Source: an uncultured Nitrososphaerota archaeon
GTDB taxonomy: Archaea; Thermoproteota; Nitrososphaeria; Conexivisphaerales; DTJL01
Direction of reading: 5' to 3'
DNA: 64,000 bases
Assembly (NCBI GenBank): GCA_963842885.1
Contig: CAWJIE010000002.1
Span: 32,001-96,000 of the forward strand
Below the pieces are notes generated by a model. The model searched no databases, was not told where the DNA came from, and saw nothing but the letters and a program-made list of their open reading frames with translations. Position numbers and translations under genes: made by a program. Of this stretch, positions 1 to 64,000 are shown piece by piece. How positions within the stretch are numbered: position 1 is the first letter of the stretch; the number at the start of each line of letters is the position of its first letter.

Positions 1-506
1 ATGAAGATGACCGTTGCAAAAGGCCATACAGAAGTGCCGAACGCAAGAGAAAAGGCTGCCAGTAGGCTGGCGGCGGGCGGACCGTAGTACCTGCATATCT
101 TGTATACGATGACGGTGGCCAACGAAGCCGCAAAGGCTAGGAACGCTTCGTCCAACAAAGCCGCGTTACCGAACGTCGTAAATGAACCTCCGTCCAAGAC
201 GAATCCCAGCGCCGCAAAAGGCAGCGACAGTACCGCGAAGCCAGGCGAGATTGCACTGTAGTAGTGGCCGTTGAGGAGCCCCTTGTCGACCGTCTGCACG
301 ATCAGCTGCCCCGGCGTCCCTAAGCTAAAGGAGTGATACTCCCAGAGGGCGTATTGGGTCCCAAGGATGCTCGCAGGGTAGTCGCTGGATATGAAGGTGT
401 TCAGGGACAGCAAGAAGACAGATAGCGGGATGAGGAAAGCTAGAATGAGGTACGGCCTCTCTCCCCAATCCAACGGAATGCGAGAAGCGTCAGAAGTTGT
501 TGCCAA
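1..506 (-). CDS. Partial multi-pass membrane protein, GT-C/PMT-like glycosyltransferase (runs off window)
   Basis: Manual minus-strand translation from TTG 506 gives ...LAFLIPLSVFLLSL...GHYYSAISPGFAVLSLPF...FGTSVWPFATVIF. The frame is open to the window edge and has several hydrophobic helices. Confidence 0.55.
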   Translation of the reverse strand, partial: MATTSDASRIPLDWGERPYLILAFLIPLSVFLLSLNTFISSDYPASILGTQYALWEYHSFSLGTPGQLIVQTVDKGLLNGHYYSAISPGFAVLSLPFAALGFVLDGGSFTTFGNAALLDEAFLAFAASLATVIVYKICRYYGPPAASLLAAFSLAFGTSVWPFATVIF

Positions 507-712
507 TCAGGGCAGGGTTCCCAGTACGTTGTGGGAAGCCGCAGTCCCATAAGCCTATCGAACTTCAGTTTCAACAGGCTGCACGGTTGAGGCCTACTTC
601 TCTTCACGCTCAGTATTGATCTCAATACGTTGAAGATGAGTGAATGAGGGTTCGGTCTCTGCCGCCGTCTCACGGAGAACTATGACGATTCTTATCCAAG
701 ACCTCAACAAAA

Positions 713-826
713 CTAGGTTTGTCTAAGGAACCTCTTCAATTGCCAAAAACAGCGGCTCTTCGTGTTTGCCTAACCTACAGGTTGGGCAGACTCAAGACCG
801 AGTCAGCCCGTTCGCAGGTCCAAGCC
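713..826 (+). repeat. Junction site, type A arm + core (copy 1)
   Basis: CTAGGTTTGTCTAAG box at 713, inverted repeat GTTTGCCTAAC-CTACAG-GTTGGGCAGAC at 764-791, then GTCAGCCC and TTCGCAGGTCCAAGCC at 811-826. Aligns with 13049-13167. Confidence 0.85.
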
Positions 827-848
827 GCTCAATACAAAAAGGAGAAGA

Positions 849-1394
849 GTGATACCTTGTCTTGGCGTGGGACGTTTGAGTAGAACGCATAGGGGCATCG
901 GAAGGGTAGTACTAGTCGGCTTCGTCGTGTTGGTGGTCCTCATTTCGATTTCAACCGTATGGGCCCTGGGGAGCTACGTGCGGAAGCCTTCGGAAGAGGG
1001 GTTCGGGATCTACTCCCTCAAGGACAATACCCTGTTGATCTCTGATGCCGACGTCCTTTCATACAATTGGACCAGTCAGGAGATGGCTATCACCGCTCAA
1101 GCCTCCGAGAGGTTGAACCAGACGGAAGACCTCTACGGTTACTTGCCAGGGTTTGTAGTCAGGGTAGATGGAGTGGAAGTGTACCGCGGTATCTTCAGAG
1201 AGATCACCATGAATGCGATACCGGCTTCTCCGAATATCTCTATAATATTCCCTTCCGTGATCCTTCCGTCTGGATCAGCAAACTACGGGGCCATCCGGTG
1301 GTTCTTCCCATTCTTTCAGCCACCGAGCGACCAACCAGCGAACAACACGAAGCTCCTTCAGTACTTCGAGAAGGCACAGAAACTAGTACACTAG
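849..1394 (+). CDS. Hypothetical membrane-anchored/secreted protein
   Basis: 181-aa ORF with an N-terminal hydrophobic helix, bracketed by junction sites. The start codon is uncertain. Confidence 0.7.
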   Translation: MIPCLGVGRLSRTHRGIGRVVLVGFVVLVVLISISTVWALGSYVRKPSEEGFGIYSLKDNTLLISDADVLSYNWTSQEMAITAQASERLNQTEDLYGYLPGFVVRVDGVEVYRGIFREITMNAIPASPNISIIFPSVILPSGSANYGAIRWFFPFFQPPSDQPANNTKLLQYFEKAQKLVH

Positions 1395-1422
1395 CAGGAA
1401 AATCGCGCCGAGCGCGGACGCT

Positions 1423-1496
1423 CCAGTCAATTAACCTACCGTTTTCAATAACACAGAGATGAACGAGGTCAGGCCAATTTTCGCAGGTCCAAGCCC
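1423..1496 (+). repeat. Junction site, type B arm + core
   Basis: CCAGTCAATTAACCTACCGTTTTCAATAACACAGAGATG...GTCAGGCC...TTCGCAGGTCCAAGCCC. Aligns with 13519-13591 and 62792-62858. Confidence 0.85.
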
Positions 1497-1587
1497 AGGC
1501 CTCTATACTGGGAGATGGATGATTGTTCAAGGACGCAAGATTGTTCCACTTAGTTTATAGCGCCAATCGAAGGCGCGAGGGACTACA

Positions 1588-1905
1588 ATGCCGAAATACG
1601 TCGTCATTTCAAATCATCCTCCCGAAAGCTGCCCTTCAGCGAATGGAGTCCTAATGCAGAGGACCAAGACGATGGAGAAGGATCTGGGTCCGTTCCTGGA
1701 GAAATACAAGGTCAAGCCGGAAGTCATACACCATCTCGATCCGGGCCACAAGATGCTCTGGGTTTTGGAAGCACCCAACGCTGAAGCCGTCAGAGACATG
1801 ATTTACGCGAGCGGCCTGTCTCAGTGGAACGACTTCGAATTCTACATGGCTTCGACCTTGGGCCAGATACTCAGCTGGACCGAGAAGCTGCAGCCTGTAT
1901 GGTAG
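1588..1905 (+). CDS. Small hypothetical protein (DUF3303/GYD-like ferredoxin fold)
   Basis: 105 aa with motifs YVVISNHPPESCP and HKMLWVLEAPNAEAV. TTTATA lies upstream at about 1554. Confidence 0.7.
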   Translation: MPKYVVISNHPPESCPSANGVLMQRTKTMEKDLGPFLEKYKVKPEVIHHLDPGHKMLWVLEAPNAEAVRDMIYASGLSQWNDFEFYMASTLGQILSWTEKLQPVW

Positions 1906-1988
1906 AGTAAACGGTCGTCAAACCCCGTTCTTTTTGCATCCTAGGAAAGCTGGGTACCGGATGGTCTGTGTCGCATTCATCTTCCACT

Positions 1989-2016
1989 GTCAGCACATTC
2001 TCGCAGGTCCAAGCCC
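1989..2016 (+). repeat. Junction site, core only
   Basis: GTCAGCACATTCTCGCAGGTCCAAGCCC. Confidence 0.85.
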
Positions 2017-2035
2017 GCGTCCTGACTGAATTCGT

Positions 2036-2118
2036 CCAATTATCAAATTGTCCTCAATAACATAAAGATGATTAACCTATTGAGGCATCAGTGTGCCTCT
2101 TTCGCTGGTTTGAACCCC
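2036..2118 (+). repeat. Type B arm with degenerate core (TTCGCTGGTTTGAACCCC) at the start of the 676-bp duplication
   Basis: CCAATTATCAAATTGTCCTCAATAACATAAAGATGA closely matches 13525-13560. Confidence 0.65.
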
Positions 2119-2782
2119 GCTTCCGGTGCTCCTATCCCGGCCGGAGCGCTACATGCCATGATTCCATCTCAAGCTGCGCACTGGCGCGGCAATGCTACCC
2201 GGGACCATCTTGTCTACAAGCGCAGGCCGACCGACGCAAGGAGGAACGGACCGGCGAGAATGCCCCGCGTCAGCAGGCTCGTATCAAGGGGTGGGTTCGG
2301 GGCGAAAGAGCCGGGGCTTGTCGCCCGCCTCCTCGATCGCCCATATGACGGGGAGGCAAGGGTGTTCGAAGGCGTCCGGCGAGCCCTCCTCCACCGGGCA
2401 TCCGGTGACGCACCGGTCGAGCCTCGGGTCGACCGGACAGCGCCGGAGCTCAGGGCCCTGGAGGAGCCTCTCCTCATCCAGGAGCTTGCCGCAGTCCGCG
2501 CAGTAGGTGCGCACGACGAGGAAGTTGCCGTCCGCCGCCTTCTCGCCGCGGACCCTCACGTGCTTGCAGTCGGCGTCATGGGAGGAGGGAGCTGGCTCGG
2601 AACCGCGGAAGGAACGATCTCTTGACCTACGGAGGGAGTCGGACACGCCCCGAGCACTTGGACACGAAGTTGAGTTTCATGCTATTAAGCGTTGGGAGCA
2701 CAGACATCGGGCTGCACGCCTGCCCTGGCGGCGACAGTCGCCGAAGGAATTGGGCTCAGCAGGGAGGGTCCAGGAGGATGGG
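2107..2782 (+). repeat. 676-bp direct repeat, copy 1
   Basis: High-identity match to 18731-19406 at a constant offset of 16624. Confidence 0.95.
2284..2646 (-). CDS. Small Cys-rich hypothetical protein (putative Zn-binding: CKH...CADC...C...C...C)
   Basis: The ORF is intact in both repeat copies and the Cys/His pattern is conserved. Confidence 0.5.
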   Translation of the reverse strand: MSDSLRRSRDRSFRGSEPAPSSHDADCKHVRVRGEKAADGNFLVVRTYCADCGKLLDEERLLQGPELRRCPVDPRLDRCVTGCPVEEGSPDAFEHPCLPVIWAIEEAGDKPRLFRPEPTP

Positions 2783-2988
2783 AAGGAGCAGAACCGTTCG
2801 TTGCTCTCGGAATTGCGTGGGGGAGGAGGAGGACCAGGCTGCGCGCGGAGTGGACCTCGGGTGATACCACGAAGCGCTTCTTCGATCACGTGCCAAAGAA
2901 GAGGGCCAGGAAACCATGACCCGATGCCGAGGAAGGTCACCTTCCTCAGCTAGGAGGACACGCCCATGCAGCGGGCCATGGAGATTCA

Positions 2989-4506
2989 GTGGCTGGTAAC
3001 CTCAGCCAATGGAGTGGTTCTAAGGAGGCCTCCCGTGACCCCGACTCCGTGCGGTCAGAACAGGCCGGTCTGTACAGGTGGACCGTGCTCCTGATAACGT
3101 CCATCGGGGCCTTCATGACGCCGCTCGACAGTACCATAGTGAGCGTATCCCTTCCCTCCATCGCCCAGGGGCTGAAGATGGACTACGAGTCGGTCATATG
3201 GGTGCCTACCGCGTATCTCGTCGCCCTGACCGTGCTACTCCTGAGCCTGGGGAGGCTCTCCGACAGCAGGGGAAGGAAGCCGATTTTCATTTCAGGGTTC
3301 GCCATCTTCTCGGTATCCTCCTTCCTCTGCGGCAACGCGTCCAGCGGCCTCGAACTGGTCGTGTTCAGGGCCATCCAGGGGGCCGGGGCGGCCTTCATAG
3401 GGGCCACCTCGACGGCCATAATCACGGACACCTTCCCTTCGAGTGAGAGGGGGAAGGCGCTGGGCATCAACACGATGTCCGTCTACGTGGGCCTCTCGGT
3501 GGGCCCCAGCCTGGGAGGCTTCCTGACGTTCGCCTATGGCTGGCGCTCGATATTCTACGTCAACGTGCCCATCGGGCTGCTCGTGATAGCGCTCGCGCTA
3601 ACCAGGTTGAAAGAGTCCCCCGTCCTCGGTCCCAGGAAGGGATTCGACCTCCTGGGAGCGGGCACCTTCTCCGCGGGGCTCGTAGCCGTGCTCGTCGGCC
3701 TGACGGTGGGGGACAGCCTGGGCTGGGGATCGCCTTTCATAATCGGGCTTCTGGCGACCGGCGGGCTCCTCCTGATCTCCTTCGCCGCCATCGAGAGGGG
3801 AAGGGGGACAAAGGCCATGCTAGACCTCTCCCTCTTCACCGGAAATCGGCTCTTCGCGGCGGCGAACCTCTCCGCCCTGCTGAACTACACCTCCTACTTC
3901 GGGGTGAGCTTCTTCATCTCCTTCTACCTACAGAGGGTCCTGGGATACGACGCCCTCCGGGCAGGCCTGGTGCTCCTCGTGATGCCGGTCTGCATGGCGT
4001 TGCTCTCGCCCGTCAGCGGTTGGCTGTCGGACAGGTTCGGCTCGCGCGGCCTCAGCTCGCTGGGCATGGCCCTGATCGCCTCAGGGCTCCTCATGATGAG
4101 CACCCTGGGCATCTCCTCGCCTTCGACCCAGGTGATCTCAGGCCTCCTCGTCATAGGTATCGGCATGGGGCTCTTCTCCTCCCCCAACACAAGCGCCGTG
4201 ATGGGCTCCGTGGAGAGGGATAAGCTGGGGGTCGCCAGCGGGACGCTGGCCACGATGAGGTTCAGCGGCCAGTCCCTGAGCCTCGCTTTGATGGGGGCCG
4301 TGGTGGCCAGCGCGGCGTCCGCGGGCCTCCTGTCTTCGCTGTTCACCGGCGTGGGGACCTCTCAGCTGAACGTCGCCGCGGGCTCCTTCGTCGAGGGAAT
4401 GAGGAGGGCCTTCATGGTCTCCGCGGTCATCGCAGCCATGGGCTTCTTCACCTCCCTGCAGCGCGGGGCAAAGGGACGTGGGGAGCAGGCCGCTCACGTT
4501 CCCTAG
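2989..4506 (+). CDS. MFS drug:H+ antiporter, DHA2 (EmrB/QacA) family
   Basis: Motifs LDSTIVSVSLPSI, GRLSDSRGRK and WRSIFYVNVPIG; about 14 TM helices. Confidence 0.93.
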   Translation: MAGNLSQWSGSKEASRDPDSVRSEQAGLYRWTVLLITSIGAFMTPLDSTIVSVSLPSIAQGLKMDYESVIWVPTAYLVALTVLLLSLGRLSDSRGRKPIFISGFAIFSVSSFLCGNASSGLELVVFRAIQGAGAAFIGATSTAIITDTFPSSERGKALGINTMSVYVGLSVGPSLGGFLTFAYGWRSIFYVNVPIGLLVIALALTRLKESPVLGPRKGFDLLGAGTFSAGLVAVLVGLTVGDSLGWGSPFIIGLLATGGLLLISFAAIERGRGTKAMLDLSLFTGNRLFAAANLSALLNYTSYFGVSFFISFYLQRVLGYDALRAGLVLLVMPVCMALLSPVSGWLSDRFGSRGLSSLGMALIASGLLMMSTLGISSPSTQVISGLLVIGIGMGLFSSPNTSAVMGSVERDKLGVASGTLATMRFSGQSLSLALMGAVVASAASAGLLSSLFTGVGTSQLNVAAGSFVEGMRRAFMVSAVIAAMGFFTSLQRGAKGRGEQAAHVP

Positions 4507-4536
4507 GAGGATCGTCCGGCCTCTCATGCATAGGCC

Positions 4537-4698
4537 ATGTCGAGCAACACGGACGGCCGGAAGGACATCACCTCCAACTTCCGAGGCACCCTCGTTCCCG
4601 AGTTCCCGGGGTCTCTAGCATCATTCGCTCTGGTAATCGGCGCGCTCATGGCCATGGTCATCGAACGCAAGGTGGGGCCTCAGCACGGTTCGGTTTGA
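4537..4698 (+). pseudogene. Orphan C-terminal fragment with PEF-CTERM-type sorting signal
   Basis: Translates to MSSNTDGRKDITSNFRGTLVPEFPGSLASFALVIGALMAMVIERKV: VPEF motif, TM helix, basic tail. Confidence 0.55.
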
Positions 4699-4811
4699 AC
4701 ATGGCATCCTATGTCCCTATCTCGGCAATGACACGAATCTCTGAAGTCAGCAGGTAGGGTCCAGGAGGATGGGCCCCGAGCCAATCAGCTTCAGTATCGG
4801 GACGGCGCAAG

Positions 4812-4875
4812 AGAGAGAAGGCCTCCCTGTGCTCCACCCAGGAGAAGGCGCTCCAGGAGGCGGTGTGGAAGATTG
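4812..4875 (+). repeat. ~60-bp imperfect direct repeat left of the AbiE-like pair
   Basis: GGAGAAGGCGCTCC(A/G)GGAGGCGG(T/C)GTGGAAGAT is shared with 6250-6315. Confidence 0.75.
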
Positions 4876-4978
4876 CTCGTTTGTCGAGCCCCCGGCCTGC
4901 CTCCCATTGGAAGCGGCGAGCGGGCAAGGAATGTGTACCCAACTTATATTTATATATAAGTTCGGTCAGACCTCCGCC

Positions 4979-5641
4979 ATGGAGCAAATGCCGCTTCACG
5001 TCAGGCTCAGGAAGAGAGGACATAGAGAGGTGGCCATGGCCCAGGACCTTCTGGTCTCGGCGGCATACGATGCCTTCCCCGCTCTTGTGCTTCATGGAGG
5101 GACCGCCATCTGGAGGTGCTACGGGGGGAGCAGGTTCTCCGAGGACGTGGACGCCTACCTTCCGCCGCCGGTGGGAGGGGATGCCATGCCCGCGCTGAAA
5201 GACGTGCTGGTCGCGAGGGGGTTCGTAGTCCTGAAGCTCAAGAGGAGCAGGAACGCCATCTACGCACGGCTTTCGTACGCCGACGCTGAGGTGCGCTTCG
5301 AGGCCCTTGTCAAGGAGCCAGGAGCCTCGGTGGTCCGCACGTTCGAGATGGTCGACGGGTCCCGGATTGCCGTCAACACCCTCTCCCCGGAGGCCCTCTT
5401 GGCAGAGAAGGCCAGGGCCTACGTCGACAGGAGGAAGGTGAGGGACCTCTTCGACGTCTTCTTCCTCCTGAGCCTCGCCTCTAGGGGCCCGGAAGTGGAG
5501 GCAAGCGTTGGGGAGCTCATCGACGGGTTCGTTCCACCGGTGGACGAAAGGGCGCTGAAAGCCCTGGTAATCTCCGGGGCAGTCCCCACTACGGAGGGGA
5601 TGGTGGAGGCGATTCGCTCATGGGCAAGAAGGTCCACATAG
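4979..5641 (+). CDS. AbiEii/AbiGii-family nucleotidyltransferase toxin (type IV TA)
   Basis: Motifs LVLHGGTAIWRCY, RFSEDVD, LLAEK and RDLFD. An AT-rich TATA region lies at 4944-4959. Confidence 0.88.
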   Translation: MEQMPLHVRLRKRGHREVAMAQDLLVSAAYDAFPALVLHGGTAIWRCYGGSRFSEDVDAYLPPPVGGDAMPALKDVLVARGFVVLKLKRSRNAIYARLSYADAEVRFEALVKEPGASVVRTFEMVDGSRIAVNTLSPEALLAEKARAYVDRRKVRDLFDVFFLLSLASRGPEVEASVGELIDGFVPPVDERALKALVISGAVPTTEGMVEAIRSWARRST

Positions 5642-6198
5642 ACGCCGTCCGCGCCTTCATCAAAACCACACCGGTCTTCAGGGCCAGGGACGTCGAGGTC
5701 ATAGCCGGTGACAGGCGGTACACCCACCTCCTGCTGCACAACATGGCGAGGCGAAGGGAGATCGTGAGGCTCACGAGGGGCTTCTACTCCCTGGAGGGGG
5801 ACCCTGTCCTTTCGGTGTTCTGCTTCAGGCCGGCCTACATAGGGCTCCAAGAAGCCCTGAGCATGAGGAACCTCTGGGAGCAGGAGACGAATGTCGTGAT
5901 AGTCACGGCGGCCAGCGCGAGGGCAGGGGTGCGGGAGGTGGCCGGAAGCAACGTCGTGGTGCGCCCCATCCCCGTCGGTCAATTCTTCGGCTACGAGTTC
6001 CTTCCGTACGGAGAATATAGAGTGCCAGTCTCGGACCCAGAGAAGACCCTCATCGACCTTGTGAGCCTCGGCGAGGCCTCTGACGTGGGGTCGCTCGGAG
6101 AGCTGTTGGGCGCCGTGAGCAGAGGGAAGGTTCGGGAGTATCTTGCGGCCTACCCGGCGCCGGTTCGACAATCAGTGCTGAGCCTCCTGGAGACTTGA
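5620..6198 (+). CDS. AbiEi-like antitoxin / wHTH regulator
   Basis: N-terminal wHTH (IVRLTRGFY), PAYIGLQEALS and VSDPEKTLID motifs. Overlaps the toxin stop codon. Confidence 0.82.
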   Translation: MGKKVHIDAVRAFIKTTPVFRARDVEVIAGDRRYTHLLLHNMARRREIVRLTRGFYSLEGDPVLSVFCFRPAYIGLQEALSMRNLWEQETNVVIVTAASARAGVREVAGSNVVVRPIPVGQFFGYEFLPYGEYRVPVSDPEKTLIDLVSLGEASDVGSLGELLGAVSRGKVREYLAAYPAPVRQSVLSLLET

Positions 6199-6249
6199 GC
6201 CCCGAGGTCGATCTTGTCCGCTGTCAAAATGGAAGCCTAGGGGCGGAGG

Positions 6250-6315
6250 GCAAAAGGGCCTCTCTGTTGGCCACTCGGGAGAAGGCGCTCCGGGAGGCGG
6301 CGTGGAAGATGACGC
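6250..6315 (+). repeat. ~60-bp imperfect direct repeat right of the AbiE-like pair
   Basis: Matches 4812-4875. Confidence 0.75.
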
Positions 6316-6568
6316 ACTTGTGACTCCTCTGCATCGGGGATGCTGACGAACCAGGGGGTGCCCGGCGCCCTTCTGGTAGGGGTTCAGAAGGTCCTCCCCC
6401 TGCTGCGTCGAGGCCCGCATCGGGGGTCGCCCGGCGCATACCCTGGCATCGAAAGGTTCCTGATCGCGCTGCAGGGACCGGGCCGGCGAAGGGGATGACA
6501 TTCGGTCGAGAGAAGACCTATATGTCGAAGGCGCGTGATTGCAGGTGGAAACTTAGTAGGTGAACCTG

Positions 6569-8191
6569 ATGGCGTCAAATTCGTCTTCACTCCCCGTGAT
6601 CGTGCTGAAAGGGGGGTCGACGGAGGCAAAGGGAAGGGAGGCCCTGCAGAACAACATAAACGCCGCCAAGCTGGTGGCGGAGCTGGTCGAGTCCTCACTG
6701 GGCCCGAGGGGGATGGACAAGATGCTCGTCGACAGCATGGGGGACGTCACCATAACCAACGACGGGGCCACGATGCTCAAGCAGATGGACATACAGCATC
6801 CAGGCGCCAAGATGCTGGTCGAGATCGCCAAGGCGACGGACAGCGAGGTGGGGGACGGCACCACCTCCGCGGTCATCCTGGCCGGCTCGCTCTTGGAGAA
6901 GGCCGAGGAGCTCCTCGACAAGGACGTCCATCCCAACATCATCGTTGACGGCTACACCCTGGCTTCGGAGAAGGCGCTGGAAATCCTGGCAAAGATCGCC
7001 ATCAAGGTGGACCCGACCAACAAGGAGTGGCTCGTCAAGGTATCTAAGACGAGCCTGGCTTCGAAGCTTGTGTCCCAGGAGAGCGAAGAGCTTTCGAACA
7101 TCGTAGTGGACGCCGTCCTCCATGTGGTGGAGAAGTCCGGAGAGAAGCTGAAGGTGGACATCGACAACGTCAAGGTCGAGAAGAAGCCCGGGAAGTCCCT
7201 CAGCGACACTTCTCTCATCAATGGGATCATCATAGACAAGGAGGTCGTCCACGCGGGCATGCCGAAGAAGGTGGAGGGGGCGAAGATCGCGCTTCTCAAC
7301 TCGCCTCTTGAGATCGAGAAGACCGAGATGAGCGCCGAGATCAGGATATCCGACTCCACCAAGATGAAGTCCTTCCTCGACGAAGAGACGAGGATGCTCA
7401 AGGGGATGGTGGACAAGGTCGCCGAAGTAGGCGCGACCGTAGTATTCTTGCAGAAGGGCATCGACGACATCGCCCAGCACTATCTCGCGAAGGCCGGGAT
7501 AATGGCGGTCCGCCGCGTGAAGGAGAGCGACATGACCCGCCTCGCCAAGGCCACGGGAGGGAGGATGGTCACCAACCTGAGCGAGCTGACAGGCGACGAC
7601 CTGGGCTACGCCGGGCTGGTGGAGGAGAGGAAGGTAGAGCAGGACAAGTGGGTCTTCGTCGAGGGCTGCAAGAACCCCAAGGCCGTCAGCATACTCCTGA
7701 GGGGAGGCACCCAGAGGGTGGTGGACGAAGCTGAAAGGGCCGTCCACGACGCGATAATGGTGGTCAAGGACGTGATAGAGAAGCCCTCCGTCGTCTGCGG
7801 AGGAGGGGCCCCGGAGGCCGAGATCGCCCATCGCATCAGGAGGTGGACTCACACGCTGTCAGGGAGGGAGCAGCTGGCAGCGCAGGCCTTCGCCGACGCC
7901 CTGGAGGTCGTCCCGCTGACCCTGGCGTCGAACGCGGGCATGGACCCCATCGATACGCAGGTGGACCTTCGGGCGGCGCACGCGAAGGACAGGACCTGGG
8001 CCGGGATCAACGTGTTCGACGGGAAGGTCGGCGACATGGAGAAGGAGGAGGTCTTCGAGCCCACGGTGGTGAAGTCCCAGATCATAAAGTCGGCGACTGA
8101 GGCCGCGGTCATGATCCTGAGGATCGACGACGTCATCGCTTCGAAGGGAATGGGGAGGGAGGGCGGAGGCCCGCCCCCTGGCGGCATGTAG
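6569..8191 (+). CDS. ths: Thermosome subunit (group II chaperonin)
   Basis: Motifs LGPRGMDKML, TITNDGATML and EVGDGTTS; GGM-type tail. The subunit class was not determined. Confidence 0.97.
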   Translation: MASNSSSLPVIVLKGGSTEAKGREALQNNINAAKLVAELVESSLGPRGMDKMLVDSMGDVTITNDGATMLKQMDIQHPGAKMLVEIAKATDSEVGDGTTSAVILAGSLLEKAEELLDKDVHPNIIVDGYTLASEKALEILAKIAIKVDPTNKEWLVKVSKTSLASKLVSQESEELSNIVVDAVLHVVEKSGEKLKVDIDNVKVEKKPGKSLSDTSLINGIIIDKEVVHAGMPKKVEGAKIALLNSPLEIEKTEMSAEIRISDSTKMKSFLDEETRMLKGMVDKVAEVGATVVFLQKGIDDIAQHYLAKAGIMAVRRVKESDMTRLAKATGGRMVTNLSELTGDDLGYAGLVEERKVEQDKWVFVEGCKNPKAVSILLRGGTQRVVDEAERAVHDAIMVVKDVIEKPSVVCGGGAPEAEIAHRIRRWTHTLSGREQLAAQAFADALEVVPLTLASNAGMDPIDTQVDLRAAHAKDRTWAGINVFDGKVGDMEKEEVFEPTVVKSQIIKSATEAAVMILRIDDVIASKGMGREGGGPPPGGM

Positions 8192-8337
8192 GGAAGTTCC
8201 TTTCACGTTTCTCCGGATCTGTCAAGGCCCAGCGTCTGCTGGCCTAGGAACTGGAGAAAATCCCGGTGCGTCTGCCAACCTTTTTAATGTAACTCGTTCT
8301 AATTCATAGGATGTCGGACATCTTCTGGTGACCCGTT

Positions 8338-8658
8338 TTGTCCTCTAGGAGGGAAACGTTCCCCGGCGACCAGGCCGCGCAGACGGAGCGCTGCCCACGT
8401 TGCGGCAGGCGACCCATGGTCATCGACTCTGCCAAGGGAGAGATGGTCTGCAGCTTCTGCGGATTCGTCGTCAAGGAACGCATCGAGGAGACGGGTCCGG
8501 AGTGGCGCGCGTTCTCCAAGGAGGAGAAGGATGACAGGAGCAGGGTGGGGATCCCCGCTTCTCTTGCCATGCACGACATGGGCCTGGCTACGGTCATCGG
8601 CTCGGAGAACAGGGATGCCTCTGGAAGAAACCTGACATGTGCGTCAGGACGTGCGTAA
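8338..8658 (+). pseudogene. tfb: Truncated transcription initiation factor IIB (Zn ribbon + B-reader only)
   Basis: CPRC...CSFCG, ETGPEWRAFS, SLAMHDMGLATVIG and NRDASG are present. Homology stops at about 8633 and there are no cyclin repeats. Confidence 0.85.
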
Positions 8659-8832
8659 GGTCGTATTCGTACGCCTACGACCTGAACCCCCTGAACCTCG
8701 TGGACCTCGTCGGTGACGCGAGGATCCAGCTCAACCAGAGGGTATCGGCGCCCCCCTGAGGGGACGCGGCCGAACAGAGAAACCACGAAGTATTTGAGAG
8801 CGGGCGTGCCAGCCGCTGGAGAGTAAGCCCCG

Positions 8833-10335
8833 ATGGACGAGTCGCCCGCGGAAGTCAGCAGAGAGATTCCGGTCCAGGAGGGCCTTTCGCCTCAAGCCGT
8901 GCGCGGAATGGCCGAGTTCGTCAAGGCGCACTATCTGGATGCGCGCCGAGGACGGGCCGGCCGCCCGTATCAGGAGGGCTGGTCCGAGGCTGAGAAGGCC
9001 GTGCAGCTGTCTTGGAAGGTATGGTCGCCCCCGAACAGGACGCCAGCCGGCGCGTTGGCCCTTGAGACCTATGCTCGCCTGTCCATAGGGCCGCGCTCCG
9101 TCTCCATCTCGTTCACGGACCTGGACGCCAGGGATGCGGAGGGAGTCAGAACTTGCAGGCGAGTGGCCGACGACGTCGAGGCCCTCGCCACCTCCTTCCT
9201 GACGATCGCCAAGACGACCAGCCTATACTTCATCTTCTCCAGCGGGGCTGTTCAGGCCATACGTGACGTCCCGGGCGCGTCCGACGGGATAAGGAGGGGA
9301 GTCATGAAGAGGATCTTCACCGGGAACATGGTGAACCTCTACCTGATCATCATGGCGGCCAGCTTCGGGCTCTTCTTCCTGCTGGGCGATATGGCGATCT
9401 TCGCCGTCATTGGAATCCAGCTCGTAGCGCTCTTCTTCTCGGACCGGCTGGCCCTCGGGGTCGGAAGGGTCCGTCCTACGGCAGAGAGACCTAAGGTGAC
9501 CGTCGTCAGCGTCCCCGTCTCCCCCGAGACGAAGAAGTGGATCACGAAGCACCCGAAGGGCATCGTGCCGGACACCACGGAGCGGCTCGAAGAGGCGCTC
9601 TCTCTCGACGCTCGGGATGAATCCCAGGCGACGGTCGCGGTTGAGGAGGCGCTCGCGCGCTCGGGATTCAAGTCGCCGCACGGGGAGGTCAAGATAGTCA
9701 CCAGGGACGTCTACGGCCTCGTCAAGGGGGTGGCCGATCGCTTCCGGCTCCCGGTCCCGAAGATCGTCATCATGAACAACATCGCCGCCAACGCGGCCGC
9801 GACGGGCTTCTCCCCACGCCGATCCGCGATAAGCATCACCGCGGGGTCCCTGGAGGACCTGGACGACCCCGAGTTCTCCGCGGTCGTGGGCCACGAAATG
9901 GGCCACATCAAGGGGAGGGATTCGCCCATACTCTTCTGCGTGACCTTCCTCCTCTACGTCGGGGGGTTCTACCTGTGGCTCCCGGTGCTGCTCTACCTGG
10001 GGCTCTTCTACTATCTGGTGGTCTTCGCCATCATCTTTGGCGTGGGGAAGGTCCTGGAGACGAGGGCCGACACGGAATCGGTCGTGAACCTGGGTCAGCC
10101 CGGCGTCTTGGCCGCCGCCCTCACCAACATCGGGTTCCGCCAGCTCTATTTCGAACGCTACTCCCGAGGCCTGAAGCTCCTCGACTGGCTGAGGTTCGAC
10201 CCGCACCCTCCGATCTACTTCAGGGTACAGAGGCTCTCCCGTCTCGCGTCGACAGGAGCCAACATCAGGCACACCTTTATCGTCTCCGTCAGGGATTGCA
10301 CCCTGGGCTTCCTTCGGGCCCTCCTTGGGCGCTAG
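8833..10335 (+). CDS. htpX: M48 family Zn metalloprotease (HtpX-like) with long N-terminal extension
   Basis: Motifs NAAATG, HEMGH, ETRAD and HPPIYFRV; TM helices. Confidence 0.88.
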   Translation: MDESPAEVSREIPVQEGLSPQAVRGMAEFVKAHYLDARRGRAGRPYQEGWSEAEKAVQLSWKVWSPPNRTPAGALALETYARLSIGPRSVSISFTDLDARDAEGVRTCRRVADDVEALATSFLTIAKTTSLYFIFSSGAVQAIRDVPGASDGIRRGVMKRIFTGNMVNLYLIIMAASFGLFFLLGDMAIFAVIGIQLVALFFSDRLALGVGRVRPTAERPKVTVVSVPVSPETKKWITKHPKGIVPDTTERLEEALSLDARDESQATVAVEEALARSGFKSPHGEVKIVTRDVYGLVKGVADRFRLPVPKIVIMNNIAANAAATGFSPRRSAISITAGSLEDLDDPEFSAVVGHEMGHIKGRDSPILFCVTFLLYVGGFYLWLPVLLYLGLFYYLVVFAIIFGVGKVLETRADTESVVNLGQPGVLAAALTNIGFRQLYFERYSRGLKLLDWLRFDPHPPIYFRVQRLSRLASTGANIRHTFIVSVRDCTLGFLRALLGR

Positions 10336-10470
10336 GGCGCCGGCTCATCTTCCCTGTGGAGAGGACCCCACCGTGTTACCGTTAGGACGCGGACTTGCAA
10401 GCCATCGCAGCAGCTCCGGACAGCACCCCATGACCCGCCAATAATCTATTCACGCGTCAGCGGGACAACG

Positions 10471-10506
10471 TTTATAATTAGAGCATCTATGTACAATTGT
10501 ACATAG
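10471..10506 (+). promoter_or_regulatory. TATA box plus perfect 20-bp palindromic operator
   Basis: TTTATAA at 10471-10477. CTATGTACAATTGTACATAG (10487-10506) is its own reverse complement. Confidence 0.7.
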
Positions 10507-10520
10507 GAGATTAGTTCGCT

Positions 10521-11292
10521 GTGAACAGCACTCGAACCGGGGTCAGGAGGAACAGAAACGCCCTAGTGACAAGGGGCCTCATCGCAGCCGTCGAATCTCT
10601 CGAAAGGCGGGGCGTGGAGCCGACCTTCAGCGAGATCCTGGCCGATCTCAGGTCGAGCGGGATCCTCTCCAACCATAGGTCGTTGAGAACCTACCTTGAT
10701 TCGCTCGTGCTTTCGGGAATCCTGAAAGTGAAAAAGGAGGAAGCGAGGCGGAAGAACGTGAGGCCGAAGGAGATTCTATTCTCTCACCCACGGACGCCCC
10801 CATGTCGAAGCCGGAGACGGCGCTTTGCTCTTCCATGGGCTCAACTGGACCATCCCGGTGAAGTCCTCGATCAAGCTGATGACGGACGAAGAAGGGGTGG
10901 CGAGGGCCCGGCTCGTAGACGGGACACTGTATGCCTCCCTTGAGGACATGGTGGTTGCTAACCTGGCGGCGAAGAGGAGGGCCGCCCTCGAAAGGGCGCT
11001 CCCCCTGTGCGCGGCGCTCCTGGCCACGTGCAGCTTCGACCCAGTCTATCTGGACAGGAGGGCCAAAGAGATGGGCGTCGGAGGGCTGGTGAAGGAGCTG
11101 CTCGATGAAATAGGCTACATCGTGTCCTCCCCCAGACCAGAGGTCGAGGACATCAGGACCCTCTACGCCGTAAGGAGACGGCTCGGGTCCCTTCGCAGGA
11201 ACGTCGCCCTTCATGACCAGGAACCGCGCTGGGACCTGCTGTCGCCTCATGAGTTGGTGGATGTGGCCGGGAAGCAGCTGGGGTTGGAGTGA
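10521..11292 (+). pseudogene. wHTH regulator / putative antitoxin split by a frameshift near 10775
   Basis: Removing one base at GAGATTCTATTC joins ORF 10521 to ORF 10825 (KEIYSLTHGRPHVEAGDGALLFHGLNW...YASLED). Confidence 0.65.
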
Positions 11293-11294
11293 AG

Positions 11295-11978
11295 ATGAAG
11301 CCCTCCCGCCCTCCCGCCAGAGTGTGGATAGGCGTCCTGGGCCGCATCCTGCCCGTCCTGTCGAGGGGAGAGGCCAACGACGTGGTGCTCTTCGGCTCTC
11401 AGGCCATGAGCGTCTACACTCCCAGGGCCCTGGCGAGCAAGGACATGGACCTCATCGTCCCGGGTATGACCCTTCGAGTCATGAGGGAGCTCTGCGACGA
11501 ACTCGCCAAGGTGGCGGTGGGGAGGCCCAGCTACGACTACCTTTCATCCGAGTACTCGGGGAGGGAGTATCCCATCTTCCATGTCTACTTCAGGCACGAC
11601 AGCGGGTATCCGATGGTCGTCGAAATCTTCCTGAACTTCCTGGGCTTCGAATCCAAGAGGCTTGCGCCCTTCCTCACCTTCAGGGAAAGGTGGGGGGCGA
11701 GGGTCCAGGTCCCGACGCCGGAGGCAATCATAGGAACGAGGTTGTCCTTCAGGCCCCCCGAGCGGATCACGCCCTTCAACGCGAGGAGGTTGTCACGTTT
11801 CATAACGGGGATGGGCAGGGGGGTCGACTGGGCTAAGGTGAACTCGTTCGTCGACGCCTTCGAGCTCAGGGCCGTAGCCACGGAGAACCTGCGGGCGCTT
11901 GCCTCAAAGCGAATCTTCATCGCCGGGACGTCCCATTTCCTCAAGGGGCAACCGGGAGACGCGCCGAACTCCGCATGA
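11295..11978 (+). CDS. Nucleotidyltransferase-superfamily protein (putative toxin)
   Basis: VVLFGSQAM...SKDMDLIV (GS...DxD), followed by VPTPEAII. Confidence 0.7.
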   Translation: MKPSRPPARVWIGVLGRILPVLSRGEANDVVLFGSQAMSVYTPRALASKDMDLIVPGMTLRVMRELCDELAKVAVGRPSYDYLSSEYSGREYPIFHVYFRHDSGYPMVVEIFLNFLGFESKRLAPFLTFRERWGARVQVPTPEAIIGTRLSFRPPERITPFNARRLSRFITGMGRGVDWAKVNSFVDAFELRAVATENLRALASKRIFIAGTSHFLKGQPGDAPNSA

Positions 11979-12079
11979 CCGTTCGTTGCGGGTAGCCACG
12001 GGCCCGCCACTTGTTGGCCCCATGGATAGCATTATGCATCGATGGGGTTAAATCCGACCTAGATTTCTGCGCTTGTGAC

Positions 12080-12505
12080 ATGGCAGCCACGCAGAGCGGG
12101 CTCCTAACCAGCCTGATAGAACTCCTGACGCCGACGGCAGCGCTCCTTACGATCGTCATCGAACTGTGGAACATGACGTCCGTAACCATAAGGCTCTTTT
12201 CGGTCATCGACCTCGTCATACTTGTCTTCGTAGCTCTCATCTGCTTCATGGAGCTGAAGTCTGAAAGGCTTGGAGACCGAGGCCTCAGCCTATCCGCGTT
12301 CTTCCTCCTGTGGCCCTTCCTCGTCCTTCTTGGTCTGGCGGTGGCTGCCCCGGTGATGTCGCTCCTGGGGATCGTCTTCATTCCCTGGAGGACGAATACG
12401 AGGGATTGGTGGGCGGGCATGGGGATCGCCTTGGCCGGGATAGTGGTGACCGGCCTGCTGGCCTGGAGGTTGGTCCTGCTGACCAAGCCGCGTCTTCGAA
12501 CCTGA
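12080..12505 (+). CDS. Hypothetical 4-TM membrane protein
   Basis: Hydrophobic ORF with a TTAAAT element upstream. Confidence 0.6.
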   Translation: MAATQSGLLTSLIELLTPTAALLTIVIELWNMTSVTIRLFSVIDLVILVFVALICFMELKSERLGDRGLSLSAFFLLWPFLVLLGLAVAAPVMSLLGIVFIPWRTNTRDWWAGMGIALAGIVVTGLLAWRLVLLTKPRLRT

Positions 12506-12559
12506 AATAGTGCTCCCACAACCCTGACCATGCTCCTCGATCGCGCTCGTGCTCTCACG

Positions 12560-12650
12560 TCGGACGCGGCGTGGCCAAGGTCGCATCCATCTGCACGAGG
12601 GCGCTGGGCGAAGGTCCGCTGCGGGTCTGAGCCCTCGGGACTACTGTGGA
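12560..12650 (+). pseudogene. Degenerate 3' remnant of the PAP2 gene
   Basis: CGTGGCCAAGGTC...AGGGCGCTGGGCGA..GTCC.CTGCGG.TCTGA matches 20100-20185. Confidence 0.7.
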
Positions 12651-12779
12651 CCCTCCGAACGATGTAAAGGGGCCACCCTGCGGCGGCGGCGGCCAACCTC
12701 GCCCGATGAGGATCCAGACGTCTTCGCCCCCCTCCCCAAAGCTCTAATAGAGTGAGCCCGCCAACGAGATGGGAAGGCC

Positions 12780-13001
12780 ATGTCGTCTGAATTCGAAAAG
12801 TTGGTGAAGAGGCTGGAGAAGCTGGAGACGAGAGTGCAGCTCGCGGAGGAGAAGCAGTCCGTGGCGGTGGAAGGGGCTCTCGGGGACGAGGAGACGAAGC
12901 TTAAGGCCGGGGAGAAGAAGAGGGTGGACCAGCTGGAGGCCAAGGTGAAAGAGCTGGAAGCGAAGCTAAAGGCCCTAGAAAAGAAGCGTGCGAAGAAGTA
13001 G
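12780..13001 (+). CDS. Small coiled-coil hypothetical protein
   Basis: 73 aa with K/E-rich heptads and host-like codon usage. Confidence 0.6.
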   Translation: MSSEFEKLVKRLEKLETRVQLAEEKQSVAVEGALGDEETKLKAGEKKRVDQLEAKVKELEAKLKALEKKRAKK

Positions 13002-13048
13002 GCCTCATCCCTTCCGGCAGGAAGCACGACGGCGGAACCATAACGAGA

Positions 13049-13167
13049 CTAGGTTTGCCTAAGGAGCCACTTCAAGACCTAAAATGAATGACTAGTAGTG
13101 TTTGTCTAAGCTACAGCTTGGGCAAACTAGAAATCGGACCAGCCCATTTCTTCGCAGGTCCAAGCCC
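13049..13167 (+). repeat. Junction site, type A arm + core (copy 2)
   Basis: CTAGGTTTGCCTAAG box, inverted repeat GTTTGTCTAAG-CTACAG-CTTGGGCAAAC at 13100-13127, core at 13151-13167. Confidence 0.85.
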
Positions 13168-13211
13168 ACGCCCGCGCTAAACTTGGAACCAGTCACGGCC
13201 ACAAAACAGAT

Positions 13212-13469
13212 TCAAGGTGATTCCTCTTGGTCTTCTTTCTTGTTCAGCTCTTTGAACATCAGAGAATTGTAGTAGGCACCAAGGAGGCCTACAACTAGCC
13301 CACAACCGCCGATCAACAGGTCCAGTGGCAATACGAAGTAATGGGGAGAGAAGAGGTAGTATGTGACCAGGGGATATCCGATTGCGAGCAAGCAAAGCAC
13401 CACTCCGACGATACCCATTATGTTGTTCCGCCTAAAATGACGAACACGAGGATATCTCTCGGCCCCCAC
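13212..13469 (-). CDS. Small 2-TM membrane protein
   Basis: 85-aa ORF that fills the space between two junction sites. Confidence 0.55.
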   Translation of the reverse strand: MGAERYPRVRHFRRNNIMGIVGVVLCLLAIGYPLVTYYLFSPHYFVLPLDLLIGGCGLVVGLLGAYYNSLMFKELNKKEDQEESP

Positions 13470-13518
13470 TACCGTAAACCCCCGGTGTCAAGAACCATCA
13501 CTATCCTAATGAGGCTTT

Positions 13519-13591
13519 CCAGTTCAATTATCAAATTGTTTTCAATAACATAGATATGAATAAGCCAGCCCGTTTTCGCAGGTCCAAGCCC
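13519..13591 (+). repeat. Junction site, type B arm + core
   Basis: CCAGTTCAATTATCAAATTGTTTTCAATAACATAGATATG...CAGCCCGTTTTCGCAGGTCCAAGCCC. Confidence 0.85.
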
Positions 13592-13755
13592 CCAAGAATC
13601 CCATCCATAGACCCAGTTGGGTCCTAGTCCTCCCGCGCCCGCCCGCCCAAAGGGGACACCTCCGTTTCTCCGGTTCTCCCCCAAAGAGATCCTTTCCTGA
13701 CGGCAACCGCAAACTTATCGGTTTTGGAATACGCCCCCTTCCCATCTGCTTCCCA

Positions 13756-14451
13756 TCAGGCTTGCCCAAGCGCGTCAACAATAAGATGCCTTTCGGCCCG
13801 CCTGAGTTCAACGTCCAAAGTTGATGGGGCAAGACTGTGGATTCCGGCTAGTTGCTTGATGCTCGTCTTCTTTGGTATATCGAAGTAACCCATGCTGTAA
13901 GCAGTGGAGAGAGCTCTCCGCTGTTTCTCTGTCATCTTGTCCATTGACGACCTTGAGAGCCTCAGGTCTTCGAGTTCCACAATCCTGTAGGGCACTCCAA
14001 CCCGATCAACCATCTTGCAGAAGCGTCTTACTATCTTCGGATTTCCAAGATACGTGATTCTGAACCTCCCATTTCTGATTTCGTATGGTGGGATGAAATA
14101 TCCGCCTATCGCAAGGAAATCCAAGAAACTGGGGGAAGCCTTCTTGAGCTCAGGCTTGAACCTCGTGAAATATGTGAAGAGATTCCCTTTTTCGTGTCGA
14201 AGCATCTCGAAGAATAGTTTGCTGCTCGTCGTTTCGCGAATCAATTCCTCCAATCTGCTTGCCGGTTCGCGGAGTTTCACCCTGAATATGAACGCAACCT
14301 CGTCAGAGAGCTCAAGGAAGTAAAGCACCTCAAACCATTCGACTTTTAGGACTTTTAGGAGGGTCGCCTCGCGGAATTTGTCCAGGTCGTTCTCCGCAAA
14401 TTCGATCGTGAGCCGGCGCATCCATGTATGTAAGAAGGTCGCCCCTTCCAT
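13756..14451 (-). CDS. HTH_10 (bacterio-opsin activator-like) transcriptional regulator
   Basis: C-terminal MTEKQRRALSTAYSMGYFDIPKK...LRRAE. Confidence 0.88.
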   Translation of the reverse strand: MEGATFLHTWMRRLTIEFAENDLDKFREATLLKVLKVEWFEVLYFLELSDEVAFIFRVKLREPASRLEELIRETTSSKLFFEMLRHEKGNLFTYFTRFKPELKKASPSFLDFLAIGGYFIPPYEIRNGRFRITYLGNPKIVRRFCKMVDRVGVPYRIVELEDLRLSRSSMDKMTEKQRRALSTAYSMGYFDIPKKTSIKQLAGIHSLAPSTLDVELRRAERHLIVDALGQA

Positions 14452-14528
14452 TTAAGGGTATAAAAGGATGGCGAATCTATTCGCATCAATGTTAAAACGC
14501 TATCATCACGAAATCAGTACGGGTTACG

Positions 14529-16124
14529 ATGTCAAGCAAGTATGATGTGGTTGTTGCCGGCGGCGGACAGCATGGGCTCATTACTGCGTGCTATCTAGCA
14601 AAGGCAGGGCTGAGCGTCTGTGTAGTGGAAAAGCTCGATGCGACGGGCGGAGGGCTCGTGACCAGGGAACTCAATGCGCCGGGATTCAAGCATGACATGG
14701 CCTCGGTTGCTCACATCTACATCCAGGCTAACCCTCTCCTTGTGAACGACGAGCTTGGACTCCTATCCAAGTATGGGCTCAAGTACATTGTCCCTACCGA
14801 ACCGGTGGTAGTAGTCTTCCCGGATGGAAGAGAGATGGTAATCTGGCGAGACGTCGATAAGACCTGTGAGTCTATCGCCCAGTTCAACAAGAAAGATGCT
14901 GAGGCTTACAGGAAGCTCTACGAATGGGCACGTCCAGGTTTGAATATGCTGATTGGTGGCATGTTTGTTCCACCCCCGCCCCTGTCAGGCATGATTTCGT
15001 TGCTCGAAGGGAGCGATTATGGGCGAGAGATGAAAAGAGGGTTGCTACTGAGCGCTTTGGATATCGCTAACGACTGGTTTGAAGGAGACGCAATAAAGAT
15101 CGCGATGCTCAGGCTCATATCTGAGCTATTGATGGCCCCGCAGACAAAGGGGACCGGACTGAACTTTTACCTCATGGTTCCCATGTTGCACGCTTACGGA
15201 TATGGGTTTGCGGAGGGAGGTGCACACGCACTCGCTGAAGCCCTGGAGCGTTGCCTCAAGGCGAATGGCGGAACGATCATGGTTAACAGTCCCATTAGGC
15301 GCTTCAAGATAGATCAGGGGAAGGCCACTGGTGTTGTATTGGAATCTGGCGAGGAGGTCCAAGCCAGCAAGCTCGTAGTCTCCAACCTAAACGTCAAGCA
15401 GATGTTTCTTGAGATGATTCCGACCGAGAATCTGCCTCCTGATGTGCCAGGGAAGGTTCGGCGGATTAAGCAAAGCGACTTCATGCCCTTCCATCAGTTA
15501 CTGGCACTGAACGAAGCGCCCAGGTTCGACACTGGCGGCATGGCCGATAGGGCCTCAGGTGTCTATCACATTTCCTCGTACAAGCTTGCAGATCTTTTGA
15601 GGGGATTCGACGACTATAGCTACGGAATCATGAATTCAGTAATGCCTTTGACCGTGTGTCAAACATTGTTTGATCCCACACGAGCGCCAAAGGGCAAGCA
15701 TACCGTGTATCTCCTTCACTTTGCCCCCGCCAGGCTGGCAGACGGAGGGCTTGAGGGATGGGATAAGATAAAGCAGAAGGCAGCTGATGACATCCTTGGG
15801 ACTGTACGCAGGCACGTCGTGAACCTGGATGACAAGAATATCGTAGGCAGAACAATATTGAGCCCGCTTGACTTCTACAAGTACAATCGTTCATGGTATG
15901 AAGGAGACTTCTGCCACTTTGGCAGCATGCTGGGCCAGCTCTTCGCGGACAGACCCCTCTCTGATTGGCCGCCCTTCAAGACCCCGATAGACAAGCTGTA
16001 CCTCACCGGTCCAAGCGCACCTGGGACTGGCGGCGGCGTAACTGGCGCAGCTGGAAGAGCCGCTGCCATGACCATCCTTCAAGACCTGGGCATTAGTTTC
16101 GACAAGGTAATCGCCGCCAAGTAG
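14529..16124 (+). CDS. FAD-dependent oxidoreductase, phytoene desaturase (COG1233) family
   Basis: YDVVVAGGGQHGL...VVE Rossmann motif and a TPIDKLYLTG C-terminal motif. Confidence 0.88.
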   Translation: MSSKYDVVVAGGGQHGLITACYLAKAGLSVCVVEKLDATGGGLVTRELNAPGFKHDMASVAHIYIQANPLLVNDELGLLSKYGLKYIVPTEPVVVVFPDGREMVIWRDVDKTCESIAQFNKKDAEAYRKLYEWARPGLNMLIGGMFVPPPPLSGMISLLEGSDYGREMKRGLLLSALDIANDWFEGDAIKIAMLRLISELLMAPQTKGTGLNFYLMVPMLHAYGYGFAEGGAHALAEALERCLKANGGTIMVNSPIRRFKIDQGKATGVVLESGEEVQASKLVVSNLNVKQMFLEMIPTENLPPDVPGKVRRIKQSDFMPFHQLLALNEAPRFDTGGMADRASGVYHISSYKLADLLRGFDDYSYGIMNSVMPLTVCQTLFDPTRAPKGKHTVYLLHFAPARLADGGLEGWDKIKQKAADDILGTVRRHVVNLDDKNIVGRTILSPLDFYKYNRSWYEGDFCHFGSMLGQLFADRPLSDWPPFKTPIDKLYLTGPSAPGTGGGVTGAAGRAAAMTILQDLGISFDKVIAAK

Positions 16125-16187
16125 CAAGATGTCACGATCTAGACAGGGGTTGTGACATGACTGCCTCCCCCTAGAAAGGCGACGGAC

Positions 16188-16445
16188 ATGAGCCCTGACA
16201 ATACTGCCGACCCCATGAGAATGACGGACATGCACGGGAACGCCGTGATAGAAATGAGGTCCATCGAACGGTGGGAAGACGCACTCGTGATCCAGGCAAA
16301 AGTGTACGGAACGATGTCGATGACCCTATACATCAAGCCTGAAGAGATGTGGAGAAGCAGAAAACTCCTGTCTTGGTCAGTGGTGCTGTATCTCCCGAGG
16401 ATGATCATCAGGGGCTGGTGGCGCTCCAGAAAGAAATCGAAGTAG
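16188..16445 (+). CDS. Small hypothetical protein, probably co-transcribed with the oxidoreductase
   Basis: 85-aa ORF directly downstream on the same strand. Confidence 0.6.
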   Translation: MSPDNTADPMRMTDMHGNAVIEMRSIERWEDALVIQAKVYGTMSMTLYIKPEEMWRSRKLLSWSVVLYLPRMIIRGWWRSRKKSK

Positions 16446-16457
16446 CGGGGCACCGAG

Positions 16458-16772
16458 ATGGTATTGGCTTCTCAATTCCGGCTTCACGACCTTATCCGCA
16501 AGCATGTTCGCACCAAGCGCGTCTTCACGTACCTTCCCTCAGGTAGCACAGGCAAGGTGATAGAGGTCTACGGCAGACGAGGCATGCCTCTAGGCATCAG
16601 TGTGAGTAGGACGGTGTCGCCAAGCTTCGTTCTCTTGGGCTTCGGAGGGGTCTATTGTCAAGGCCACATAGGGGTGACTGAACCATTCTTCAACTCTACC
16701 ACCTACTCCTATCTATTCACTTGGAACTCCTCTGACCTTTCTCAGTTTTGCCACGGACTCTACTATCATTGA
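16458..16772 (+). CDS. Hypothetical protein or fragment
   Basis: 104-aa ORF whose stop codon lies 4 bp before a junction core. Confidence 0.35.
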   Translation: MVLASQFRLHDLIRKHVRTKRVFTYLPSGSTGKVIEVYGRRGMPLGISVSRTVSPSFVLLGFGGVYCQGHIGVTEPFFNSTTYSYLFTWNSSDLSQFCHGLYYH

Positions 16773-16776
16773 GAGA

Positions 16777-16804
16777 GTCAGCCCATCTTCGCAGGTCCAA
16801 GCCC
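16777..16804 (+). repeat. Junction site, core only
   Basis: GTCAGCCCATCTTCGCAGGTCCAAGCCC, identical to 62831-62858. Confidence 0.88.
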
Positions 16805-16905
16805 ACGTTCTCGACCAGGACACCTTTGTGAATGGTTCACGTTGGCGACTATAGTCTTTGCCTTCCGGCTAGTATTAATAGATGCCCCATTAGCGTTTGG
16901 GGTGT

Positions 16906-18426
16906 TCATGGAATCCTCTCTTCGATTGATTGAGACGTTGGCGCGCGGCGCTTTCTGAAGAGGAAGAAACCAGCCGCGGCGACCACGACTGCCACTGCCA
17001 CTCCGCCCAGAATCAGCGTCGTAGTCGTCGGCAGTGTTGTTTGAGGGCCGCCCATGGCAAACGGAGAACCTGACAGGGCCGAGACGGGAATATCACCGCA
17101 AACCATGACACCAGGCGTGGCAGTCATGTTGGCTGCTTGAATCCATGAACCTGCTGAGTAATAATCAATCACCGTGCTGGCATCCGCGCTAGCATTTGAT
17201 ATGCAGACGTTTGCAGTCCCTCCCATGATTCCAGTTATGCTCAGTTCATAGAATCCGAATGAAGTGCCGCTGGATCCATTGACGCTCAATCCGCCTGTGT
17301 TCGTGGGCTGACTGGTCAATCGCGAGGCGATTATCTCAGCAGTTCCGTTCGTGCCGGCGATACTAACGTTCAATCCTATGGTAGGAAAGGCCACGGTGGA
17401 GGCAGACCCTGCAGTAACGTTGGCGGATGCCTGCTGGCCGGATAGGCAACTTTCGACCATTATTGGACTCCCTGTCATCGTTCCCATGTTGTTTATGACA
17501 CCTATACTGTTTATGGCACCTCCGCAGTTGTTGAAGAAATAGCCAGGGTTGTTGATCGTAGCTGCGGCGTTGTTATTCAGCGTGCCAAAATTGCCCGTCG
17601 AATCGAAGTTGTTAAAGACACCATAGTTGTTGAAGGTTTCATTGAGCCAGATGCTATTAGCTCCGTAGTTGTCAAAGGTACCGTAGTTATTGATCGTTCC
17701 AGGTGCAACTCCGACATTGGCGAGTACCGCGCCACTCTCGACTGTGACAGTGCCGCCCAACTGGTTGTCAAGTGCGCCACCACTGAGGGAGGTTGCGCCC
17801 TGGTCATCCAGAAGACCGGCGTTAGCAAAGACACCGCCGATGTGCAGCCCAGACGGGTCGGGGGCGGAGGTGACGAACGTGCCAGAATTATCGAGCGTAC
17901 CGTCGGTATTCATGCTGAAACCTCCAGAGTTCGAAATCGTGCCAGTGTTGGTTATCGCGCCGTCCATGCTAACCGTTCCGGACGTGTCAATCGTACCCGA
18001 ATTCAAGAGCGTGCTTCCTGGGCCTACGTTAAGCCACCCACTATTGTCAATCATTCCTCCGCTATCAACTGACACTACGCCAGATCCCCCAAATATGCCG
18101 GAATTGTCCAAAGTGCCTTGGATAGTAACCATGCCCCCGGCATCCAGCTTGGTGCCCGAGTCTATTTGGATGGTCGTTCCGGATGGAATTGTAAATCCGG
18201 GGCCCGCCTCACACGTGAGAGCCCCCGATGGGGGTGTGGGACCCTGCCATGTACCATTGAAGGGAGCAGCCGCACAGCTATCTGCGCTCAATATGATTGT
18301 CGACTGGGCATGCACAGGACGGACGCTCAGCGGACCAGCAACCGCTGGCAGAGAGAAGGCCACAAAAGCGAGAAGGAACAACAGACCGACCCGTACGAAA
18401 GCTACCCCGGTTCGTTGCATCTTCAA
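16906..18426 (-). CDS. Membrane-anchored surface protein with Gly/Asn-rich (GTIxNxG) beta-helix-like repeats, paralogue 1
   Basis: Signal peptide, repeats, Thr linker, TM helix and RKRR tail. Paralogous to 58725-60311. Confidence 0.8.
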   Translation of the reverse strand: MKMQRTGVAFVRVGLLFLLAFVAFSLPAVAGPLSVRPVHAQSTIILSADSCAAAPFNGTWQGPTPPSGALTCEAGPGFTIPSGTTIQIDSGTKLDAGGMVTIQGTLDNSGIFGGSGVVSVDSGGMIDNSGWLNVGPGSTLLNSGTIDTSGTVSMDGAITNTGTISNSGGFSMNTDGTLDNSGTFVTSAPDPSGLHIGGVFANAGLLDDQGATSLSGGALDNQLGGTVTVESGAVLANVGVAPGTINNYGTFDNYGANSIWLNETFNNYGVFNNFDSTGNFGTLNNNAAATINNPGYFFNNCGGAINSIGVINNMGTMTGSPIMVESCLSGQQASANVTAGSASTVAFPTIGLNVSIAGTNGTAEIIASRLTSQPTNTGGLSVNGSSGTSFGFYELSITGIMGGTANVCISNASADASTVIDYYSAGSWIQAANMTATPGVMVCGDIPVSALSGSPFAMGGPQTTLPTTTTLILGGVAVAVVVAAAGFFLFRKRRAPTSQSIEERIP

Positions 18427-18730
18427 AACCTTATAAATAATAGAGGGAAGTTGGATATAAATATTTCAGGATTGGTTGAAAGTTATAAAAACGTCTATAG
18501 ACACTATGACCAATCATGATATCTTTGTTGAATTCTAGCGTGCTTTCAGCATGACACTGGTAGCATGTGCTTGCAATTCGTGCTGAGTCTACAGAATCCA
18601 GTTTGGCACGACTTCGGCACCGATATAGCCACGAATCCGCTCCGGCCCACCACGATCGCTGCACTTGAGCATAGCATCCTATGCTCCTATCCCGGCTGGT
18701 GTATCCTCGTCCAAGATCAGAGGCGGCGCA

Positions 18731-19406
18731 GGTTTGAACCCCGCTTCCGGTGCTCCTATCCCGGCCGGAGCGCCACATGCCATGATTCCATCTCAAGCTG
18801 CGCACTGGCGCGGTAATGCTACCCGGGACCATCTTGTCTACAAGCGCAGGCCGACCGACGCAAGGAGGAACGGACCGGCGAGAATGCCTCGTGCCCGCGG
18901 GCTCGTATCAAGGTGTGGGCTCGGGGCGAAAGAGCCTGGGCTTGTCGCCCGCCTCCTCGATCGCCCATATGACGGGGAGGCAAGGGTGTTCGAAGGCGTC
19001 CGGCGAGCCCTCCTCCACCGGGCATCCGGTGACGCACCGGTCGAGCCTCGGGTCGACCGGACAGCGCCGGAGCTCAGGGCCCTGGAGGAGCCTCTCCTCA
19101 TCCAGGAGCTTGCCGCAGTCCGTGCAGTAGGTGCGCACGACGATGAAGTTGCCGTCCTCCGCCTTCTCGCCGCGGACCCTCACGTGCTTGCAGTCGGCGT
19201 CATGGGCGGAGGGAGCTGGCTCGGAACCGTGGAAGGAACGATCTCTTGAATCATGGAGGGAATCGGACACGGCCCCGAGCACTTGGACATGGTTTGAATC
19301 TAATGCCATTAAGCGTTGGGAGCACAAGCATCGGGCTGCACGCCTGCCCTGGCGGCGACAGTCGCCGAAGGGATTGGACTCAGCAGGGAGGGTCCAGGAG
19401 GATGGG
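18731..19406 (+). repeat. 676-bp direct repeat, copy 2
   Basis: Matches 2107-2782 and begins at CGCAGGTTTGAACCCC. Confidence 0.95.
18908..19270 (-). CDS. Small Cys-rich hypothetical protein, copy 2
   Basis: Homologue of 2284-2646 (CKH...CTDC). Confidence 0.5.
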   Translation of the reverse strand: MSDSLHDSRDRSFHGSEPAPSAHDADCKHVRVRGEKAEDGNFIVVRTYCTDCGKLLDEERLLQGPELRRCPVDPRLDRCVTGCPVEEGSPDAFEHPCLPVIWAIEEAGDKPRLFRPEPTP

Positions 19407-19490
19407 CTCGATGTGACTTTCAATGTTGAAACGAAGCGGGCAGCGTTCGGCTCGGATAAATACCCGTGGTTCTCACTTCGCTGGAAGGGG

Positions 19491-20165
19491 ATGGTCATCG
19501 GAGGACTAAGGCCGAGGATTGGCGCGTTTTCCTTGCTCGGCTTCCTCGTCATCGGCGCGCTGGTCTTTTCGAACATTTCACAGGCCCTTGACGCCCAGCT
19601 GGCCCTGGCGGTCGACCATGCGGACCTTGGCGGCCCGGCGACGGCGGTGATGGTCCTCGCGTCGACCTACGGCAGGGAACTCTTGTGGGTCCTTGTGGTC
19701 GGCGTAATGCTTGTCCTCGGAGACAGGGACACGAAGCTTCTTGCCATCGAGCTCTCCGCACTATTAGTAGCAGGGTTGGTCGGCGGAGACCTGATCAAGG
19801 ACGTGGTGTACAGGGCGAGGCCCTTTGAGACCCTGAGCGGAGTAGTACTGCGCGTCCAGCCGCCCATGGATTCCTCGTTTCCATCGGGGCACGCGCTCAC
19901 GGTCTCCATCGGTGCTGCCTTCGCATTGACTAAGTTCAGGAGGAAGGCCGTCGCCCTGCTTCTCGCTTGCGAGGCCGCCGTGGTCTGCTACTCGCGCGTC
20001 TACGTGGGCGTCCATTACCCTCTCGATGTGGTGGGGGGAGCGCTTCTTGCCGTCGGCATCGTATCGATGGGACTTTTCCTCCTCGACAGGGACTTCGAGC
20101 GCGTCGTGGCCAAGGTCACATCTATTTTCACAAGGGCGCTGGGCGAGGGTCCCCTGCGGCTCTGA
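19491..20165 (+). CDS. PAP2-family membrane phosphatase
   Basis: Motifs KxxxxRARP, SSFPSGH and SRVYVGVHYPLDV. Confidence 0.92.
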   Translation: MVIGGLRPRIGAFSLLGFLVIGALVFSNISQALDAQLALAVDHADLGGPATAVMVLASTYGRELLWVLVVGVMLVLGDRDTKLLAIELSALLVAGLVGGDLIKDVVYRARPFETLSGVVLRVQPPMDSSFPSGHALTVSIGAAFALTKFRRKAVALLLACEAAVVCYSRVYVGVHYPLDVVGGALLAVGIVSMGLFLLDRDFERVVAKVTSIFTRALGEGPLRL

Positions 20166-20433
20166 CCTCTTAAGACTGCTGTGGGCTCGCCCATGAAGAC
20201 GACGAGGACGGGCCCCGACGGAGCCATCGGAGAAGCGGGTCTAGGGAGATGGTCTAGGAGCCGACGAGCTATAGAATGGGGGAGACGCCTCGACTTGGAC
20301 TTAACTGGTGGCCCTGTATCGGTTGTGGTGGGTCAGCACCTTCGCATCACGCCTCACCCTCTGATGCTCTTGCCGGGACAGGGACTGGGGATGCTCAAAT
20401 CTGAAACTGATATGGAGCGTCAGGCAAGCTGTC

Positions 20434-22554
20434 TTATGCCGTCGTCAGAGGTACACAAGTGCTCGGCGGAGAAGCTGGCTCGCTTGGGGGAGAAGGAGGC
20501 GCTGGAGCAACCGGCGCCTGCGATGCCTGACTCGGTGAAGGCCGCCTTCTCCGCCTGATTAGTATTACGCCTAGAACGGCGACAATGACGATGGCTATTG
20601 CTGCAACTGCAAGGTACAGCTGAGTCGAGTCAACAGCCCATGTGGCCGTGATAGTCTTAGGAGAATCGACCGTCACCGACGCCGTGCTGCTCCTGGCGGT
20701 GGAGTCTCCGGACCAGCCCGTGAACACATGGTAGGTGAGTAACCCCGCCGGCACGCTGGAAGGCGACAGAGAGAAGGAGGCGGCAGAACCAGAGTCATAC
20801 CATCCTGCGCCAGCGACGCTGCCATATTCCGATGTGACCGTGACATAGTACTGCGTCTTCCATGAAGCGGACTCTGATACGGGGCCCGCCAGGACGACAT
20901 AGCCAGGATTGTTCGATCCCGAATAGCTCCCCGACCAGCTTGAGAAGACGTACTGAGTGCCCGTCCCTCCCGCTGCGGGGGTGGTGACGCCGAAGCTGGC
21001 CGAGGCGCTGGCGTTGTACCAGCCGGCTCCCTGGGGAGGGCCGTACGAAGAAGTGACCGTGAGGTAGTATTGTGTCGTCCAGGTGCTTGCAGACTCATTG
21101 ATCGCATCATTCATCGTCACCGAGCCCGGGTTATTCGTGCCGCTGTAACTCCCTGCTCCCGCCCCAGTCCAGACTGGGTAGGCGTACTGGACTCCTGTGA
21201 TTCCTGCCTGTGGGGTCGAGATCTGGAAGTCCGCGGTCGAACTGGCATTGTACCAGCCAGTTCCAGTGGGGCTTCCGTAGGTTGACGTGACGTTGAGATA
21301 GTATTGATGGTGATAGGTGAAGGAGATCGTCTGGGTTGCCGATGCGGTGCCCGATGTCGTCTCCGACGTACTCCACCTCTCGGTCGGACCGGAGCCGGGC
21401 AGGCTCGCGTTGACCGACCAGGTACTCCCCAAGTCCAGCGAGTAGCTCTGGGGGGCCGAGCCCAGCGTAGCCGTCAAGGTGTTACCGTCGCTGACGTAGG
21501 TCAGAGTCGGGGAGGAGTAGCCAACTCCTCCTCCAAGGACGGAGGTGCTGAACGTCACGGGCACTTCGGACACAGCGGGCACGGCGCCGCTGATGAACTC
21601 GTAGCCCTTCGCCGCCATGGTCGTGCCGTTCGTGCTAAAGTACTGGAGCTGAGACGGATTCGAAAACGCGAGGTAGAGATAATCGGAGAAGATGGTCGCT
21701 CCGGTGTTAGGGTCCCAGTCGTCGGCCCAGAGCCAGCCTGAGGAGAGGGCGGTGGTGGAGTTGGTGTAGATGACCGGAGAGATGGTGCCTATGCTGGCGG
21801 TCGAATGCCACCACTCGGTCATGAGGCCCGTGAACAGACCATTCCCGTTGTCAGGGCCGCCGGTCTGCCCGACGAAGGTCGTCGCTCCGTGAGCGGTGTA
21901 AGCCTCCTGTGCGCTGGCGCTCGTGTTCCAGTCGAAGGCATACATCACGACGTTTCCGCCGGAGAAGGAGAGGCTGAGAAGGACGATGTCGCCTTCGTTG
22001 ACCGCGCCGCTGAGGGTGGCCAAGCCCCCGCCTCCCGAAGCCGGGAAGACGGAGTTGCCCCCGCTATCGAAGACCTCATAATTCAAGCTGAAGCCGGAGT
22101 TGTGGCCCCCGTTCGCGTTCGGCCAGTTCCAGGAGATCCCTACCTGGTACCAGTATCCCTGATTGGACAGCCCATTGAGGAGATAACCGGGCCCGAATCC
22201 GTTTGCGTCCGACTGTGCCACGGCTGTAACGTTGTAGGCAAGGTAGGCGAAGCTTTGTGTGAAGGTGATCCCGAGTTGGACGTCGTAGTAGCTGGCCGAC
22301 CTGTGAGCGATGGTGACTGGCCCTCCTGAACCGGCCGATTCAGTCTGCACCAGCAGGGGTCCGGGACGAGGCAATCCGGCGAAGGAGGCGGCCGGAGAGG
22401 ACGTCCTCGGGCTCGACTGAAGGGTTGACGCCGCAGCAGAGGAGGCGAGAGGGAGGGTGCCCCGAGCGGCAGAAGCGGAGGTGGCGGGCTGGAAGACGGT
22501 GACGCAGGAGGCTACCATAAGGATGAAGAGGACAGCCAACACATGGTACCGCAA
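20434..22554 (-). CDS. Secreted surface protein: N-terminal beta-rich (thermopsin/G1-like?) domain, InlB-B-like repeats, C-terminal TM anchor
   Basis: Signal peptide, repeated QYYLTVTSxYGxxxGAGWY units, TM helix plus RRRRR. Confidence 0.75.
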   Translation of the reverse strand: MRYHVLAVLFILMVASCVTVFQPATSASAARGTLPLASSAAASTLQSSPRTSSPAASFAGLPRPGPLLVQTESAGSGGPVTIAHRSASYYDVQLGITFTQSFAYLAYNVTAVAQSDANGFGPGYLLNGLSNQGYWYQVGISWNWPNANGGHNSGFSLNYEVFDSGGNSVFPASGGGGLATLSGAVNEGDIVLLSLSFSGGNVVMYAFDWNTSASAQEAYTAHGATTFVGQTGGPDNGNGLFTGLMTEWWHSTASIGTISPVIYTNSTTALSSGWLWADDWDPNTGATIFSDYLYLAFSNPSQLQYFSTNGTTMAAKGYEFISGAVPAVSEVPVTFSTSVLGGGVGYSSPTLTYVSDGNTLTATLGSAPQSYSLDLGSTWSVNASLPGSGPTERWSTSETTSGTASATQTISFTYHHQYYLNVTSTYGSPTGTGWYNASSTADFQISTPQAGITGVQYAYPVWTGAGAGSYSGTNNPGSVTMNDAINESASTWTTQYYLTVTSSYGPPQGAGWYNASASASFGVTTPAAGGTGTQYVFSSWSGSYSGSNNPGYVVLAGPVSESASWKTQYYVTVTSEYGSVAGAGWYDSGSAASFSLSPSSVPAGLLTYHVFTGWSGDSTARSSTASVTVDSPKTITATWAVDSTQLYLAVAAIAIVIVAVLGVILIRRRRRPSPSQASQAPVAPAPPSPPSEPASPPSTCVPLTTA

Positions 22555-22608
22555 ATCGATCTGACCGACCCGTCGACGAGCGAGCTAGCTGGGTATTTAT
22601 GCTACTAG

Positions 22609-22755
22609 TCATATTCGTAGCTCTCGTCCTCCTGGGATACGTGGGCCTGAGGCCAGGTATCTGCAAAGGGTAGCCGCGACCGCCGAACTGGAAATGATCT
22701 TGGCGTACTGCCAGTAGACGAGGTCCCGCACCGTCCTGAAGGCAGCTGGAGGCAT
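22609..22755 (-). pseudogene. Internally deleted remnant of an archaeal conserved (HNH-associated?) gene
   Basis: MPPAAFRTVRDLVYWQYAKIIS resembles the N-terminus of a family I recall, then the sequence diverges abruptly. Not verified by a search. Confidence 0.35.
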
Positions 22756-22885
22756 ACGCATCATCTGATGCGGCACGGAGACGCAAGGCTCGCATTTGGC
22801 CAAGTGAGACATGTCCCAGGCCCCAGCCTGACGGCCTTTCGTCACATCCTGTAGCCTTAACTATAGTGTGCGGCTAGACGGTTGA

Positions 22886-23446
22886 GTGATGATGCCTTCG
22901 GAATTCAAGGAGGTCTTCTTCGACATGGAGACCACGGGCTTCGACCCCTTCGACTGCCACATAATCACAATCCAGGTCAGGGAGGACGGCAAGACGACCG
23001 TCTGGCCCGTATGGACCTCCTCGGAGCGCCAGGTCGTCAACTCCTTCCTCTCCTACACCGACTCCGTCTTCAGGAAGGAGACGCGCTTCATCGGCTACAA
23101 CCTCCTGAAGTTCGACGTCCCCTTCCTCACGGAGAGGATGCACTCCCTGGGCCTCCTCACCTACGACTCCTGGGCGAGGGTGAACAGGGAGCTGGGCTGG
23201 TTCGACATGTACCAGCTCCTGGGTGACCGTTTCGGGAGGTTCAGGGAGTGGAAGCTGGGATTGACCGGGAGGGCTGCGGAGACGGTGAACAAGGAGATAC
23301 CACAGCTTTACGTCGAGAAGAAGTACAACACGGTAATCGAGTACATCGAGGACGAGATGGAGGGCTACGAGTTGGTGTACCAGGCGATCAAGAGGGAGAA
23401 GTTCTACTCGGAGCTCATGGCGCTCAGGGAGAGGCTGCTGAACTGA
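22886..23446 (+). CDS. RNase H-like DEDD 3'-5' exonuclease domain protein
   Basis: FFDMETTG, IGYNLLKFDVPFL and Y..DE match ExoI/II/III-like motifs. Confidence 0.8.
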   Translation: MMMPSEFKEVFFDMETTGFDPFDCHIITIQVREDGKTTVWPVWTSSERQVVNSFLSYTDSVFRKETRFIGYNLLKFDVPFLTERMHSLGLLTYDSWARVNRELGWFDMYQLLGDRFGRFREWKLGLTGRAAETVNKEIPQLYVEKKYNTVIEYIEDEMEGYELVYQAIKREKFYSELMALRERLLN

Positions 23447-23668
23447 CTCTGCCTAAGCGCTGCTGGTTCCGGGAGGAACCTCCTCCCGCCTTCCAGGATA
23501 TGAGATTCTGTTGCATGCTCGTCGGCCACGGCTTCGCCCGTCCCTGGAGTATGGTTGCCCTATTCACAGCCTGAAGCCCCATCTTCGTCAGAGCCACTTC
23601 CGTCGACAAACGGGTCAGAAGGAATTCCCAACCTTGCATCTAAATCCCCCTAGCTACATGGTGCCGAT

Positions 23669-23980
23669 ATGAGCGTGAAAAAGGGAGGGGTGGAGTGGGA
23701 GGAGGAGCCGTCCGAAGGATTGGCGGAGCTGGATGTGGCAGACCTGGACCTCGCCTGGGGGGTGTTGAAGGAGGGATTGGCGGATGCGAAGGACGTGCTT
23801 GAGGGGAAGGTCACGCCGGAGGACAGCGCGTTCGCCTCCGAGGAGCGGGCCAAACGCATCATGGAGGCGGCCCAGCAGGTAAAGGGCGCCCTGTTCGAGA
23901 TGGAGATGTTCCCCCTCTGGAACATGCTCGGAGATCGTCCGCGAGCGCAAGATGATGGGGCTCGACTCCTAGGGTGTTAG
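23669..23980 (+). CDS. Hypothetical acidic protein
   Basis: 103-aa ORF with host-like codon usage. Confidence 0.5.
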   Translation: MSVKKGGVEWEEEPSEGLAELDVADLDLAWGVLKEGLADAKDVLEGKVTPEDSAFASEERAKRIMEAAQQVKGALFEMEMFPLWNMLGDRPRAQDDGARLLGC

Positions 23981-24061
23981 CCGCATCCGTCCCAAAGCAG
24001 AGGAGACGGGCGGCAGAGTGCCCTGGCTTCGCAAGACCTAGCCTCATTCCTCGAGGCACGG

Positions 24062-24271
24062 CTATCCGCGCTTGGCCTTAGTCTCCGTCCCTTCCATCTG
24101 CCTTACTCTTGAGAGAACCGCCCTGCCTTTCCGGGTGGCTGAGAATATCTTTCCGACCCTGGCTCCGGGAGTGAGGCACTCCACCAGCTCCTTCGATTGC
24201 AGCTCCCGCAGGGCTCTTCTTACGTTCGTGAGGCTGGCGACCAGCTCGCGCGCAAGGGCCGTAGGGGTCAT
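24062..24271 (-). pseudogene. N-terminally truncated wHTH regulator
   Basis: TPTALA...NVRRALRELQSKELVECLTP...KG; an in-frame stop lies just upstream. Confidence 0.6.
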
Positions 24272-24502
24272 CCGTTTCTAGAGTCTGTTGAGATGTGGAG
24301 CGGTCTCTCTCACATGATAGGTCGTGAGATGCTGCCCGCCGCCGATCTGCTGACCTTTGGCCCGTCTCTGGAATATCGGCGCTCTTCTCATGGCGGGAGA
24401 CCCGAACTGAGGAACTGCGTTTCATGCGCCCCTAAGTTAAAATACCATGCTCGTCTCTCATCTGTGTGGTTCAGAGTGGGGAGTCTCCCTAGGGGCAGGG
24501 CA

Positions 24503-25351
24503 GTGGCGCCGTTTCCGCCGCGAATGTGGCTGCCCCTGTATGCGCTCAAGAAGCTGGGCAAGGTCTACTCCAAGACTAAGCTCCAGAAGCTGGTCTTCCT
24601 GGCCCAGTATGAGGCTCGTCTCGACCTCTACGACTTCAGGAAGTACCCTTACGGCCCCTATTCCCCTGACCTGAACCTTGAGACGCTGATGTATCCGACC
24701 CTGATCAAGGCGGAGATCAACACGTCCTCCCTCGACCCCCAGAGGCAGTACTACCTGTTCGAGCTCGGACCCGAAGGTGGGAAAGCCCTCTCAGCCCTGA
24801 CGGCGAAGGTCGGCAGGGCCTACCTCAAGAGAGTCGACGAAACGCTACAGCACTACTCGAAGATGAAGACGCCGGAGCTCCTGGAAGACGTCTACAGGCG
24901 GTTTGCCCTGAAGGACGAAGATTCGGCCAAGCTCGAGACAAGCGTCAAAGTGGAGCTGGAGCCAATCAGGTCCGCGAACGATCAGTACTTCTACACGCAC
25001 GGCAACAGGCAATCCTTCTTCCTTCTGCTGCAGCTCCACCTCCTTGAGCGTGCCATCGGCGCCCTTGGCAAGACCCCCGACACCGTGCAGAGGGGGGTCA
25101 TCCTCAACCTAGGCCAGGAGATGATCGCGAAGACCAGGGACGCCCTGGGCGACATGGCCGCGGGGGCCGACTCGTCAATGCTGCGCCCCAAGTTCGTCGA
25201 CCTGGGGGACCTGACCAGGTACCTTCGCGAGTACTGTGACGCCAGGGGCATCCTTCGGGACACCTTGAAGCAGCAGCTGAAGGAGCTGATGTCGGAGGAC
25301 GAAGCCAAACGTCTCGCAGAGGCCCTAGCCCAAGTGGAGCTGGCCGCATAG
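24503..25351 (+). CDS. Panacea/SocA (DUF4065)-like antitoxin with C-terminal extension
   Basis: SKTKLQKLVFL...YDFRKYPYGPYS motif. Confidence 0.72.
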   Translation: MAPFPPRMWLPLYALKKLGKVYSKTKLQKLVFLAQYEARLDLYDFRKYPYGPYSPDLNLETLMYPTLIKAEINTSSLDPQRQYYLFELGPEGGKALSALTAKVGRAYLKRVDETLQHYSKMKTPELLEDVYRRFALKDEDSAKLETSVKVELEPIRSANDQYFYTHGNRQSFFLLLQLHLLERAIGALGKTPDTVQRGVILNLGQEMIAKTRDALGDMAAGADSSMLRPKFVDLGDLTRYLREYCDARGILRDTLKQQLKELMSEDEAKRLAEALAQVELAA

Positions 25352-25929
25352 TCCTCCTCGACGCAAATGTATGCCTAGCCTACTGTATCAGCTTCAAGTA
25401 TGGAAGACGGCCCATACGGCTGAAATACTCCAAGAGCATGACGTGGTACCTCACTCAACAGTTGGGAAGACCCGGAGTGGGCGTGTCAGAGCTCGTCGCG
25501 GGAGAGACTGGCAACAAGATATGGGATCTGGTCACCAACATCTGGTACAGGGAGCGGATGGCGAACCTTGTCGCGCCGGAGACGCTGGTCGACCTGGCCT
25601 TCGAGAGACTGAGAAGGCTCCTCGCCAAGTCCGAGAAGATACGCGACGAAAGAGGACATCTTCAGGATGTGAAGGAGATGTACCGCTCAATTTGGGAGGA
25701 CCCCTCCAAGGCGGACATGGTGAGGACTTGGGCCCGGTTGAAGGGCAAGAAGCCCGAAGACGGCCCGCCCTCCGGCAACGACCTTGTGATACTCTCGACT
25801 GCGGCCAAGCTATCCGAAACGCGCGATACGGAGCTGCTAACGTTCGACTCCGACTTCACGGTGTTCTCAGACGAAATCAAGGAGAGGTTCAGGGTCAGGG
25901 TCAGCAACGCGGGCGCCATACCTTCATAA
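25348..25929 (+). CDS. PIN-domain protein (putative toxin); start is non-canonical or uncertain
   Basis: In-frame IVLLDANV upstream of the called ATG at 25438, plus C-terminal SGNDLVIL and LLTFDSDF. Confidence 0.72.
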   Translation: MVLLDANVCLAYCISFKYGRRPIRLKYSKSMTWYLTQQLGRPGVGVSELVAGETGNKIWDLVTNIWYRERMANLVAPETLVDLAFERLRRLLAKSEKIRDERGHLQDVKEMYRSIWEDPSKADMVRTWARLKGKKPEDGPPSGNDLVILSTAAKLSETRDTELLTFDSDFTVFSDEIKERFRVRVSNAGAIPS

Positions 25930-25961
25930 GAGCCATGCACTCTACGCATTCTAAGGGCGGC

Positions 25962-27017
25962 ATGTCCATGAGAGAGCAGGCGAGCGAGATCGGAATGGAG
26001 CTTCACGTGACAGAGGGCCCGCTGAGGGTCGGCCTCACCTTCGACACCAGAGACGACTTCAGGTTCGCCAGCCCCGAGCCGGAGGACTGGGACGCCGAGT
26101 TCGCCGTGTCGGTGGCCGTAGACGACATCGCCCACGCCCTCGAAGACCTGGGCCACGAAGCGCTCTACATCGGGAGCGGGAGGAAGCTGCTGGACGGCTT
26201 CGGGGAGTACAGGGGGAAGGTGGACATCGTCTTCAACATCGCGGAGGGCTACTTCGGCAGGGCGAGGGAGGCCCAGGTCCCGGCCATGCTCGAGATGGCC
26301 GGCGTCCCCTACGTGGGCTCCGACGCCTACTCCCTGGCGCTCTCCCTTAACAAGTGGCACACTAAAGTCCTCGCCTCCTACTACCAGGTCAGGACCCCCG
26401 GCTTCTCCCTGGTCCGCAACGAGGAGGAGATCGAACTCTGCCGCCCCAGGTCCTACCCGGCCATCTGCAAGCTCTGCTACGAGGGAAGCAGCAAGGGCCT
26501 AAGAGAGGACTCGATCGTCCACGATAGAGCTGGAATGAAGCGACAGGTCAGGTTCCTCCTGCGGACGTACAGACAACCGGTCCTGGTCGAGGAGTTCATC
26601 AAGGGAAAGGAGATAGACGTCCCGATAATAGGGACCCTCCCGAAGAAGGCCTTCGGCGTGGTGGGGATTTCGTTGGGCGGCTCCCTAAGTCTGGGGGAAA
26701 GGTTCCTCACCTCCAAGATAGTCGGAGCGGACTCCTACGGGTTCAAGTTCCCGCTCGAAGAGCCCTTCGTTCAAGAGGCCGACTCCATGTCCGTCTTGAT
26801 GTACAGCATCCTTGACTGCAGGGACTTCGGCCGAGTCGACATGCGGATAGACGAAGAGGGGAGGCCCTACTTTCTGGAGATCAACCCCTACCCCTACCTG
26901 GGGAAGCACAGCAGCTTCAACGAAATCGCTGTGAAGTCAGGCCTGGGCTACACGAAGATGATAGGGTTGATACTGCAGAGCGCGCTCGAAAGGCAGACCG
27001 TGAAGAGACACGCCTAG
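25962..27017 (+). CDS. D-Ala-D-Ala-ligase-like ATP-grasp enzyme
   Basis: Motifs DIVFNIAEG, GVPYVGSD, EGSSKG, LVEEFIKGKE, RVDMR and LEINPYP. Confidence 0.85.
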   Translation: MSMREQASEIGMELHVTEGPLRVGLTFDTRDDFRFASPEPEDWDAEFAVSVAVDDIAHALEDLGHEALYIGSGRKLLDGFGEYRGKVDIVFNIAEGYFGRAREAQVPAMLEMAGVPYVGSDAYSLALSLNKWHTKVLASYYQVRTPGFSLVRNEEEIELCRPRSYPAICKLCYEGSSKGLREDSIVHDRAGMKRQVRFLLRTYRQPVLVEEFIKGKEIDVPIIGTLPKKAFGVVGISLGGSLSLGERFLTSKIVGADSYGFKFPLEEPFVQEADSMSVLMYSILDCRDFGRVDMRIDEEGRPYFLEINPYPYLGKHSSFNEIAVKSGLGYTKMIGLILQSALERQTVKRHA

Positions 27018-29548
27018 TCGAGGATGTGGATGTCGCAGGGGTAGTAGTCCAGCTCGTAGAACCACTTCTGAGGCCGCCTTGTCCTGAACAGCACCTCCGC
27101 CTCCTTCAGCGCCGCATCGGCCTCGGAGGCAAGACCAAGGCTCCTGAGGGATCCGGCCTTGGCCTTGAGCCGCTTGGCCTTCACGAGCTCTGCATCCCCC
27201 TTCCACGAGTTGGGCTCGTACCACTCCAGCCACCGCAGCGCCTCACGATGCCTGCCGAGGGATGCTAACGTCGTGGCCAGGTTGAAGGAGAAGTAGTCCT
27301 GGATCAAGGACTCCCCAGACCCTTCGACCTGGGGGATCAGTGACTCCAGCTTGGAGAGGGCCAGCTCGGGCCTCCCCTCCATCCTCTCCAAAATCGCCAA
27401 GTTACTGGAAGAGCATATATCGTTGAAGGCTTCGCTGCTCCTCGTTTCGGCCTCTTCAAACATGGAGCGCGCCTTGCCCAGTTCGCCCGTCACCGTATAG
27501 ACGACGCCCAGGTTGTTCAGGGAGGCGTCGACTTCATACGCATCTATCCTCCTGTAGGTCTCCAGTGCCTCAAGCAGGTTCTTCTGGGCGCAGTCGAAAT
27601 CCCCCAGATACATGAGCTCCGCGCCGAGGTTGTTGAGGCACCTTGCGGTCTCGATGGTCGCCCCGGTCCTCCGGAAGGTCTCCAGAGCAGACCCGATGTA
27701 TCCTATGGCGCGGCGCGAATCGTAAATCATGCCCGACTTCCTCTGAAGCACCGCAAGGCCCGTTTCATCTCTCGCCAGATTGAAGGCCTTCTGGCTTTCG
27801 CCGAAGCGCTTGACGGCCTTGTCGAAATTGCCGAAGTGGTCCAACACGGTTGCCAAAGCCGAGAGGGCCCTCCCCAGCTCCTGCTGTCGTCCTAGCAACT
27901 GGAAGCCATTCACCGCGTCCTCCAGGTGTCTCACCGCTTCAGCGCTCACCTCTTTCGTTCCGATATAGCGACAGCATTCTCCCGCGATAAGGTGGCTCTC
28001 AGCCGACAAAGCGGGATTAACGTCATTTGACTCGATTAACCGAAGCGCCGTAGTCCTTGCCAGCTCGAACTTCCCGTCCTGGAATTCCGCGCTCGCGAGC
28101 CGGAGTAGGAGTCGTCCGTGCTCTAGACCTTCACGCCGGACGAAGCCCGAGTCGACTAGGGAAAGACACTGCTCCAGATCGGCTGCCGCTCCCGCGTATC
28201 CAAATTCCGCCGATGACCTTTCGGCCGCTTGACCGAATAGCCTGTAGGCGTCATCATACCTCTCTGCAAACCTGTAATGAGTCGCTATGTCCGCCAGACT
28301 TGTCGGACCGCCGCTCTTTCTTTCGAGGCATGATGCCACCTTGAGGTGGACCGCTGTCGAAATCGAGCCGAGCTCCGACAGGATCACTTCTCGGGTGATT
28401 TCATGGTCGAATTCGTACCGGTCGGGCGAATCAGCGACGCGGACGATGTGGTAAATCTCTTCCAAGGACTCCAAGCGGTGCTTAAGTCTCAGGACGTCCG
28501 TCTCCATGACATCCGCAAGGTCCGCGACTGAAAACTCGCGTCCAAGAGCCGCGGCGTAATCAAGCGAAAGTCTTGCCTCGGGGTCATCATCATTTATCCT
28601 GAGCAGATTTCTGGCGATGAGATTCCGTATTTCCTTCGGCGCGGCCTCATGCCCCGTGGAGAAGGTCGGCCAGCCCGGCTCCTTCTGCCCCTTGCCTGTC
28701 TCGATTGCCTCCCTGACGATGCCCGAGATGAGCATCGGGTTCCCCTCCGTCCGCTCCAGTAGGACGGCCATCTGGCCCTCGGCGATCAATCTGCCGGTCA
28801 ACAGCCTCTTTACCATCTCCGTCGAAGCCCCATGTGGGATCGGCCTCAGCTCTATCAGGTCGACCGATTTGCTGTCCGTGTCATGCAAAATGCCCTGAAG
28901 CGTCTCCGTGCTCTGTCGCTCCCGCTGCAAGCTCGGATACCCCTCTCTGAGGCAGAGCACAAGGAGGGCCTTGCACCTCCCTATCCTTTCGGTCAGATAG
29001 CCCAGAGACTCTAAGAGGAGGAGTCGGCCCACTGGGCATCGTCCACAAAGGCGACGACAGTCTTCTTCTTGGATAGCTTTTCTATGAGCGTCAGGACGAC
29101 TTCGTTCACGTAGTATGATTGTGAAAGGATCCTGAGGTCCGCTGCGGTCAGCCCAGAGAAGTCCTTGTAGGCATCCAACGATGCCCCAACCAAACCTCCA
29201 ATCGATGGGATGAGCTTTCCAAGGTTCATGGCCGTCAGGGCCACCTGCCTTCCGTACCGCAGGAGGGTCCCCTTCCTCAGGACGGGCTCGATCAGCTCAG
29301 TGATGGTGACGAAGGGCGCCGAAAGATACCTGGCGACCAGCTGCCCGGAGGATAACGGCCTCCTTCTCATCGAGACCTCCTAGGAATTCGTTGACAAGAG
29401 AAGTCTTCCCTATGCCGGGTTCACCCCTAACGAATACGACCCTGCCGGCGCCAGTCTCGACTACCTCTTTTAGAGCCTTTCGGAGAGCTGAGAGCTGCTC
29501 CTCCCTGTCAACGAAGATTGGCTGCGTTTCAGCCCTGGCCCTTGACAT
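27014..29548 (-). pseudogene. STAND-type AAA ATPase + TPR protein, split by two frameshifts (~29340, ~29015)
   Basis: Three overlapping ORFs together give FVDRE, Walker A GEPGIGKT, Walker B VDDAQWAD, EGNP, F.HEITRE and TPRs (LNNLG). Confidence 0.8.
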
Positions 29549-29717
29549 GGGTCATGGAAAAGGAGGTCGGAGGGCTTATTAATCCTGTCCTGCTGGCTCA
29601 CCCGTCAATTGAAACTAGGGCCTGGAGGCCGTATGCGGCTCCTGACTCTCATGTCTTGTATGCTCGATCCGGACGCATCAGCCTCGTTTTTGAGCTCTCG
29701 AGACGAGACAGAGCGCT

Positions 29718-30278
29718 ATGGCGAAAGCGTCGAAAGAACCGGGGTTGTCCCCCCAGATAAGGCGATGTCAACCCAGAGATGCAGAAGCTTTCCTAAGACT
29801 GGAGGCAATCTGCTTTGAAATGCGTTATCGAAATGAAGTACTGTACTACTGGCGTCCCGTCTTTGATTATGGCTGGATATTCAAGGTCATTTGTGGCGGC
29901 AGGATTGTGGGGGGAGTGATGGCGATGCCGACAAGACAGGGAATGATCTACATCAACTCCTTGTTTGTCCATCCACTCTTCAGGAATCGGGGGATAGCCA
30001 GGAGGCTTCTCAAGAAGGTCCTCATGCTCAGGACGCCCAAGGGCTTCGTACTCGACGTGAAGACAGAGAAGCGATACCTGATAGCGTTTTATGAGAAGGA
30101 AGGCTTTCGAATAGCGCGGAAGGAGGCCAACTACTACCTCGATGGTTCCTCCAGGGTAATCTTGATTAAGGATTCGCAGGAGCAGGTGTCCGTCAGCTCA
30201 ATCTTGAAACACTCATTATCGTCGCAGCATGAGCGAGTCCACAGCCTCGAAGCGTCCTGCAAACAGCCCTCGACATAG
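29718..30278 (+). CDS. GNAT (RimI-like) N-acetyltransferase
   Basis: Motifs VHPLFRNRGIA, FYEKEGF and NYY. Confidence 0.85.
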   Translation: MAKASKEPGLSPQIRRCQPRDAEAFLRLEAICFEMRYRNEVLYYWRPVFDYGWIFKVICGGRIVGGVMAMPTRQGMIYINSLFVHPLFRNRGIARRLLKKVLMLRTPKGFVLDVKTEKRYLIAFYEKEGFRIARKEANYYLDGSSRVILIKDSQEQVSVSSILKHSLSSQHERVHSLEASCKQPST

Positions 30279-30418
30279 CTCTAGGGCATCTCATCTGGAA
30301 GGGATGGGCAAGAAGGCAGCCGTCGAAAAGAAGGAGGTATGAAAGCCTCTACCACTGGGAATGTTTCTTCAGCCGAGGTGAACGTTAAAGAACTGGAGCC
30401 GAAGATATCTGGTTCGGG

Positions 30419-31057
30419 ATGAAGCAGCGAACGGGAATACCGGCCCGTATCCAATCCTTGGTTCTCTCGGCGAACAATCACACCTGCTGCATATGCAGGG
30501 AACGCGACCGACCCGTCAACCTTCACCACATAGACGGGAATCCCGCGAACAGTGAGCCTTCGAACCTCGCTGTTGTTTGCATGAACTGTCACAGCAAGGT
30601 TACCGGCAAGCAGGGCCTTGGCAAGGCCTTCCTAGCAGATGAGGTTAGGGCCTACAAGAGGGGTTGGGAGGAGTACGTCAGGGCTCTAAAAGGCGATTTC
30701 GCATCTCCAAAGAGGATACTGAAAGGTGTTGAATCGCGGCTTGTCGAGTTTGACATACGCAAACAGGTCTATGAATTGGAAATCGAAGAGGACCCGAAGA
30801 GGATTCAGGCGATTCTCAGCCTCCTGTTCCTGTACGCCTTAGAAGAGCGCTTTGCTACCTACATCGTCAAGCAGATTCATGAGCAAGTATTCGGGATCAC
30901 CACGAAACATGACAGCGTGAGAGCGCGGCTGGTCGTGCAGTACCTTCCAATGTTCTTCGCCGGCCTCCCCTTCCCCGATCGCTATCCTTCTGAGCCTGAT
31001 GCAGAGACGGGCCTGATCTTATGCCATCGATACGATGCACCCCTTCGCGCTGTGTGA
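30419..31057 (+). CDS. HNH endonuclease-domain protein (C-terminus may continue to 31290 via a frameshift)
   Basis: CCIC...HHIDGNPAN...NLAVVCMNCH. Confidence 0.8.
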   Translation: MKQRTGIPARIQSLVLSANNHTCCICRERDRPVNLHHIDGNPANSEPSNLAVVCMNCHSKVTGKQGLGKAFLADEVRAYKRGWEEYVRALKGDFASPKRILKGVESRLVEFDIRKQVYELEIEEDPKRIQAILSLLFLYALEERFATYIVKQIHEQVFGITTKHDSVRARLVVQYLPMFFAGLPFPDRYPSEPDAETGLILCHRYDAPLRAV

Positions 31058-31279
31058 GCGTCAGGGCTGGTAGTCTGGAGACTCCGTTCAGAGGGCATGC
31101 ATTGAGGCGTTGCGCGAGATCTGGCTTCGCCCGTAGCTCTCACATGAAGAAGGCCGAAGAAGACTCACTGAAGGCCATTGCCAGCATCGGCGAGACGACT
31201 CAATCGGAGGAAGTGCGAAGACTCTCCGCCAAGTGCCTTGAGGACCTTAAGGCCGCGAACTCCGGGCCCGCCTCCCATC

Positions 31280-31459
31280 TCAGCCCTTGAAGTGCTTTGG
31301 CTTCTCCAGCCAGCCGAGGTCCTTCAGGAAGTAAACCGCCGCGGCCCTCATGGCGTCGGCCTTCGACGCGAACAGCCCCGCCTCCACGACGGCCGCGAGC
31401 ATTTCGTCCAGCTGCTCCGTGACTGTGACTCTGACCTCGGATGCGCAAGCCTCAGACAT
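31280..31459 (-). CDS. Ribbon-helix-helix (CopG/Arc/MetJ) protein, 59 aa
   Basis: Manual translation MSEACASEVRVTVTEQLDEMLAAVVEAGLFASKADAMRAA; below the ORF-track cutoff. Confidence 0.7.
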   Translation of the reverse strand: MSEACASEVRVTVTEQLDEMLAAVVEAGLFASKADAMRAAAVYFLKDLGWLEKPKHFKG

Positions 31460-31504
31460 GACGGCCTGTTGGGGTCCTTGTAGCCCGTTCGTAGACGGCG
31501 TCTT

Positions 31505-33447
31505 TCATGCCGGAAGTCCCCGGGCCTGCATCTCGGCGATGACGTTGTTCTTGGCCGTCTCCACGACCTTCTCCGCCTGCTGGGCCTTGGCCAAGTATTC
31601 CGACAACTCCTCCGGGGACATATCCTTGACGGTCTTCTCATGGCTTTCCTGGGCCTGCCGCGGGCCCTGCTGTGGGGCTCCGCTCCTGGCGACGCCGTGC
31701 TTGAAGCCGTCGCCGAAGCCCTCGGCCAGCGGCTTCCCGACTTTTTCGATTCCTTCCCTCACGGTTTTCCCTAACTCGGTCAGCTGCTCCCTGGCATACT
31801 TCTGGTCGGCCTGCTTCTGCTTCTGCTCCCAAATCCAGCGGGTGAGCTCGTCGTCGTGCGTCTTCGCCCACTTCTTGAAGTCCAGGTCGATCTTGGCGAC
31901 CTCCAGGTTTTCGGGGTTCTTCTCGCCGCCCATTATCCCCAGGCCCTTGAGCTTGCCGACCATCTCGACGGCGTAGCTAAAGGGGTCATTCCCCTGGAGC
32001 TCCCGGATCGACTGCCGGAGGTCCGCCATCGCCTGGGAGTCCCTCTCCTTCACCGTGGCCAGGAGGGTGTCGACTATCTTGCTCTCGCCCGTGTTCGCCT
32101 GCGGCTTCATAACCTCGGCGACGGCCTTCACCACTTCGACGGCCTCAGAGGTCTTGGTCCCTCCCTGCTGGGGCTGGACCATCATGGGGCTCCAGTAGCC
32201 GGTGGTCTTCATCATGGGCCGGCCGAACTGGTCCAGGACGGGCTTGCCTTGCTCGTCCAGGATGGGCTCCTGCAACGGGAAGGCGCCGTAGGGTCCGGCC
32301 ACCCCTCCCGCCTCCATCCATGCCGTCGATTTCATCAGCATATTCATCATGGCCATCTTCCCCATGTTCTCCATCATCTTGTCGCAGGCGTCCCCGCCCT
32401 TGGGCCCTGCGACCTGCTGGTAGGTGATGGTTCTGCGGACGACGGGCTGCTTTGTGTCGGGATCGGTTATTTGCTTCCCCTTCTCGTCCAGGAGGGGCTC
32501 CTCGTCGATTACCGCCGGCAGCACCCTCGCGTCCCCGGCGCCGAACTGCCCCTCATCTTTGAAGATCTGCTTGACTATGACGGCTTCCTTGGCCTGCTCC
32601 ATCAGGGAGGGCTTCTCGGGCTGGGTCTTGGTCAGCTGGGCCCTCAGGTCCGCTAGTTCCTTCCATGCCTCCCCTCCATCTCCTTGATGCGCCGGTCCGC
32701 CCGTTCCTCCTCCTTGGCCCGTCTCTGCTCTTCGCGCATCTCCTTGAGGAGCTGCAGCACGGCTACGTCCTGGCCCGAGCCCTGCCCGGCGGTTCTCAGG
32801 CGCAGGACCTGGTCGATCTCCATCTCCTTCTGCATATATTCGTTCATCCAGTCGCCGGAATCAGCCTCATTGTGCCCGTCCTTGTGCGCCTGTTTCTCGA
32901 AGAGAGCCACCAAACCGGGCAAGGCTTCCGGCTTGAGGTCTCTTATCACCCTCTCGGACGCGACGAAGGCCCGCTGGTTTGAAAGCCCGGCTCCCGTCAG
33001 CAAGGGGTAGATTTGCAACGGGTTGTTTTCGTAATACTCCGGGTGAGTGTCTATCTCCGCCAACACGGGGCCCACCAACGATCTGTTGACGCCTGATATC
33101 GTCCTCAGGTGAGTGTTCAGGATGGATGATATGTCACTCTGCGGCTCGTATTTGGACTCCTTCTTCTCTTCGCGTTGCCCCTCGGAGTCGACCTTAGCCG
33201 TGACCGGCCCAGAGAACGTTCCGGCATCCCTTCCCCCGCTGTCACCCCGAATCCACGTGTTGAGGACCCTCGGATTCACCTTCAGTGCGCGGCTGGTCTC
33301 GTTCCTCTTGTATGCCTCGCCGTCCAGTACGATTGCTACCTCCCGGGTGGACTTTCCTTCGCGGCGTAGTTCCCGAACCCGCTCCTCCACAGCCTTTCTC
33401 CTCTCGCTTTCGGACGGTCCTGTTCTGTGCACCCTCTTCCCCGTCAC
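31505..33447 (-). CDS. Large hypothetical protein (N-terminal HTH-like, coiled coils), probably one gene with a frameshift near 32665
   Basis: ORF 32653-33447 joins the 31505-32602 frame (EAWKELADLRAQLTKTQPEKPSLMEQ) at a G-rich run. Confidence 0.6.
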
Positions 33448-33771
33448 CCTTCACCTACCTGAAAACGCGAGTGTGTGGCGCCCAAATCGGGAATAGAGGG
33501 CCGAAACCTCAGTCGCAGTCCTCTCCGTCACCGCGCCAATTCTCTTTGGCAAGCGGGTGGGACAATAGCTGCGGTTTCCCGCATTCCTCGCCTTCGAAAT
33601 CGCAGGCCACAGGAGTTTGACGCCCACCTTCATCCGCTCCTGGAGAGATACTTCCCCCGAACCGGAAGGCCCATCGCCTGCCTCCTTCAAACCGACGATT
33701 TGTAAACCCAGAATCTTTCTATGGATGTTCACGACCTGGGGAGCGGATAGGGTTAATAAATAGGGCTTGAG

Positions 33772-34101
33772 TTGTCGCAAGTTGTCACAACTTTGCGAAT
33801 CACCGTTCGAAAAGTCAGGGGTTCCAGGGAAGCCAGTGAGATGGAGGCCTCGGAAGCGTTTGACAAGCTGCCTGCAGCATACGACTATTCTCCGAGCGGT
33901 CTGTCTAGAAGCTTGGGAATGAACCGAAAAGTGATCAAAAGAGAGCTTGAACGCAAGGTGAAAGAGGGAAATTGGGAGAGGAGATTGCTGGCACGCCCTG
34001 ACGCCAAGAATGCTGGGCAGTTCCTGCGATCGCGAAGCCCTAGAATGGTAACGTACGGAGTACACTACCGCAAGAAGGAGCTTATCTCGCACAAGGACTA
34101 G
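33772..34101 (+). CDS. Small basic hypothetical protein, possible wHTH
   Basis: SPSGLSRSLGMNRKVIKRELE has an HTH-like pattern. Confidence 0.45.
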   Translation: MSQVVTTLRITVRKVRGSREASEMEASEAFDKLPAAYDYSPSGLSRSLGMNRKVIKRELERKVKEGNWERRLLARPDAKNAGQFLRSRSPRMVTYGVHYRKKELISHKD

Positions 34102-34734
34102 GGCAATGGGAACTTCTCCCGCATATCCAGGAAGCGTCTTCTGCTGGGACTCCCGTGGTCAAGGGATCACACAGGCAACCTCCGAACCGAATGCCCCCGG
34201 TCAAAGGAGGTAGCTCTTTAGAACGGCTAAAGGCGGACTCAGTATCGTCCAACCTGCAATGAGCGACTCGTCTGAGAAACAGCGAGGACGCAAGCCCTTG
34301 AGCCCAAGGTATCCCGACATTTGCCGTCGCGATCAACGATAGTCTGACAATGCTCAGATATCGAACCTACCACTATGCCCCTATGGAGGAGTCTATGAGC
34401 TGTCTGGAAGCAGACTGTACTGCCAGACACCTAGACATCGGGAGAAGTCCACAAGAAGTCTATGACGAAATACAGTTGCAGGTCTAGGGTGGACCTTGTT
34501 TCGGTCCTCACAGACTCGCCACAGTGCAAGCCTGAGTCCATCCGGGTCTTGGCTACTGGTCTAGCAAGGTCTGATGCATATAGTTAGCTTGGTCGAAGAA
34601 GTCTACATAGCAACACGGCGAACTGACCTGGGAAAGACCGTGACAAGATGCCATCGCGAATGTCAGGCGTTTCCCCCCGTAGCGAAACGAAGCTGGCCCA
34701 GAGCAGCCTCATTGCCGAAAGCGGGGCGTGGACC

Positions 34735-35808
34735 CTACGGCAGTTTCTCTTCCAGTATCCTGACGATCCTCTCCGCGGCGTGGCCGTCCCCGAAGGGCTG
34801 CGTCCAATCCCTCCTCCTCTCCATCATCATGGAGGCCGCCCTCGCTATCCCCTCGGGCTCCACCCCGGCCACGACGTTGGCCCCAACCTCCACCGTCTCC
34901 GGCCTCTCCGTGTTCTCCCTGATGGTGACGCAGGGGACCTTCAGAATGCAGGCCTCCTCCTGGACGCCGCCGGAGTCGGTGAGGATCAGCCGGGCCTCGC
35001 TCTCCAGCTTCAGGAAGGAGAAGTAGTCCAGGGGCTCGACGACCTGGGTCCCTTCCGGGGGCTCAATGCCGTGCTCCCTGCACCTGCTCCTCGTCCTGGG
35101 ATGCATGGGGTAGACTATCTTCACCCCCAGCTTGGAGTGGACGAGCTCCAGCCCCCTGAAGATGCCCTTCAGCCTGGCGGGGTCGTCGACGTTCTCCTCC
35201 CTGTGGAGCGTGCAGAGGAGGTGGGGGCCGAAGTCGGCGACCTCCTTGCTTATGCTTTCCTTGGCCAGCTTCAGGTTCTGCTGGAGGGCGTCGACGATGG
35301 TGTTCCCCGTGACGAAGACCCTCTCCTCCGGTATCCCCTCCCTCAGCAGGTTCCTCCGGGCGCCCTCGGTGGGGGCGAAGAGGTAGTCCGAGACGTGGTC
35401 GGCCACCGTCCGGTTGATCTCCTCCGGCATCCTCCTGTCGAAGCTCCTCAGCCCGGCCTCCACGTGGCCCACCCTGATGTGGAGCTTGGCGGCGGCCAGC
35501 GCCCCGGCCAGGACGGTGTTCGTGTCCCCCTCGACCAGGACGACGTCGGGCCTCTCCTTCATGAGCACCTCCTCTATGCCGATGAGCATCTTGCCGGTCT
35601 CCTCGGCGTGGGTCCCCGAGCCCACCCCCAGGTTGTACTTCGGCTGGGGGAGCTTCAGCCCCTCGAGGAAGACGGCGTCCATGTCGCGGGTGTAGTGCTG
35701 CCCGGTGTGGAGGATGAAGTAGCTCCCTTCCTGGCGCTCCAGCTCCCGTATGATCGGGGACATCTTGATGATTTCGGGCCTGGTGCCCAGGATGATGGAG
35801 ATTCGCAT
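34735..35808 (-). CDS. wecB: UDP-N-acetylglucosamine 2-epimerase (non-hydrolysing)
   Basis: Motifs GTRPEIIK, HTGQHY, GHVEAGLRS, TDSGGVQEEA and FGDG. Confidence 0.96.
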   Translation of the reverse strand: MRISIILGTRPEIIKMSPIIRELERQEGSYFILHTGQHYTRDMDAVFLEGLKLPQPKYNLGVGSGTHAEETGKMLIGIEEVLMKERPDVVLVEGDTNTVLAGALAAAKLHIRVGHVEAGLRSFDRRMPEEINRTVADHVSDYLFAPTEGARRNLLREGIPEERVFVTGNTIVDALQQNLKLAKESISKEVADFGPHLLCTLHREENVDDPARLKGIFRGLELVHSKLGVKIVYPMHPRTRSRCREHGIEPPEGTQVVEPLDYFSFLKLESEARLILTDSGGVQEEACILKVPCVTIRENTERPETVEVGANVVAGVEPEGIARAASMMMERRRDWTQPFGDGHAAERIVRILEEKLP

Positions 35809-36145
35809 TTCCTCTACGAACATGTGCACTAGCGAAGGGTTTCTTATATCTCTACAAATGGCCTCCAACAGGCATCCAGCCATACGCGTGCTACGGCCGA
35901 CGGTCTCTCACTAGGACGGGTTCTGTAGAGAAGGTGGGGAGGAGCGAATCCTCTGGCAATCGGCTCAAGTGACCAACCGACGAAAGAGCACCTTATGGCA
36001 GGCCAAGTGTCACCGCTACTCTCTTGGCGGCCGTGGGGGCGATCCTCGCCATCATCCTGGGGGCTTTTTGTAGCACCGCAGTGGCGTGGAGGTTCGTCGG
36101 ACAAAGGCTGGGGACGAACGTCAGATTCTCGAGGATGTGGAAGCA

Positions 36146-37006
36146 TTACCCGGCCTTCGGTTTTGGCGGCCCCCAGTCGTCGTACAAAGGATCTTGCATG
36201 CTTCCGCCGCTCCATTTTGCGGCTGAACGACGAGGTTCACTTTTTGGCTTTGCGACAATGAGAAGATTAGCGTCACCCTTAGCAAGGCTGGGTTCTGCCA
36301 AATGAAATAGAATGAACATCCAAACATGAACTAACGAAGAAAGAACCAGCCTAAACAAGAGGTGCCTTCGGTCAGCTCTGAAATTGGCTGGGGCCAAAGA
36401 GAAAATCCTCCAGGTACTCATTCTCAACCATTTCCTACTCGAGACGGCCTCCAGACCATTTTGCGAGAGCAGATCGACCAATTGCTCTAGCGTATAGTGT
36501 CTCACATGTTCCCTGATTCCTTGTTCGAGAGGGATTCTGCTCGCGTTGGGGGTAGTGATGAGAATCCGACAGTCTGTCGTTGCCACCCTAGCCATTTCCC
36601 TTGCGGCCAGATGGTCATCCCGAAGGTGCTCAATCACTTCAGTGCAGACTATGACTTCGGCGACACCACCTCTTAGCGGGAGCCACTCGGCGCTCGCCAT
36701 TATGGAGTTCAAACCGCAACGACGTAGCTGACGTGTTATCTCTGGCGTGAAGCCCATGCTCCCCACTGACGGTATATCCAAGGCGATAATGTTGCTCGAG
36801 TGGATGTATCTTGTAAACGAAGCGGGGCCCGCCCCGACATCAAGAATCACGGCGTCAGCTCTAGTTCCCTGCAATTCTCTTCGCAGAGCATGTCTAACAG
36901 AATAGTTGAACTGAGAGTCAAGGAAAACCTCCTGGAATAGTTCATGACCATACGAAAGGTCGTAGAGAGTATTGAGCAATCTATCAGTGCAAGTCATACC
37001 GTTCAC
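36146..37006 (-). CDS. Class I SAM-dependent methyltransferase
   Basis: Motifs ILDVGAG, TEVIEHL, ITTPN and HVRHY. Confidence 0.82.
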   Translation of the reverse strand: MNGMTCTDRLLNTLYDLSYGHELFQEVFLDSQFNYSVRHALRRELQGTRADAVILDVGAGPASFTRYIHSSNIIALDIPSVGSMGFTPEITRQLRRCGLNSIMASAEWLPLRGGVAEVIVCTEVIEHLRDDHLAAREMARVATTDCRILITTPNASRIPLEQGIREHVRHYTLEQLVDLLSQNGLEAVSSRKWLRMSTWRIFSLAPANFRADRRHLLFRLVLSSLVHVWMFILFHLAEPSLAKGDANLLIVAKPKSEPRRSAAKWSGGSMQDPLYDDWGPPKPKAG

Positions 37007-37010
37007 AACC

Positions 37011-37156
37011 GACGTTGGCGCCCCCCTCCATCATCTCAGGCCTCTACATGTTCTCCCTTATGGTCACGCAGGGAACCTTCAATACACAGGTCTCCTCCTG
37101 GACGCCCCCAGAGTCCGTGAGGATGAGCTAGGCCTTGCTCCAAATTTAGGAAGGAG
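37011..37156 (-). pseudogene. wecB: Degenerate internal fragment of a second wecB
   Basis: LILTDSGGVQEETCVLKVPCVTIRENM*RPE; homologous to 34873-35020. Confidence 0.8.
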
Positions 37157-37190
37157 GTGACCACACAGAGCATATTGCACTTAACACGTA

Positions 37191-38192
37191 CTAGTGACTC
37201 ATCTTGTATTCGATGATCCGGTCCACAGAATCCGCCGGTCGAAGAAAGCTGACAAGACCCAATTCTTCCTTCGCTCTACTAACATCGATAGTCATTTTCT
37301 CTTTGTCAGATAAATCAAACATTTGAGGAAGTCCCTTGTCAACTACTTTAACGACGGGGCTGAGCCTGTTGTCGGAATGTTTCGAAATCGAGTTGGAGAC
37401 TATGTTAGCAAGCTCAATGATTGTAATGGGTTCAGGGCAGTAGACGTTGAATATGTGATGGAAGTCCAAGGCACTTCCTCTACTCGCGCCCCCAAGAATC
37501 TTGTCGGCAAATGATTCAAACGCTGTACAGACATCTTGGATGTCAACATAGAGCATGGGCCTATGCATGCTATGCTTGAAAGGCGTGAGTGTCTCCCCTT
37601 TCAAACCTCTATCTATGAAGGTATTCGCAGCAGTCACTTCTGGCATGCCTATTCCTAAGACAGTGCCCATCCTGATTATCCCAAAGACCTTGTCAGACAT
37701 TGCATCATAATAACGCACAATAGACTCTTGCGCAATCTTGGAGAGGGTGTAAAGCTTTGCCCTATCCTCCACTTTATCCGGCCTGAATCCAAACTCCTCA
37801 TTGACTGTCCCTGAAATGTCGCGCTCGCCAATGGTGTGCCATGAACTTGTCAGAATCAGGCCGCTCCCTTTCGACTCGGACACAGCCCTGCAGACATTCT
37901 GTGTGCCAATGAGATTGACCTCGTATCCCAGCTTCGCCTCGGAGTTGATTCTAGGTATCTGAATGACTGCTGTATGGATTATCAGGCCCGAGTCGGAAAT
38001 GCAATCTCGAACTGCTTCGTAGTCACGGATGTCACATTTTCTGAAGACGCAGTTACCTTGCCCAAGGTCCCAGCTCGGTTCTACGATATCTAGTATTACC
38101 ACCTTGTGGTGTTTGCTGAAGTGCCGTGCAAGCTCGCCACCAACGTAGCCTGCTCCACCTACCACCCCAATGCTCCATTCATTCGGCTCCAC
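37191..38192 (-). CDS. NAD-dependent epimerase/dehydratase
   Basis: GGAGYVG and YxxxK (YTLSK). Confidence 0.88.
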   Translation of the reverse strand: MEPNEWSIGVVGGAGYVGGELARHFSKHHKVVILDIVEPSWDLGQGNCVFRKCDIRDYEAVRDCISDSGLIIHTAVIQIPRINSEAKLGYEVNLIGTQNVCRAVSESKGSGLILTSSWHTIGERDISGTVNEEFGFRPDKVEDRAKLYTLSKIAQESIVRYYDAMSDKVFGIIRMGTVLGIGMPEVTAANTFIDRGLKGETLTPFKHSMHRPMLYVDIQDVCTAFESFADKILGGASRGSALDFHHIFNVYCPEPITIIELANIVSNSISKHSDNRLSPVVKVVDKGLPQMFDLSDKEKMTIDVSRAKEELGLVSFLRPADSVDRIIEYKMSH

Positions 38193-38230
38193 ATCAAATC
38201 ACCAATTCATTCACCGACCGAATTGAGCTA

Positions 38231-41200
38231 TTAGCTCTTCCGGCGGGCGATTACCAAGTATGCGACCACCATAACGGCCATCAGGAACAGGGGATTAAGC
38301 AAAGCAGTTTCCCATGGAACCAAGTAGTCATTGTATGGAGTAGCGTTGTAAGCAACTTGATACCGCCCACTGAATTTCATGTCTGTTGAAAGTACGTATG
38401 TTTGATCAGCACCCAAGAGTCTTATGCTGACATTCCCTTCAATCGTGACGGTCTTCCATGGGCTATAGATAGTGTAAGGCCATGTCAAGAATGAATCGTT
38501 CAGTACTAAACTGCCCCTCGCTTCTACGAAAGGAGCCTTCAGATAAACTTGATTTGCGAGAGAACTTAGTTTGAACGAAACTGTGCCGTTAGTAATAACG
38601 GCACTCACTTCATTGCCTCCACTAGTGTCGATTTCGACTAAAAGTGCTGACCCGCCGCCAAGGTCCAGCCTGAGCAAGGTGTCATTCGTGAAACTGACTC
38701 CGACGTACTCGTCAATCCCTGGGGGCTCTAGAGAAAAAGAGGAACCGAGCAGACTGACATTGACATCGCCTAGGACTTCATATGAAAGCAAGCGGCCTTC
38801 CAAGAGGCCGCCAACCGACGAGGTTTCATTTCCGGAAAGAAATCGAACGTCGCTAGAAGAAGCGTCCATAGTGATTTCGAGTGGATTGGAAAGGAGAGCG
38901 GCACCCGCTGGATCATTGACCAATGCGATCGCGTTAAGTCTCATGACAGCAGAGCCACCTGCGGCATCGGAGTGGCCGGTCCAGTAGATGCTCTTGATCA
39001 CCCCGAAATTAAACCCAGTCAAATCGAAGACAAGCTGTTCTTCACTATGACCATTCACTGTTTCGGGCGTCCATCCTCGCAGCACATATGTTCCAGTATC
39101 GGTCGTAAGTCGCAAGAAACCGAACGTGTAATTCCCAACTTGGATGGATTCGTCGATGTAGAGGTATTTGGCGCTGACATTGGGAACCGCCAGAGAAACA
39201 TACTGCCATACGTTGCTCGCCGAGGCGTTCAGTACAACAGTGACCCCGTTATTGCTGGGTGTTTCTACTGCCGTACTGAAAGTCGCATTTAGAGTGGAGA
39301 AACTCCATCCAGAGCTGAGATTGGTGTCGTCCCATATGATAGTAGAAGATGCTTTGGGGTCGGCGCCGGGAATGTACATTGAGCTAGCCGAGATGCTGAC
39401 ATTGCCCACTGCAGTCAGGTCCCCTTCTGTCAGAATGACTCCTGAATGTGCCTGAGCTGAATCCGTCTGCGGCAGGCCTTCAAAAAGAATCGACAGGTAC
39501 TCGCGGGCATAGGAAGGCAGTGAGAGGCTGCTGTTCGCCAAGTCACCGCCCAGCAGAGCAGCCAATTCGAGAACTGTCACAGAAGTGTTTCCAAGCTCCC
39601 CCGCGAAGACCAGAGGAGAGCCCATTGCGCCCGATTCGGTAGAATAGCCCAGTATCCGGGTAGTCGTGTTGGACGCTTCGAAGATGGGCACTTTAATATC
39701 TCCTGCTGTGTCAACAGACTTGTTCGCGAGCACCAAAGTGTTTGATAGTGTCACGTTAGGGAGGGAATCGATTCCGAGATAGTTCGAGATCAACCCGCCA
39801 GATAGGTCAGTCTCAAGAACGATAACCTGCTGGCTTGAGCTTTCGAGTCTTTGAACAATAGTATTCTCAATCGCAGAATCGGTGTTAATGTCACCCACCA
39901 GAACAACGTTCCGCTGCGAAGGCAGAACATTCGAGCTTTCCGTAGTATAATCGAGCCCAAGAGTAGATACTATTCCTAAGACTTCCTGAATCAATTTGGT
40001 GTCTTCGTTCGAAACCACAATCGATGTTGCGGCAGAATCTGACGGCGGTGCAAAATGGGGCACACTCAGTATGGTTGCGGAACTGCTAGAATAGAGAACT
40101 GAAGAGAAAGAGGCTGCCCAATCCGGCAGACTGCTGTACTGGGAGTTCTCTCCATCCAGGAGAACGTATCTGTAAGGGGAATCGCCATATTCGACAAATG
40201 AGTTGTATGTCAAGAAGCTGGCCAGACACGACATGCAAGATGTCTGCATCAGGAAATCGCCATAATAGTAGTCCGGGTTCAGCCGTGTGAAATCCTCGAT
40301 TAGCGGGAAGGACGCGAGCGTCGATGCTACCGTAGAAGAAGGTTCACCGGTGTTCTTGAGAAAATCCAAAGCGTCCAGTTGCCCTGCAGTCAGGAGGGAT
40401 TGCGGGCTGGAGCGACCTACAATCTCATAGGTTTTGGAGGCCATACCTACAACTAGAAGAACTGCGATAAACGTGAATGCCAAGCCTCGTGCAACGAAGC
40501 CAGAAAAGTTGCTATGGAGCACTTCAAGAACAACCGCGAATAGAAACCCCACCATAACGGAAATGCCCACCCACATAAATTCGCCGGGAATTCTGTCCGC
40601 AGGGTAAAAGGGCAAGGAAGTCGCCCCCAAATAGGTATTGACCCTCTCAACCAAGAACGCTAGTAAGACTATGGCCCACGATATCGAAAACGCACTTTTT
40701 GCGACGCCTAGTTTCCCGTCTTTGAACGAGATTGAAATGATGAAGAGGAACAAAGGCAATCCCAAGGTCACGGGATATAGGAACCAAGGGAATTCAAGAC
40801 CGAGCACAGCTACATATTCCTCCCTAGGGACAGCCCACCATAAACTAAGCCCAAGGGCCAAGCAGGAGATGAGTAGGATGACAATCCAGTCGCGGAGGCG
40901 GAATACTGTCGCAGCCACTCTGTCGACAGCCCGGTGCATTTTGTCGAGATGAACTCCAAGTTGCGCCTCTATAAGCAAGTAAGCCATAGATGCATAGAGC
41001 GCTAAATACTCTATAGAAAAAGGAGAAGCTAATATGTATACTCTCTGGGGGGCAACGAGGTCCACCCCAAGCACAAACAGGAGGCCCAAAATCAGAGAAT
41101 AGACGAAGAGTCCGACGTTAGCAACTTTGTCTCTGTAGACGAATACGAGTAGCACTACTAGGAATACCAGTACAAGCGCTTCTGCCTCATGAGTCAGGAA

Positions 41201-42451
41201 TGCGGTAGCGAAAAGCATTGCCAGGAATACTACCTGTCTCTTGCCTTGCGCCTTCCCCGAGACGACAAATGTCAAAATCATCAAGAAACACGCAATCCCG
41301 ATCGATTTGGCAAAAAGGAAAAGTGGAAAAGGCTGGGCACCCGACATTACATCGGCTGTCCCAGCCGACACGAATCCTATTGCCGAAGACCAGCTCTGTG
41401 TCCCTGAGCCTACCAGGTAGTCTACGTATAAGCCTCCGAAACCCGAAAAGAGGGAGAAGACCAGACTGGCCAGAGCCGCTATCCTTTTTCCAGCGAGACT
41501 GCGCACTAGGGAATAGAACGCTAAGGTTGGAAGGATCGCGATGACAGGAACAAGAAGAATATATCCATTAATCAGAGAATTGGCGACCAGACTTAAGTAT
41601 GTGCCTAGGAACATGGGTTCCCAGTAGAAGCCCGGAATGAAATCAAAGATTGTGCCATAAGCCACTTGTAAGGACTTCCCATATGTAACCCATTCATCGT
41701 AGTTGACAGGAATCTTGAAGGGATAACTCAAGTAGATCGTTACGAACGCAATCAGAACGCAGATTACAGCGACCGAGAGACTGGCAGAATCTAAGGAAAT
41801 GGTCAGCTCTGTTTGGCCACTCTTCAGACAGTAGAGCCCAGCAACAACTATGTTGATAACAACCAATAAGTATGGAGCGACGAGTATGGCTTGAATTCTA
41901 AGTATGCTCGGAAGGAAGGACGCCGTCGCGGATATGAAAATGCTTACCAGTATAGATCCTACGACACGCTCTGGCAAACTAGTTTTCCGCATGACGAACT
42001 TTGTCAGAAAGAAACCAGGGAAGAAGGCGCTCAATAGTATCGCGGAAGCAATCCTGGCCAAATTGACCCAAGAAAGGGCTTGCCAGTTCACGAATTGTGA
42101 GGACGCCTGCTGAATCGGTAAGAGCACCAAAATCAGACAAACAAGCCAAGGCAAGAGCAGCAGCCTAGAATCCACTGTTCTATTCCGGAATGTTAGGCGA
42201 GGAGGGCCTTCTATTCCTGCTCCAACCGTAGCGGTGAATACTGCGGTCGACACCAAAATGGAAAGGGGCAGAGAAATGTCTATGGACGAGGACCTGAGAT
42301 AAGTCGCTAATCCTGAGGCCAGAGAAAGAAGAAGGCAAGCTGCAATACTAAGGCTCTTCAAGTCTTTACTCGCCGTCGCGGTCCAGCCTGAGTTCCCGGA
42401 GAACAGATTCTGCCAAAGACTGAAACTCGGCCGAGGACCTATCAATGCCAT
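38231..42451 (-). CDS. Very large multi-TM protein with GT-C-like membrane region and long extracellular domain
   Basis: 1406 aa, about 20 hydrophobic segments, acidic loop motif NYDEW, C-terminal TM anchor; located inside the GT cluster. Confidence 0.7.
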   Translation of the reverse strand: MALIGPRPSFSLWQNLFSGNSGWTATASKDLKSLSIAACLLLSLASGLATYLRSSSIDISLPLSILVSTAVFTATVGAGIEGPPRLTFRNRTVDSRLLLLPWLVCLILVLLPIQQASSQFVNWQALSWVNLARIASAILLSAFFPGFFLTKFVMRKTSLPERVVGSILVSIFISATASFLPSILRIQAILVAPYLLVVINIVVAGLYCLKSGQTELTISLDSASLSVAVICVLIAFVTIYLSYPFKIPVNYDEWVTYGKSLQVAYGTIFDFIPGFYWEPMFLGTYLSLVANSLINGYILLVPVIAILPTLAFYSLVRSLAGKRIAALASLVFSLFSGFGGLYVDYLVGSGTQSWSSAIGFVSAGTADVMSGAQPFPLFLFAKSIGIACFLMILTFVVSGKAQGKRQVVFLAMLFATAFLTHEAEALVLVFLVVLLVFVYRDKVANVGLFVYSLILGLLFVLGVDLVAPQRVYILASPFSIEYLALYASMAYLLIEAQLGVHLDKMHRAVDRVAATVFRLRDWIVILLISCLALGLSLWWAVPREEYVAVLGLEFPWFLYPVTLGLPLFLFIISISFKDGKLGVAKSAFSISWAIVLLAFLVERVNTYLGATSLPFYPADRIPGEFMWVGISVMVGFLFAVVLEVLHSNFSGFVARGLAFTFIAVLLVVGMASKTYEIVGRSSPQSLLTAGQLDALDFLKNTGEPSSTVASTLASFPLIEDFTRLNPDYYYGDFLMQTSCMSCLASFLTYNSFVEYGDSPYRYVLLDGENSQYSSLPDWAASFSSVLYSSSSATILSVPHFAPPSDSAATSIVVSNEDTKLIQEVLGIVSTLGLDYTTESSNVLPSQRNVVLVGDINTDSAIENTIVQRLESSSQQVIVLETDLSGGLISNYLGIDSLPNVTLSNTLVLANKSVDTAGDIKVPIFEASNTTTRILGYSTESGAMGSPLVFAGELGNTSVTVLELAALLGGDLANSSLSLPSYAREYLSILFEGLPQTDSAQAHSGVILTEGDLTAVGNVSISASSMYIPGADPKASSTIIWDDTNLSSGWSFSTLNATFSTAVETPSNNGVTVVLNASASNVWQYVSLAVPNVSAKYLYIDESIQVGNYTFGFLRLTTDTGTYVLRGWTPETVNGHSEEQLVFDLTGFNFGVIKSIYWTGHSDAAGGSAVMRLNAIALVNDPAGAALLSNPLEITMDASSSDVRFLSGNETSSVGGLLEGRLLSYEVLGDVNVSLLGSSFSLEPPGIDEYVGVSFTNDTLLRLDLGGGSALLVEIDTSGGNEVSAVITNGTVSFKLSSLANQVYLKAPFVEARGSLVLNDSFLTWPYTIYSPWKTVTIEGNVSIRLLGADQTYVLSTDMKFSGRYQVAYNATPYNDYLVPWETALLNPLFLMAVMVVAYLVIARRKS

Positions 42452-43526
42452 ATCCTTCCAATACGGTTCTTCTGCTGTTTGTTCCGAGGGTCTTGGCCAA
42501 CGAAGGGTTATCTAGGACTTCAAGGATTCTATCAGCAAGCTGCCTGTAGTTGCCTGGTTCAATCAATATGCCGTTCTGATGATCATGCACCATTCTCGAT
42601 GTCTCGCCGCTATTGGTCGCAATCACAGGAATGCCGCAGGACATCGCTTCCAGAAGCACAAGGTCCGAGTAATTGTTGAATGGTGAGAGGCATGTCACGA
42701 TACTGCTCCTGTCGTACACAGGTCTAACATCCTCAATCACACCCAATAGATGGACACTCTCAGATATGCCCAAATGTGCAGCAAATAGAATAAGCTTCGC
42801 ATCCAAGGGCCCTCCACCCACGAAGACAAATTTGACATCATGTTTCCTCTTCAAGACCAATGGGGCCGCCATAAGCAACAATTCCGGTCCCTTGAATTCG
42901 CTGAGCCTACCGACGAACGTTACCTGCGGTGTGTAAGAGGAAGGATGCTCTGTGGGCAGGAATCGATTGACATCCACGCAGCCTTCATCAGAAAAATGAA
43001 TTCGATCGCGAGGAATACCCCATCTGACGAGCGTCTGTACGGCTGTCTCCTTCTGGACAACAATAGCTCTTGCCATTCCAACAAATCGAAGAACCAACGG
43101 TAGCCTTGTACTATCAGCATGATAGTCCACAGCGTAGCCATGAAGAACCGAGATAAGAGGCCTTCCTGTGAGAATAGCGACAAAGGCCGCCTGCCATCCC
43201 CCATAGTAGTCTCCGTCACCACGCACAAGGTCGATTCTGAACCGCCTTACAATAATCGTGCCTAAGACGACTGCCAGAATCGAATAGCGCAACAACGAAA
43301 AGATTTCCCTGAACATCGGGTGCAATCCAGACTTCAAAGGGGGTGAGCGATAGGTGACCATGTTGTGTTCTGTCCAGTCCACACCCTTACACTGATTGAC
43401 TCCACGAGAAAAGACAACCACAAATTGACCTGATGACGAGAGCCTTGACGCCAGCCTCTGGATGTGCCGCGCGATACCGTAAACGCTGGCAGGTGGGTAG
43501 TTATAGCTGAAGAAGGCAATTCGCAA
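42366..43526 (-). CDS. GT4 glycosyltransferase
   Basis: Motifs FVGRLSEFKG and LLEAMSCGIPVIA. Confidence 0.9.
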   Translation of the reverse strand: MRIAFFSYNYPPASVYGIARHIQRLASRLSSSGQFVVVFSRGVNQCKGVDWTEHNMVTYRSPPLKSGLHPMFREIFSLLRYSILAVVLGTIIVRRFRIDLVRGDGDYYGGWQAAFVAILTGRPLISVLHGYAVDYHADSTRLPLVLRFVGMARAIVVQKETAVQTLVRWGIPRDRIHFSDEGCVDVNRFLPTEHPSSYTPQVTFVGRLSEFKGPELLLMAAPLVLKRKHDVKFVFVGGGPLDAKLILFAAHLGISESVHLLGVIEDVRPVYDRSSIVTCLSPFNNYSDLVLLEAMSCGIPVIATNSGETSRMVHDHQNGILIEPGNYRQLADRILEVLDNPSLAKTLGTNSRRTVLEGYGIDRSSAEFQSLAESVLRELRLDRDGE

Positions 43527-43672
43527 AGTGAGAATCCACCATGGTTGGACTTCCGACGAAAGTAAGGCCGCGATGGAGATGACTAAAGTATGATTGGCAG
43601 ACCAGCGATAACCCGCTCATCAATCGTAATCCGACCAGAATTGCATCCGGCCGTATCGGGTTGAACCCGATA

Positions 43673-44779
43673 CTAACACATTTCCGAATCCGGCCGTTGC
43701 CGGCTCGTTAATGTGGCCGAGTCAAAGAGATCGGAATACGAAGACGCGATGTCAGACCAGGCCAAGCCCTTCACGCTTTCTCTTGCTCTTCTTCCCAATT
43801 CTTCCCTCAACTTGTCGTCCCCGAGCAGCCTTTCTAAGGCGGAAGCAGTAGACTGACAGTCATCTACTGGCACAAGGAGACCGTTGACGCCGTCTACGAT
43901 AAGATCCTTAATACCTCCAACGGCGCTAGCCACAACTGGTCTACCCGCGCCTAGCGCTTCAACCGACACTAATGGCAACCCTTCACGGAATGAGGAGAAA
44001 ACGACTATTGTTGCTTTAGACATCAGGTTGAGTACTCGCCTGTGCGGAACATTGCCTAAGAACGTCACTTGGTCCTTCAATCCTTGCTCATGACAGAACC
44101 TTTCAAGGGTCGGACGGAGTATGCCGTCTCCCACTACGACCAGGCTTACGGATGGAAATCGGCGAGTCACTGCGAGATACGCCCTGACAATGGACAGTGG
44201 ATTCTTTGGGTATGACAACCTACCCACAGTAAGGATGTAGTCAGCTTGATGCGAGACAGTCTGTACCTCATTCACGGCAAGCTCGCCTTCCGGGTATCCG
44301 TTGGGGATTAGTCTTATGTCTGCAGGCGGAATGCCATACTTCCTTGCCAGGACGGCCTTCAATTCGGTAGACACAGTGACTACGCAAGTTGCCTTCTTCA
44401 GAGCAACTCTCTGCAGAGGATAGTGGAAAGGGCCTCCCAGTTTCACATCTGACCCATGGCAAGTCACAACATAATTGCATCCAAGAAGCCTAGATGAGAT
44501 TGCAGCCACGATGAGTTCACTCGTGGCGCCTTCAGCGTATAGAACGCTACGATTTCCACATCCCCCACGGAGGATTTTCGACAAACCGCTGAGCACGAAC
44601 AACATTGTAGAGATGATGGATACGCGGCAACGCATCACTAGGTCAGAATCGGTAATTGTGACGACGTCATACCTGCATCTAAGCTCTCTTTCCAGATAGA
44701 AGGCATGCAGTTCCCTCCCGCCGACCGAGAACGGGTAGATTCGTCTTGCTATGAGATAGACTCTGAACGGAGAGGGCAA
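43673..44779 (-). CDS. GT4 glycosyltransferase
   Basis: VGRLSYPKN and EGLPLVSVE (EX7E). Confidence 0.9.
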   Translation of the reverse strand: MPSPFRVYLIARRIYPFSVGGRELHAFYLERELRCRYDVVTITDSDLVMRCRVSIISTMLFVLSGLSKILRGGCGNRSVLYAEGATSELIVAAISSRLLGCNYVVTCHGSDVKLGGPFHYPLQRVALKKATCVVTVSTELKAVLARKYGIPPADIRLIPNGYPEGELAVNEVQTVSHQADYILTVGRLSYPKNPLSIVRAYLAVTRRFPSVSLVVVGDGILRPTLERFCHEQGLKDQVTFLGNVPHRRVLNLMSKATIVVFSSFREGLPLVSVEALGAGRPVVASAVGGIKDLIVDGVNGLLVPVDDCQSTASALERLLGDDKLREELGRRARESVKGLAWSDIASSYSDLFDSATLTSRQRPDSEMC

Positions 44780-44786
44780 TTCCGGT

Positions 44787-45938
44787 TCACAGGAGGCTTT
44801 GGTATTGGAATGAAATCTTCTGGACCATTCCCGAAATCGAAAATTCTTTCTCGATTCTATGACGCCCCTCGATTCCCATGGACCTCGCCTTGCGCGGATC
44901 TTCGAGTAGCGCCAAAATGCAGTTGGCTGTCGTTTCTACGTCTCTGGGCCTTACAACATATCCGGACACGCCATCCTCAACAATCTCCTTTGAGTCACCC
45001 ACATCGGTCGCCACAACAGGCTTCCCAGCTGCACCCAGCTCAAGGAGGTTCTTAGGGAACTGCTCAAGCAGAGAGGTCGAAACTCCGATGTCGATTCTGG
45101 AGAGAAGCCAGGGGATAGCGTCGTAGTTCAACTTCCCAACAAAATGGACCTTTTCCGCGATTCCAAGGTTCTCCGAGTACTGCTTTAGACTGTCAATAGA
45201 CGGCCCGTCCCCAACAATCAAGAAGTGCGCGTCATGAACCTGCTCGACGACTAGCTTGGCTGCTCTCAGCAGGAAAGTATGTCCTTTAAGGGGAAGAAGG
45301 TAGCCCACTTGACAGATCTTAGGGCATCCTGAAAGGCCTTCTAATATTCTCTCGACCCCTGGGGAGGGCGCTCGATTTGCCATCTGGTCAAACCAATCCA
45401 AAGGTATCCCGTTTGTCACAACAGACACTTTGCTTTTTGGAAGTCCATATTGGTCTATCAGCGATTCTGCCAAGCAATTCGAGACGGTGATTATCTTGTC
45501 ACACGCGTGGTCAAGCAAGATGTGGTACGCCAAAACATTTCTGACCTTCTGACTGCTGCTACCAGCCAGCAATACGCTGTTGAGATTGACGATGGTCTTA
45601 GGTCTTGCTCCACCCGAGGTTAACCTAAGTGGCCAGAGTTTGAACCCTTTCTGCATGCCATACACATGGACGATGTCATAGTGACTCCGCATAATCATCT
45701 TATACAGTTCAGGGAGAAGCGGTCTCGACAAATCTGATAGCCCAGCAAATTTGTGCACAATGATGCCCTCTGCCTGCAACATATCAAACAATCCAGGTTC
45801 TTGTTCAGATTCATCGCTGACAACCTCAAGGGCTATACCCGCCTTGGAAAGGGCCACAGCTACCTTCGCTAGGTACGTAGTTAGCCCAATGACAGGAGAA
45901 CAACCTCCATAAAGCACGGAAACCCCGACCAAAGTCAC
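44787..45938 (-). CDS. GT4 glycosyltransferase
   Basis: EQFPKNLLE (EX7E) and PVVATDVG. Confidence 0.9.
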   Translation of the reverse strand: MTLVGVSVLYGGCSPVIGLTTYLAKVAVALSKAGIALEVVSDESEQEPGLFDMLQAEGIIVHKFAGLSDLSRPLLPELYKMIMRSHYDIVHVYGMQKGFKLWPLRLTSGGARPKTIVNLNSVLLAGSSSQKVRNVLAYHILLDHACDKIITVSNCLAESLIDQYGLPKSKVSVVTNGIPLDWFDQMANRAPSPGVERILEGLSGCPKICQVGYLLPLKGHTFLLRAAKLVVEQVHDAHFLIVGDGPSIDSLKQYSENLGIAEKVHFVGKLNYDAIPWLLSRIDIGVSTSLLEQFPKNLLELGAAGKPVVATDVGDSKEIVEDGVSGYVVRPRDVETTANCILALLEDPRKARSMGIEGRHRIEKEFSISGMVQKISFQYQSLL

Positions 45939-46354
45939 TTACGCCCAGAGCCCAAAGGACTTGAGGCTGAAACGGTTCTACCAATATGGTGTACTGTGGT
46001 AAAATTGGCCTTCGGCGACGCGATTCTAATAAAAGCAGGGTCGCTTGCTGCGCTAGCACGCGAAATGTCGAAGTGGCCCACCGGTTTGGCAAGTGGCCGA
46101 AATGCGCGCATTAACCCAAACCAGAAAGTAGGTGCCTCAAGTCCGGGAGACTTGGATGCAATCACTCCATAAACAAACATGTTCCTTCGTTCGGCGCCCA
46201 TTGCATCATGAGGATTAGATGCGATCAGTTTGTGGACCTTATGACCTATATCGGCTAGCTCCGTTGTTAGGTTGTGAGTGTAGATCCAGTCACCGTCCTT
46301 GATCAGCGGAAGGTGCTCGTAGGTCACGGAGCAGCCTCTCATGGTGTTTCCCAC
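45935..46354 (-). pseudogene. Truncated GT4-like N-terminal fragment
   Basis: YTHNLTTELADIGHKVH...TTVHH is present; the C-terminal domain is absent. Confidence 0.5.
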
Positions 46355-46384
46355 ATGATTGGCATAAGGACCGATAATGGCACG

Positions 46385-47551
46385 TTAAGATCGCGCGATA
46401 CGGTGGTACAGGTCCTCTAATTCCTCAACATTCTTAGACCAGTTCAACTCCCTCGTAACGAATGCGCGTCCCTGGCTTCCTAGTCGTGATCTAAGGTCCT
46501 CGTCATTCAAGAGCGCCTTGCATTTGGAAGCCAAGTCACCTATGTCGTCATAGTCGACGGAGAAACCGAAGTCTCCTCTATGGACTACCTCTGCGATGGC
46601 GTTTCCTTTAGACACGATTACGGGTGTAGAACAAGCGGCGGCCTCCAGGGGCACTAGGCCATAGACGTTCGTAGGCTCGACATTGACAACTACCTCGGCG
46701 TCAACGTAAGCTTCTTTCCTCTCCTGATCTGAGAGCAAGCCCGGGCATGTTACGCTGTCACGCAAACCCAACGCATCAGTCAAACGAATAACGTCCTTCA
46801 GATACCCATCGTCAGGTCCAGCTATTACTAACTTGACGTTCCTAGTACCGTCAGTGATCAGATGTGCAAAAGACTTCACGAGAAAACCAATGCCTTTGCC
46901 TGTATGTATCCTGCCCAGATACAACACTATCTTTTCGTCATCCCTTATGCCGAACTTCCTCTTGAAGGAGCCTTTAGGGGGCAGGCTTGCGTATTCTGAA
47001 AGGTCTATCCCGTTGCGTATGATGGCAATCTTCTCCCCGGGTACACCCATGCTTCTGTATTGCCACGCTTCAATCTCGCTGAGAGCAATGACTCTTGAAG
47101 CATCTCTAAGCGCTTCGTATCCAAACAGCAGGTCGTAGACAAGTTTCAGTCTCCTTTTCGGTGCTATGCGCGGAAGAGAGCCAAGTGCCTGCAGAACATA
47201 TGGCGTCCCTGACTTAACCGCATAGTGATGAACGGCGATATCCTGGAACTGCCTCCACGAATGCACATGAACGATATCAAAAGCTACCGGCATTTGCCTT
47301 AGCAGGCAGAGCATTGCCGGCGAGACATTCAGGCTTCCGAATATCGGCAGGCGAGGGTACCTGATTATGCGGTACCCATTGGAATCTTCAATGGAGGGTA
47401 CTCGGGAGAAATCGTGCATTCGATCTGCCGCGTTGGTCGTCACCACAGTGACATCGTGTCTGCGTGACAATTCTTTGGCCTCGGCTTCGACCACGGCCAC
47501 AGGCCCCCCGAAGGACCTTGTGAAGACAGGCACTGCGAGAAGTATTCTCAC
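46385..47551 (-). CDS. GT4 glycosyltransferase
   Basis: Motifs YLGRIHTGKG, IAGPDDG and YGLVPLEA. Confidence 0.9.
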   Translation of the reverse strand: MRILLAVPVFTRSFGGPVAVVEAEAKELSRRHDVTVVTTNAADRMHDFSRVPSIEDSNGYRIIRYPRLPIFGSLNVSPAMLCLLRQMPVAFDIVHVHSWRQFQDIAVHHYAVKSGTPYVLQALGSLPRIAPKRRLKLVYDLLFGYEALRDASRVIALSEIEAWQYRSMGVPGEKIAIIRNGIDLSEYASLPPKGSFKRKFGIRDDEKIVLYLGRIHTGKGIGFLVKSFAHLITDGTRNVKLVIAGPDDGYLKDVIRLTDALGLRDSVTCPGLLSDQERKEAYVDAEVVVNVEPTNVYGLVPLEAAACSTPVIVSKGNAIAEVVHRGDFGFSVDYDDIGDLASKCKALLNDEDLRSRLGSQGRAFVTRELNWSKNVEELEDLYHRIARS

Positions 47552-48072
47552 TGTTTCTTCTTGCCCTTCAAATGCAAGCTGTCCGGCAGGAAGGGTATTC
47601 CCTTGTACCCAAACACGATGCGACTGATGTCTTGTATTCCCAAGTCCTGAAGAAGCCTCTTCAAAAGACCATACGAGAAGCCGCTCTTGTGAAAGTTGAA
47701 CTCATCATCCTGCTCCCCGTAGATGTTGACTATGTCCTTCCATGTAGGGCGCAGCGCGAACAGCAACGCTCTTGCGCGCAGGTCTGGGCATCGGATTTCG
47801 AAGACTCCTCCCGGGCGTAGGACTCTCACCCATTCTTCTAGGACGCTCCTAACCTCTCGATGCCCAAAATGCTCTAAGCTGTGACTGCTAAAGACAAGAA
47901 CGAAGGAACTGTCTCTGAACGGCAGTCTAGAGGCATCGGCCAAGACCCTTGCCCCTCGCGTGGACCGAACGTCCAAGCCCAAGTGTCCCGCCCTTGGACT
48001 ATCTCCACACCCAATGTCGATAGACATTTCCGCGCTGTCGTAGAAGTCTTCAGACACAGCGTCAGAGCCCAA
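47548..48072 (-). CDS. Class I SAM-dependent methyltransferase
   Basis: Motifs IDIGCG, SHSLEH and RVLRPGG. Confidence 0.85.
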   Translation of the reverse strand: MGSDAVSEDFYDSAEMSIDIGCGDSPRAGHLGLDVRSTRGARVLADASRLPFRDSSFVLVFSSHSLEHFGHREVRSVLEEWVRVLRPGGVFEIRCPDLRARALLFALRPTWKDIVNIYGEQDDEFNFHKSGFSYGLLKRLLQDLGIQDISRIVFGYKGIPFLPDSLHLKGKKKQ

Positions 48073-49160
48073 CTAAGAAGTTCGTCGATGTGTTTGTCCC
48101 AGTTCACACCCGAATAGTTCTCCTTGAAGAGACGACGTGCCTGTTCCGACATGAAAGCGAGATGGTCCCGAACGTACCCCAACGCATAGATCCACGCTTC
48201 GGTAGGTGCATTCACAGATACCAAATAGCCTGTCTTCTTGTGTCGAACGAATTCTGGTAGGCCACCTGTGTCGCTCGATATGACAGGAGTGCCGTACATA
48301 TAGGAACCAAGGATCGCCGCACTCTGGGTCTCACGCAGGTACGGGGTGACTACAGCCAAGCTCTTTCGCATGAGCTCCCCAAAATACTCATCTGAAATGA
48401 CCTTGCCATCAACCAAGGTCAAGTTCTGGACCGTCCTAATGCTTTCGTCGGGTATCCTTAGTCTTGATATCACCAGAAATTGGAAGCCTAGGCGACGGTC
48501 ATTTGACAGCTCTGCCATGCCCATGAATGTGCTGAACCCCTTTGCCGGGACTATGGGGCCAACGAAGGTAACGTATTCCCTGGGAAGTTGCATAAGCTGG
48601 GCACCCAAGTCTTCGTACATCAAAGGAATGAGCAGTCTCTTTCCGGAATAATCAGGGAACCTCAGTTGCATCAGGCATGAAGCATACCCAGATGATACGA
48701 CTGCCTTGCCGGATTGATCAAGCATAAACGATTGTGCCCTGTCGAACAAGGTCAACCAGATTGCGGCCAGAATCCCATGTTTGGTCTTGCTCGCTACAAA
48801 CGGTTCATGTAGATGATACACAAACTGAGCTCCGTGCACCGCGGCAAGACGAGCGATGTAATGGTTGAGCGGGTGGTAGTTGAACATATAGACCATGGCA
48901 GGCGGCGATTCTCTGAATGCCCGCGATAGTTTCCCATAATTCCCCGCGTTGAGCATATCAAGCATCATGCTACCGATGCCCCTAGAACGCCCGACAAGCG
49001 TCGTCTTCTCCATCACATCCGCTGGAAGCAACGGGAGGTATTCTGCTCCAAACAGATACCTGACCCGGAACCCTCTCTTCTCAAGGGCATCCCCCAGGGC
49101 ACAGCAAAGTGACTTGTAGACGGGACTGAATTGGAGACTACCGATGTAGTAGGTCAGCAG
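47874..49160 (-). CDS. GT4-like glycosyltransferase (both ends uncertain)
   Basis: The frame is open upstream of the called TTG (YYIGSLQFSPVYKSLC) and contains PVISSDTGGLPE. The C-terminus overlaps the next gene by about 200 bp. Confidence 0.75.
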   Translation of the reverse strand: MLTYYIGSLQFSPVYKSLCCALGDALEKRGFRVRYLFGAEYLPLLPADVMEKTTLVGRSRGIGSMMLDMLNAGNYGKLSRAFRESPPAMVYMFNYHPLNHYIARLAAVHGAQFVYHLHEPFVASKTKHGILAAIWLTLFDRAQSFMLDQSGKAVVSSGYASCLMQLRFPDYSGKRLLIPLMYEDLGAQLMQLPREYVTFVGPIVPAKGFSTFMGMAELSNDRRLGFQFLVISRLRIPDESIRTVQNLTLVDGKVISDEYFGELMRKSLAVVTPYLRETQSAAILGSYMYGTPVISSDTGGLPEFVRHKKTGYLVSVNAPTEAWIYALGYVRDHLAFMSEQARRLFKENYSGVNWDKHIDELLSWALTLCLKTSTTARKCLSTLGVEIVQGRDTWAWTFGPREGQGSWPMPLDCRSETVPSFLSLAVTA

Positions 49161-49235
49161 TGCGACTCCCCCGGGTTAGCATGTCGACCCAGCTGTGCGC
49201 ACTCATTCTGTGGTCCACGCTACTTCCTAAGTAAT

Positions 49236-50420
49236 TCAGCAACTAGGCATCCCTGCTCCTTTGAGGTCAGCATTCTTCTCGACGTACCCTCTTCCGCTTT
49301 GACCATATCTGGCCGCGAGAGATGGGTCCTGCGCTATGGTCAGTATGGCACTGGCGAGGGCATCTGCATCGCCGGGGGCTACGACAAGACCCGATTGGGA
49401 TTGGCTGACAAACAAGCCAGGCATACCTCTGGAACAGACAACAATAGGCTTGCCGGCAGCCTGGTATTCGTACAACTTCGAAGAGATTCCCTTTTCCGTG
49501 TCTCCTAAGCCTGCAAGGGGTTGGATGAGGATGTCTGCATCGCACATCAGCCGAGCAGCTTGAGCCCTCGAAACTACTTCCCTGACCATTCTGACGTTAC
49601 TCAGTCTCCTCCCTGCGATTTCGCTATCAATCTGCTCGGCGCGTTCTCCGTCTCCCCTGAGCGTGAATGTGATATCTCTGTGGCCTCTGAGCAGTTCAGC
49701 AGCTCGAAGTACTTGTCCGAAATCGTAGGCCGAAGAAAAGGCACCGATATACAGGACGCTGACCGTTTCCTGACGATTCTTGGATGTTCTGCCTCCACGA
49801 AACAAAGCAAGGTCAACGCCTCCTGGAATGACGACCAACTTCGACGTGCTGACATCATACTTGTGGGAGATCACGTCGACGTAGGCTGGGCTAATGGGGG
49901 CCATATAATTCGAAAGACCGTAGGCTAACCTTGCCACAGACTCAGCTACTCTTTGAAGCAGACCAGAGTTCAGCATCCCCAAGTCGTAAAGCGACTCCGG
50001 CCAAAGGTCATCTACGTTCAGAATCATCCGGCACCTGAATCTTGTCCGGTAGACCAAAGCCGGAAAGGCCACGAGTACCTGAGGGTTTGAAGCGAACACG
50101 CCGTCCACCCCATCTAAGAATGCGATTGGGAACAGGGACGACAGCATAAAGCAGAAGAACAGGACGAAGCGCCTGACAAGGCCTTTGGATGCCAGAGGGG
50201 GGACATAGGTGCGTATGACATCGATGCGGTTCATCCGTTCGAACACCAAGGCTCTGTGCCTGTAGCTCTTCGGGACGTTCCCTGAAGGATAGTGAGGGAA
50301 ACCCGCAATCACCGTCACCTTGACACCGTTGGCGGCAAGGCCTTTGGCGACGTTGAACGCCCTGGTCGCGCCGCCACCAAGGTCTGGTGGATATATCTCC
50401 GAGAGTATCAGCACGTGCAT
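49236..50420 (-). CDS. GT4 glycosyltransferase, WbuB-like
   Basis: Motifs YPPDLGG, PHYPSG, DLWPES and SKLYEYQAAGKP. Confidence 0.9.
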   Translation of the reverse strand: MHVLILSEIYPPDLGGGATRAFNVAKGLAANGVKVTVIAGFPHYPSGNVPKSYRHRALVFERMNRIDVIRTYVPPLASKGLVRRFVLFFCFMLSSLFPIAFLDGVDGVFASNPQVLVAFPALVYRTRFRCRMILNVDDLWPESLYDLGMLNSGLLQRVAESVARLAYGLSNYMAPISPAYVDVISHKYDVSTSKLVVIPGGVDLALFRGGRTSKNRQETVSVLYIGAFSSAYDFGQVLRAAELLRGHRDITFTLRGDGERAEQIDSEIAGRRLSNVRMVREVVSRAQAARLMCDADILIQPLAGLGDTEKGISSKLYEYQAAGKPIVVCSRGMPGLFVSQSQSGLVVAPGDADALASAILTIAQDPSLAARYGQSGRGYVEKNADLKGAGMPSC

Positions 50421-51503
50421 CTAATCACGTTGTATACTCTCTATGATCGCGCTATTCTGTCGAATCCAAGTGAGAGTAAGCAAAAGACCGTTGTGAAATG
50501 CAGTCCTCGGATTATAGCCCAGCAAGGCTCTCGCCTTTTCGATGGAGGCTCTTCGCCGACCAGACTTATCCCAGTCTCTCCTGCCACGGAAAACCACCCC
50601 TCCCTTGCTCTCGGTGAGCTCATTGACCTCATTCGCGAGGTCCAGGATCTTCGTCTCGGTCCCTGACGCCAGGTTCACTGCTTCGCCAACGGCTTCAGGG
50701 AGGACACCCATTCGGAGAGACCCGTCCACTACGTCATCTACATACGTGAAGTCCCTGGTCTCTTCACCCGTCCCGGTGATCGGCAGTGGCTTCCCGTGCA
50801 TCGCCCACCAGATGAAATTCGGAATCACGTCTCTGTATTTCCCTGGCACCTCTCCCGGACCAAAGACGTTGAAGTACCTGCAAATGGCAACGGGGAATCG
50901 ATAGTAGTCATGGTAGTAATTGCAGTAGAGTTCGCCCACAAGCTTGTTCATCTGATAAGGAGTGTCAAGATGGAGAGTGACGAAGCTCTCCTCCAGGGGA
51001 AGCGGCGCGTTGCTTCCATAGACAGAGCAACCCGACGACGCGTAAACGACCCTCTCCGCCCCGGCCTTTCTCGACAGCTCGAGGATGCGAAGGGTGCCAA
51101 GCCCGTTGACCATCAGGTCCGATTCGGGATGCTCGACGCTGTTCTGGTTGGCGAAGTGAGCTGCAAGATGGAAAACGACCTGTGGGCTCTGAGCGAAGAC
51201 CTCCCCAGTCTTCCCTTCGTCTAGAATGCTGCCCCTGACGAACTCCACCCGAGGGTCCTTGGGTATGTTCCACTCATAGGAGGCCGAGAGGTCATCAAGG
51301 ACGATTATCTTCTTGGTGCCCGTGCCAAGCAAAGCCTTGGTCAGGTTGCTCCCAATCATCCCGGCACCTCCCGTAATGAGGACCGTCTTCCCTGCGTAGG
51401 AATCCAGGACCTCCTGCGAGCTTGGCGCTATCTCATTCACCAATTCCGTAAATCTTCCTGAACCACTTGACCGTATTGTCGATGCCCTCTTCGGGTTCGA
51501 CAT
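50421..51503 (-). CDS. NAD-dependent epimerase/dehydratase
   Basis: Motifs TGGAGMIG, YQMNK, RYFNVFGP and RDFTYV. Confidence 0.92.
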   Translation of the reverse strand: MSNPKRASTIRSSGSGRFTELVNEIAPSSQEVLDSYAGKTVLITGGAGMIGSNLTKALLGTGTKKIIVLDDLSASYEWNIPKDPRVEFVRGSILDEGKTGEVFAQSPQVVFHLAAHFANQNSVEHPESDLMVNGLGTLRILELSRKAGAERVVYASSGCSVYGSNAPLPLEESFVTLHLDTPYQMNKLVGELYCNYYHDYYRFPVAICRYFNVFGPGEVPGKYRDVIPNFIWWAMHGKPLPITGTGEETRDFTYVDDVVDGSLRMGVLPEAVGEAVNLASGTETKILDLANEVNELTESKGGVVFRGRRDWDKSGRRRASIEKARALLGYNPRTAFHNGLLLTLTWIRQNSAIIESIQRD

Positions 51504-52350
51504 AGAACTTCAAACCCAGGTCTCTGACCGCCTTCGCGGAGTCGGGCGTCTTGACTCTGGTCGTGAACCCTTCGGCGTCCTTGTAGGTCACAAGCGAGTC
51601 ATCCCGACCGACGGTCCTGAGCACGATGTCCGAGACCTCCTTGATGTCATACTGCCGGGAGCTCCCCAGGTTGTAGACCTCGCCAGGCTTGAATCTGTCA
51701 GCGATCTGAGAGAAGGCTACGCAAATGTCGTCGACATATTCGAGGGTCCGCTTGTGCCCCTTGTATACGGTGTAAGGCTGGCCGATCAAGGCGTGGTAGA
51801 TGAACTTGGGAACGAACCCCCTGTAGGGAGTGTAGTGCTCCCCCGGGCCGTAGACGTTGAACAGGCGCACCCTCACGGTCTCCGTCCCGAACATGGAGGC
51901 CGAATTCAGGATCTGCATCTCGTTGACCCACTTGGACATCGCGTAGTCGTTCATCTGTTTCAGCGGGACCTTCTCCATGACCTCCTCGGACATCACACCG
52001 TCGTAGTCGCCGTACACCTCCGCGCTGCCGAAGAAGACCATCCTGAACTTCTTTCGTTCCTGCATCCTGAGGATGTTCTTCGTCCCTATGGCGTTGGTCC
52101 TCCACATGTTCTCGTAATAATCCTCGCCGTTCCACCTCCCGTATTCCGCTGCGGCATGGTACACTAGGTCGAATCCTTGGTCGAGGAGCTTCTCGATCTG
52201 GCGGAACTCGCCCACATCGCAACGGACGTAGTTCGGCCCAGCCGAGTTCCGGAGGTCGCAGCACCACACTTCATGGCCTCTGGTTCGCAGTTCCTTGACC
52301 AGGTTCGAGCCGATGAAACCCAGTCCTCCCGTGACGAGTATCTTGCTCAT
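51433..52350 (-). CDS. NAD-dependent epimerase/dehydratase (dTDP-glucose 4,6-dehydratase-like)
   Basis: Motifs TGGLGFIG, YAMSK and RLFNVYGPGE. Confidence 0.92.
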   Translation of the reverse strand: MSKILVTGGLGFIGSNLVKELRTRGHEVWCCDLRNSAGPNYVRCDVGEFRQIEKLLDQGFDLVYHAAAEYGRWNGEDYYENMWRTNAIGTKNILRMQERKKFRMVFFGSAEVYGDYDGVMSEEVMEKVPLKQMNDYAMSKWVNEMQILNSASMFGTETVRVRLFNVYGPGEHYTPYRGFVPKFIYHALIGQPYTVYKGHKRTLEYVDDICVAFSQIADRFKPGEVYNLGSSRQYDIKEVSDIVLRTVGRDDSLVTYKDAEGFTTRVKTPDSAKAVRDLGLKFYVEPEEGIDNTVKWFRKIYGIGE

Positions 52351-52365
52351 ATCGCGCACCTGACC

Positions 52366-53340
52366 CTAGTCCGTTCTCCTGATCTCAAGCTCTCTGAACC
52401 TCCGGTTAAGAGCGTTCAGGAAGAGGGCCAGAGAACCCAACACCAACCCCACGAGTATCGCCGCGATGGCCAGAAGAGCGGTACCCACGGCCAGTTGTCT
52501 GGTGTTGTTGAATATCACCACGACCTGGAAGAACGCCGCCAACCCTACCAAGAAAGAAGCCATGCCGGGAACGCCGACGTAAACGAGAGGTCGCCCCTCG
52601 GTCACCAGCCTGATCATCGACATCACGAGGCCCGCGCCATGGGAAATAGGGTTCTTCTTGGATGTCTTTCCTCCCGTGTTATACTCGATGAGGGAAGGCA
52701 CCTCAACAATCTTGAACCCCGCCTTCTTGGCCTTCATCAGGATGGAGAGGGAGGCCCCCATCCCCTGCTCGAGCATCATGGGCGCTATCGAGGAGATCGC
52801 CCTCCCGCTGTAGGCCCTGAACCCGCTCTGGGTGTCGGAGACGTCCACCCCCGCCATTCCGCTGGCCATCCTGTTGACCGACTCTATCCCCGCCTTCCTG
52901 TACCCGCTGGCCCCGTTCCCCCCCTCGACGAACCTGGAGCCTATCACCACGTCGGCCTGCGACTTCAGGATGGGCTCCACGAGGGAGGGTATCTCCCGGG
53001 GGTCGTGCTGCCCGTCGGCGTCGAGCGAGACCACGACGGCGGGATCGAACGCAAGCGCTTCGAGGAAGGCGCTCTTCAGCGCCGCGCCGTAACCCTCGTT
53101 CTGGCCATGGTGGACGACCCTGGCCCCTATCCTCTCGGCGATCTCCGCCGTCATGTCGGTGGAGCCGTCGTCGCAGACGATCACCTTGTCCACGAACTTT
53201 CCCGCCTGCAGGACCACCTTCGCTATCGTCTTCTCCTCGTTATAGGCGGGGATGCAGGCGACGACGGCAGCCCCCTTCCGCAGGGGCTCCCACTCTCCCG
53301 CCGGTGAGCTCATGTGTTCCATCCGGTCTTCATCATGCAA
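52366..53340 (-). CDS. GT2 glycosyltransferase (Dol-P-sugar synthase-like) with 2 C-terminal TMs
   Basis: Motifs IPAYNEE, DDGSTD, DADGQH and DTQSGFRA. Confidence 0.92.
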   Translation of the reverse strand: MHDEDRMEHMSSPAGEWEPLRKGAAVVACIPAYNEEKTIAKVVLQAGKFVDKVIVCDDGSTDMTAEIAERIGARVVHHGQNEGYGAALKSAFLEALAFDPAVVVSLDADGQHDPREIPSLVEPILKSQADVVIGSRFVEGGNGASGYRKAGIESVNRMASGMAGVDVSDTQSGFRAYSGRAISSIAPMMLEQGMGASLSILMKAKKAGFKIVEVPSLIEYNTGGKTSKKNPISHGAGLVMSMIRLVTEGRPLVYVGVPGMASFLVGLAAFFQVVVIFNNTRQLAVGTALLAIAAILVGLVLGSLALFLNALNRRFRELEIRRTD

Positions 53341-53390
53341 ACGTGTTTCCCCCGCCCATCATTGCAGGGCCTTCCGGCAGGAGGTCCCCA

Positions 53391-54311
53391 CTACTCCCTC
53401 CTCCCTCGGGAGGAGTGCCTGACGGAGTAGGTGACGATGTACGAAACCATGAAGGCCATGCCGAAGATGACGGAGGTCAGCCCTATCACGCCCCTGACCC
53501 CCTGGGTGACCGTGATCTGCTTTGTGTAGTAGAAGGAGATGAGGAACGCGGCCAGCAGCCATACGCCAGCGAGGGTGAAGGCGAGGGCCGGGACCCCCAT
53601 GGCGAGGAAGTCCCTTTCGAGGATGGACCTGGAGAGGCGATTCCATCCGCGCGCCGGCCTGGACGGAGACACTGCCGTGACTCCAGGCGCGACCGGTCGG
53701 GCCTTAAGGGTCCTCAGGGTGACGGCCCTGACCCTCAGGCCCGCGACCGCGGCGAGGGCGGTCTCAGGGGAGGTCCCCGCCTCCGAGAAGAAGCCCTCCT
53801 TGGTGAGAGCATAGAGCGCCTTCGGACTCATGGCCGTGACTCCCGCATCGACCGCCCCGATCCCACCCGTCCCGCTCATGCCGACGGCGATGTCCGCTTC
53901 GTCCTTCATGATGGGCCCGAGGACGACAGCTACCTCGTCGGCGTGGCCGAAGCCCTCCCTCTCTACCAGCACGAAGCCTGAGGGGGACTTGAGGATGACT
54001 TCGTTCACGACGTCCGACATGCTCCTCCCCTTCCCCAGGCTCGTCTCGTGGCGTATCACCTGGGCGCCGGCCCTCCTGGCTTCCTCCGACGTCCCGTCCG
54101 TGGAGCCGTCGTCGCAGACTATGACGTTCCCGCAGTGGCCCAGGGCCTGCAGCACGACCCTCGCCATGCTGGCCTCGTCGTTGTACGCCAGGATGCAGGC
54201 ATAGGTGCTCTCGAACCTGGCCCTCTCCTCCCTTGGAACTGTGACCTCCCTGGCCCTTAGGCCCGGGGGCGAGACCGGCGTGCTCATCTGCTCATCTTCA
54301 TGTCCTGTCAT
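53391..54311 (-). CDS. Divergent GT2-like protein lacking the DxD motif
   Basis: AYNDE and DDGSTD are present; DADGQH is replaced by EREGFGH. Confidence 0.75.
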   Translation of the reverse strand: MTGHEDEQMSTPVSPPGLRAREVTVPREERARFESTYACILAYNDEASMARVVLQALGHCGNVIVCDDGSTDGTSEEARRAGAQVIRHETSLGKGRSMSDVVNEVILKSPSGFVLVEREGFGHADEVAVVLGPIMKDEADIAVGMSGTGGIGAVDAGVTAMSPKALYALTKEGFFSEAGTSPETALAAVAGLRVRAVTLRTLKARPVAPGVTAVSPSRPARGWNRLSRSILERDFLAMGVPALAFTLAGVWLLAAFLISFYYTKQITVTQGVRGVIGLTSVIFGMAFMVSYIVTYSVRHSSRGRRE

Positions 54312-54314
54312 CTA

Positions 54315-54675
54315 TTAGCGTTGCCGGCAGGGAGAGCTCCCTCCCAGGCTGTTGACGCCCAGGAGGAGGAGGTAGTCCCTGTTTTCGGCCCAGGCGGAGG
54401 CCGAGGAGTTGCCCATGGCCATCGCCGCGCGCACGTTCGCAGCGGCCAGTGGGCGTCCCATGGAGAGCGCCTTGGTCAGGAAGGAGGGCGAGAGCCAGAG
54501 AGAGGCCTTCGCGAAGATCGATGCCAGCGCAGACGTCAGGAACCTGCTCCTGACCTGAAGGTTGAGCCGGCAGCAGAGGTGGAGTATCCCTCTCTCCACC
54601 GGGTTCAGGGCGATATGCAGAACCCGCTGCCTGACAAGACGCCGTTCGAGGAGGTGCAGGTCTTCCGTGAGAACA
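54315..54675 (-). CDS. Small basic helical hypothetical protein heading the glycosylation cluster (start uncertain)
   Basis: ALNPVERGILHLC...GNSSASAWA; host-like codon usage. It resembles a conserved archaeal hypothetical family I recall, unverified. Confidence 0.55.
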
Positions 54676-54991
54676 GCTTCGGCTGCGCTATGGAGTCGAA
54701 CCACATCAGAGTCTCTCTTTGGCGTTACAATCTCGGAGCCGAACGCATCCTTTAACCTTATCGAATCGAGAGGGCATGAGCTTGTCACACATGAGGGAAG
54801 AGTTGAGGTCTCTGCGGCCAGTTGTCTCAAACGAAAGCTGGAGGACGTCAACACCCCTCGGTGATGATTTCGGTGCTGGTGCTGCGAGCGAACTTTAGGT
54901 TTTGTAGTCCAGTACTCGCCTGGAAACTTGGCAATGTAGTAGCCCGGGAAGGTATCAAAAGGATAAGTTCGATTATACAGCGATTATCCTT
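54676..54991 (-). ncRNA. Candidate structured non-coding element with tRNA-like T-arm, copy 1
   Basis: 316-bp ungapped repeat of 58236-58551, with 36 mismatches by manual count. The minus strand has TGTGG-TTCGACT-CCATA inside TTCGGCT...AGCCGAA. Confidence 0.5.
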
Positions 54992-55001
54992 CGGTACGGG
55001 T

Positions 55002-55412
55002 TTAGGTCCCAGCCAAGACCTCGCGGGTGTTCAGAACCCGGAGGCGGTTCTGCCTTTTGAAGTCCTTGTCATCGCTCCAAATAGCCTCACAAGAGGAAGC
55101 CAGGGCCGCGGCGACGAAAGGGGTGTCATCTCTGTCTACCGACCCGATAATGCTCTCCGCCTCGCTCCAACGCACAAGCACCTCTTCTTTGGACACCACT
55201 CGCAAGTTGGTCGCAAGGATGCCAAGAAACAGACGGATTTCCCCTTCGTCGAGACCTGTCTTCTTCTCCAGTGTGTCGATGTGCTTCTCAATCTCTTCAA
55301 AGGCATACTCTGGGACGAAATAGTCGTTGGCAGGGTTCAGGAGGGTGGCCCTCACCAAGGAATCCTTGATGAGAGCCTTCATCAGGACGTTAGTGTCGAC
55401 GAGCAGTTTCAA
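55002..55412 (-). CDS. vapC: PIN-domain toxin (VapC family)
   Basis: Motifs [17 protein letters not shown] and IWSDDKDF. Confidence 0.9.
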
Positions 55413-55648
55413 GAGCCGGGCACTTTGTCTTTACGATACTTCGCAGCCATTCCCTTTTTGATGGAATCGCCTAGGGCACGAGCCTCGGGCTCCGTCAGCA
55501 TGCTCTTCCGAGCTATAGCGTCGAACAGGTCGAGCCTTCTAGCGTACTCCCAAATCGCCTGCCTGGCTACTTCGCTCCACTTGATCTCGGGATGGGACTT
55601 CATTATCCTGTGTAGGTCCTCAGGGACGGCCAGAGTGACATTTACCAT
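55409..55648 (-). CDS. vapB: RHH-type antitoxin (VapB-like)
   Basis: [13 protein letters not shown]...[11 protein letters not shown]; overlaps the toxin start by 4 bp. Confidence 0.85.
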
Positions 55649-56046
55649 ATCTTCTGTGTGTTATGTGCAGGCACGTATTTATGTATTTGTTGAACATCAG
55701 ATTCGTACAGTCATGAGGAAGAACGGGAGACTATTGCGCTTGTTCATCGCAGGTCTCATGTCCACGCCCTGGGAGCCACGAATCGGGCAGTATTCATGCC
55801 CAAATGGGTTCGACTCCGGAAGCGGCGATGTAGAAATGGCATGAAGCAAACCACTATCACTAGAAAGACACAGGAAACAGCAAGGGAATCATAGGATCAA
55901 CAGATCGGTTTGACAAACGAGGTCCAGACGAGTCGTCTTTTGCGTGAGTCGGCCTGTCTTCTCGAGATGAAGGGGGAATTGGGGATTGATGTCAGGATAG
56001 TTGGCCTATCATGGTCATTGGCGGTCGCGCCGTGGTAGTCGACGTC

Positions 56047-56487
56047 TTACTTCTCTATGTGTTCCCTTATCTCGCGTAGCAGCTCAGGGTTCTTCTGGAG
56101 GAAATCGACCAGCCCTTCCAACCTGTTGATGGTCTCGGGTTGGATGTGATGCTCTATCCCTTCCGTGTCCTGGTTGGCCACCTTATCCTCCACGCCGAGC
56201 ATCAAGAGTAATTCCGAGATCGTGCTGTGCCTCGCAATCACTGACCTCGCGACCTTGGCGCCCTTGTCGGTCAGCTTGATGCCCCGATAGGGCACGTGCA
56301 CCAAGTAGCCCCTTGCGGCGAGCCTCTCCAGCATGCTCGACACTGACGGAGGTCTGACTTGAAGGTTCTCTGCGATGTCGACCGTGCTCGCATAGCCCTT
56401 GTCCTGGACAAGATGGTAGATCGCCTTGAGATAGTCCTCCAGCCTCGACGTCCGTTCCTCCGGCGCCATCTGGGTCGCCTTTGCCAA
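56047..56487 (-). CDS. mntR: DtxR/MntR family metal-dependent repressor
   Basis: Motifs EDYLKAIY, SVSSML, LTDKG, RH and EGIEHH. Confidence 0.92.
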   Translation of the reverse strand: MAKATQMAPEERTSRLEDYLKAIYHLVQDKGYASTVDIAENLQVRPPSVSSMLERLAARGYLVHVPYRGIKLTDKGAKVARSVIARHSTISELLLMLGVEDKVANQDTEGIEHHIQPETINRLEGLVDFLQKNPELLREIREHIEK

Positions 56488-56545
56488 CTGGTCCCCCGCT
56501 GCAAGAGAAGAAAGCCCTCACTCATTAAAAAGGATTCTCAATTGA

Positions 56546-56606
56546 TTAGGGAATACTAAACAAAGACGGGTACTCTAATTATATTAGATTCACCTAAACT
56601 TAAATA
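56546..56606. promoter_or_regulatory. Two DtxR-type operators (TTAG-N6-CTAA) and a TATA box in the divergent mntR/mntH promoter
   Basis: TTAGGGAATACTAA at 56546-56559, TTAGATTCACCTAA at 56584-56597, TTAAATA at 56600-56606. Confidence 0.7.
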
Positions 56607-56634
56607 GTACCCCCTCCCTAGGCGATGCGAAACC

Positions 56635-57933
56635 TTGTCCGCACCCTCGAATGACGCTCTCCAGTCGCCCGAGCGAGAAGCCGAGGAAGAGGCGGCAAGG
56701 CGCAGCGGAACCGGATGGTCCGCCTACCTCAAGTTCTTCGGTCCGGCCGTCATGGCATCCGTCGCCTACATCGACCCGGGGAACTTCGGGACCGACATCT
56801 CGGCCGGAGCAAAGTACGGCTACCTGCTGCTGTGGTCGGTCATGCTCGCCAACCTCATGGGGATGCTGCTCCAGTACCTCTCGGGGAAGCTGGGGATAGC
56901 CACCGGCCAGTCGCTCGCCGAACTGACAAGGCAGAGCCTCGGCAGCCGTGCGAAGGTGATACCGTACTGGCTGGCGAGCGAGGTGTTCGCACTGTTCACC
57001 GACCTGGCGGAGTTCCTGGGGGTGACTTCAGCGTTATACCTGCTCTCCGACGGAGCGGTGCCGCTTCTTGTGGCGGCCTGGATTTCGGCCTTCGACGTGG
57101 TCGTGGTCTTCGCCATCGCCGGCAAGAGGTTCCGGAGGATCGAGCTGATGATAACTACGCTCGTGTTCGGCATCGGCCTCGGTTACATATACGAAATCTT
57201 CCTGGTGAAGCCCGACGCCGCCTCGATCGGCCGTGGGCTCATAATCCCCACGATAGCCAGCAATGCGCAGCTGTTCCTGGTGGTCGGGATCATCGGGGCG
57301 ACGGTCATGCCTCATGCCCTCGTGCTCCACTCGTCTCTCACCAAAGCCAAGGCGGTCGGGATGGACGTGGACCAGAGGAAGAAGCTCTTGAAACTCCACA
57401 GATGGGACACGATAGCGAACCTGACTGTGGCGGGGCTGATCAACATGGCGATCCTGATAATGGCCGCCGCCGCGTTCTTCGCAGCTGGACTCAACGTCGC
57501 CACCATCAACGATGCCTACAAGACGCTGGTGCCCCTCTTCGGACTGTCCGCGAGCGTGGTCTTCGCGCTGACGCTTCTCTTCTCCGGGTGGGCCTCCTCG
57601 ACGGTGGGCGTGTTGGCGGGGCAGACGATACTGGAGGGACTTCTGGGGTCGAAGCTTAATCCGTGGTACAGGAGGATCGTCCTTAGGGTGATAAACGTCG
57701 TGCCGGCGAGCATCGCGATAACCCTGGGCTTCGATCCCCTTGTGCTCCTCGTCTACAGCCAGGTGGTGCTCAGCCTGCTGATACCGCTCCCGCTCATCCC
57801 ACTGATCTACTATACCTCCCGCAAGAAATTCATGGGCCAGTTCGTGAACAGGCACAGCATAACCTTCCTGGCGATAGTGGTGGCAGCCACCATCGTAGGC
57901 CTGAACGCGGTCCTCCTTTATACTTCCATTTGA
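56635..57933 (+). CDS. mntH: Nramp family Mn2+/Fe2+ transporter
   Basis: AYIDPGN and GATVMPH signatures. Confidence 0.95.
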   Translation: MSAPSNDALQSPEREAEEEAARRSGTGWSAYLKFFGPAVMASVAYIDPGNFGTDISAGAKYGYLLLWSVMLANLMGMLLQYLSGKLGIATGQSLAELTRQSLGSRAKVIPYWLASEVFALFTDLAEFLGVTSALYLLSDGAVPLLVAAWISAFDVVVVFAIAGKRFRRIELMITTLVFGIGLGYIYEIFLVKPDAASIGRGLIIPTIASNAQLFLVVGIIGATVMPHALVLHSSLTKAKAVGMDVDQRKKLLKLHRWDTIANLTVAGLINMAILIMAAAAFFAAGLNVATINDAYKTLVPLFGLSASVVFALTLLFSGWASSTVGVLAGQTILEGLLGSKLNPWYRRIVLRVINVVPASIAITLGFDPLVLLVYSQVVLSLLIPLPLIPLIYYTSRKKFMGQFVNRHSITFLAIVVAATIVGLNAVLLYTSI

Positions 57934-58235
57934 GAAGGGGAGATAGAGAGATGAACTCTTCAGGAGGGGGGTGGGAGGCTAAAGGAACTTCGTCGACGAG
58001 CCTCGCCATGACCTCCCTGAACGAGAAGCTCGATTATGCTGTGTCTTAGCCCGACAGTTGGGCTCGAAGGGGCTCATGCCGAATTGGGTTCAAACCCCTA
58101 TCCTCAAGTTACCCGATTCTCGAGAAGCAGGCCGTCAGTCTCATCCTATTGCCACCGACATCCTCTGTTCTAGTCATCGAACTGTACGGCGAGCCGGTTA
58201 CCCAAGTCATAATAAGCCGTTAGGGCATCAACACG

Positions 58236-58551
58236 GCTTCGGCTGCGCTATGGAGTCGAACCACATCAGATACTCTCTTTGGCGTTACAATCTCGGAGCC
58301 GGACGCGTCCTTTAACCTTATCGAATCGAGACGGCGTGAACCTGTCACACATGGGGGAAGAGCTGAAACCTCTACGGCCTGCTGTTTCAAGCGAAAGCTG
58401 GGGGACGTCAATACCCCTCGGTGATGATTTCGGTGCTGGTGCTGCGGGCGAACTTAAGGTCTTGTAGTTCAGTACTGGCCCGTCAACTTGGCAATGTGGT
58501 AGCCCGGGAAGGCGTCGAAAGGAAAAGTTCGATCATACAGAGTTTATCCTT
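58236..58551 (-). ncRNA. Candidate structured non-coding element, copy 2
   Basis: Direct repeat of 54676-54991 at offset 3560; the T-arm is invariant. Confidence 0.5.
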
Positions 58552-58724
58552 GCTGTAGGAACTGGAGGGATTAGCACCTGTCTGGGTTCATCGTTAAATT
58601 CGTCTCATCAGGATTCCAGCTTCTTGAATCAACGCCCAGGTGCTGAGAGTGGTAGACAGGAAGGCTTTGCGCCTATGCCTTTAAGATAGAATCATTAGAC
58701 GCGCCATTAACGTTTGGAGAGGGT

Positions 58725-60311
58725 TCATGGAATCCTCTCTTCGATCGATCGAGGCCTTGGCTGGCGGCGCCTTCTTAAGAGGAAGAAACCGGCCGCGACG
58801 ACCACGACTGCCACTGCCACCCCGCCCAGGATCAGCGTCGTAGTCGTAGTCGGCGTTGTTAGAGGGCCGCCCAAGGCGAACGGAGAACCCGATAGGGCCG
58901 CGACGAGAATGTCACCGCAGACCATGGTGCCGGGGGTGAAAGTTATGTTGGCTGCCTGGATCCATGAACCGTTCGAGTAATAGTCGATCACCGTGTTGGC
59001 ATCCGCATTGACATTTGACATGCAAAGGTGTGCGGTCCCTCCCGAGATTCCAGTTATGGCCAAGTCATAAAATCCGAATGAAGTGCTGTTGGACCCGTTG
59101 ACGCTCAATCCGCCCGTGTTCGTGGGCTGGCTGGTCAACTGCGAGGCGCTTATCTCCGCAGTAGACCCGGTCGTATCTGAGATGCTCACGTTCATTCCTA
59201 TGTTCATAAAGATCGCGGTGGAGGTAGATCCTGAAGTGACCGTGGCAGACGCCTGCTGGGTGGATTGGCAAGTTTCGACTATCGTTGGATTTCCCGTCAT
59301 CGTCCCCATATTGTTTATGACACCTCCGCCGTTGTTGAAGAGATAACCGGTGTTGTCGATCGTAGCTCCGGCGTTGTTATTCAGCGTACCGAGGATGCCC
59401 ATCGTATTGAAGTTGTTAAAGACACCATAGTTGTCGAAGGTCTCAGTGGTCCAGATGCCATTAGCTCCGTAGTTGTCAAAGGTACCGTAGTTATTGATCG
59501 TCGCAGATACAACTCCGTAGCTGTCAAGGGTACCATAGTTATTGATTACAACTCCAGGTGCAGCTCCGACATCGAAGAGTAGCGTGCCACTTTCGACTTC
59601 GACAGTGCCACCCACCTGGTTGTCAAGCGTGCCACCATTCCCATTCCCCATGCTGATTCCGGACTGGTCATCCAGAAGACCGGTGTTAGAAAAGACGCCG
59701 CCGATGTGCAGCCCAAATGGTTCGGGGGCGGAAGTGACAAACGTGCCGGAATTATCGACCGTGCCGTCCGTATTGATGCTAAAACCTCCAGAATTTGAAA
59801 TCGTGCCACTGTTAATTATCGTGCCATCAACGCTAGTAAAGTTGGACGTGTCAACCGTACCCGAATTGTTGGACGTGTCAATCGTACCCGAATTCAAGAG
59901 CGTGCTTCCTGGGCCTACGTTGAGCTGCCCACTGCTGTCAATCACTCCTCCGCTATCGACTGACACTACGCCAGCCGATACGTTAGATTCGTACACAGAA
60001 AATAAGCCAGAATTGTCTACAATGCCTTGAATAGTGATCATGTGATCGGTACCCAGGCTGGTGCCCGAGTCTATTTGGATGGTCGTTCCGGATGGAATTG
60101 TACTGCCAGGATACCCCACCTCACAATCATTTGTCGAATCATTCCAATTACCATTGAGCGGAGCCGCCACACAGCTATCGGCGTTCAATACGATTGTCGA
60201 CTGGGCATGCACAACTGGAGATGTAACTACGGGACCCAGGAACCCGGAGGCCGCCAGAAGAGCAAGCAGAAGGACCGCCTTCTTGTGCATTCCCAACCAT
60301 TGGACTCTCAT
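58725..60311 (-). CDS. Membrane-anchored surface protein with Gly/Asn-rich repeats, paralogue 2
   Basis: Same architecture and same SIEERIP C-terminus as 16906-18426. Confidence 0.8.
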   Translation of the reverse strand: MRVQWLGMHKKAVLLLALLAASGFLGPVVTSPVVHAQSTIVLNADSCVAAPLNGNWNDSTNDCEVGYPGSTIPSGTTIQIDSGTSLGTDHMITIQGIVDNSGLFSVYESNVSAGVVSVDSGGVIDSSGQLNVGPGSTLLNSGTIDTSNNSGTVDTSNFTSVDGTIINSGTISNSGGFSINTDGTVDNSGTFVTSAPEPFGLHIGGVFSNTGLLDDQSGISMGNGNGGTLDNQVGGTVEVESGTLLFDVGAAPGVVINNYGTLDSYGVVSATINNYGTFDNYGANGIWTTETFDNYGVFNNFNTMGILGTLNNNAGATIDNTGYLFNNGGGVINNMGTMTGNPTIVETCQSTQQASATVTSGSTSTAIFMNIGMNVSISDTTGSTAEISASQLTSQPTNTGGLSVNGSNSTSFGFYDLAITGISGGTAHLCMSNVNADANTVIDYYSNGSWIQAANITFTPGTMVCGDILVAALSGSPFALGGPLTTPTTTTTLILGGVAVAVVVVAAGFFLLRRRRQPRPRSIEERIP

Positions 60312-60575
60312 GGAAGACCGTTATTTAAGAGCGCTAGTCCAGTTTTGGTTATGCTACCGAAAACTGAGGAGAGGGTGCCCGGCGCCCTTCCGGCAGCGAG
60401 TTTGGTGGGATTCGGCCTCAGTTGGGTACTTGGAACCGCTAGAAATCGGATTCCCGTCAAGCTTCAACTGGCAAGCCACACCGAGAGTTCGCGAGACTCG
60501 ATTGTGGTTAGACCAACAGACAAGCCTGGATTGATGGCCTGAGAGATTCATAGCTTTGCTTAACCAAGGTGAAGA

Positions 60576-60628
60576 TAGCCCGGGAAGGCATCGAAAGGAA
60601 AAGTTCGATCATACGGCGTCTATCCTTC
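60576..60628 (-). repeat. Partial third copy (about 50 bp) of the 316-bp element
   Basis: TAGCCCGGGAAGGCATCGAAAGGAAAAGTTCGATCATAC...TATCCTT matches 58500-58551. Confidence 0.75.
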
Positions 60629-60746
60629 CGGGAGCAAGACCGATTTGCCGAGGTACCAAGGTAATTAGACATTTCCTTTGCTATAGGAAAGTGAAGTTGT
60701 TTTGAGTCGGAAGCGTAGTTACAGTCCCCAGACCTAAGTGATTTAA

Positions 60747-61310
60747 GTGGGGGACATGGGGCCCACTCTGGCGATTGACGTGCAGAGAAGAACGGTTGGG
60801 ATAGGGCTAGTCGTCTTCGTAATCGGGATTGCATTGGTCATCGGCGGCGCCCTCGGAGCGCTCGGTTCAGTAAATATCAACAGGACATTCACCCAGCCGC
60901 AGCCCGGGGAATATGTCTCGGCCGAGATAATGCTGAACACCACCTCAGATCTTGTGGTGTCATCTCCCGCTTCTGTGGGTGGAATCATCTATGCCCAAGA
61001 CCTGAACCAGGTGAACTCGACGGACGTCAGTGCGTACGCCATCCCCTACAACTCGACGGGAGCGGGAAGCGCCATCTACAAGTCGCTCAGCGGAGACTTC
61101 TATTACGTTGCTTTCTCCTCAGCCCAGCCCGGCAGTACCATCGTAGCTACGCCTCTGAGGTCAGCTGCGCGCGGGTACGGAGCGCTCGTCCTGCTAGGAA
61201 TAGTCTGCGTGATAGTGGGAATCGTAGTCGCGGCGGTGGGCGCGTTCCGCAAGAGCAAGGCGCCAGTTCACGAAACGGCCGAAGCATGGATAGAGTCGCA
61301 GAAGGCTTAA
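60747..61310 (+). CDS. Hypothetical membrane protein (N- and C-terminal TM)
   Basis: 187-aa ORF with TTTAAG upstream. Confidence 0.7.
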   Translation: MGDMGPTLAIDVQRRTVGIGLVVFVIGIALVIGGALGALGSVNINRTFTQPQPGEYVSAEIMLNTTSDLVVSSPASVGGIIYAQDLNQVNSTDVSAYAIPYNSTGAGSAIYKSLSGDFYYVAFSSAQPGSTIVATPLRSAARGYGALVLLGIVCVIVGIVVAAVGAFRKSKAPVHETAEAWIESQKA

Positions 61311-61584
61311 GCGAATCTTCACGCAGACGCCCTCCGCAGAGTGGCACGCCCCGAAACGACGCGCATCTTTTGGTGCCGATGCGCAGCTCGACCTTGTGGG
61401 GTTCGGAATCGCCCACGTTGAACTCATACTTCCTTGGGCCCAGCCACAAGTGTTGGCTGTCTGTTAGTTCCTTGCCATCGACTTCGACCTTGATCCTGCC
61501 GAGCCAGAGACCGCCTGAGTGGTCGACAGCGACGACATGTCTTTCCTTGGTGCCTATCGTGAACCTCGCGCTACCCACATCCAC
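61147..61584 (-). CDS. Small beta-rich hypothetical protein (3' end doubtful)
   Basis: The first ~70 aa look protein-like (KERHVVAVD...IKVEVDGKE...YEFNVGDSEPH); the tail overlaps a convergent gene. Confidence 0.4.
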   Translation of the reverse strand: MDVGSARFTIGTKERHVVAVDHSGGLWLGRIKVEVDGKELTDSQHLWLGPRKYEFNVGDSEPHKVELRIGTKRCASFRGVPLCGGRLREDSLKPSATLSMLRPFRELAPCSCGTRPPPRLRFPLSRRLFLAGRALRTRAQLTSEA

Positions 61585-61622
61585 TCTATCGGTATGCCGA
61601 ACCGCTATTTACGGGCCCCAAT

Positions 61623-61866
61623 TCACAGCTCAACCATCTCTTTCAATTCTACACATTCTTGTAGCTCAACTCGTTCCTGTAACTCAACACGTTCTTGTAG
61701 TTCGACGCATTCCTGAAGTCCAACTCGTTCTTGTAATTCAACTCATTCTTGAAATTCAACACGTTCCTGTAATTCAACTCGTTCCTGAAGCTCAACTCGT
61801 TCCTGTAGTCCAATTCGTTCCTGTAATTCAACTCGTTCCGTCTGTTCAACGCGAACTCGTATTTCA
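61623..61866 (-). repeat. 18-bp tandem repeat (~12 units); decayed coding repeat (VELQER)n
   Basis: The + strand unit is CAACTCGTTCCTGTAATT. Variation is mostly synonymous in the minus-strand frame GTT GAA TTA CAG GAA CGA. There is one CGA>TGA stop at 61743-61745. Confidence 0.85.
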
Positions 61867-61890
61867 GTTTAATCCACGCTACCACCACCA

Positions 61891-61906
61891 TTCGCAGACC
61901 AAGCCC
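61891..61906 (+). repeat. Degenerate junction core
   Basis: TTCGCAGACCAAGCCC followed by ACGCCCG, as at 13168. Confidence 0.7.
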
Positions 61907-61938
61907 ACGCCCGAGATGGCTGATTGAGGAAACCGGCT

Positions 61939-62748
61939 TTATTTGACTATGAAGTACAGAAGGACCAATTGTCCCCATTCGTCACCGCCCGCCATGGTGT
62001 AAAACCCTGGGGCGAACTTTTGCACTTGACTCGGTGGGTAGTTGTAATTCAGATATGTGCCTTGCAAGGGGAACGATCCCGAGACGGGAGCTGTCCAATT
62101 GTTTCCATATGGCTCCCATGTCTTGTTTCCTGAAGGTTGCCAGTACTCAAAGGCGGTGGCGTTGTCGCTCAGGGGCTGAAAGACGAAATATCCGACAGAA
62201 AGAGGAAGGGAGGCTGTCACTCGCGGGATGGTGATTAATGCTTGCGCAGATGAGACATTATCGGGTACATAGTAGCCGCTATAGATGGCAAGCGCCATCG
62301 GAGTGAGGTAAAGGTCTGTCGGAAAGGGTTCCCCACCTGGAAAAGGCAATGGGATGCTCGTGTAGTTGGTTGCCCACCAACTACTCGTGACGTTGTTCGT
62401 CGAGAAGAGGGTGTTCGTTTCGCTCATGGTGACCATTATGGCTCCTCCACTTGGAACCGAAGTTGAGTTGATGGTCAGGCTAAGCTTCAATCCAGTAGAA
62501 GTGCTCGTGACGCTTGTTGTATTGGTCAAGCTGGAAGGATTGAGAGGATACGAGATTGCGCCTGTATGGTTAGGCGCAAGGACATACGCTGCGGCTCCAA
62601 CCAAGAGGACTGCCAACAAGGCGACCGCGACTACTCCGTATGGCGCCAGCAGTCGCCTCCGCTTGGGTGGCAATTCGACGTTGACACTCTGGCCGAGGCC
62701 TTGGCCTGACACAGATGATTGGTACACAAGACTCGGATATAACGCCAT
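61939..62748 (-). CDS. Hypothetical membrane-anchored secreted protein
   Basis: TM helix after KRRR, S/T-rich, C-terminal GGDEWGQLVLLYF; bracketed by junction cores. Confidence 0.7.
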   Translation of the reverse strand: MALYPSLVYQSSVSGQGLGQSVNVELPPKRRRLLAPYGVVAVALLAVLLVGAAAYVLAPNHTGAISYPLNPSSLTNTTSVTSTSTGLKLSLTINSTSVPSGGAIMVTMSETNTLFSTNNVTSSWWATNYTSIPLPFPGGEPFPTDLYLTPMALAIYSGYYVPDNVSSAQALITIPRVTASLPLSVGYFVFQPLSDNATAFEYWQPSGNKTWEPYGNNWTAPVSGSFPLQGTYLNYNYPPSQVQKFAPGFYTMAGGDEWGQLVLLYFIVK

Positions 62749-62791
62749 ACCTGTGGACAGCCCCTCCTCGGCCCAGCACCCTTGTCCTATC

Positions 62792-62858
62792 CCAGTTAAC
62801 CTATTGTTTTCAATGACACAACGATGTACCGTCAGCCCATCTTCGCAGGTCCAAGCCC
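62792..62858 (+). repeat. Junction site, type B arm + core
   Basis: CCAGTTAACCTATTGTTTTCAATGACACAACGATG...GTCAGCCCATCTTCGCAGGTCCAAGCCC. Confidence 0.85.
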
Positions 62859-62896
62859 ACGTCCAAGGTCGAGGTCGTGTGCACGGATGTCCAGCT

Positions 62897-63655
62897 TTAA
62901 GAGGACTTTGCCCACGGTCCGGTTGCCCACGAACTGTGCAAAGTTCGCATGAGATAGAGAGCCGCGTACAAAGAAGATGAAATTAGCAGCAAGGACAAGA
63001 GAGTTCTTTGCGAATAGTCAAACGAAGCCGTGAAGATGTAGACGCTGTGGTAGCCAATATATTCAAGGAACGCAAATCTCAATCCGAATCCTACGGCACT
63101 GGCTAGAACGAATCTGACCGCACTCATCTTCAGCGTCCCTGCGGCCAAGGAAGTGACGCTGTAGAAGTACGGTATGAAGGTGGATATGAAAATGGAGAAA
63201 TGGCCGTGTTCTGCCAACCATCTATCGGCAGCCTCGATGTCCTTCTCGGATATATCGACATAGGACAGGCCCTTCAGCAGTATCCGTCTGCCCGCAAATC
63301 TGCCAGGGACGTATTCTATCGGAAGCACGGCGGCCGCGAGGCATACCAAAAACGTCGTATACGGATCGAATACCCGTATTGATGACAGATAACCATATGC
63401 CGGAACGAGAAGGTAATCAGGTATTGGTAGAAAGGCGAGGCTGACGAACATGCCGATATAACCCGCTAACAGGAGTGGCGACGAATAGCCCACCTTGCTG
63501 ATATCATAGGACGATATGTTAGCGAAATGGAGATAGGCGTTCAGCAGGGCCAGGGCGCTCAGCGATATGACGAGCATCGAAATCACGAAAAGATAGTGCC
63601 AATATTTGTAAGGCAGAGCATGTTCGCCTCCTCTGAACCGGTGTGTTGCGCTCAT
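62897..63655 (-). CDS. DedA/VTT family membrane protein
   Basis: Motifs LPIPDYLL...G, Y..GRFAGR, W...HG...IFISTFIP and AGTLKMS. Confidence 0.8.
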   Translation of the reverse strand: MSATHRFRGGEHALPYKYWHYLFVISMLVISLSALALLNAYLHFANISSYDISKVGYSSPLLLAGYIGMFVSLAFLPIPDYLLVPAYGYLSSIRVFDPYTTFLVCLAAAVLPIEYVPGRFAGRRILLKGLSYVDISEKDIEAADRWLAEHGHFSIFISTFIPYFYSVTSLAAGTLKMSAVRFVLASAVGFGLRFAFLEYIGYHSVYIFTASFDYSQRTLLSLLLISSSLYAALYLMRTLHSSWATGPWAKSS

Positions 63656-63805
63656 TCATCGTTCTCTCCGCATCTCAGGAACTGTCGTGTCGTTCGAAAC
63701 GATTTACTACGTTACGTATTTAGTTTTTGAGGGGCTCTTCTTCAGGGCGTACCTCAACCAGCCCTACGTCTGAATGATTCTGTGACCGTCGTTAGCGTAA
63801 ACACT

Positions 63806-63833
63806 GTTTGACCAAGCTACAGGTTGGGCAAAC
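63806..63833 (+). repeat. Type A inverted repeat without core (copy 3)
   Basis: GTTTGACCAAG-CTACAG-GTTGGGCAAAC. Confidence 0.7.
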
Positions 63834-64000
63834 TTAAGAACCAATAACAGTCATAGGCTATCCTTCCGCCCTCGTTCAGATAACCTATAGATAATCGCAG
63901 ATTTGCTAGCCAAACTCAAGCGACGTGCCGAAGCCCAGAAGGAAGAATGTATTTATAGACGCTTCTCGAGGTTTTCATGGTATCACAGAATGCCTTCTTC

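Follow-up and report, generated by a model that had tools for sequence, protein, structure and literature searches.

A short directional sequence at the junctions of mobile gene cassettes in a single Conexivisphaerales genus

Introduction

pdif modules and other Xer-dependent elements consist of genes placed between short sites, and the enzyme that acts on them is encoded elsewhere. In sites of the dif type, a 6-bp spacer separates two inverted 11-bp arms; the two sites that bound a pdif module are inverted relative to each other. The tycheposon islands of Prochlorococcus contain tandem elements that re-use one att site of a tyrosine integrase. IS1111-attC elements insert into attC sites. The REP/BIME sequences of enterobacteria are palindromes found in either orientation, and they are not boundaries of shuffled cassettes. 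In the account of thaumarchaeal integrative elements (iMGEs) by Krupovic et al. (2019, PMC6563490), integrase att sites have a median length of 17 bp, and tyrosine-recombinase elements build arrays by re-using one site.

The window analysed here is a 64,000-nt stretch of a Conexivisphaerales MAG, genome G000. A preliminary description, made from the letters of this stretch alone, had reported a motif repeated in one orientation between genes. It read the copies as recombination or attachment sites that delimit gene cassettes in arrays analogous to integrons.

The junction core and its copies in the window

The motif centres on a 17-mer junction core, TTCGCAGGTCCAAGCCC, hereafter M. At up to three mismatches, the window contains seven copies, located at 811–827, 1480–1496, 2000–2016, 13151–13167, 13575–13591, 16788–16804, and 62842–62858. 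Five are exact, and the copies at 811 (last base G) and 2000 (first base C) carry one mismatch each. All seven are + strand copies; the − strand contains none. In 100 dinucleotide shuffles of the window, M occurred 0.28 times on average and at most twice. An eighth copy on the + strand, at 61891–61906, has one base deleted and one substituted; it was placed by a unique 16-mer match and alignment.

The preliminary description had given the same seven positions, apart from a start of 2001 for the copy at 2000. It had also listed degenerate copies at 61891, 2101, and 18727. The first is a true copy with a 1-nt deletion, but the words at 2101 and 18725/18727 fit M at just 12 and 11 of 17 positions, and such M-like variants number two in the whole genome. 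These two are M-like boundaries that mark the start of each copy of a duplicated 680-bp segment, and are unproven as copies of M.

In junction alignments, the core is preceded by the stretch GTCAGCCCA(T1-4) and followed by ACG, in line with the flanks originally noted. The T-run before the core varies in length, which rules out a coding reading. The full site is conserved and non-palindromic, spans about 22–30 bp (20–30 bases in round figures), and reads (c)AGCCCA(T)n-TTCGCAGGTCCAAGCCC-ACGyC. The central GGTCC is the sole self-complementary part of M, which is otherwise without dyad symmetry.

Polarity and gene context of M

G000 contains 64 copies of M at up to two mismatches. Sixty of them are intergenic by ORF-based gene calling; coding sequence makes up 82% of the genome. 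The early observation that every copy is on the + strand, with none inverted, holds within the window (7/7) but not genome-wide, where 43 copies are on the + strand and 21 on the − strand, in separate co-oriented clusters. Among the 44 pairs of adjacent copies at most 10 kb apart, 41 share an orientation and 3 are opposite. The scan of the whole genome and of sister genomes that the preliminary description had suggested likewise revealed clustered, locally co-oriented copies.

The gene upstream of M runs in the same direction as M in 34 cases and in the opposite direction in 24; for the downstream gene, the numbers are 26 and 34. All four combinations of flanking-gene directions are present (21, 13, 12, and 12), and M can lie anywhere from 16 to more than 1100 nt from the next gene. 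The polarity of M is a property of the array, not of the genes.

The strong conservation and polarity of M would also suit a binding site that merely coincides with gene boundaries, either regulatory (a promoter, terminator, or transcription-factor site) or chromosomal (a polar signal of the Ter/KOPS type). Two arrays converge at about 104 kb of contig C2, and the orientation flips at 337/341 kb of C4, about 3 kb from an Orc1/Cdc6 gene, as a chromosomal signal might. However, a second Cdc6 gene (C3, 234 kb) lies within a run of + copies with no flip, and + copies stand on both sides of the GC-skew turn at about 26 kb of the window. The copies number just about 60, are confined to accessory islands, and keep no fixed direction or distance to genes, the last being the ground on which a promoter, terminator, or transcription-factor site was rejected. 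Recombination breaks also map to M, as described below. This explanation is highly improbable, and a binding role as the sole role of M is largely refuted.

Accessory modules at the junctions

Four optional accessory modules, A, B, C, and D, occur at the 3′ end of cassettes. In the window, module A precedes the M copies at 1480 (1439–1462), 13575 (13536–13559), and 62842 (62804–62827). Module B precedes the copies at 811 (764–791), together with GTCAGCCCG, and at 13151 (13100–13127), and a module search placed a further module B hairpin, with no adjoining M, at 63806–63833 (+). Modules within 5 kb of M without exception share its orientation (A 32/32, B 19/19, C 15/15, and D 3/3), and the arrangements A-M, B-M, C-M, M-C, and B alone form a mosaic. 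For four copies of A and ten of C, the nearest M is over 5 kb away. At the same joint in G000 and G001, module B is present in one genome and absent in the other. In addition, an IS110-family element is inserted in junction module C.

M and modules A–D could be small REP/BIME- or MITE-like intergenic repeats that move or expand, inserted strand-specifically between genes of accessory islands, with the cassette appearance being secondary. The mosaic with its M-free parts, the variable presence of module B, and the targeting of module C, as IS110-family elements target multi-copy repeats elsewhere, are in keeping with this. The explanation is nevertheless improbable. Repeat insertion leaves unexplained why cassettes recur with different neighbours, M is not palindromic and has no terminal inverted repeats, and the 41 co-oriented against 3 opposite pairs leave no pattern of inverted pairing. 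A Y1 (RAYT-like) gene occurs in just two of the five genus genomes, where it adjoins a TnpB gene in the usual arrangement of an IS605-type element, and RAYT-type genes show no association with the arrays. The terminal inverted repeat of an IS or MITE was rejected on the same pair counts and on the complete lack of inverted repeats of at least 40 nt in the window. The preliminary description had regarded such an identity, or that of a transcription-factor site at a fixed distance, as fatal to its proposal; M matches neither.

Distribution among genomes

Four other species of the genus contain 30, 65, 67, and 5 copies of M (30–67 in three sister species). Other genera contain 0–3 copies, the chance level of a reversed-pattern control. 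Across 596 Gb of genomes, more than one exact M per stretch was found only in records of Conexivisphaerales or Nitrososphaerota MAGs. The M cassette system is restricted to one genus of soil and peat archaea (Conexivisphaerales). The core consensus is the same across species whose conserved genes are 83–91% identical; in G003, the upstream box differs and the flanks of the site have drifted around an identical core.

Cassettes of the window

Cassettes between M copies measure 0.17–7.8 kb, with a median of 1.3 kb, and contain zero to six genes in either direction. Among 41 cassettes, 5 have no gene, 18 have one, 9 have two, and 9 have at least three. Many appear to have promoter-like boxes of their own. 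Each genome contains 15–20 arrays.

The first array of the window begins with a one-gene cassette at 828–1479 (gene 849–1394, +, 181 aa). It is followed by cassette X at 1497–1999, also with one gene (1588–1905, +, 105 aa), for which the M copies at 1480 and 2000 form the left and right joints. Neither product belongs to a Pfam family. On the right, the array is closed by a host-like 680-bp segment at 2103–2782 that starts at the M-like word at 2101 and contains a 120-aa Zn-finger-like ORF (2284–2646, −). A second copy of this segment, 93–96% identical and also starting at an M-like word, lies at 18727–19406 and closes the second array. As a separate lead, M weakly resembles the 3′ end of a small Zn-finger gene.

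The second array opens with the M copy at 13151; G001:C20 has a copy at the equivalent place, after the ortholog of 12735–13004. A small cassette at 13168–13574 contains an 85-aa ORF (13212–13469, −). The next cassette, 13592–16787, comprises genes for an HTH_10 regulator (13756–14451, −) and an FAD-dependent oxidoreductase (14529–16124, +), and two small ORFs (16188–16445 and 16458–16772, both +). It has no DNA match in G001–G005 other than the junction repeats. The last unit, 16805–18726, contains a 506-aa gene (16906–18426, −) with a paralog at 58725–60311. Farther along, a one-gene cassette occupies 61907–62841 (gene 61939–62748, −, 269 aa). These ORF calls agree with the first account, in which consecutive copies enclosed one gene or one small module.

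Cassette regions have a GC content of 49–55%, compared to 60–64% in the adjoining host-like DNA. The cargo is indeed AT-richer, as had been stated, but a low-GC glycosyltransferase island at 36–51 kb contains no copy of M, and low GC is thus not specific to cassettes. Rfam covariance models gave no match at gathering score in the whole window, and a search of 1900–2400 yielded only a sub-threshold snoRNA-like match. Compared with G003, the two arrays (1–2900 and 13100–18800) contain nothing above 76% identity except junction repeats of up to about 80 nt.

Cassettes are exchanged at the core

Whole cassettes are common to several species, and their homology ends at M while the neighbours beyond differ. 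The segment 2221–4391 of G002:C112 matches 26692–28864 of contig C2 in G000 with 87.6% identity over 2176 bp, and both genomes have M at both ends. Likewise, 302–824 of G002:C69 matches 4315–4848 of C8. Cassette X with its joints (1480–2022) recurs in G002 beside other cassettes; its copies on C3, C69, C112, and C121 are 93–96% identical and end at M on both sides. In G000 and G002 together, three different contexts adjoin its left joint and three its right joint. In the junction alignments, a cassette retains its own ...GTCAGCCCAT at one end and ACGCCTC... at the opposite end, indicating that the exchange takes place within the core.

Array loci were also compared in pairs with at least 96% identity. 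Of 27 internal homology breaks, a count that retains some reciprocal rows, 16 coincide with M in the two partners alike; the background is 5.7% of positions. A clean case is the pair L203 and G003:C27, whose flanks match at 99.96% over 2767 bp and at 100% over 1971 bp. One of the two has a 310-bp cassette, exactly between two M copies, that its partner lacks, and an SNP directly following the core confines the exchange to TTCGCAGGTCCAAGCCCA. The comparison of empty and filled sites that had been proposed at the outset thus provides one clean pair that breaks inside the core. The sharing of cassettes with breaks at M, together with this presence/absence allele, identifies M as a recombination junction, or crossover point, between mobile gene cassettes, and supports the original reading of the copies as sites that delimit cassettes.

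Not all breaks fall at M. Module A is the break point in two to three events, and a two-cassette order swap between L214 and G000 has break points at both A and M. The boundary of a 333-bp indel between L158 and L213 falls on the 5′ edge of the site, whose two copies have diverged. These events fit general recombination at any short repeat.

Search for a recombinase

The window contains no gene of the five recombinase families PF00589, PF00239, PF01548, PF01797, and PF07282, consistent with the absence of a visible recombinase gene noted earlier. Among the 138 array-region proteins of G000, neither PF00589 nor a resolvase is found in the best 25 of 156 families by member count, and IS110 is the sole recombinase family noted there. 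PF00589 (four matches) and PF00239 do occur in the whole genome of G000, all outside arrays. A search for integrases near M, a check that the preliminary description had advised, found none within about 10 kb of any G000 copy with up to two mismatches. Two M-to-M segments of G003 contain an integrase gene, and the M copies are the sole long direct repeats that flank the element on C35.

Across the genus, profile searches covered G000–G004, MAGs of 59–95% completeness. The tyrosine recombinases of four species share 22–43% identity. A PF00589-type search gave one clear match in G002 and none in G004, and no conserved tyrosine recombinase or Xer-type gene was found in the genus genomes.

A possible mechanism

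The best explanation is dedicated site-specific recombination at M by an enzyme supplied in trans, to which we assign a probability of about 50%. The reaction would be conservative and take place between two copies of the site. A circularised cassette would insert into a resident copy, leaving one copy at each cassette joint, and the same reaction would excise and reorder cassettes. Conservative recombination of this kind automatically yields direct, co-oriented arrays, irrespective of which way the cargo genes run. The enzyme is most likely a tyrosine integrase of co-resident integrative elements, an assignment made by analogy because thaumarchaeal integrases use att sites of similar length. 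The near-absent dyad symmetry of M would be unusual for the core of a tyrosine or serine recombinase.

In Sulfolobus, a homology of a few tens of bases can suffice for recombination, and the general machinery of the host may act similarly here. The 20–30-bp word would then be a portable homology tag; ordinary recombination, whether homologous or microhomology-mediated, would account for the deletion, swapping, and capture of tagged cassettes, and concerted evolution plus the spread of common-tag cassettes only would keep the word uniform. This is possible, if somewhat unlikely. No recombinase is conserved alongside M across the four species, module A is also a break site, one indel ends at the edge of its unit instead of in the core, and recombination between 26-bp direct repeats would equally yield the clean 310-bp indel. 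On the other hand, M takes 16 of the 19 module-associated breaks despite the greater length of modules A and B, and the identical core between drifted flanks in G003 points to a sequence-specific constraint. Short homology also leaves unexplained how about 250 unrelated cassettes each acquired the word. We favour a dedicated recombinase, which would act through circular intermediates.

Comparison with known systems

The M arrays resemble the thaumarchaeal iMGE arrays, as portrayed in PMC6563490, in that short direct repeats flank each unit, units pile up co-oriented, and the islands have lower GC and vary between strains. M units differ in being tiny (median 1.3 kb) and nearly all without an integrase: G000 has none with its own integrase, and G003 has the two segments mentioned above. 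The same site is moreover used at many loci in four species, unlike an iMGE att site. Overlap of M with the 3′ end of a host gene is not the rule, as 60 of the 64 copies are intergenic. A tRNA-derived att site was rejected, since none of 49 ARAGORN tRNA calls adjoins an array; no tRNA comes closer to M than about 1 kb, and the M nearest to one is a chance-like match.

pdif modules are similar in that short sites bound them and the recombinase is encoded elsewhere, the latter being a proposal for M. A dif/pdif site of Xer was rejected, as M has no dyad symmetry, its copies are direct, and the genus has no conserved Xer-type gene. With REP/BIME, M and its modules share a genus-specific intergenic mosaic of short modules that IS110-family elements target. 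M differs from REP in being non-palindromic and co-oriented, in bounding shuffled cassettes, and in its lack of association with RAYT-type genes.

Integrons and CALINs, including the archaeal integrons of Ghaly et al. (2022, PMC9668308), share with M unrelated small cassettes between co-oriented sites, cassettes that are mostly unannotatable and shuffled between genomes, and a majority of arrays without an adjoining recombinase. The IS110-family element in the M junction region resembles the IS1111-attC elements in attC sites. The tandem, co-oriented arrangement (41 of 44 adjacent pairs) bears out part of the integron analogy, but the defining integron parts were looked for and not found, and 'analogous to integrons' holds as an analogy only. 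A six-frame search of G000–G004 with the IntI profile TIGR02249 reached at most 52 bits, far below the cut-off of 265, and matched nothing in G000 and G002. Sixty-three junctions (−75 to +8), folded with RNA parameters against 60 mononucleotide shuffles each, showed no attC-like fold (mean z −0.37 on the top and −0.29 on the bottom strand); among them, only module B forms a hairpin. The M junction consensus contains no conserved GTTRRRY or RYYYAAC and no R''/R' pair. Where attC is recognised as a hairpin, M is conserved in primary sequence. Integrons have one platform rather than 15–20 arrays per genome, and single promoterless ORFs in one direction from Pc; M cassettes appear to have promoter-like boxes, have genes that run both ways independently of M, and contain at least two genes in 18 of 41 cases. 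M is integron-like in behaviour but has neither the integron enzyme nor a folded site, and may represent a gene-capture system distinct from integrons. A stronger version, which we regard as doubtful, is a second, IntI-independent 'integron' in Nitrososphaerota, in which a novel recombinase would read a 22-bp non-palindromic word at many chromosomal loci. Through this word, self-expressed cassettes would be captured, excised, and reordered, and the enzyme could be a new protein family or an RNA-guided enzyme of the DEDD/IS110 type acting in trans.

Copies of the junction core in the window

The 17-mer junction core, M (TTCGCAGGTCCAAGCCC), is located at positions 811, 1480, 2000, 13151, 13575, 16788 and 62842 of the window. 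Five of these copies are exact, two carry one mismatch and all lie on the + strand. In shuffled versions of the window, M matches average 0.28 and never exceed 2. An eighth copy (61891–61906) has one base deleted. It is the only proven one among three copies that the preliminary description had called degenerate; the other two, at 2101 and 18727, agree with M at only 12 and 11 of the 17 bases. Each of these two words opens one copy of a host-like 680-bp segment that occurs twice (2103–2782 and 18727–19406, 93–96% identity) and bounds the right side of both arrays. The tRNA-like look of 2101–2200 is rejected, as this position is the start of the duplicated segment.

The same description had placed one gene or one small module between consecutive copies of M, and this account of their contents was borne out. 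The cargo had also been considered AT-richer than the host-like genes. The arrays indeed have a GC content of 49–55%, compared with 60–64% in their neighbours, but the largest low-GC stretch, at 36–51 kb, is without M. This island (36000–51500, 47.5–54% GC, zero M copies) has all its genes on the − strand and encodes seven GT4 glycosyltransferases, two epimerase/dehydratases, a methyltransferase and a 1405-aa protein without a Pfam family.

Three other repeats are present in the window. At least nine tandem 18-nt units, 60–78% identical to the reference copy, occupy 61612–61866, a short way upstream of M at 61891, and fall within the overlapping ORFs 61286–61927 (+) and 61649–61978 (−). An intergenic direct repeat of 42–62 nt (TAGCCCGGGAAGG...) is found at 54940–55001, 58500–58561 and 60576–60637, as well as at C5:98781 of the window's Conexivisphaerales MAG (G000). 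It flanks a 528-aa gene (58725–60311) that is a paralog, with ~85% nucleotide identity, of the M-cassette gene at 16906–18426. With only four copies of its 42-nt repeat genome-wide, it does not qualify as a second junction family. The third repeat (...GCTCCTATCCCGGC...) is located at 18665–18699, just before the second 680-bp segment, and has at least six copies elsewhere (G000 C2:128240–132187 and C10:7989–15446).

Structure of the junction site

Alignment of all genomic copies reveals a conserved unit of ~30 bp, sequentially composed of (c)AGCCCA, 0–4 T, the 17-mer, ACG and a weaker yCy. When 247 distinct instances are compared, drawn from four species and from metagenome contigs, conservation spans about −7 to +23; its level within the 17-mer is inflated because those positions served to find the copies. 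G003, another species of the genus, retains the 17-mer and ACGCC and has mostly lost the upstream box. Dyad symmetry is limited to the central GGTCC. A coding reading of the motif is ruled out by the variable T-run before the core and by cassette homology ending there. For a box just after M in some cassettes, we infer a possible resemblance to the archaeal TATA element.

Several accessory modules often occur upstream of M: an AT-rich 45-mer (module A), a hairpin (B), a 35-mer (C) and a rarer module (D). They are found without M too, and those within 5 kb of an M share its orientation in 69 of 69 cases.

Known classes of site were also considered. Identity of M as a terminal inverted repeat was rejected. 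So was a tRNA-derived att site: ARAGORN finds no tRNA in the window, and none of its 49 genome-wide calls, some with implausibly long introns, adjoins an array. A search against Rfam gave nothing at gathering score and a weak snoRNA-like match at E = 2.

Distribution of M

The window corresponds to C2:32001–96000 of the G000 assembly (2.03 Mb, 11 contigs), which contains 64 copies of M at up to two mismatches, 43 on the + strand and 21 on the − strand. Sixty of them are intergenic by ORF-based gene calls (2336 genes, 82% coding). The upstream gene runs in the same direction as M in 34 cases and in the opposite direction in 24; the corresponding numbers for the downstream gene are 26 and 34. 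The direction of flanking genes is unrelated to M orientation, and the distance from M to genes is not fixed either. The copies are clustered, and 41 of 44 adjacent pairs at most 10 kb apart are co-oriented, a count that leaves out one genic two-mismatch match (C4:81364). With regard to a possible link between polarity and replication, one Cdc6 gene of G000 is ~3 kb from a flip in M orientation and the other lies within a co-oriented run. The spacing from M to M ranges from 167 to 7816 bp, with a median of 1327 bp, and the enclosed units contain no gene in 5 cases, one in 18, two in 9 and three or more in 9.

Two of the 11 contigs, C3 (M at 24) and C9 (M at 190), start less than 200 nt from M, and several contigs of G002, a second species of the genus, terminate within cassettes that are shared. 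Assemblies seem to be broken by the arrays, which would be expected if the sampled strains differ in cassette content.

The remaining four species of the genus possess 30, 65, 67 and 5 copies of M. In 36 genomes of other genera, the number is 0–3, as in a reversed-pattern control. An exact scan of the genomes of 185,579 species found multi-copy stretches only in records titled as Conexivisphaerales or Nitrososphaerota MAGs; single matches outside these records are estimated to be about as many as expected by chance. Contigs from peat and soil metagenomes contain up to 10 copies each. A virus or plasmid carrier is rejected, as the eight single exact matches in IMG/VR are, by estimate, about as many as chance would give for a 17-mer, considering how large this database is. 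No sequencing run, of RNA or DNA, was listed as containing window 12700–19100.

Exchange of cassettes at M

With a probability of roughly 85% in our judgement, the gain, loss and exchange of discrete gene cassettes in this genus take place with M as the joint. G002 and G000 have whole cassettes in common, in which similarity starts and stops at M in both genomes while the neighbours differ. Such cassettes pair G002:C112 2221–4391 with G000 C2 26692–28864 (87.6% identity), G002:C69 302–824 with C8 4315–4848 (88%), G002:C93 6348–6950 with C8 5500–6108 (90%), and G002:C51 3961–4538 with both C2 98992–99573 and C4 335705–336279. The window cassette at 1480–2022 has 93–96% identical copies on four G002 contigs. 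At its right end, ...CTGTCAGCCCAT is kept and is followed by M and then by three unrelated sequences. At its left end, three unrelated upstream sequences lead into M and then the constant ACGCCTCGATACTGGG. The cassette thus keeps its own ends on both sides of M, which places the exchange within the core.

G001:C20 has an array at the position equivalent to that following the gene at 12735–13004, but the five cassettes in it are different ones. Next to this gene, ~2.4 kb of genes (10347–12726) separating it from an M48 peptidase gene are missing in G004:C51, where the flanks abut; there is no M at the break points of this indel.

Comparison of sequences at least 96% identical to each other reveals 52 internal, non-redundant homology breaks, of which 27 fall in array-bearing loci. 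In 16 of these 27, both partners have M no more than 40 nt from the break, a situation met at 5.7% of positions; the 16 include some reciprocal rows and represent about a dozen independent pairs by our own count. In the clearest case, the flanks of L203, another M-bearing sequence, and G003:C27 are 99.96% and 100% identical, and a 310-bp cassette between two M copies in G003 is replaced by a single M in L203. A SNP directly after the core places the exchange inside TTCGCAGGTCCAAGCCCA. Two cases are less tidy. Between L214 and G000, the order of two adjacent cassettes is changed, with break points at A and M. Between L158 and L213, a 333-bp unit is missing, and its boundary is the 5' edge of a diverged M copy.

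Two to three further breaks are at module A. They speak for the main rival explanation, in which general machinery recombines at short portable homology, and which we regard as rather unlikely. Conservative site-specific recombination at M by a trans-acting enzyme would stand at about even odds. It is favoured over the rival because the core stays constant between species with gene differences of 9–17% while its flanks drift, because M dominates the break points despite the availability of longer repeats, and because about 250 unrelated cassettes carry M. The length of M also fits the att sites of thaumarchaeal integrases, and the arrays fit re-use of att sites; re-use of one such site is described in PMC6563490.

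Candidate enzymes and partner genes

Tyrosine recombinase genes number four in G000, one in G002 and four in G003, and are present in G001; a genome search found none in G004. Across species these proteins are only 22–43% identical. The G000 genes are away from the arrays. In G003, which has integrases of 395 aa on C59 and 476 aa on C35, two lie within M-to-M segments, and one of these adjoins a DUF3987 protein and is flanked by no long direct repeats other than the M copies. No association with arrays was seen for resolvase, Y1 or TnpB genes. A conserved neighbour gene was also sought among ORF clusters of 94 M-bearing loci and the G000 arrays, which yielded cargo-type families only: ABC transporter parts, a cNMP-binding protein, an HTH protein, an adenylate cyclase–TPR protein, a beta-propeller and a surface protein. 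That no conserved recombinase was found in these searches speaks for recombination by general machinery.

Among 25 Pfam families listed for 138 array-region proteins of G000, the sole recombinase family is that of IS110 transposases, and paralog enrichment in this genome concerns only IS110 and cargo. The IS110-family element is 1.27 kb long with inverted ends of ~15 bp. G000 has three copies (C3:189232–190506, C3:1400–2680 and C7:18990–20270), one of them broken, and G002 has two. All three G000 copies share one insertion point in module C, after CCAGCA, as well as one orientation, and lie between two M copies. Upstream of the gene, the non-coding region contains the target's left flank in reverse complement, which would be expected of a guide (bridge/seek) RNA. 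It also contains two 8-mers of the M unit (5 found compared with 1.1 expected, some overlapping), which is weak evidence. Multi-copy IS elements are often missing from MAGs. IS110 is unlikely to be the cassette enzyme, as its ends are unrelated to M and searches of G001, G003 and G004 did not find the family; for the latter reason, it would more probably be a guest at the junctions than the agent that creates them. The insertions in module C recall IS1111-type elements in integron attC sites.

A gene for a 50-aa basic C2HC zinc finger is located at G000 C2:104005–104157 (L227:11006–11158), where the converging + and − arrays of C2 are 700 bp apart. Over its final 28 nt, the gene is 75% similar to M and the usual following sequence, read in reverse complement. 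The family has 2–3 copies in each of five genus genomes and weak (37%) matches in two sister genera, and M is within 1.5 kb at 3 of 12 loci. As a lead, the gene could be a remnant of the original target gene or a DNA-binding partner.

Comparison with known systems

A dedicated recombinase, if it exists, would represent a new site-specific system whose long asymmetric target makes it interesting for genome engineering, and would give Nitrososphaerota a new route of gene flow. Otherwise, a 20-bp portable homology tag alone would sustain an integron-like cassette economy, with a bearing on the possible origin of attC-type systems. In both cases, the motif is a practical marker by which to find the flexible genes of these uncultured archaea in metagenomes.

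In bacteria, the textbook device for gathering and reshuffling accessory genes is the integron. The preliminary description had likened the arrays to integrons. Identity with an integron is rejected: no IntI was found, the junctions have no attC-like fold, genes run in both directions, and many cassettes are multi-gene. The archaeal integrons reported so far are all of the canonical IntI/attC kind (PMC9668308). Among the titles and abstracts listed for archaeal integrons and integron-like systems, Conexivisphaerales, thaumarchaeal integrated elements and IS1111–attC insertions, none describes the motif or the arrays, and the words integron, cassette and transposase have 0 occurrences in 10.1101/2025.10.01.679748. 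The closest known systems are integrons/CALINs and tandem integrase-borne elements, and the M arrays fit neither by their defining features. Although the site is of a different kind from that of integrons, the cassettes are otherwise organised and no known enzyme is attached, this genus of soil and peat archaea has 30–67 joints per genome that structurally do the same job as integrons.

Follow-up and report, generated by a model that had tools for sequence, protein, structure and literature searches.

A duplicated 316-319-nt unit heading an archaeal glycan gene cluster and its probable origin as a tRNA-Gln-derived DNA junction

The locus and its duplicated unit

The window analysed here is a stretch of 64,000 nt from an uncultured Nitrososphaerota archaeon, whose genome is a metagenome assembly of 11 contigs at 87% completeness; the genomes of its relatives are fragmented. 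A co-oriented glycan gene cluster of about 18 kb occupies positions 36149..54311 of the minus strand and comprises two GT2 genes, epimerases, six GT4/Glycos_transf_1 genes, a 1406-aa ORF and a methyltransferase. The GT4 genes match Pfam Glycos_transf_1, one of the six carrying a Glycos_transf_1 domain only, and the GC content is about 50% in the 37-51 kb block versus about 60% in the flanks. Immediately upstream lies the gene of a small basic orphan protein of 129 aa with a pI of 11.3 (54315..54704, minus strand), preceded in turn by the first copy of a duplicated unit. The order reported in an earlier note on this DNA, namely repeat, small basic protein and glycan genes, is thus borne out.

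The unit is 316-319 nt long and is found twice on the minus strand, at 54673..54991 (copy 1) and 58233..58551 (copy 2), in ungapped alignment and 3560 nt apart. The two copies are 89% identical over 300 nt and differ at 37 of 319 positions (88% by BLAST), in agreement with the value of about 89% originally counted by hand. Identity rises along the unit, from 86% in the arm, core and spacer to 92% between the TATA-like box and the GTG and to 97% in the first codons. Copy 1 consists of an att-like repeat, a spacer, a putative promoter and the first 10 codons of the small gene, while copy 2 is a relic of the whole. The spacer (54756..54939, minus strand; right arm 'i') measures about 185 nt, is 86% identical between the copies and has no further match in the genome or its relatives, being strain-specific.

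Between the copies lie vapC with a PIN_2 domain according to Pfam (55002..55412, minus strand), a 79-aa ORF upstream of it without Pfam match that is the probable antitoxin (55409..55648, minus strand), an mntR-type repressor (56047..56487, minus strand) and an Nramp/mntH transporter (56635..57933, plus strand). This is the cargo that had been described as vapBC plus mntR/mntH.

The small gene and the search for RNA structure

Coding potential, homologues and N-terminal alignments place the start of the small gene at a GTG (54704-54702), which is a best guess, because ACG stands at the position where one orthologue has ATG. Homologues occur in all nine family genomes examined, and the N-terminus aligns in frame with its orthologues. 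In copy 2 the relic start (58220..58264, minus strand) retains the identical 10 codons and runs into a stop after 14 codons. The statement that no ORF spans the element holds for the element as a whole, yet the GTG start and the first 10 codons of a conserved small protein make up the final ~30 nt. Upstream of the start, a TATA-like box TTAAAG (54750..54755, minus strand, within GGTTAAAGG) aligns with TTAAAT, TTAAAG, CTTATC and TTATAT upstream of four orthologous genes. Such a box is common to all five upstream regions and, judging from this alignment, probably serves as the promoter of the small gene. The sequence between the core and the box is not common to the orthologous upstream regions of four other genus genomes, with the exception of a 28-nt remnant of the ~55-nt repeat described below in genome G004.

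The small protein matched nothing in Pfam at E <= 0.001 or in NCBIfam at E <= 1, and its AlphaFold2 model is all-helical, with seven helices and a mean pLDDT of 80. It lacks NGN and KOW domains, and the proposal that it acts as a LoaP/RfaH-type partner, that is, as a NusG paralogue, loses its footing. Its place ahead of glycan genes was correctly noted and is shared by most, not all, relatives. As an observation in its own right, the protein is restricted to the order and often stands at the head of surface or glycan clusters; it may merit modest follow-up.

The earlier note had interpreted the unit as an undescribed structured RNA with a tRNA-like T-arm, possibly a leader or processive antitermination element. 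The supposed T-arm corresponds to the start codon of the small gene and the codons that follow it, as the N-terminal and upstream alignments indicate. An E-value scan of positions 52000-64000 against Rfam 15 gave no match inside either copy, and all seven matches in the region remained far below the gathering scores. Similarly, there was no Rfam tRNA match in 52-64 kb and ARAGORN predicted 0 genes in the window; these checks, recommended at the outset, thus returned no RNA family or tRNA in the repeat. Folding energies compared with shuffled sequences gave z = -0.06 (46 of 100 shuffles as good) and z = +2.72 (100 of 100 as good).

Covariation between the two copies is at chance level, with 1 of 79 predicted pairs altered on both sides, in a test whose power is low since only two sequences exist. 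The motifs TGTGG-TTCGACT-CCATA and T(T/C)CGGCT...AGCCGAA are present as first described; the T/C difference in the latter breaks a pair in copy 2 and is not compensated. The change TTGAG/CTCAA versus TTGAA/TTCAG is also there, but it is the sole compensated stem, and random placement of the same 36 substitutions yields 1.07 compensated stems on average, with 653 of 1000 trials (65%) producing one or more. The structured-RNA candidate, which had neither Rfam or ARAGORN match nor fold signal, falls because significant covariation is absent, an outcome that the earlier note had itself named as refuting.

A genus-wide repeat ending in tRNA-Gln sequence

The 5' part of the unit belongs to a repeat of ~55 nt, which consists of a left arm and a tRNA-Gln-like core and was traced with a model (R1) covering 70 nt. 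Copy 1 of this repeat (54934..55003, minus strand; 80.9 bits) starts right after the vapC stop codon, a junction that recurs in genome G003. Copy 2 lies at 58494..58563 (minus strand; 80.8 bits), and a third R1 match at 60570..60639 (minus strand) contains the 53-nt copy at 60576-60628 that had already been spotted as a recurring 5' piece. Over ~190 nt the right flank of this third copy resembles that of the contig C5 copy, the identity being 74%. A fragment of a fourth arm (58024..58046, minus strand) is positioned between copy 2 and the 3' end of mntH and matches exactly, over 23 nt, the arm at G000:C5:98782.

The last ~20-24 nt of the repeat reproduce the 3' end of tRNA-Gln from the T-loop to the discriminator, often with CCA. 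In copy 1 this core (54940..54959, minus strand) covers the T-loop, the 3' half of the T-stem, the 3' acceptor strand and the discriminator base, and contains the 13-mer CCTTCCCGGGCTA; the 5' strand of the T-stem is absent from core copies. The 13-mer occurs at nine sites in the 2.03-Mb genome, where by our own estimate ~0.06 would be expected by chance: in tRNA-Gln(UUG), in a two-intron tRNA-Gln(CUG) with a partial Rfam tRNA match of 22.1 bits, in two tRNA 3' remnants and in five copies of the ~55-nt repeat. Together with the adjacent T-loop it is common to both tRNA-Gln genes, and the core is thus identical to a tRNA 3' end, as in an att site.

All copies keep the 35-nt left arm with its inner palindrome ATCGAA...TTCGAT, which one partner change extends, and the right arms fall into several unrelated types. 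R1 recovers 16 copies in all five genomes of this Conexivisphaerales genus, seven of them on five contigs of G004, and none in four genomes of three sister genera. The ~50-nt piece seen initially does recur at the locus, yet it is not private to it but part of a genus-wide, tRNA-Gln-ended family. The genus genomes also contain another family of dispersed repeats, which is AT-rich.

Copies lie on the same strand downstream of an intact tRNA-Gln gene, by 13 kb in G000 (C5), by 3.1 and 6.2 kb in G003 (C52) and by 5.1 kb in G001 (C29), and in these three places the direct repeats bracket variable DNA. The window's own array stands apart from this arrangement, as ARAGORN found no tRNA-Gln gene in the window. 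Local clusters of at least two sites are co-oriented in six of six cases, and in three of these an intact tRNA-Gln gene forms the starting point. When four genus genomes are compared, homology ends exactly at the CCA of tRNA-Gln(CUG); it also breaks ~50 nt from the copy at C2:146480. Synteny is interrupted at every copy examined, and strain-specific DNA with several genes lies to one side of it. One G000 copy is found between housekeeping-type genes.

Integration, its rivals and known systems

We regard the duplicated unit, with a probability of roughly 0.7, as a duplicated DNA junction composed of a tRNA-Gln-derived att-type scar, a spacer and a small-gene start, and not as an RNA gene; our verdict is that of an ordinary mobile-DNA junction. 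From its tRNA-Gln core and its position at synteny breakpoints we infer that the ~55-nt repeat is an att-type recombination scar left by site-specific integration, which favours the alternative of a mobile-element end mentioned in the earlier note. DNA segments would insert at the 3' end of tRNA-Gln and leave a scar, and later segments would insert at earlier scars, building up co-oriented arrays. The two copies of the unit would have arisen when the 3.56-kb segment with mntH, mntR and vapBC came to lie between two junctions, through recombination at the scar or anywhere in the 300 nt common to both; copy 1 is probably the working gene start, and copy 2 is a relic.

Several observations weigh against this integration reading. 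Neither Pfam neighbourhood scans nor genome scans with PF00589 and PF16795 revealed an integrase or recombinase inside or beside the bracketed segments. The tyrosine recombinases of the genome lie far from the repeats, and the occurrence of their relatives does not follow that of the repeat: G004, with its seven copies, yielded none. The relatives' genomes yielded no clean empty site, although synteny breaks at the sites, and a circular or viral attP form was not found, with 0 matches in viral contigs. A conserved left arm joined to several unrelated right-arm types is, moreover, unusual for one element family and counts against an att site. The window's array, which has no tRNA-Gln gene in its vicinity, and the copy located among housekeeping-type genes also fit the reading poorly. 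A scar family without any linked integrase may itself deserve modest follow-up.

An unlikely alternative is that the repeat spreads on its own as a non-autonomous, tRNA-Gln-derived element (SINE- or MITE-like, or intergenic), the 316-nt duplication being a plain segmental duplication that includes one copy. The copies away from tRNA-Gln genes on several contigs, as in G004, the one among housekeeping-type genes, the want of linked integrases and the AT-rich family dispersed alongside would all suit such a repeat. The co-orientation of every local cluster, half of them beginning at tRNA-Gln, and the consistent position at synteny breaks beside multi-gene strain-specific DNA speak against it, as does the failure to find inverted repeats flanking the copies. 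As regards insertion sequences or MITEs, the inverted pairs in 52-64 kb number just two and are unrelated, and the Pfam matches include no transposase family.

There is a slim chance that the repeat is the recombination site of an integron-like gene-capture system without an element-borne integrase, whose recombinase would act in trans or be of an unrecognised type. This idea arises because the left arm is kept in all copies, the right arms vary, co-orientation is strict and integrases are missing. If true, segments of several genes would enter and be reshuffled both at the 3' end of tRNA-Gln and at copies of the site formed earlier. These segments would include toxin-antitoxin, metal-transport and possibly glycan modules, and the system would amount to an integron-like platform in Nitrososphaerota that do not oxidise ammonia. 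The array adjoins neither an IntI-type integrase nor an attI, and C2 has no PF00589 match; the gene preceding tRNA-Gln(CUG) in G000 and G003 is an aminotransferase, not a recombinase.

It is distinctly improbable that the repeat works as an operator, as a terminator-like 3' element behind vapC, as a tRNA-like 3' tag or as some other regulatory DNA site or short functional RNA. The strong conservation of the left arm, its extended palindrome and the contact with the vapC stop codon in two genomes could be understood in this way, whereas RNAalifold gives nine weak pairs without a two-sided change, the copies are not consistently placed relative to the orientation or ends of nearby genes, and the synteny breaks downstream of tRNA-Gln would be left unexplained. 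Least credible, and in our view highly improbable, is a minus-strand structured leader RNA that controls the glycan operon, perhaps by antitermination with the small protein. In its favour, the element stands directly 5' of the gene with which the 18-kb co-oriented cluster opens, its 3' 100 nt are its best-conserved part, and in several genomes surface or glycan clusters likewise begin with a relative of the small protein. Against it, the conservation of that 3' part is accounted for by the putative promoter and the coding start, conservation at four orthologous loci does not extend upstream of the TATA-like box, no gene follows copy 2, NusG/KOW features are absent from the protein, and Rfam, folding and covariation gave the results described above.

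A new structured RNA controlling an archaeal glycan operon would have mattered; with the evidence against it, the remaining use of the locus is mainly for annotation. An RNA-looking repeat turns out to be the beginning of a small gene, real but unannotatable, that is joined to what is probably a tRNA-derived integration scar. In this archaeal order, about which little is known, scars of this kind would show where strain-specific DNA begins and ends.

Several known systems offer points of comparison. EAR RNA with LoaP and ops with RfaH bring about processive antitermination of bacterial polysaccharide operons, and there, too, a non-coding stretch and a small gene head a long co-oriented glycan cluster. 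The element described here differs in having no Rfam match, stable fold or covariation, in its archaeal host, in an all-helical candidate partner without NGN/KOW and in a supposedly structured 3' part that is putative promoter and coding start.

Integrons, including reported archaeal ones, build cassette arrays at attC sites. Like these, our repeats are imperfectly palindromic and stand at the 3' ends of successive segments in a one-directional array, and the segments lack a recombinase of their own and include a toxin-antitoxin pair. Unlike integron cassettes, the segments contain multiple genes, which point both ways and have promoters of their own; the repeat comes from the end of a tRNA, and an adjoining IntI-type integrase or attI is missing.

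With tRNA genes the repeat shares the stretch from T-loop to discriminator of tRNA-Gln, but the missing T-stem 5' strand and the negative ARAGORN and Rfam tRNA results set it apart. The second TTCGA-containing, hairpin-like motif at the 3' end of the unit recalls tRNA-like elements; here it is the GTG start region of a protein gene.

A further point of comparison is provided by the attL/attR/attP sites of archaeal integrated elements that target tRNA 3' ends, as in Thaumarchaeota. According to Krupovic et al. 2019 (PMC6563490), 39 of 68 thaumarchaeal elements reside in the 3' portion of a tRNA gene, which may carry an intron; the majority of att sites are shorter than 26 bp, and arrays arising from site re-use are known. 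Our repeat differs in the lack of an integrase in or beside the bracketed segments, in several copies far from tRNA-Gln, in a constant 35-nt left arm with unrelated right arms and in that the search gave neither an empty site nor an excised form. It agrees with the thaumarchaeal sites in a short core of ~20-24 nt taken from the 3'-distal part of a tRNA, in direct, tRNA-co-oriented repeats that bracket variable cargo, in arrays that would form by site re-use and in the choice of an intron-bearing tRNA gene as target.

The duplicated element and its folding

The duplicated element on the minus strand is not a new RNA; it is a junction, present in two copies, at which mobile or recombining DNA meets the beginning of the gene that heads the glycan cluster. 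The duplication itself is real as described in the earlier note. A repeat search aligned 54673-54972 with 58233-58532 at 89% identity and without gaps, an extended alignment lengthened the unit to ~319 nt (54673-54991, copy 1, and 58233-58551, copy 2; 37 mismatches), and the 5' piece, read on the minus strand, recurs as a 53-nt copy 3 at 60576-60628. The long repeat is limited to these two copies in the whole home genome G000 (assembly of 2.03 Mb in 11 contigs, 87% complete). As had also been noted, the two full copies bracket vapBC and mntR/mntH: the interval contains a vapC with a PIN domain, a small ORF upstream of it, a repressor of the mntR type and an Nramp transporter. The glycan genes below copy 1 (36149-54311, minus) are indeed co-oriented, over ~18 kb rather than the ~20 kb first estimated.

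Several features of these surroundings deserve mention. Within the glycan cluster, the central block (37000-51000) has ~50% GC compared with ~60% in its flanks, which suggests acquisition from another source; its borders carry no copy of the att-like repeat. Between copies 2 and 3, 58725-60311 (minus) encodes a protein of 528 aa, secreted or anchored, which has Gly/Asn/Thr/Ser-rich internal repeats and no Pfam match. At 61612-61863, an 18-nt unit is repeated in tandem at least nine times (identity to the reference unit 60-78%); the repeats fall inside overlapping ORFs on both strands and so may encode a hexapeptide-repeat protein. Pfam also identified an AbiEii/AbiEi-type toxin-antitoxin pair at 4769-6195.

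The idea of an undescribed structured RNA was examined from several sides. An Rfam scan of 52-64 kb at E <= 10 returned nothing within the element, and ARAGORN detected no tRNA anywhere in the window. Among the sequencing runs listed for 53400-58600 there is no RNA run. The folding energy of copy 1 is -84.5 kcal/mol compared with -84.2 for its shuffles (z -0.06), and copy 2 folds worse than 100 out of 100 shuffles (z +2.72). RNAalifold predicted 79 pairs from the two copies, one of them altered on both sides. No helix of 5 bp or more that is common to the two copies shows a two-sided change except the compensated stem highlighted previously, at minus-strand positions 162-166/185-189 of the 316-nt unit. 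When the same 36 substitutions were placed at random, such helices arose at a mean of 1.07 per trial and at least once in 653 of 1000 trials, so the stem does not exceed chance. By itself, the ~55-nt repeat at the 5' end of the unit shows a weak 6-bp inner palindrome and no two-sided changes. The absence of an Rfam match, shuffle-like folding, chance-level covariation and a 3' part that is the start of a gene together make the RNA reading very unlikely.

A gene start in the 3' part

Codon-usage scoring marked 54320-54620 as coding on the minus strand, within the gene (54315-54704) that heads the glycan cluster. Its 129-aa product has homologues in 9/9 family genomes, at 63-71% identity within the genus and 35-44% in sister genera, and a paralogue in G000 at C5:260160-260495. 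Alignment of orthologous loci places the start of this small protein inside the long repeat, with GTG at 54704-54702 as the most probable start codon. The TGTGG-TTCGACT-CCATA stem-loop and the AGCCGAA arm, previously taken for a tRNA-like T-arm, turn out in the orthologue alignments to be this GTG and the next nine codons. Because the orthologue in G002, a genome of the same genus, starts nine codons farther upstream in the same frame (ATG where G000 has ACG), this region reads as coding or immediate 5' end throughout the genus. The putative promoter is marked by a TATA-like box, TTAAAG (54755-54750), for which each of the four orthologous upstream regions has a similar box at the aligned position. 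Farther upstream the orthologous loci have no common sequence except for a 28-nt remnant of the ~55-nt repeat, which precedes the G004 gene by ~113 nt (E 0.0067).

Copies 1 and 2 agree in 86% of positions over arm, core and spacer; the figure rises to 92% between TATA and GTG and to 97% in the first codons. Copy 2 retains ten codons of the gene start, its frame stops after 14, and downstream follow 23 nt of a further repeat arm and the mntH 3' end; copy 2 is thus a relic. A coding reading of the whole repeat was rejected, as mismatches by codon phase number 9, 14 and 14 and stops differ between the copies. The same holds for one open frame across the ~55-nt repeat, which has non-conservative changes and, by our own reading, a stop in one copy.

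The small protein (129 aa, pI 11.3) has no match in Pfam, NCBIfam, PDB sequences or the ESM Atlas. A profile search gathered 23 clusters of relatives, none with a Pfam domain and all named 'hypothetical protein' by their sources; three NCBI names are Conexivisphaerales. The AlphaFold2 model shows seven helices at a mean pLDDT of 80, and Foldseek found nothing in the PDB at E <= 0.001. VIA-align matched residues 1-72 to the WhiA C-terminal helix-turn-helix domain at Z 8.0 and 7.8. Such values are common among helical models and count as noise, so the modelled resemblance of the N-terminal half is only a lead. The protein is not NusG-like and in this does not fit the LoaP/RfaH analogy of the earlier note. 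Its relatives precede glycosyltransferase or DUF1616 genes in G000 (the paralogue), G003 and G005, sugar-precursor genes in G006 and G007, and signalling genes in G001. They make up an orphan family, restricted to the order, whose members are small, basic and all-helical and often encoded first in surface or glycan clusters (GT2/GT4, DUF1616, MoxR/DUF58, sugar-precursor genes).

The ~55-nt repeat and tRNA-Gln

The 5' ~50 nt of the long repeat occur again at C2:146478-146528 and C5:98781-98830 of G000 and in two other genus genomes. A 13-mer inside this piece, CCTTCCCGGGCTA, has 9 sites in the G000 genome: the 3' end of tRNA-Gln(UUG) (C5:238426-238501), the 3' end of a two-intron tRNA-Gln(CUG) (C5 ~111820-111975), two tRNA 3' remnants and five copies of the ~55-nt repeat. 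The repeat retains the tRNA-Gln T-loop, the 3' half of the T-stem, the acceptor 3' strand and the discriminator, often with CCA. Its left arm, the 35 nt upstream of this core, has no relation to the tRNA, yet is kept among copies. ARAGORN misses the tRNA-Gln(CUG) gene, which the Rfam tRNA model covers over positions 9-63 with a 56-nt anticodon-loop insertion at 22.1 bits, below the gathering score. It has one intron of ~24 nt after acceptor position 7 and one of ~52-56 nt in the anticodon loop, and the gene is kept in four genus genomes (G000:C5, minus strand; G002:C75; G003:C52; G004:C126).

Searching with R1, a covariance model of the 70-nt window of the repeat, yielded 16 copies in 5/5 genus genomes (G000 5, G003 2, G002 1, G001 1, G004 7) and zero in 4 genomes of three sister genera. 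On the same strand as an intact tRNA-Gln(CUG), copies lie 13 kb downstream in G000 and 3.1 and 6.2 kb downstream in G003; in G001, a copy follows an intact tRNA-Gln(UUG) by 5.1 kb, again on the same strand. Local clusters with at least two sites are co-oriented in 6/6 cases, and the G000 tRNA-Gln(UUG), on C5 and more than 120 kb away, is on the opposite strand.

Synteny changes at these sites. Four genus genomes are homologous through an aminotransferase gene and tRNA-Gln(CUG), ending exactly at CCA. At the C2:146480 copy, homology to G002 and G004 begins ~50 nt to one side and is missing on the other. G000 and G003 have an identical junction between the vapC stop codon and the repeat. The right flanks fall into several types, some common to different sites over 130-260 nt. 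Four DNA runs, drawn from two studies, have contigs that represent relatives at ~88-97% identity, with a small share of the sampled words. In two runs of one study, the contigs cover vapBC and the repeat and diverge just beyond the core near 54925. The spacer 54670-54923 was uncovered. This is a weak hint that the flank adjoining the core may be variable.

An AT-rich dispersed repeat of ~50 nt, which may be MITE-like, occurs at 2037-2084 (minus), in at least 13 other G000 places (e.g. C2:19087, C2:30804, C3:547092) and in G002 and G003. In G000, one copy follows tRNA-Gln(CUG) by ~70-120 nt; in G001, a similar copy is found on the downstream side of tRNA-Gln(UUG).

Putative attachment sites and recombinases

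The ~55-nt repeat is distributed as would be expected of att sites and of integrated-element arrays; the mechanism that produced these scars is inferred. The bracketed segments carry ordinary genes (transporters, regulators, a toxin-antitoxin pair, redox enzymes), and neither Pfam scans of the neighbourhoods nor genome scans with PF00589 and PF16795 found a recombinase gene within or beside any of them. The G000 tyrosine recombinases (C5:9507-10703, C5:10877-11965 and C3:398627-400138) lie away from repeat sites. One of them acting in trans was considered and rejected: relatives occur in G002, G003 and sister genera and were not found in G001 (59% complete) or G004, and therefore do not match the repeat distribution. 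As no recombinase is linked, a less ordinary capture system that acts in trans could lie behind the scars, which we consider improbable. At G000:C9:16624-17214, an N-terminal tyrosine recombinase fragment directly follows tRNA-Glu at the contig end and may represent a real integrated element at another tRNA.

No clean empty site was found in a relative. In G002, the sequence downstream of tRNA-Gln(CUG) starts with a short stretch resembling right arm 'iii', one of the flanks beyond the core, and tblastx detected no common genes past the tRNA. An attP search of viral contigs gave 0 matches, with no viral or circular form, and metagenome contigs gave 5, four resembling the G003 and G004 loci. 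There is no tRNA-Gln gene near the window's repeat array.

Excerpts of a published account of thaumarchaeal integrated elements (PMC6563490) offer a comparison with the att-site reading. There, 39/68 elements are reported to occupy the 3' portion of a tRNA gene, including genes that contain introns, att sites are mostly <26 bp, and arrays form through re-use of one site.
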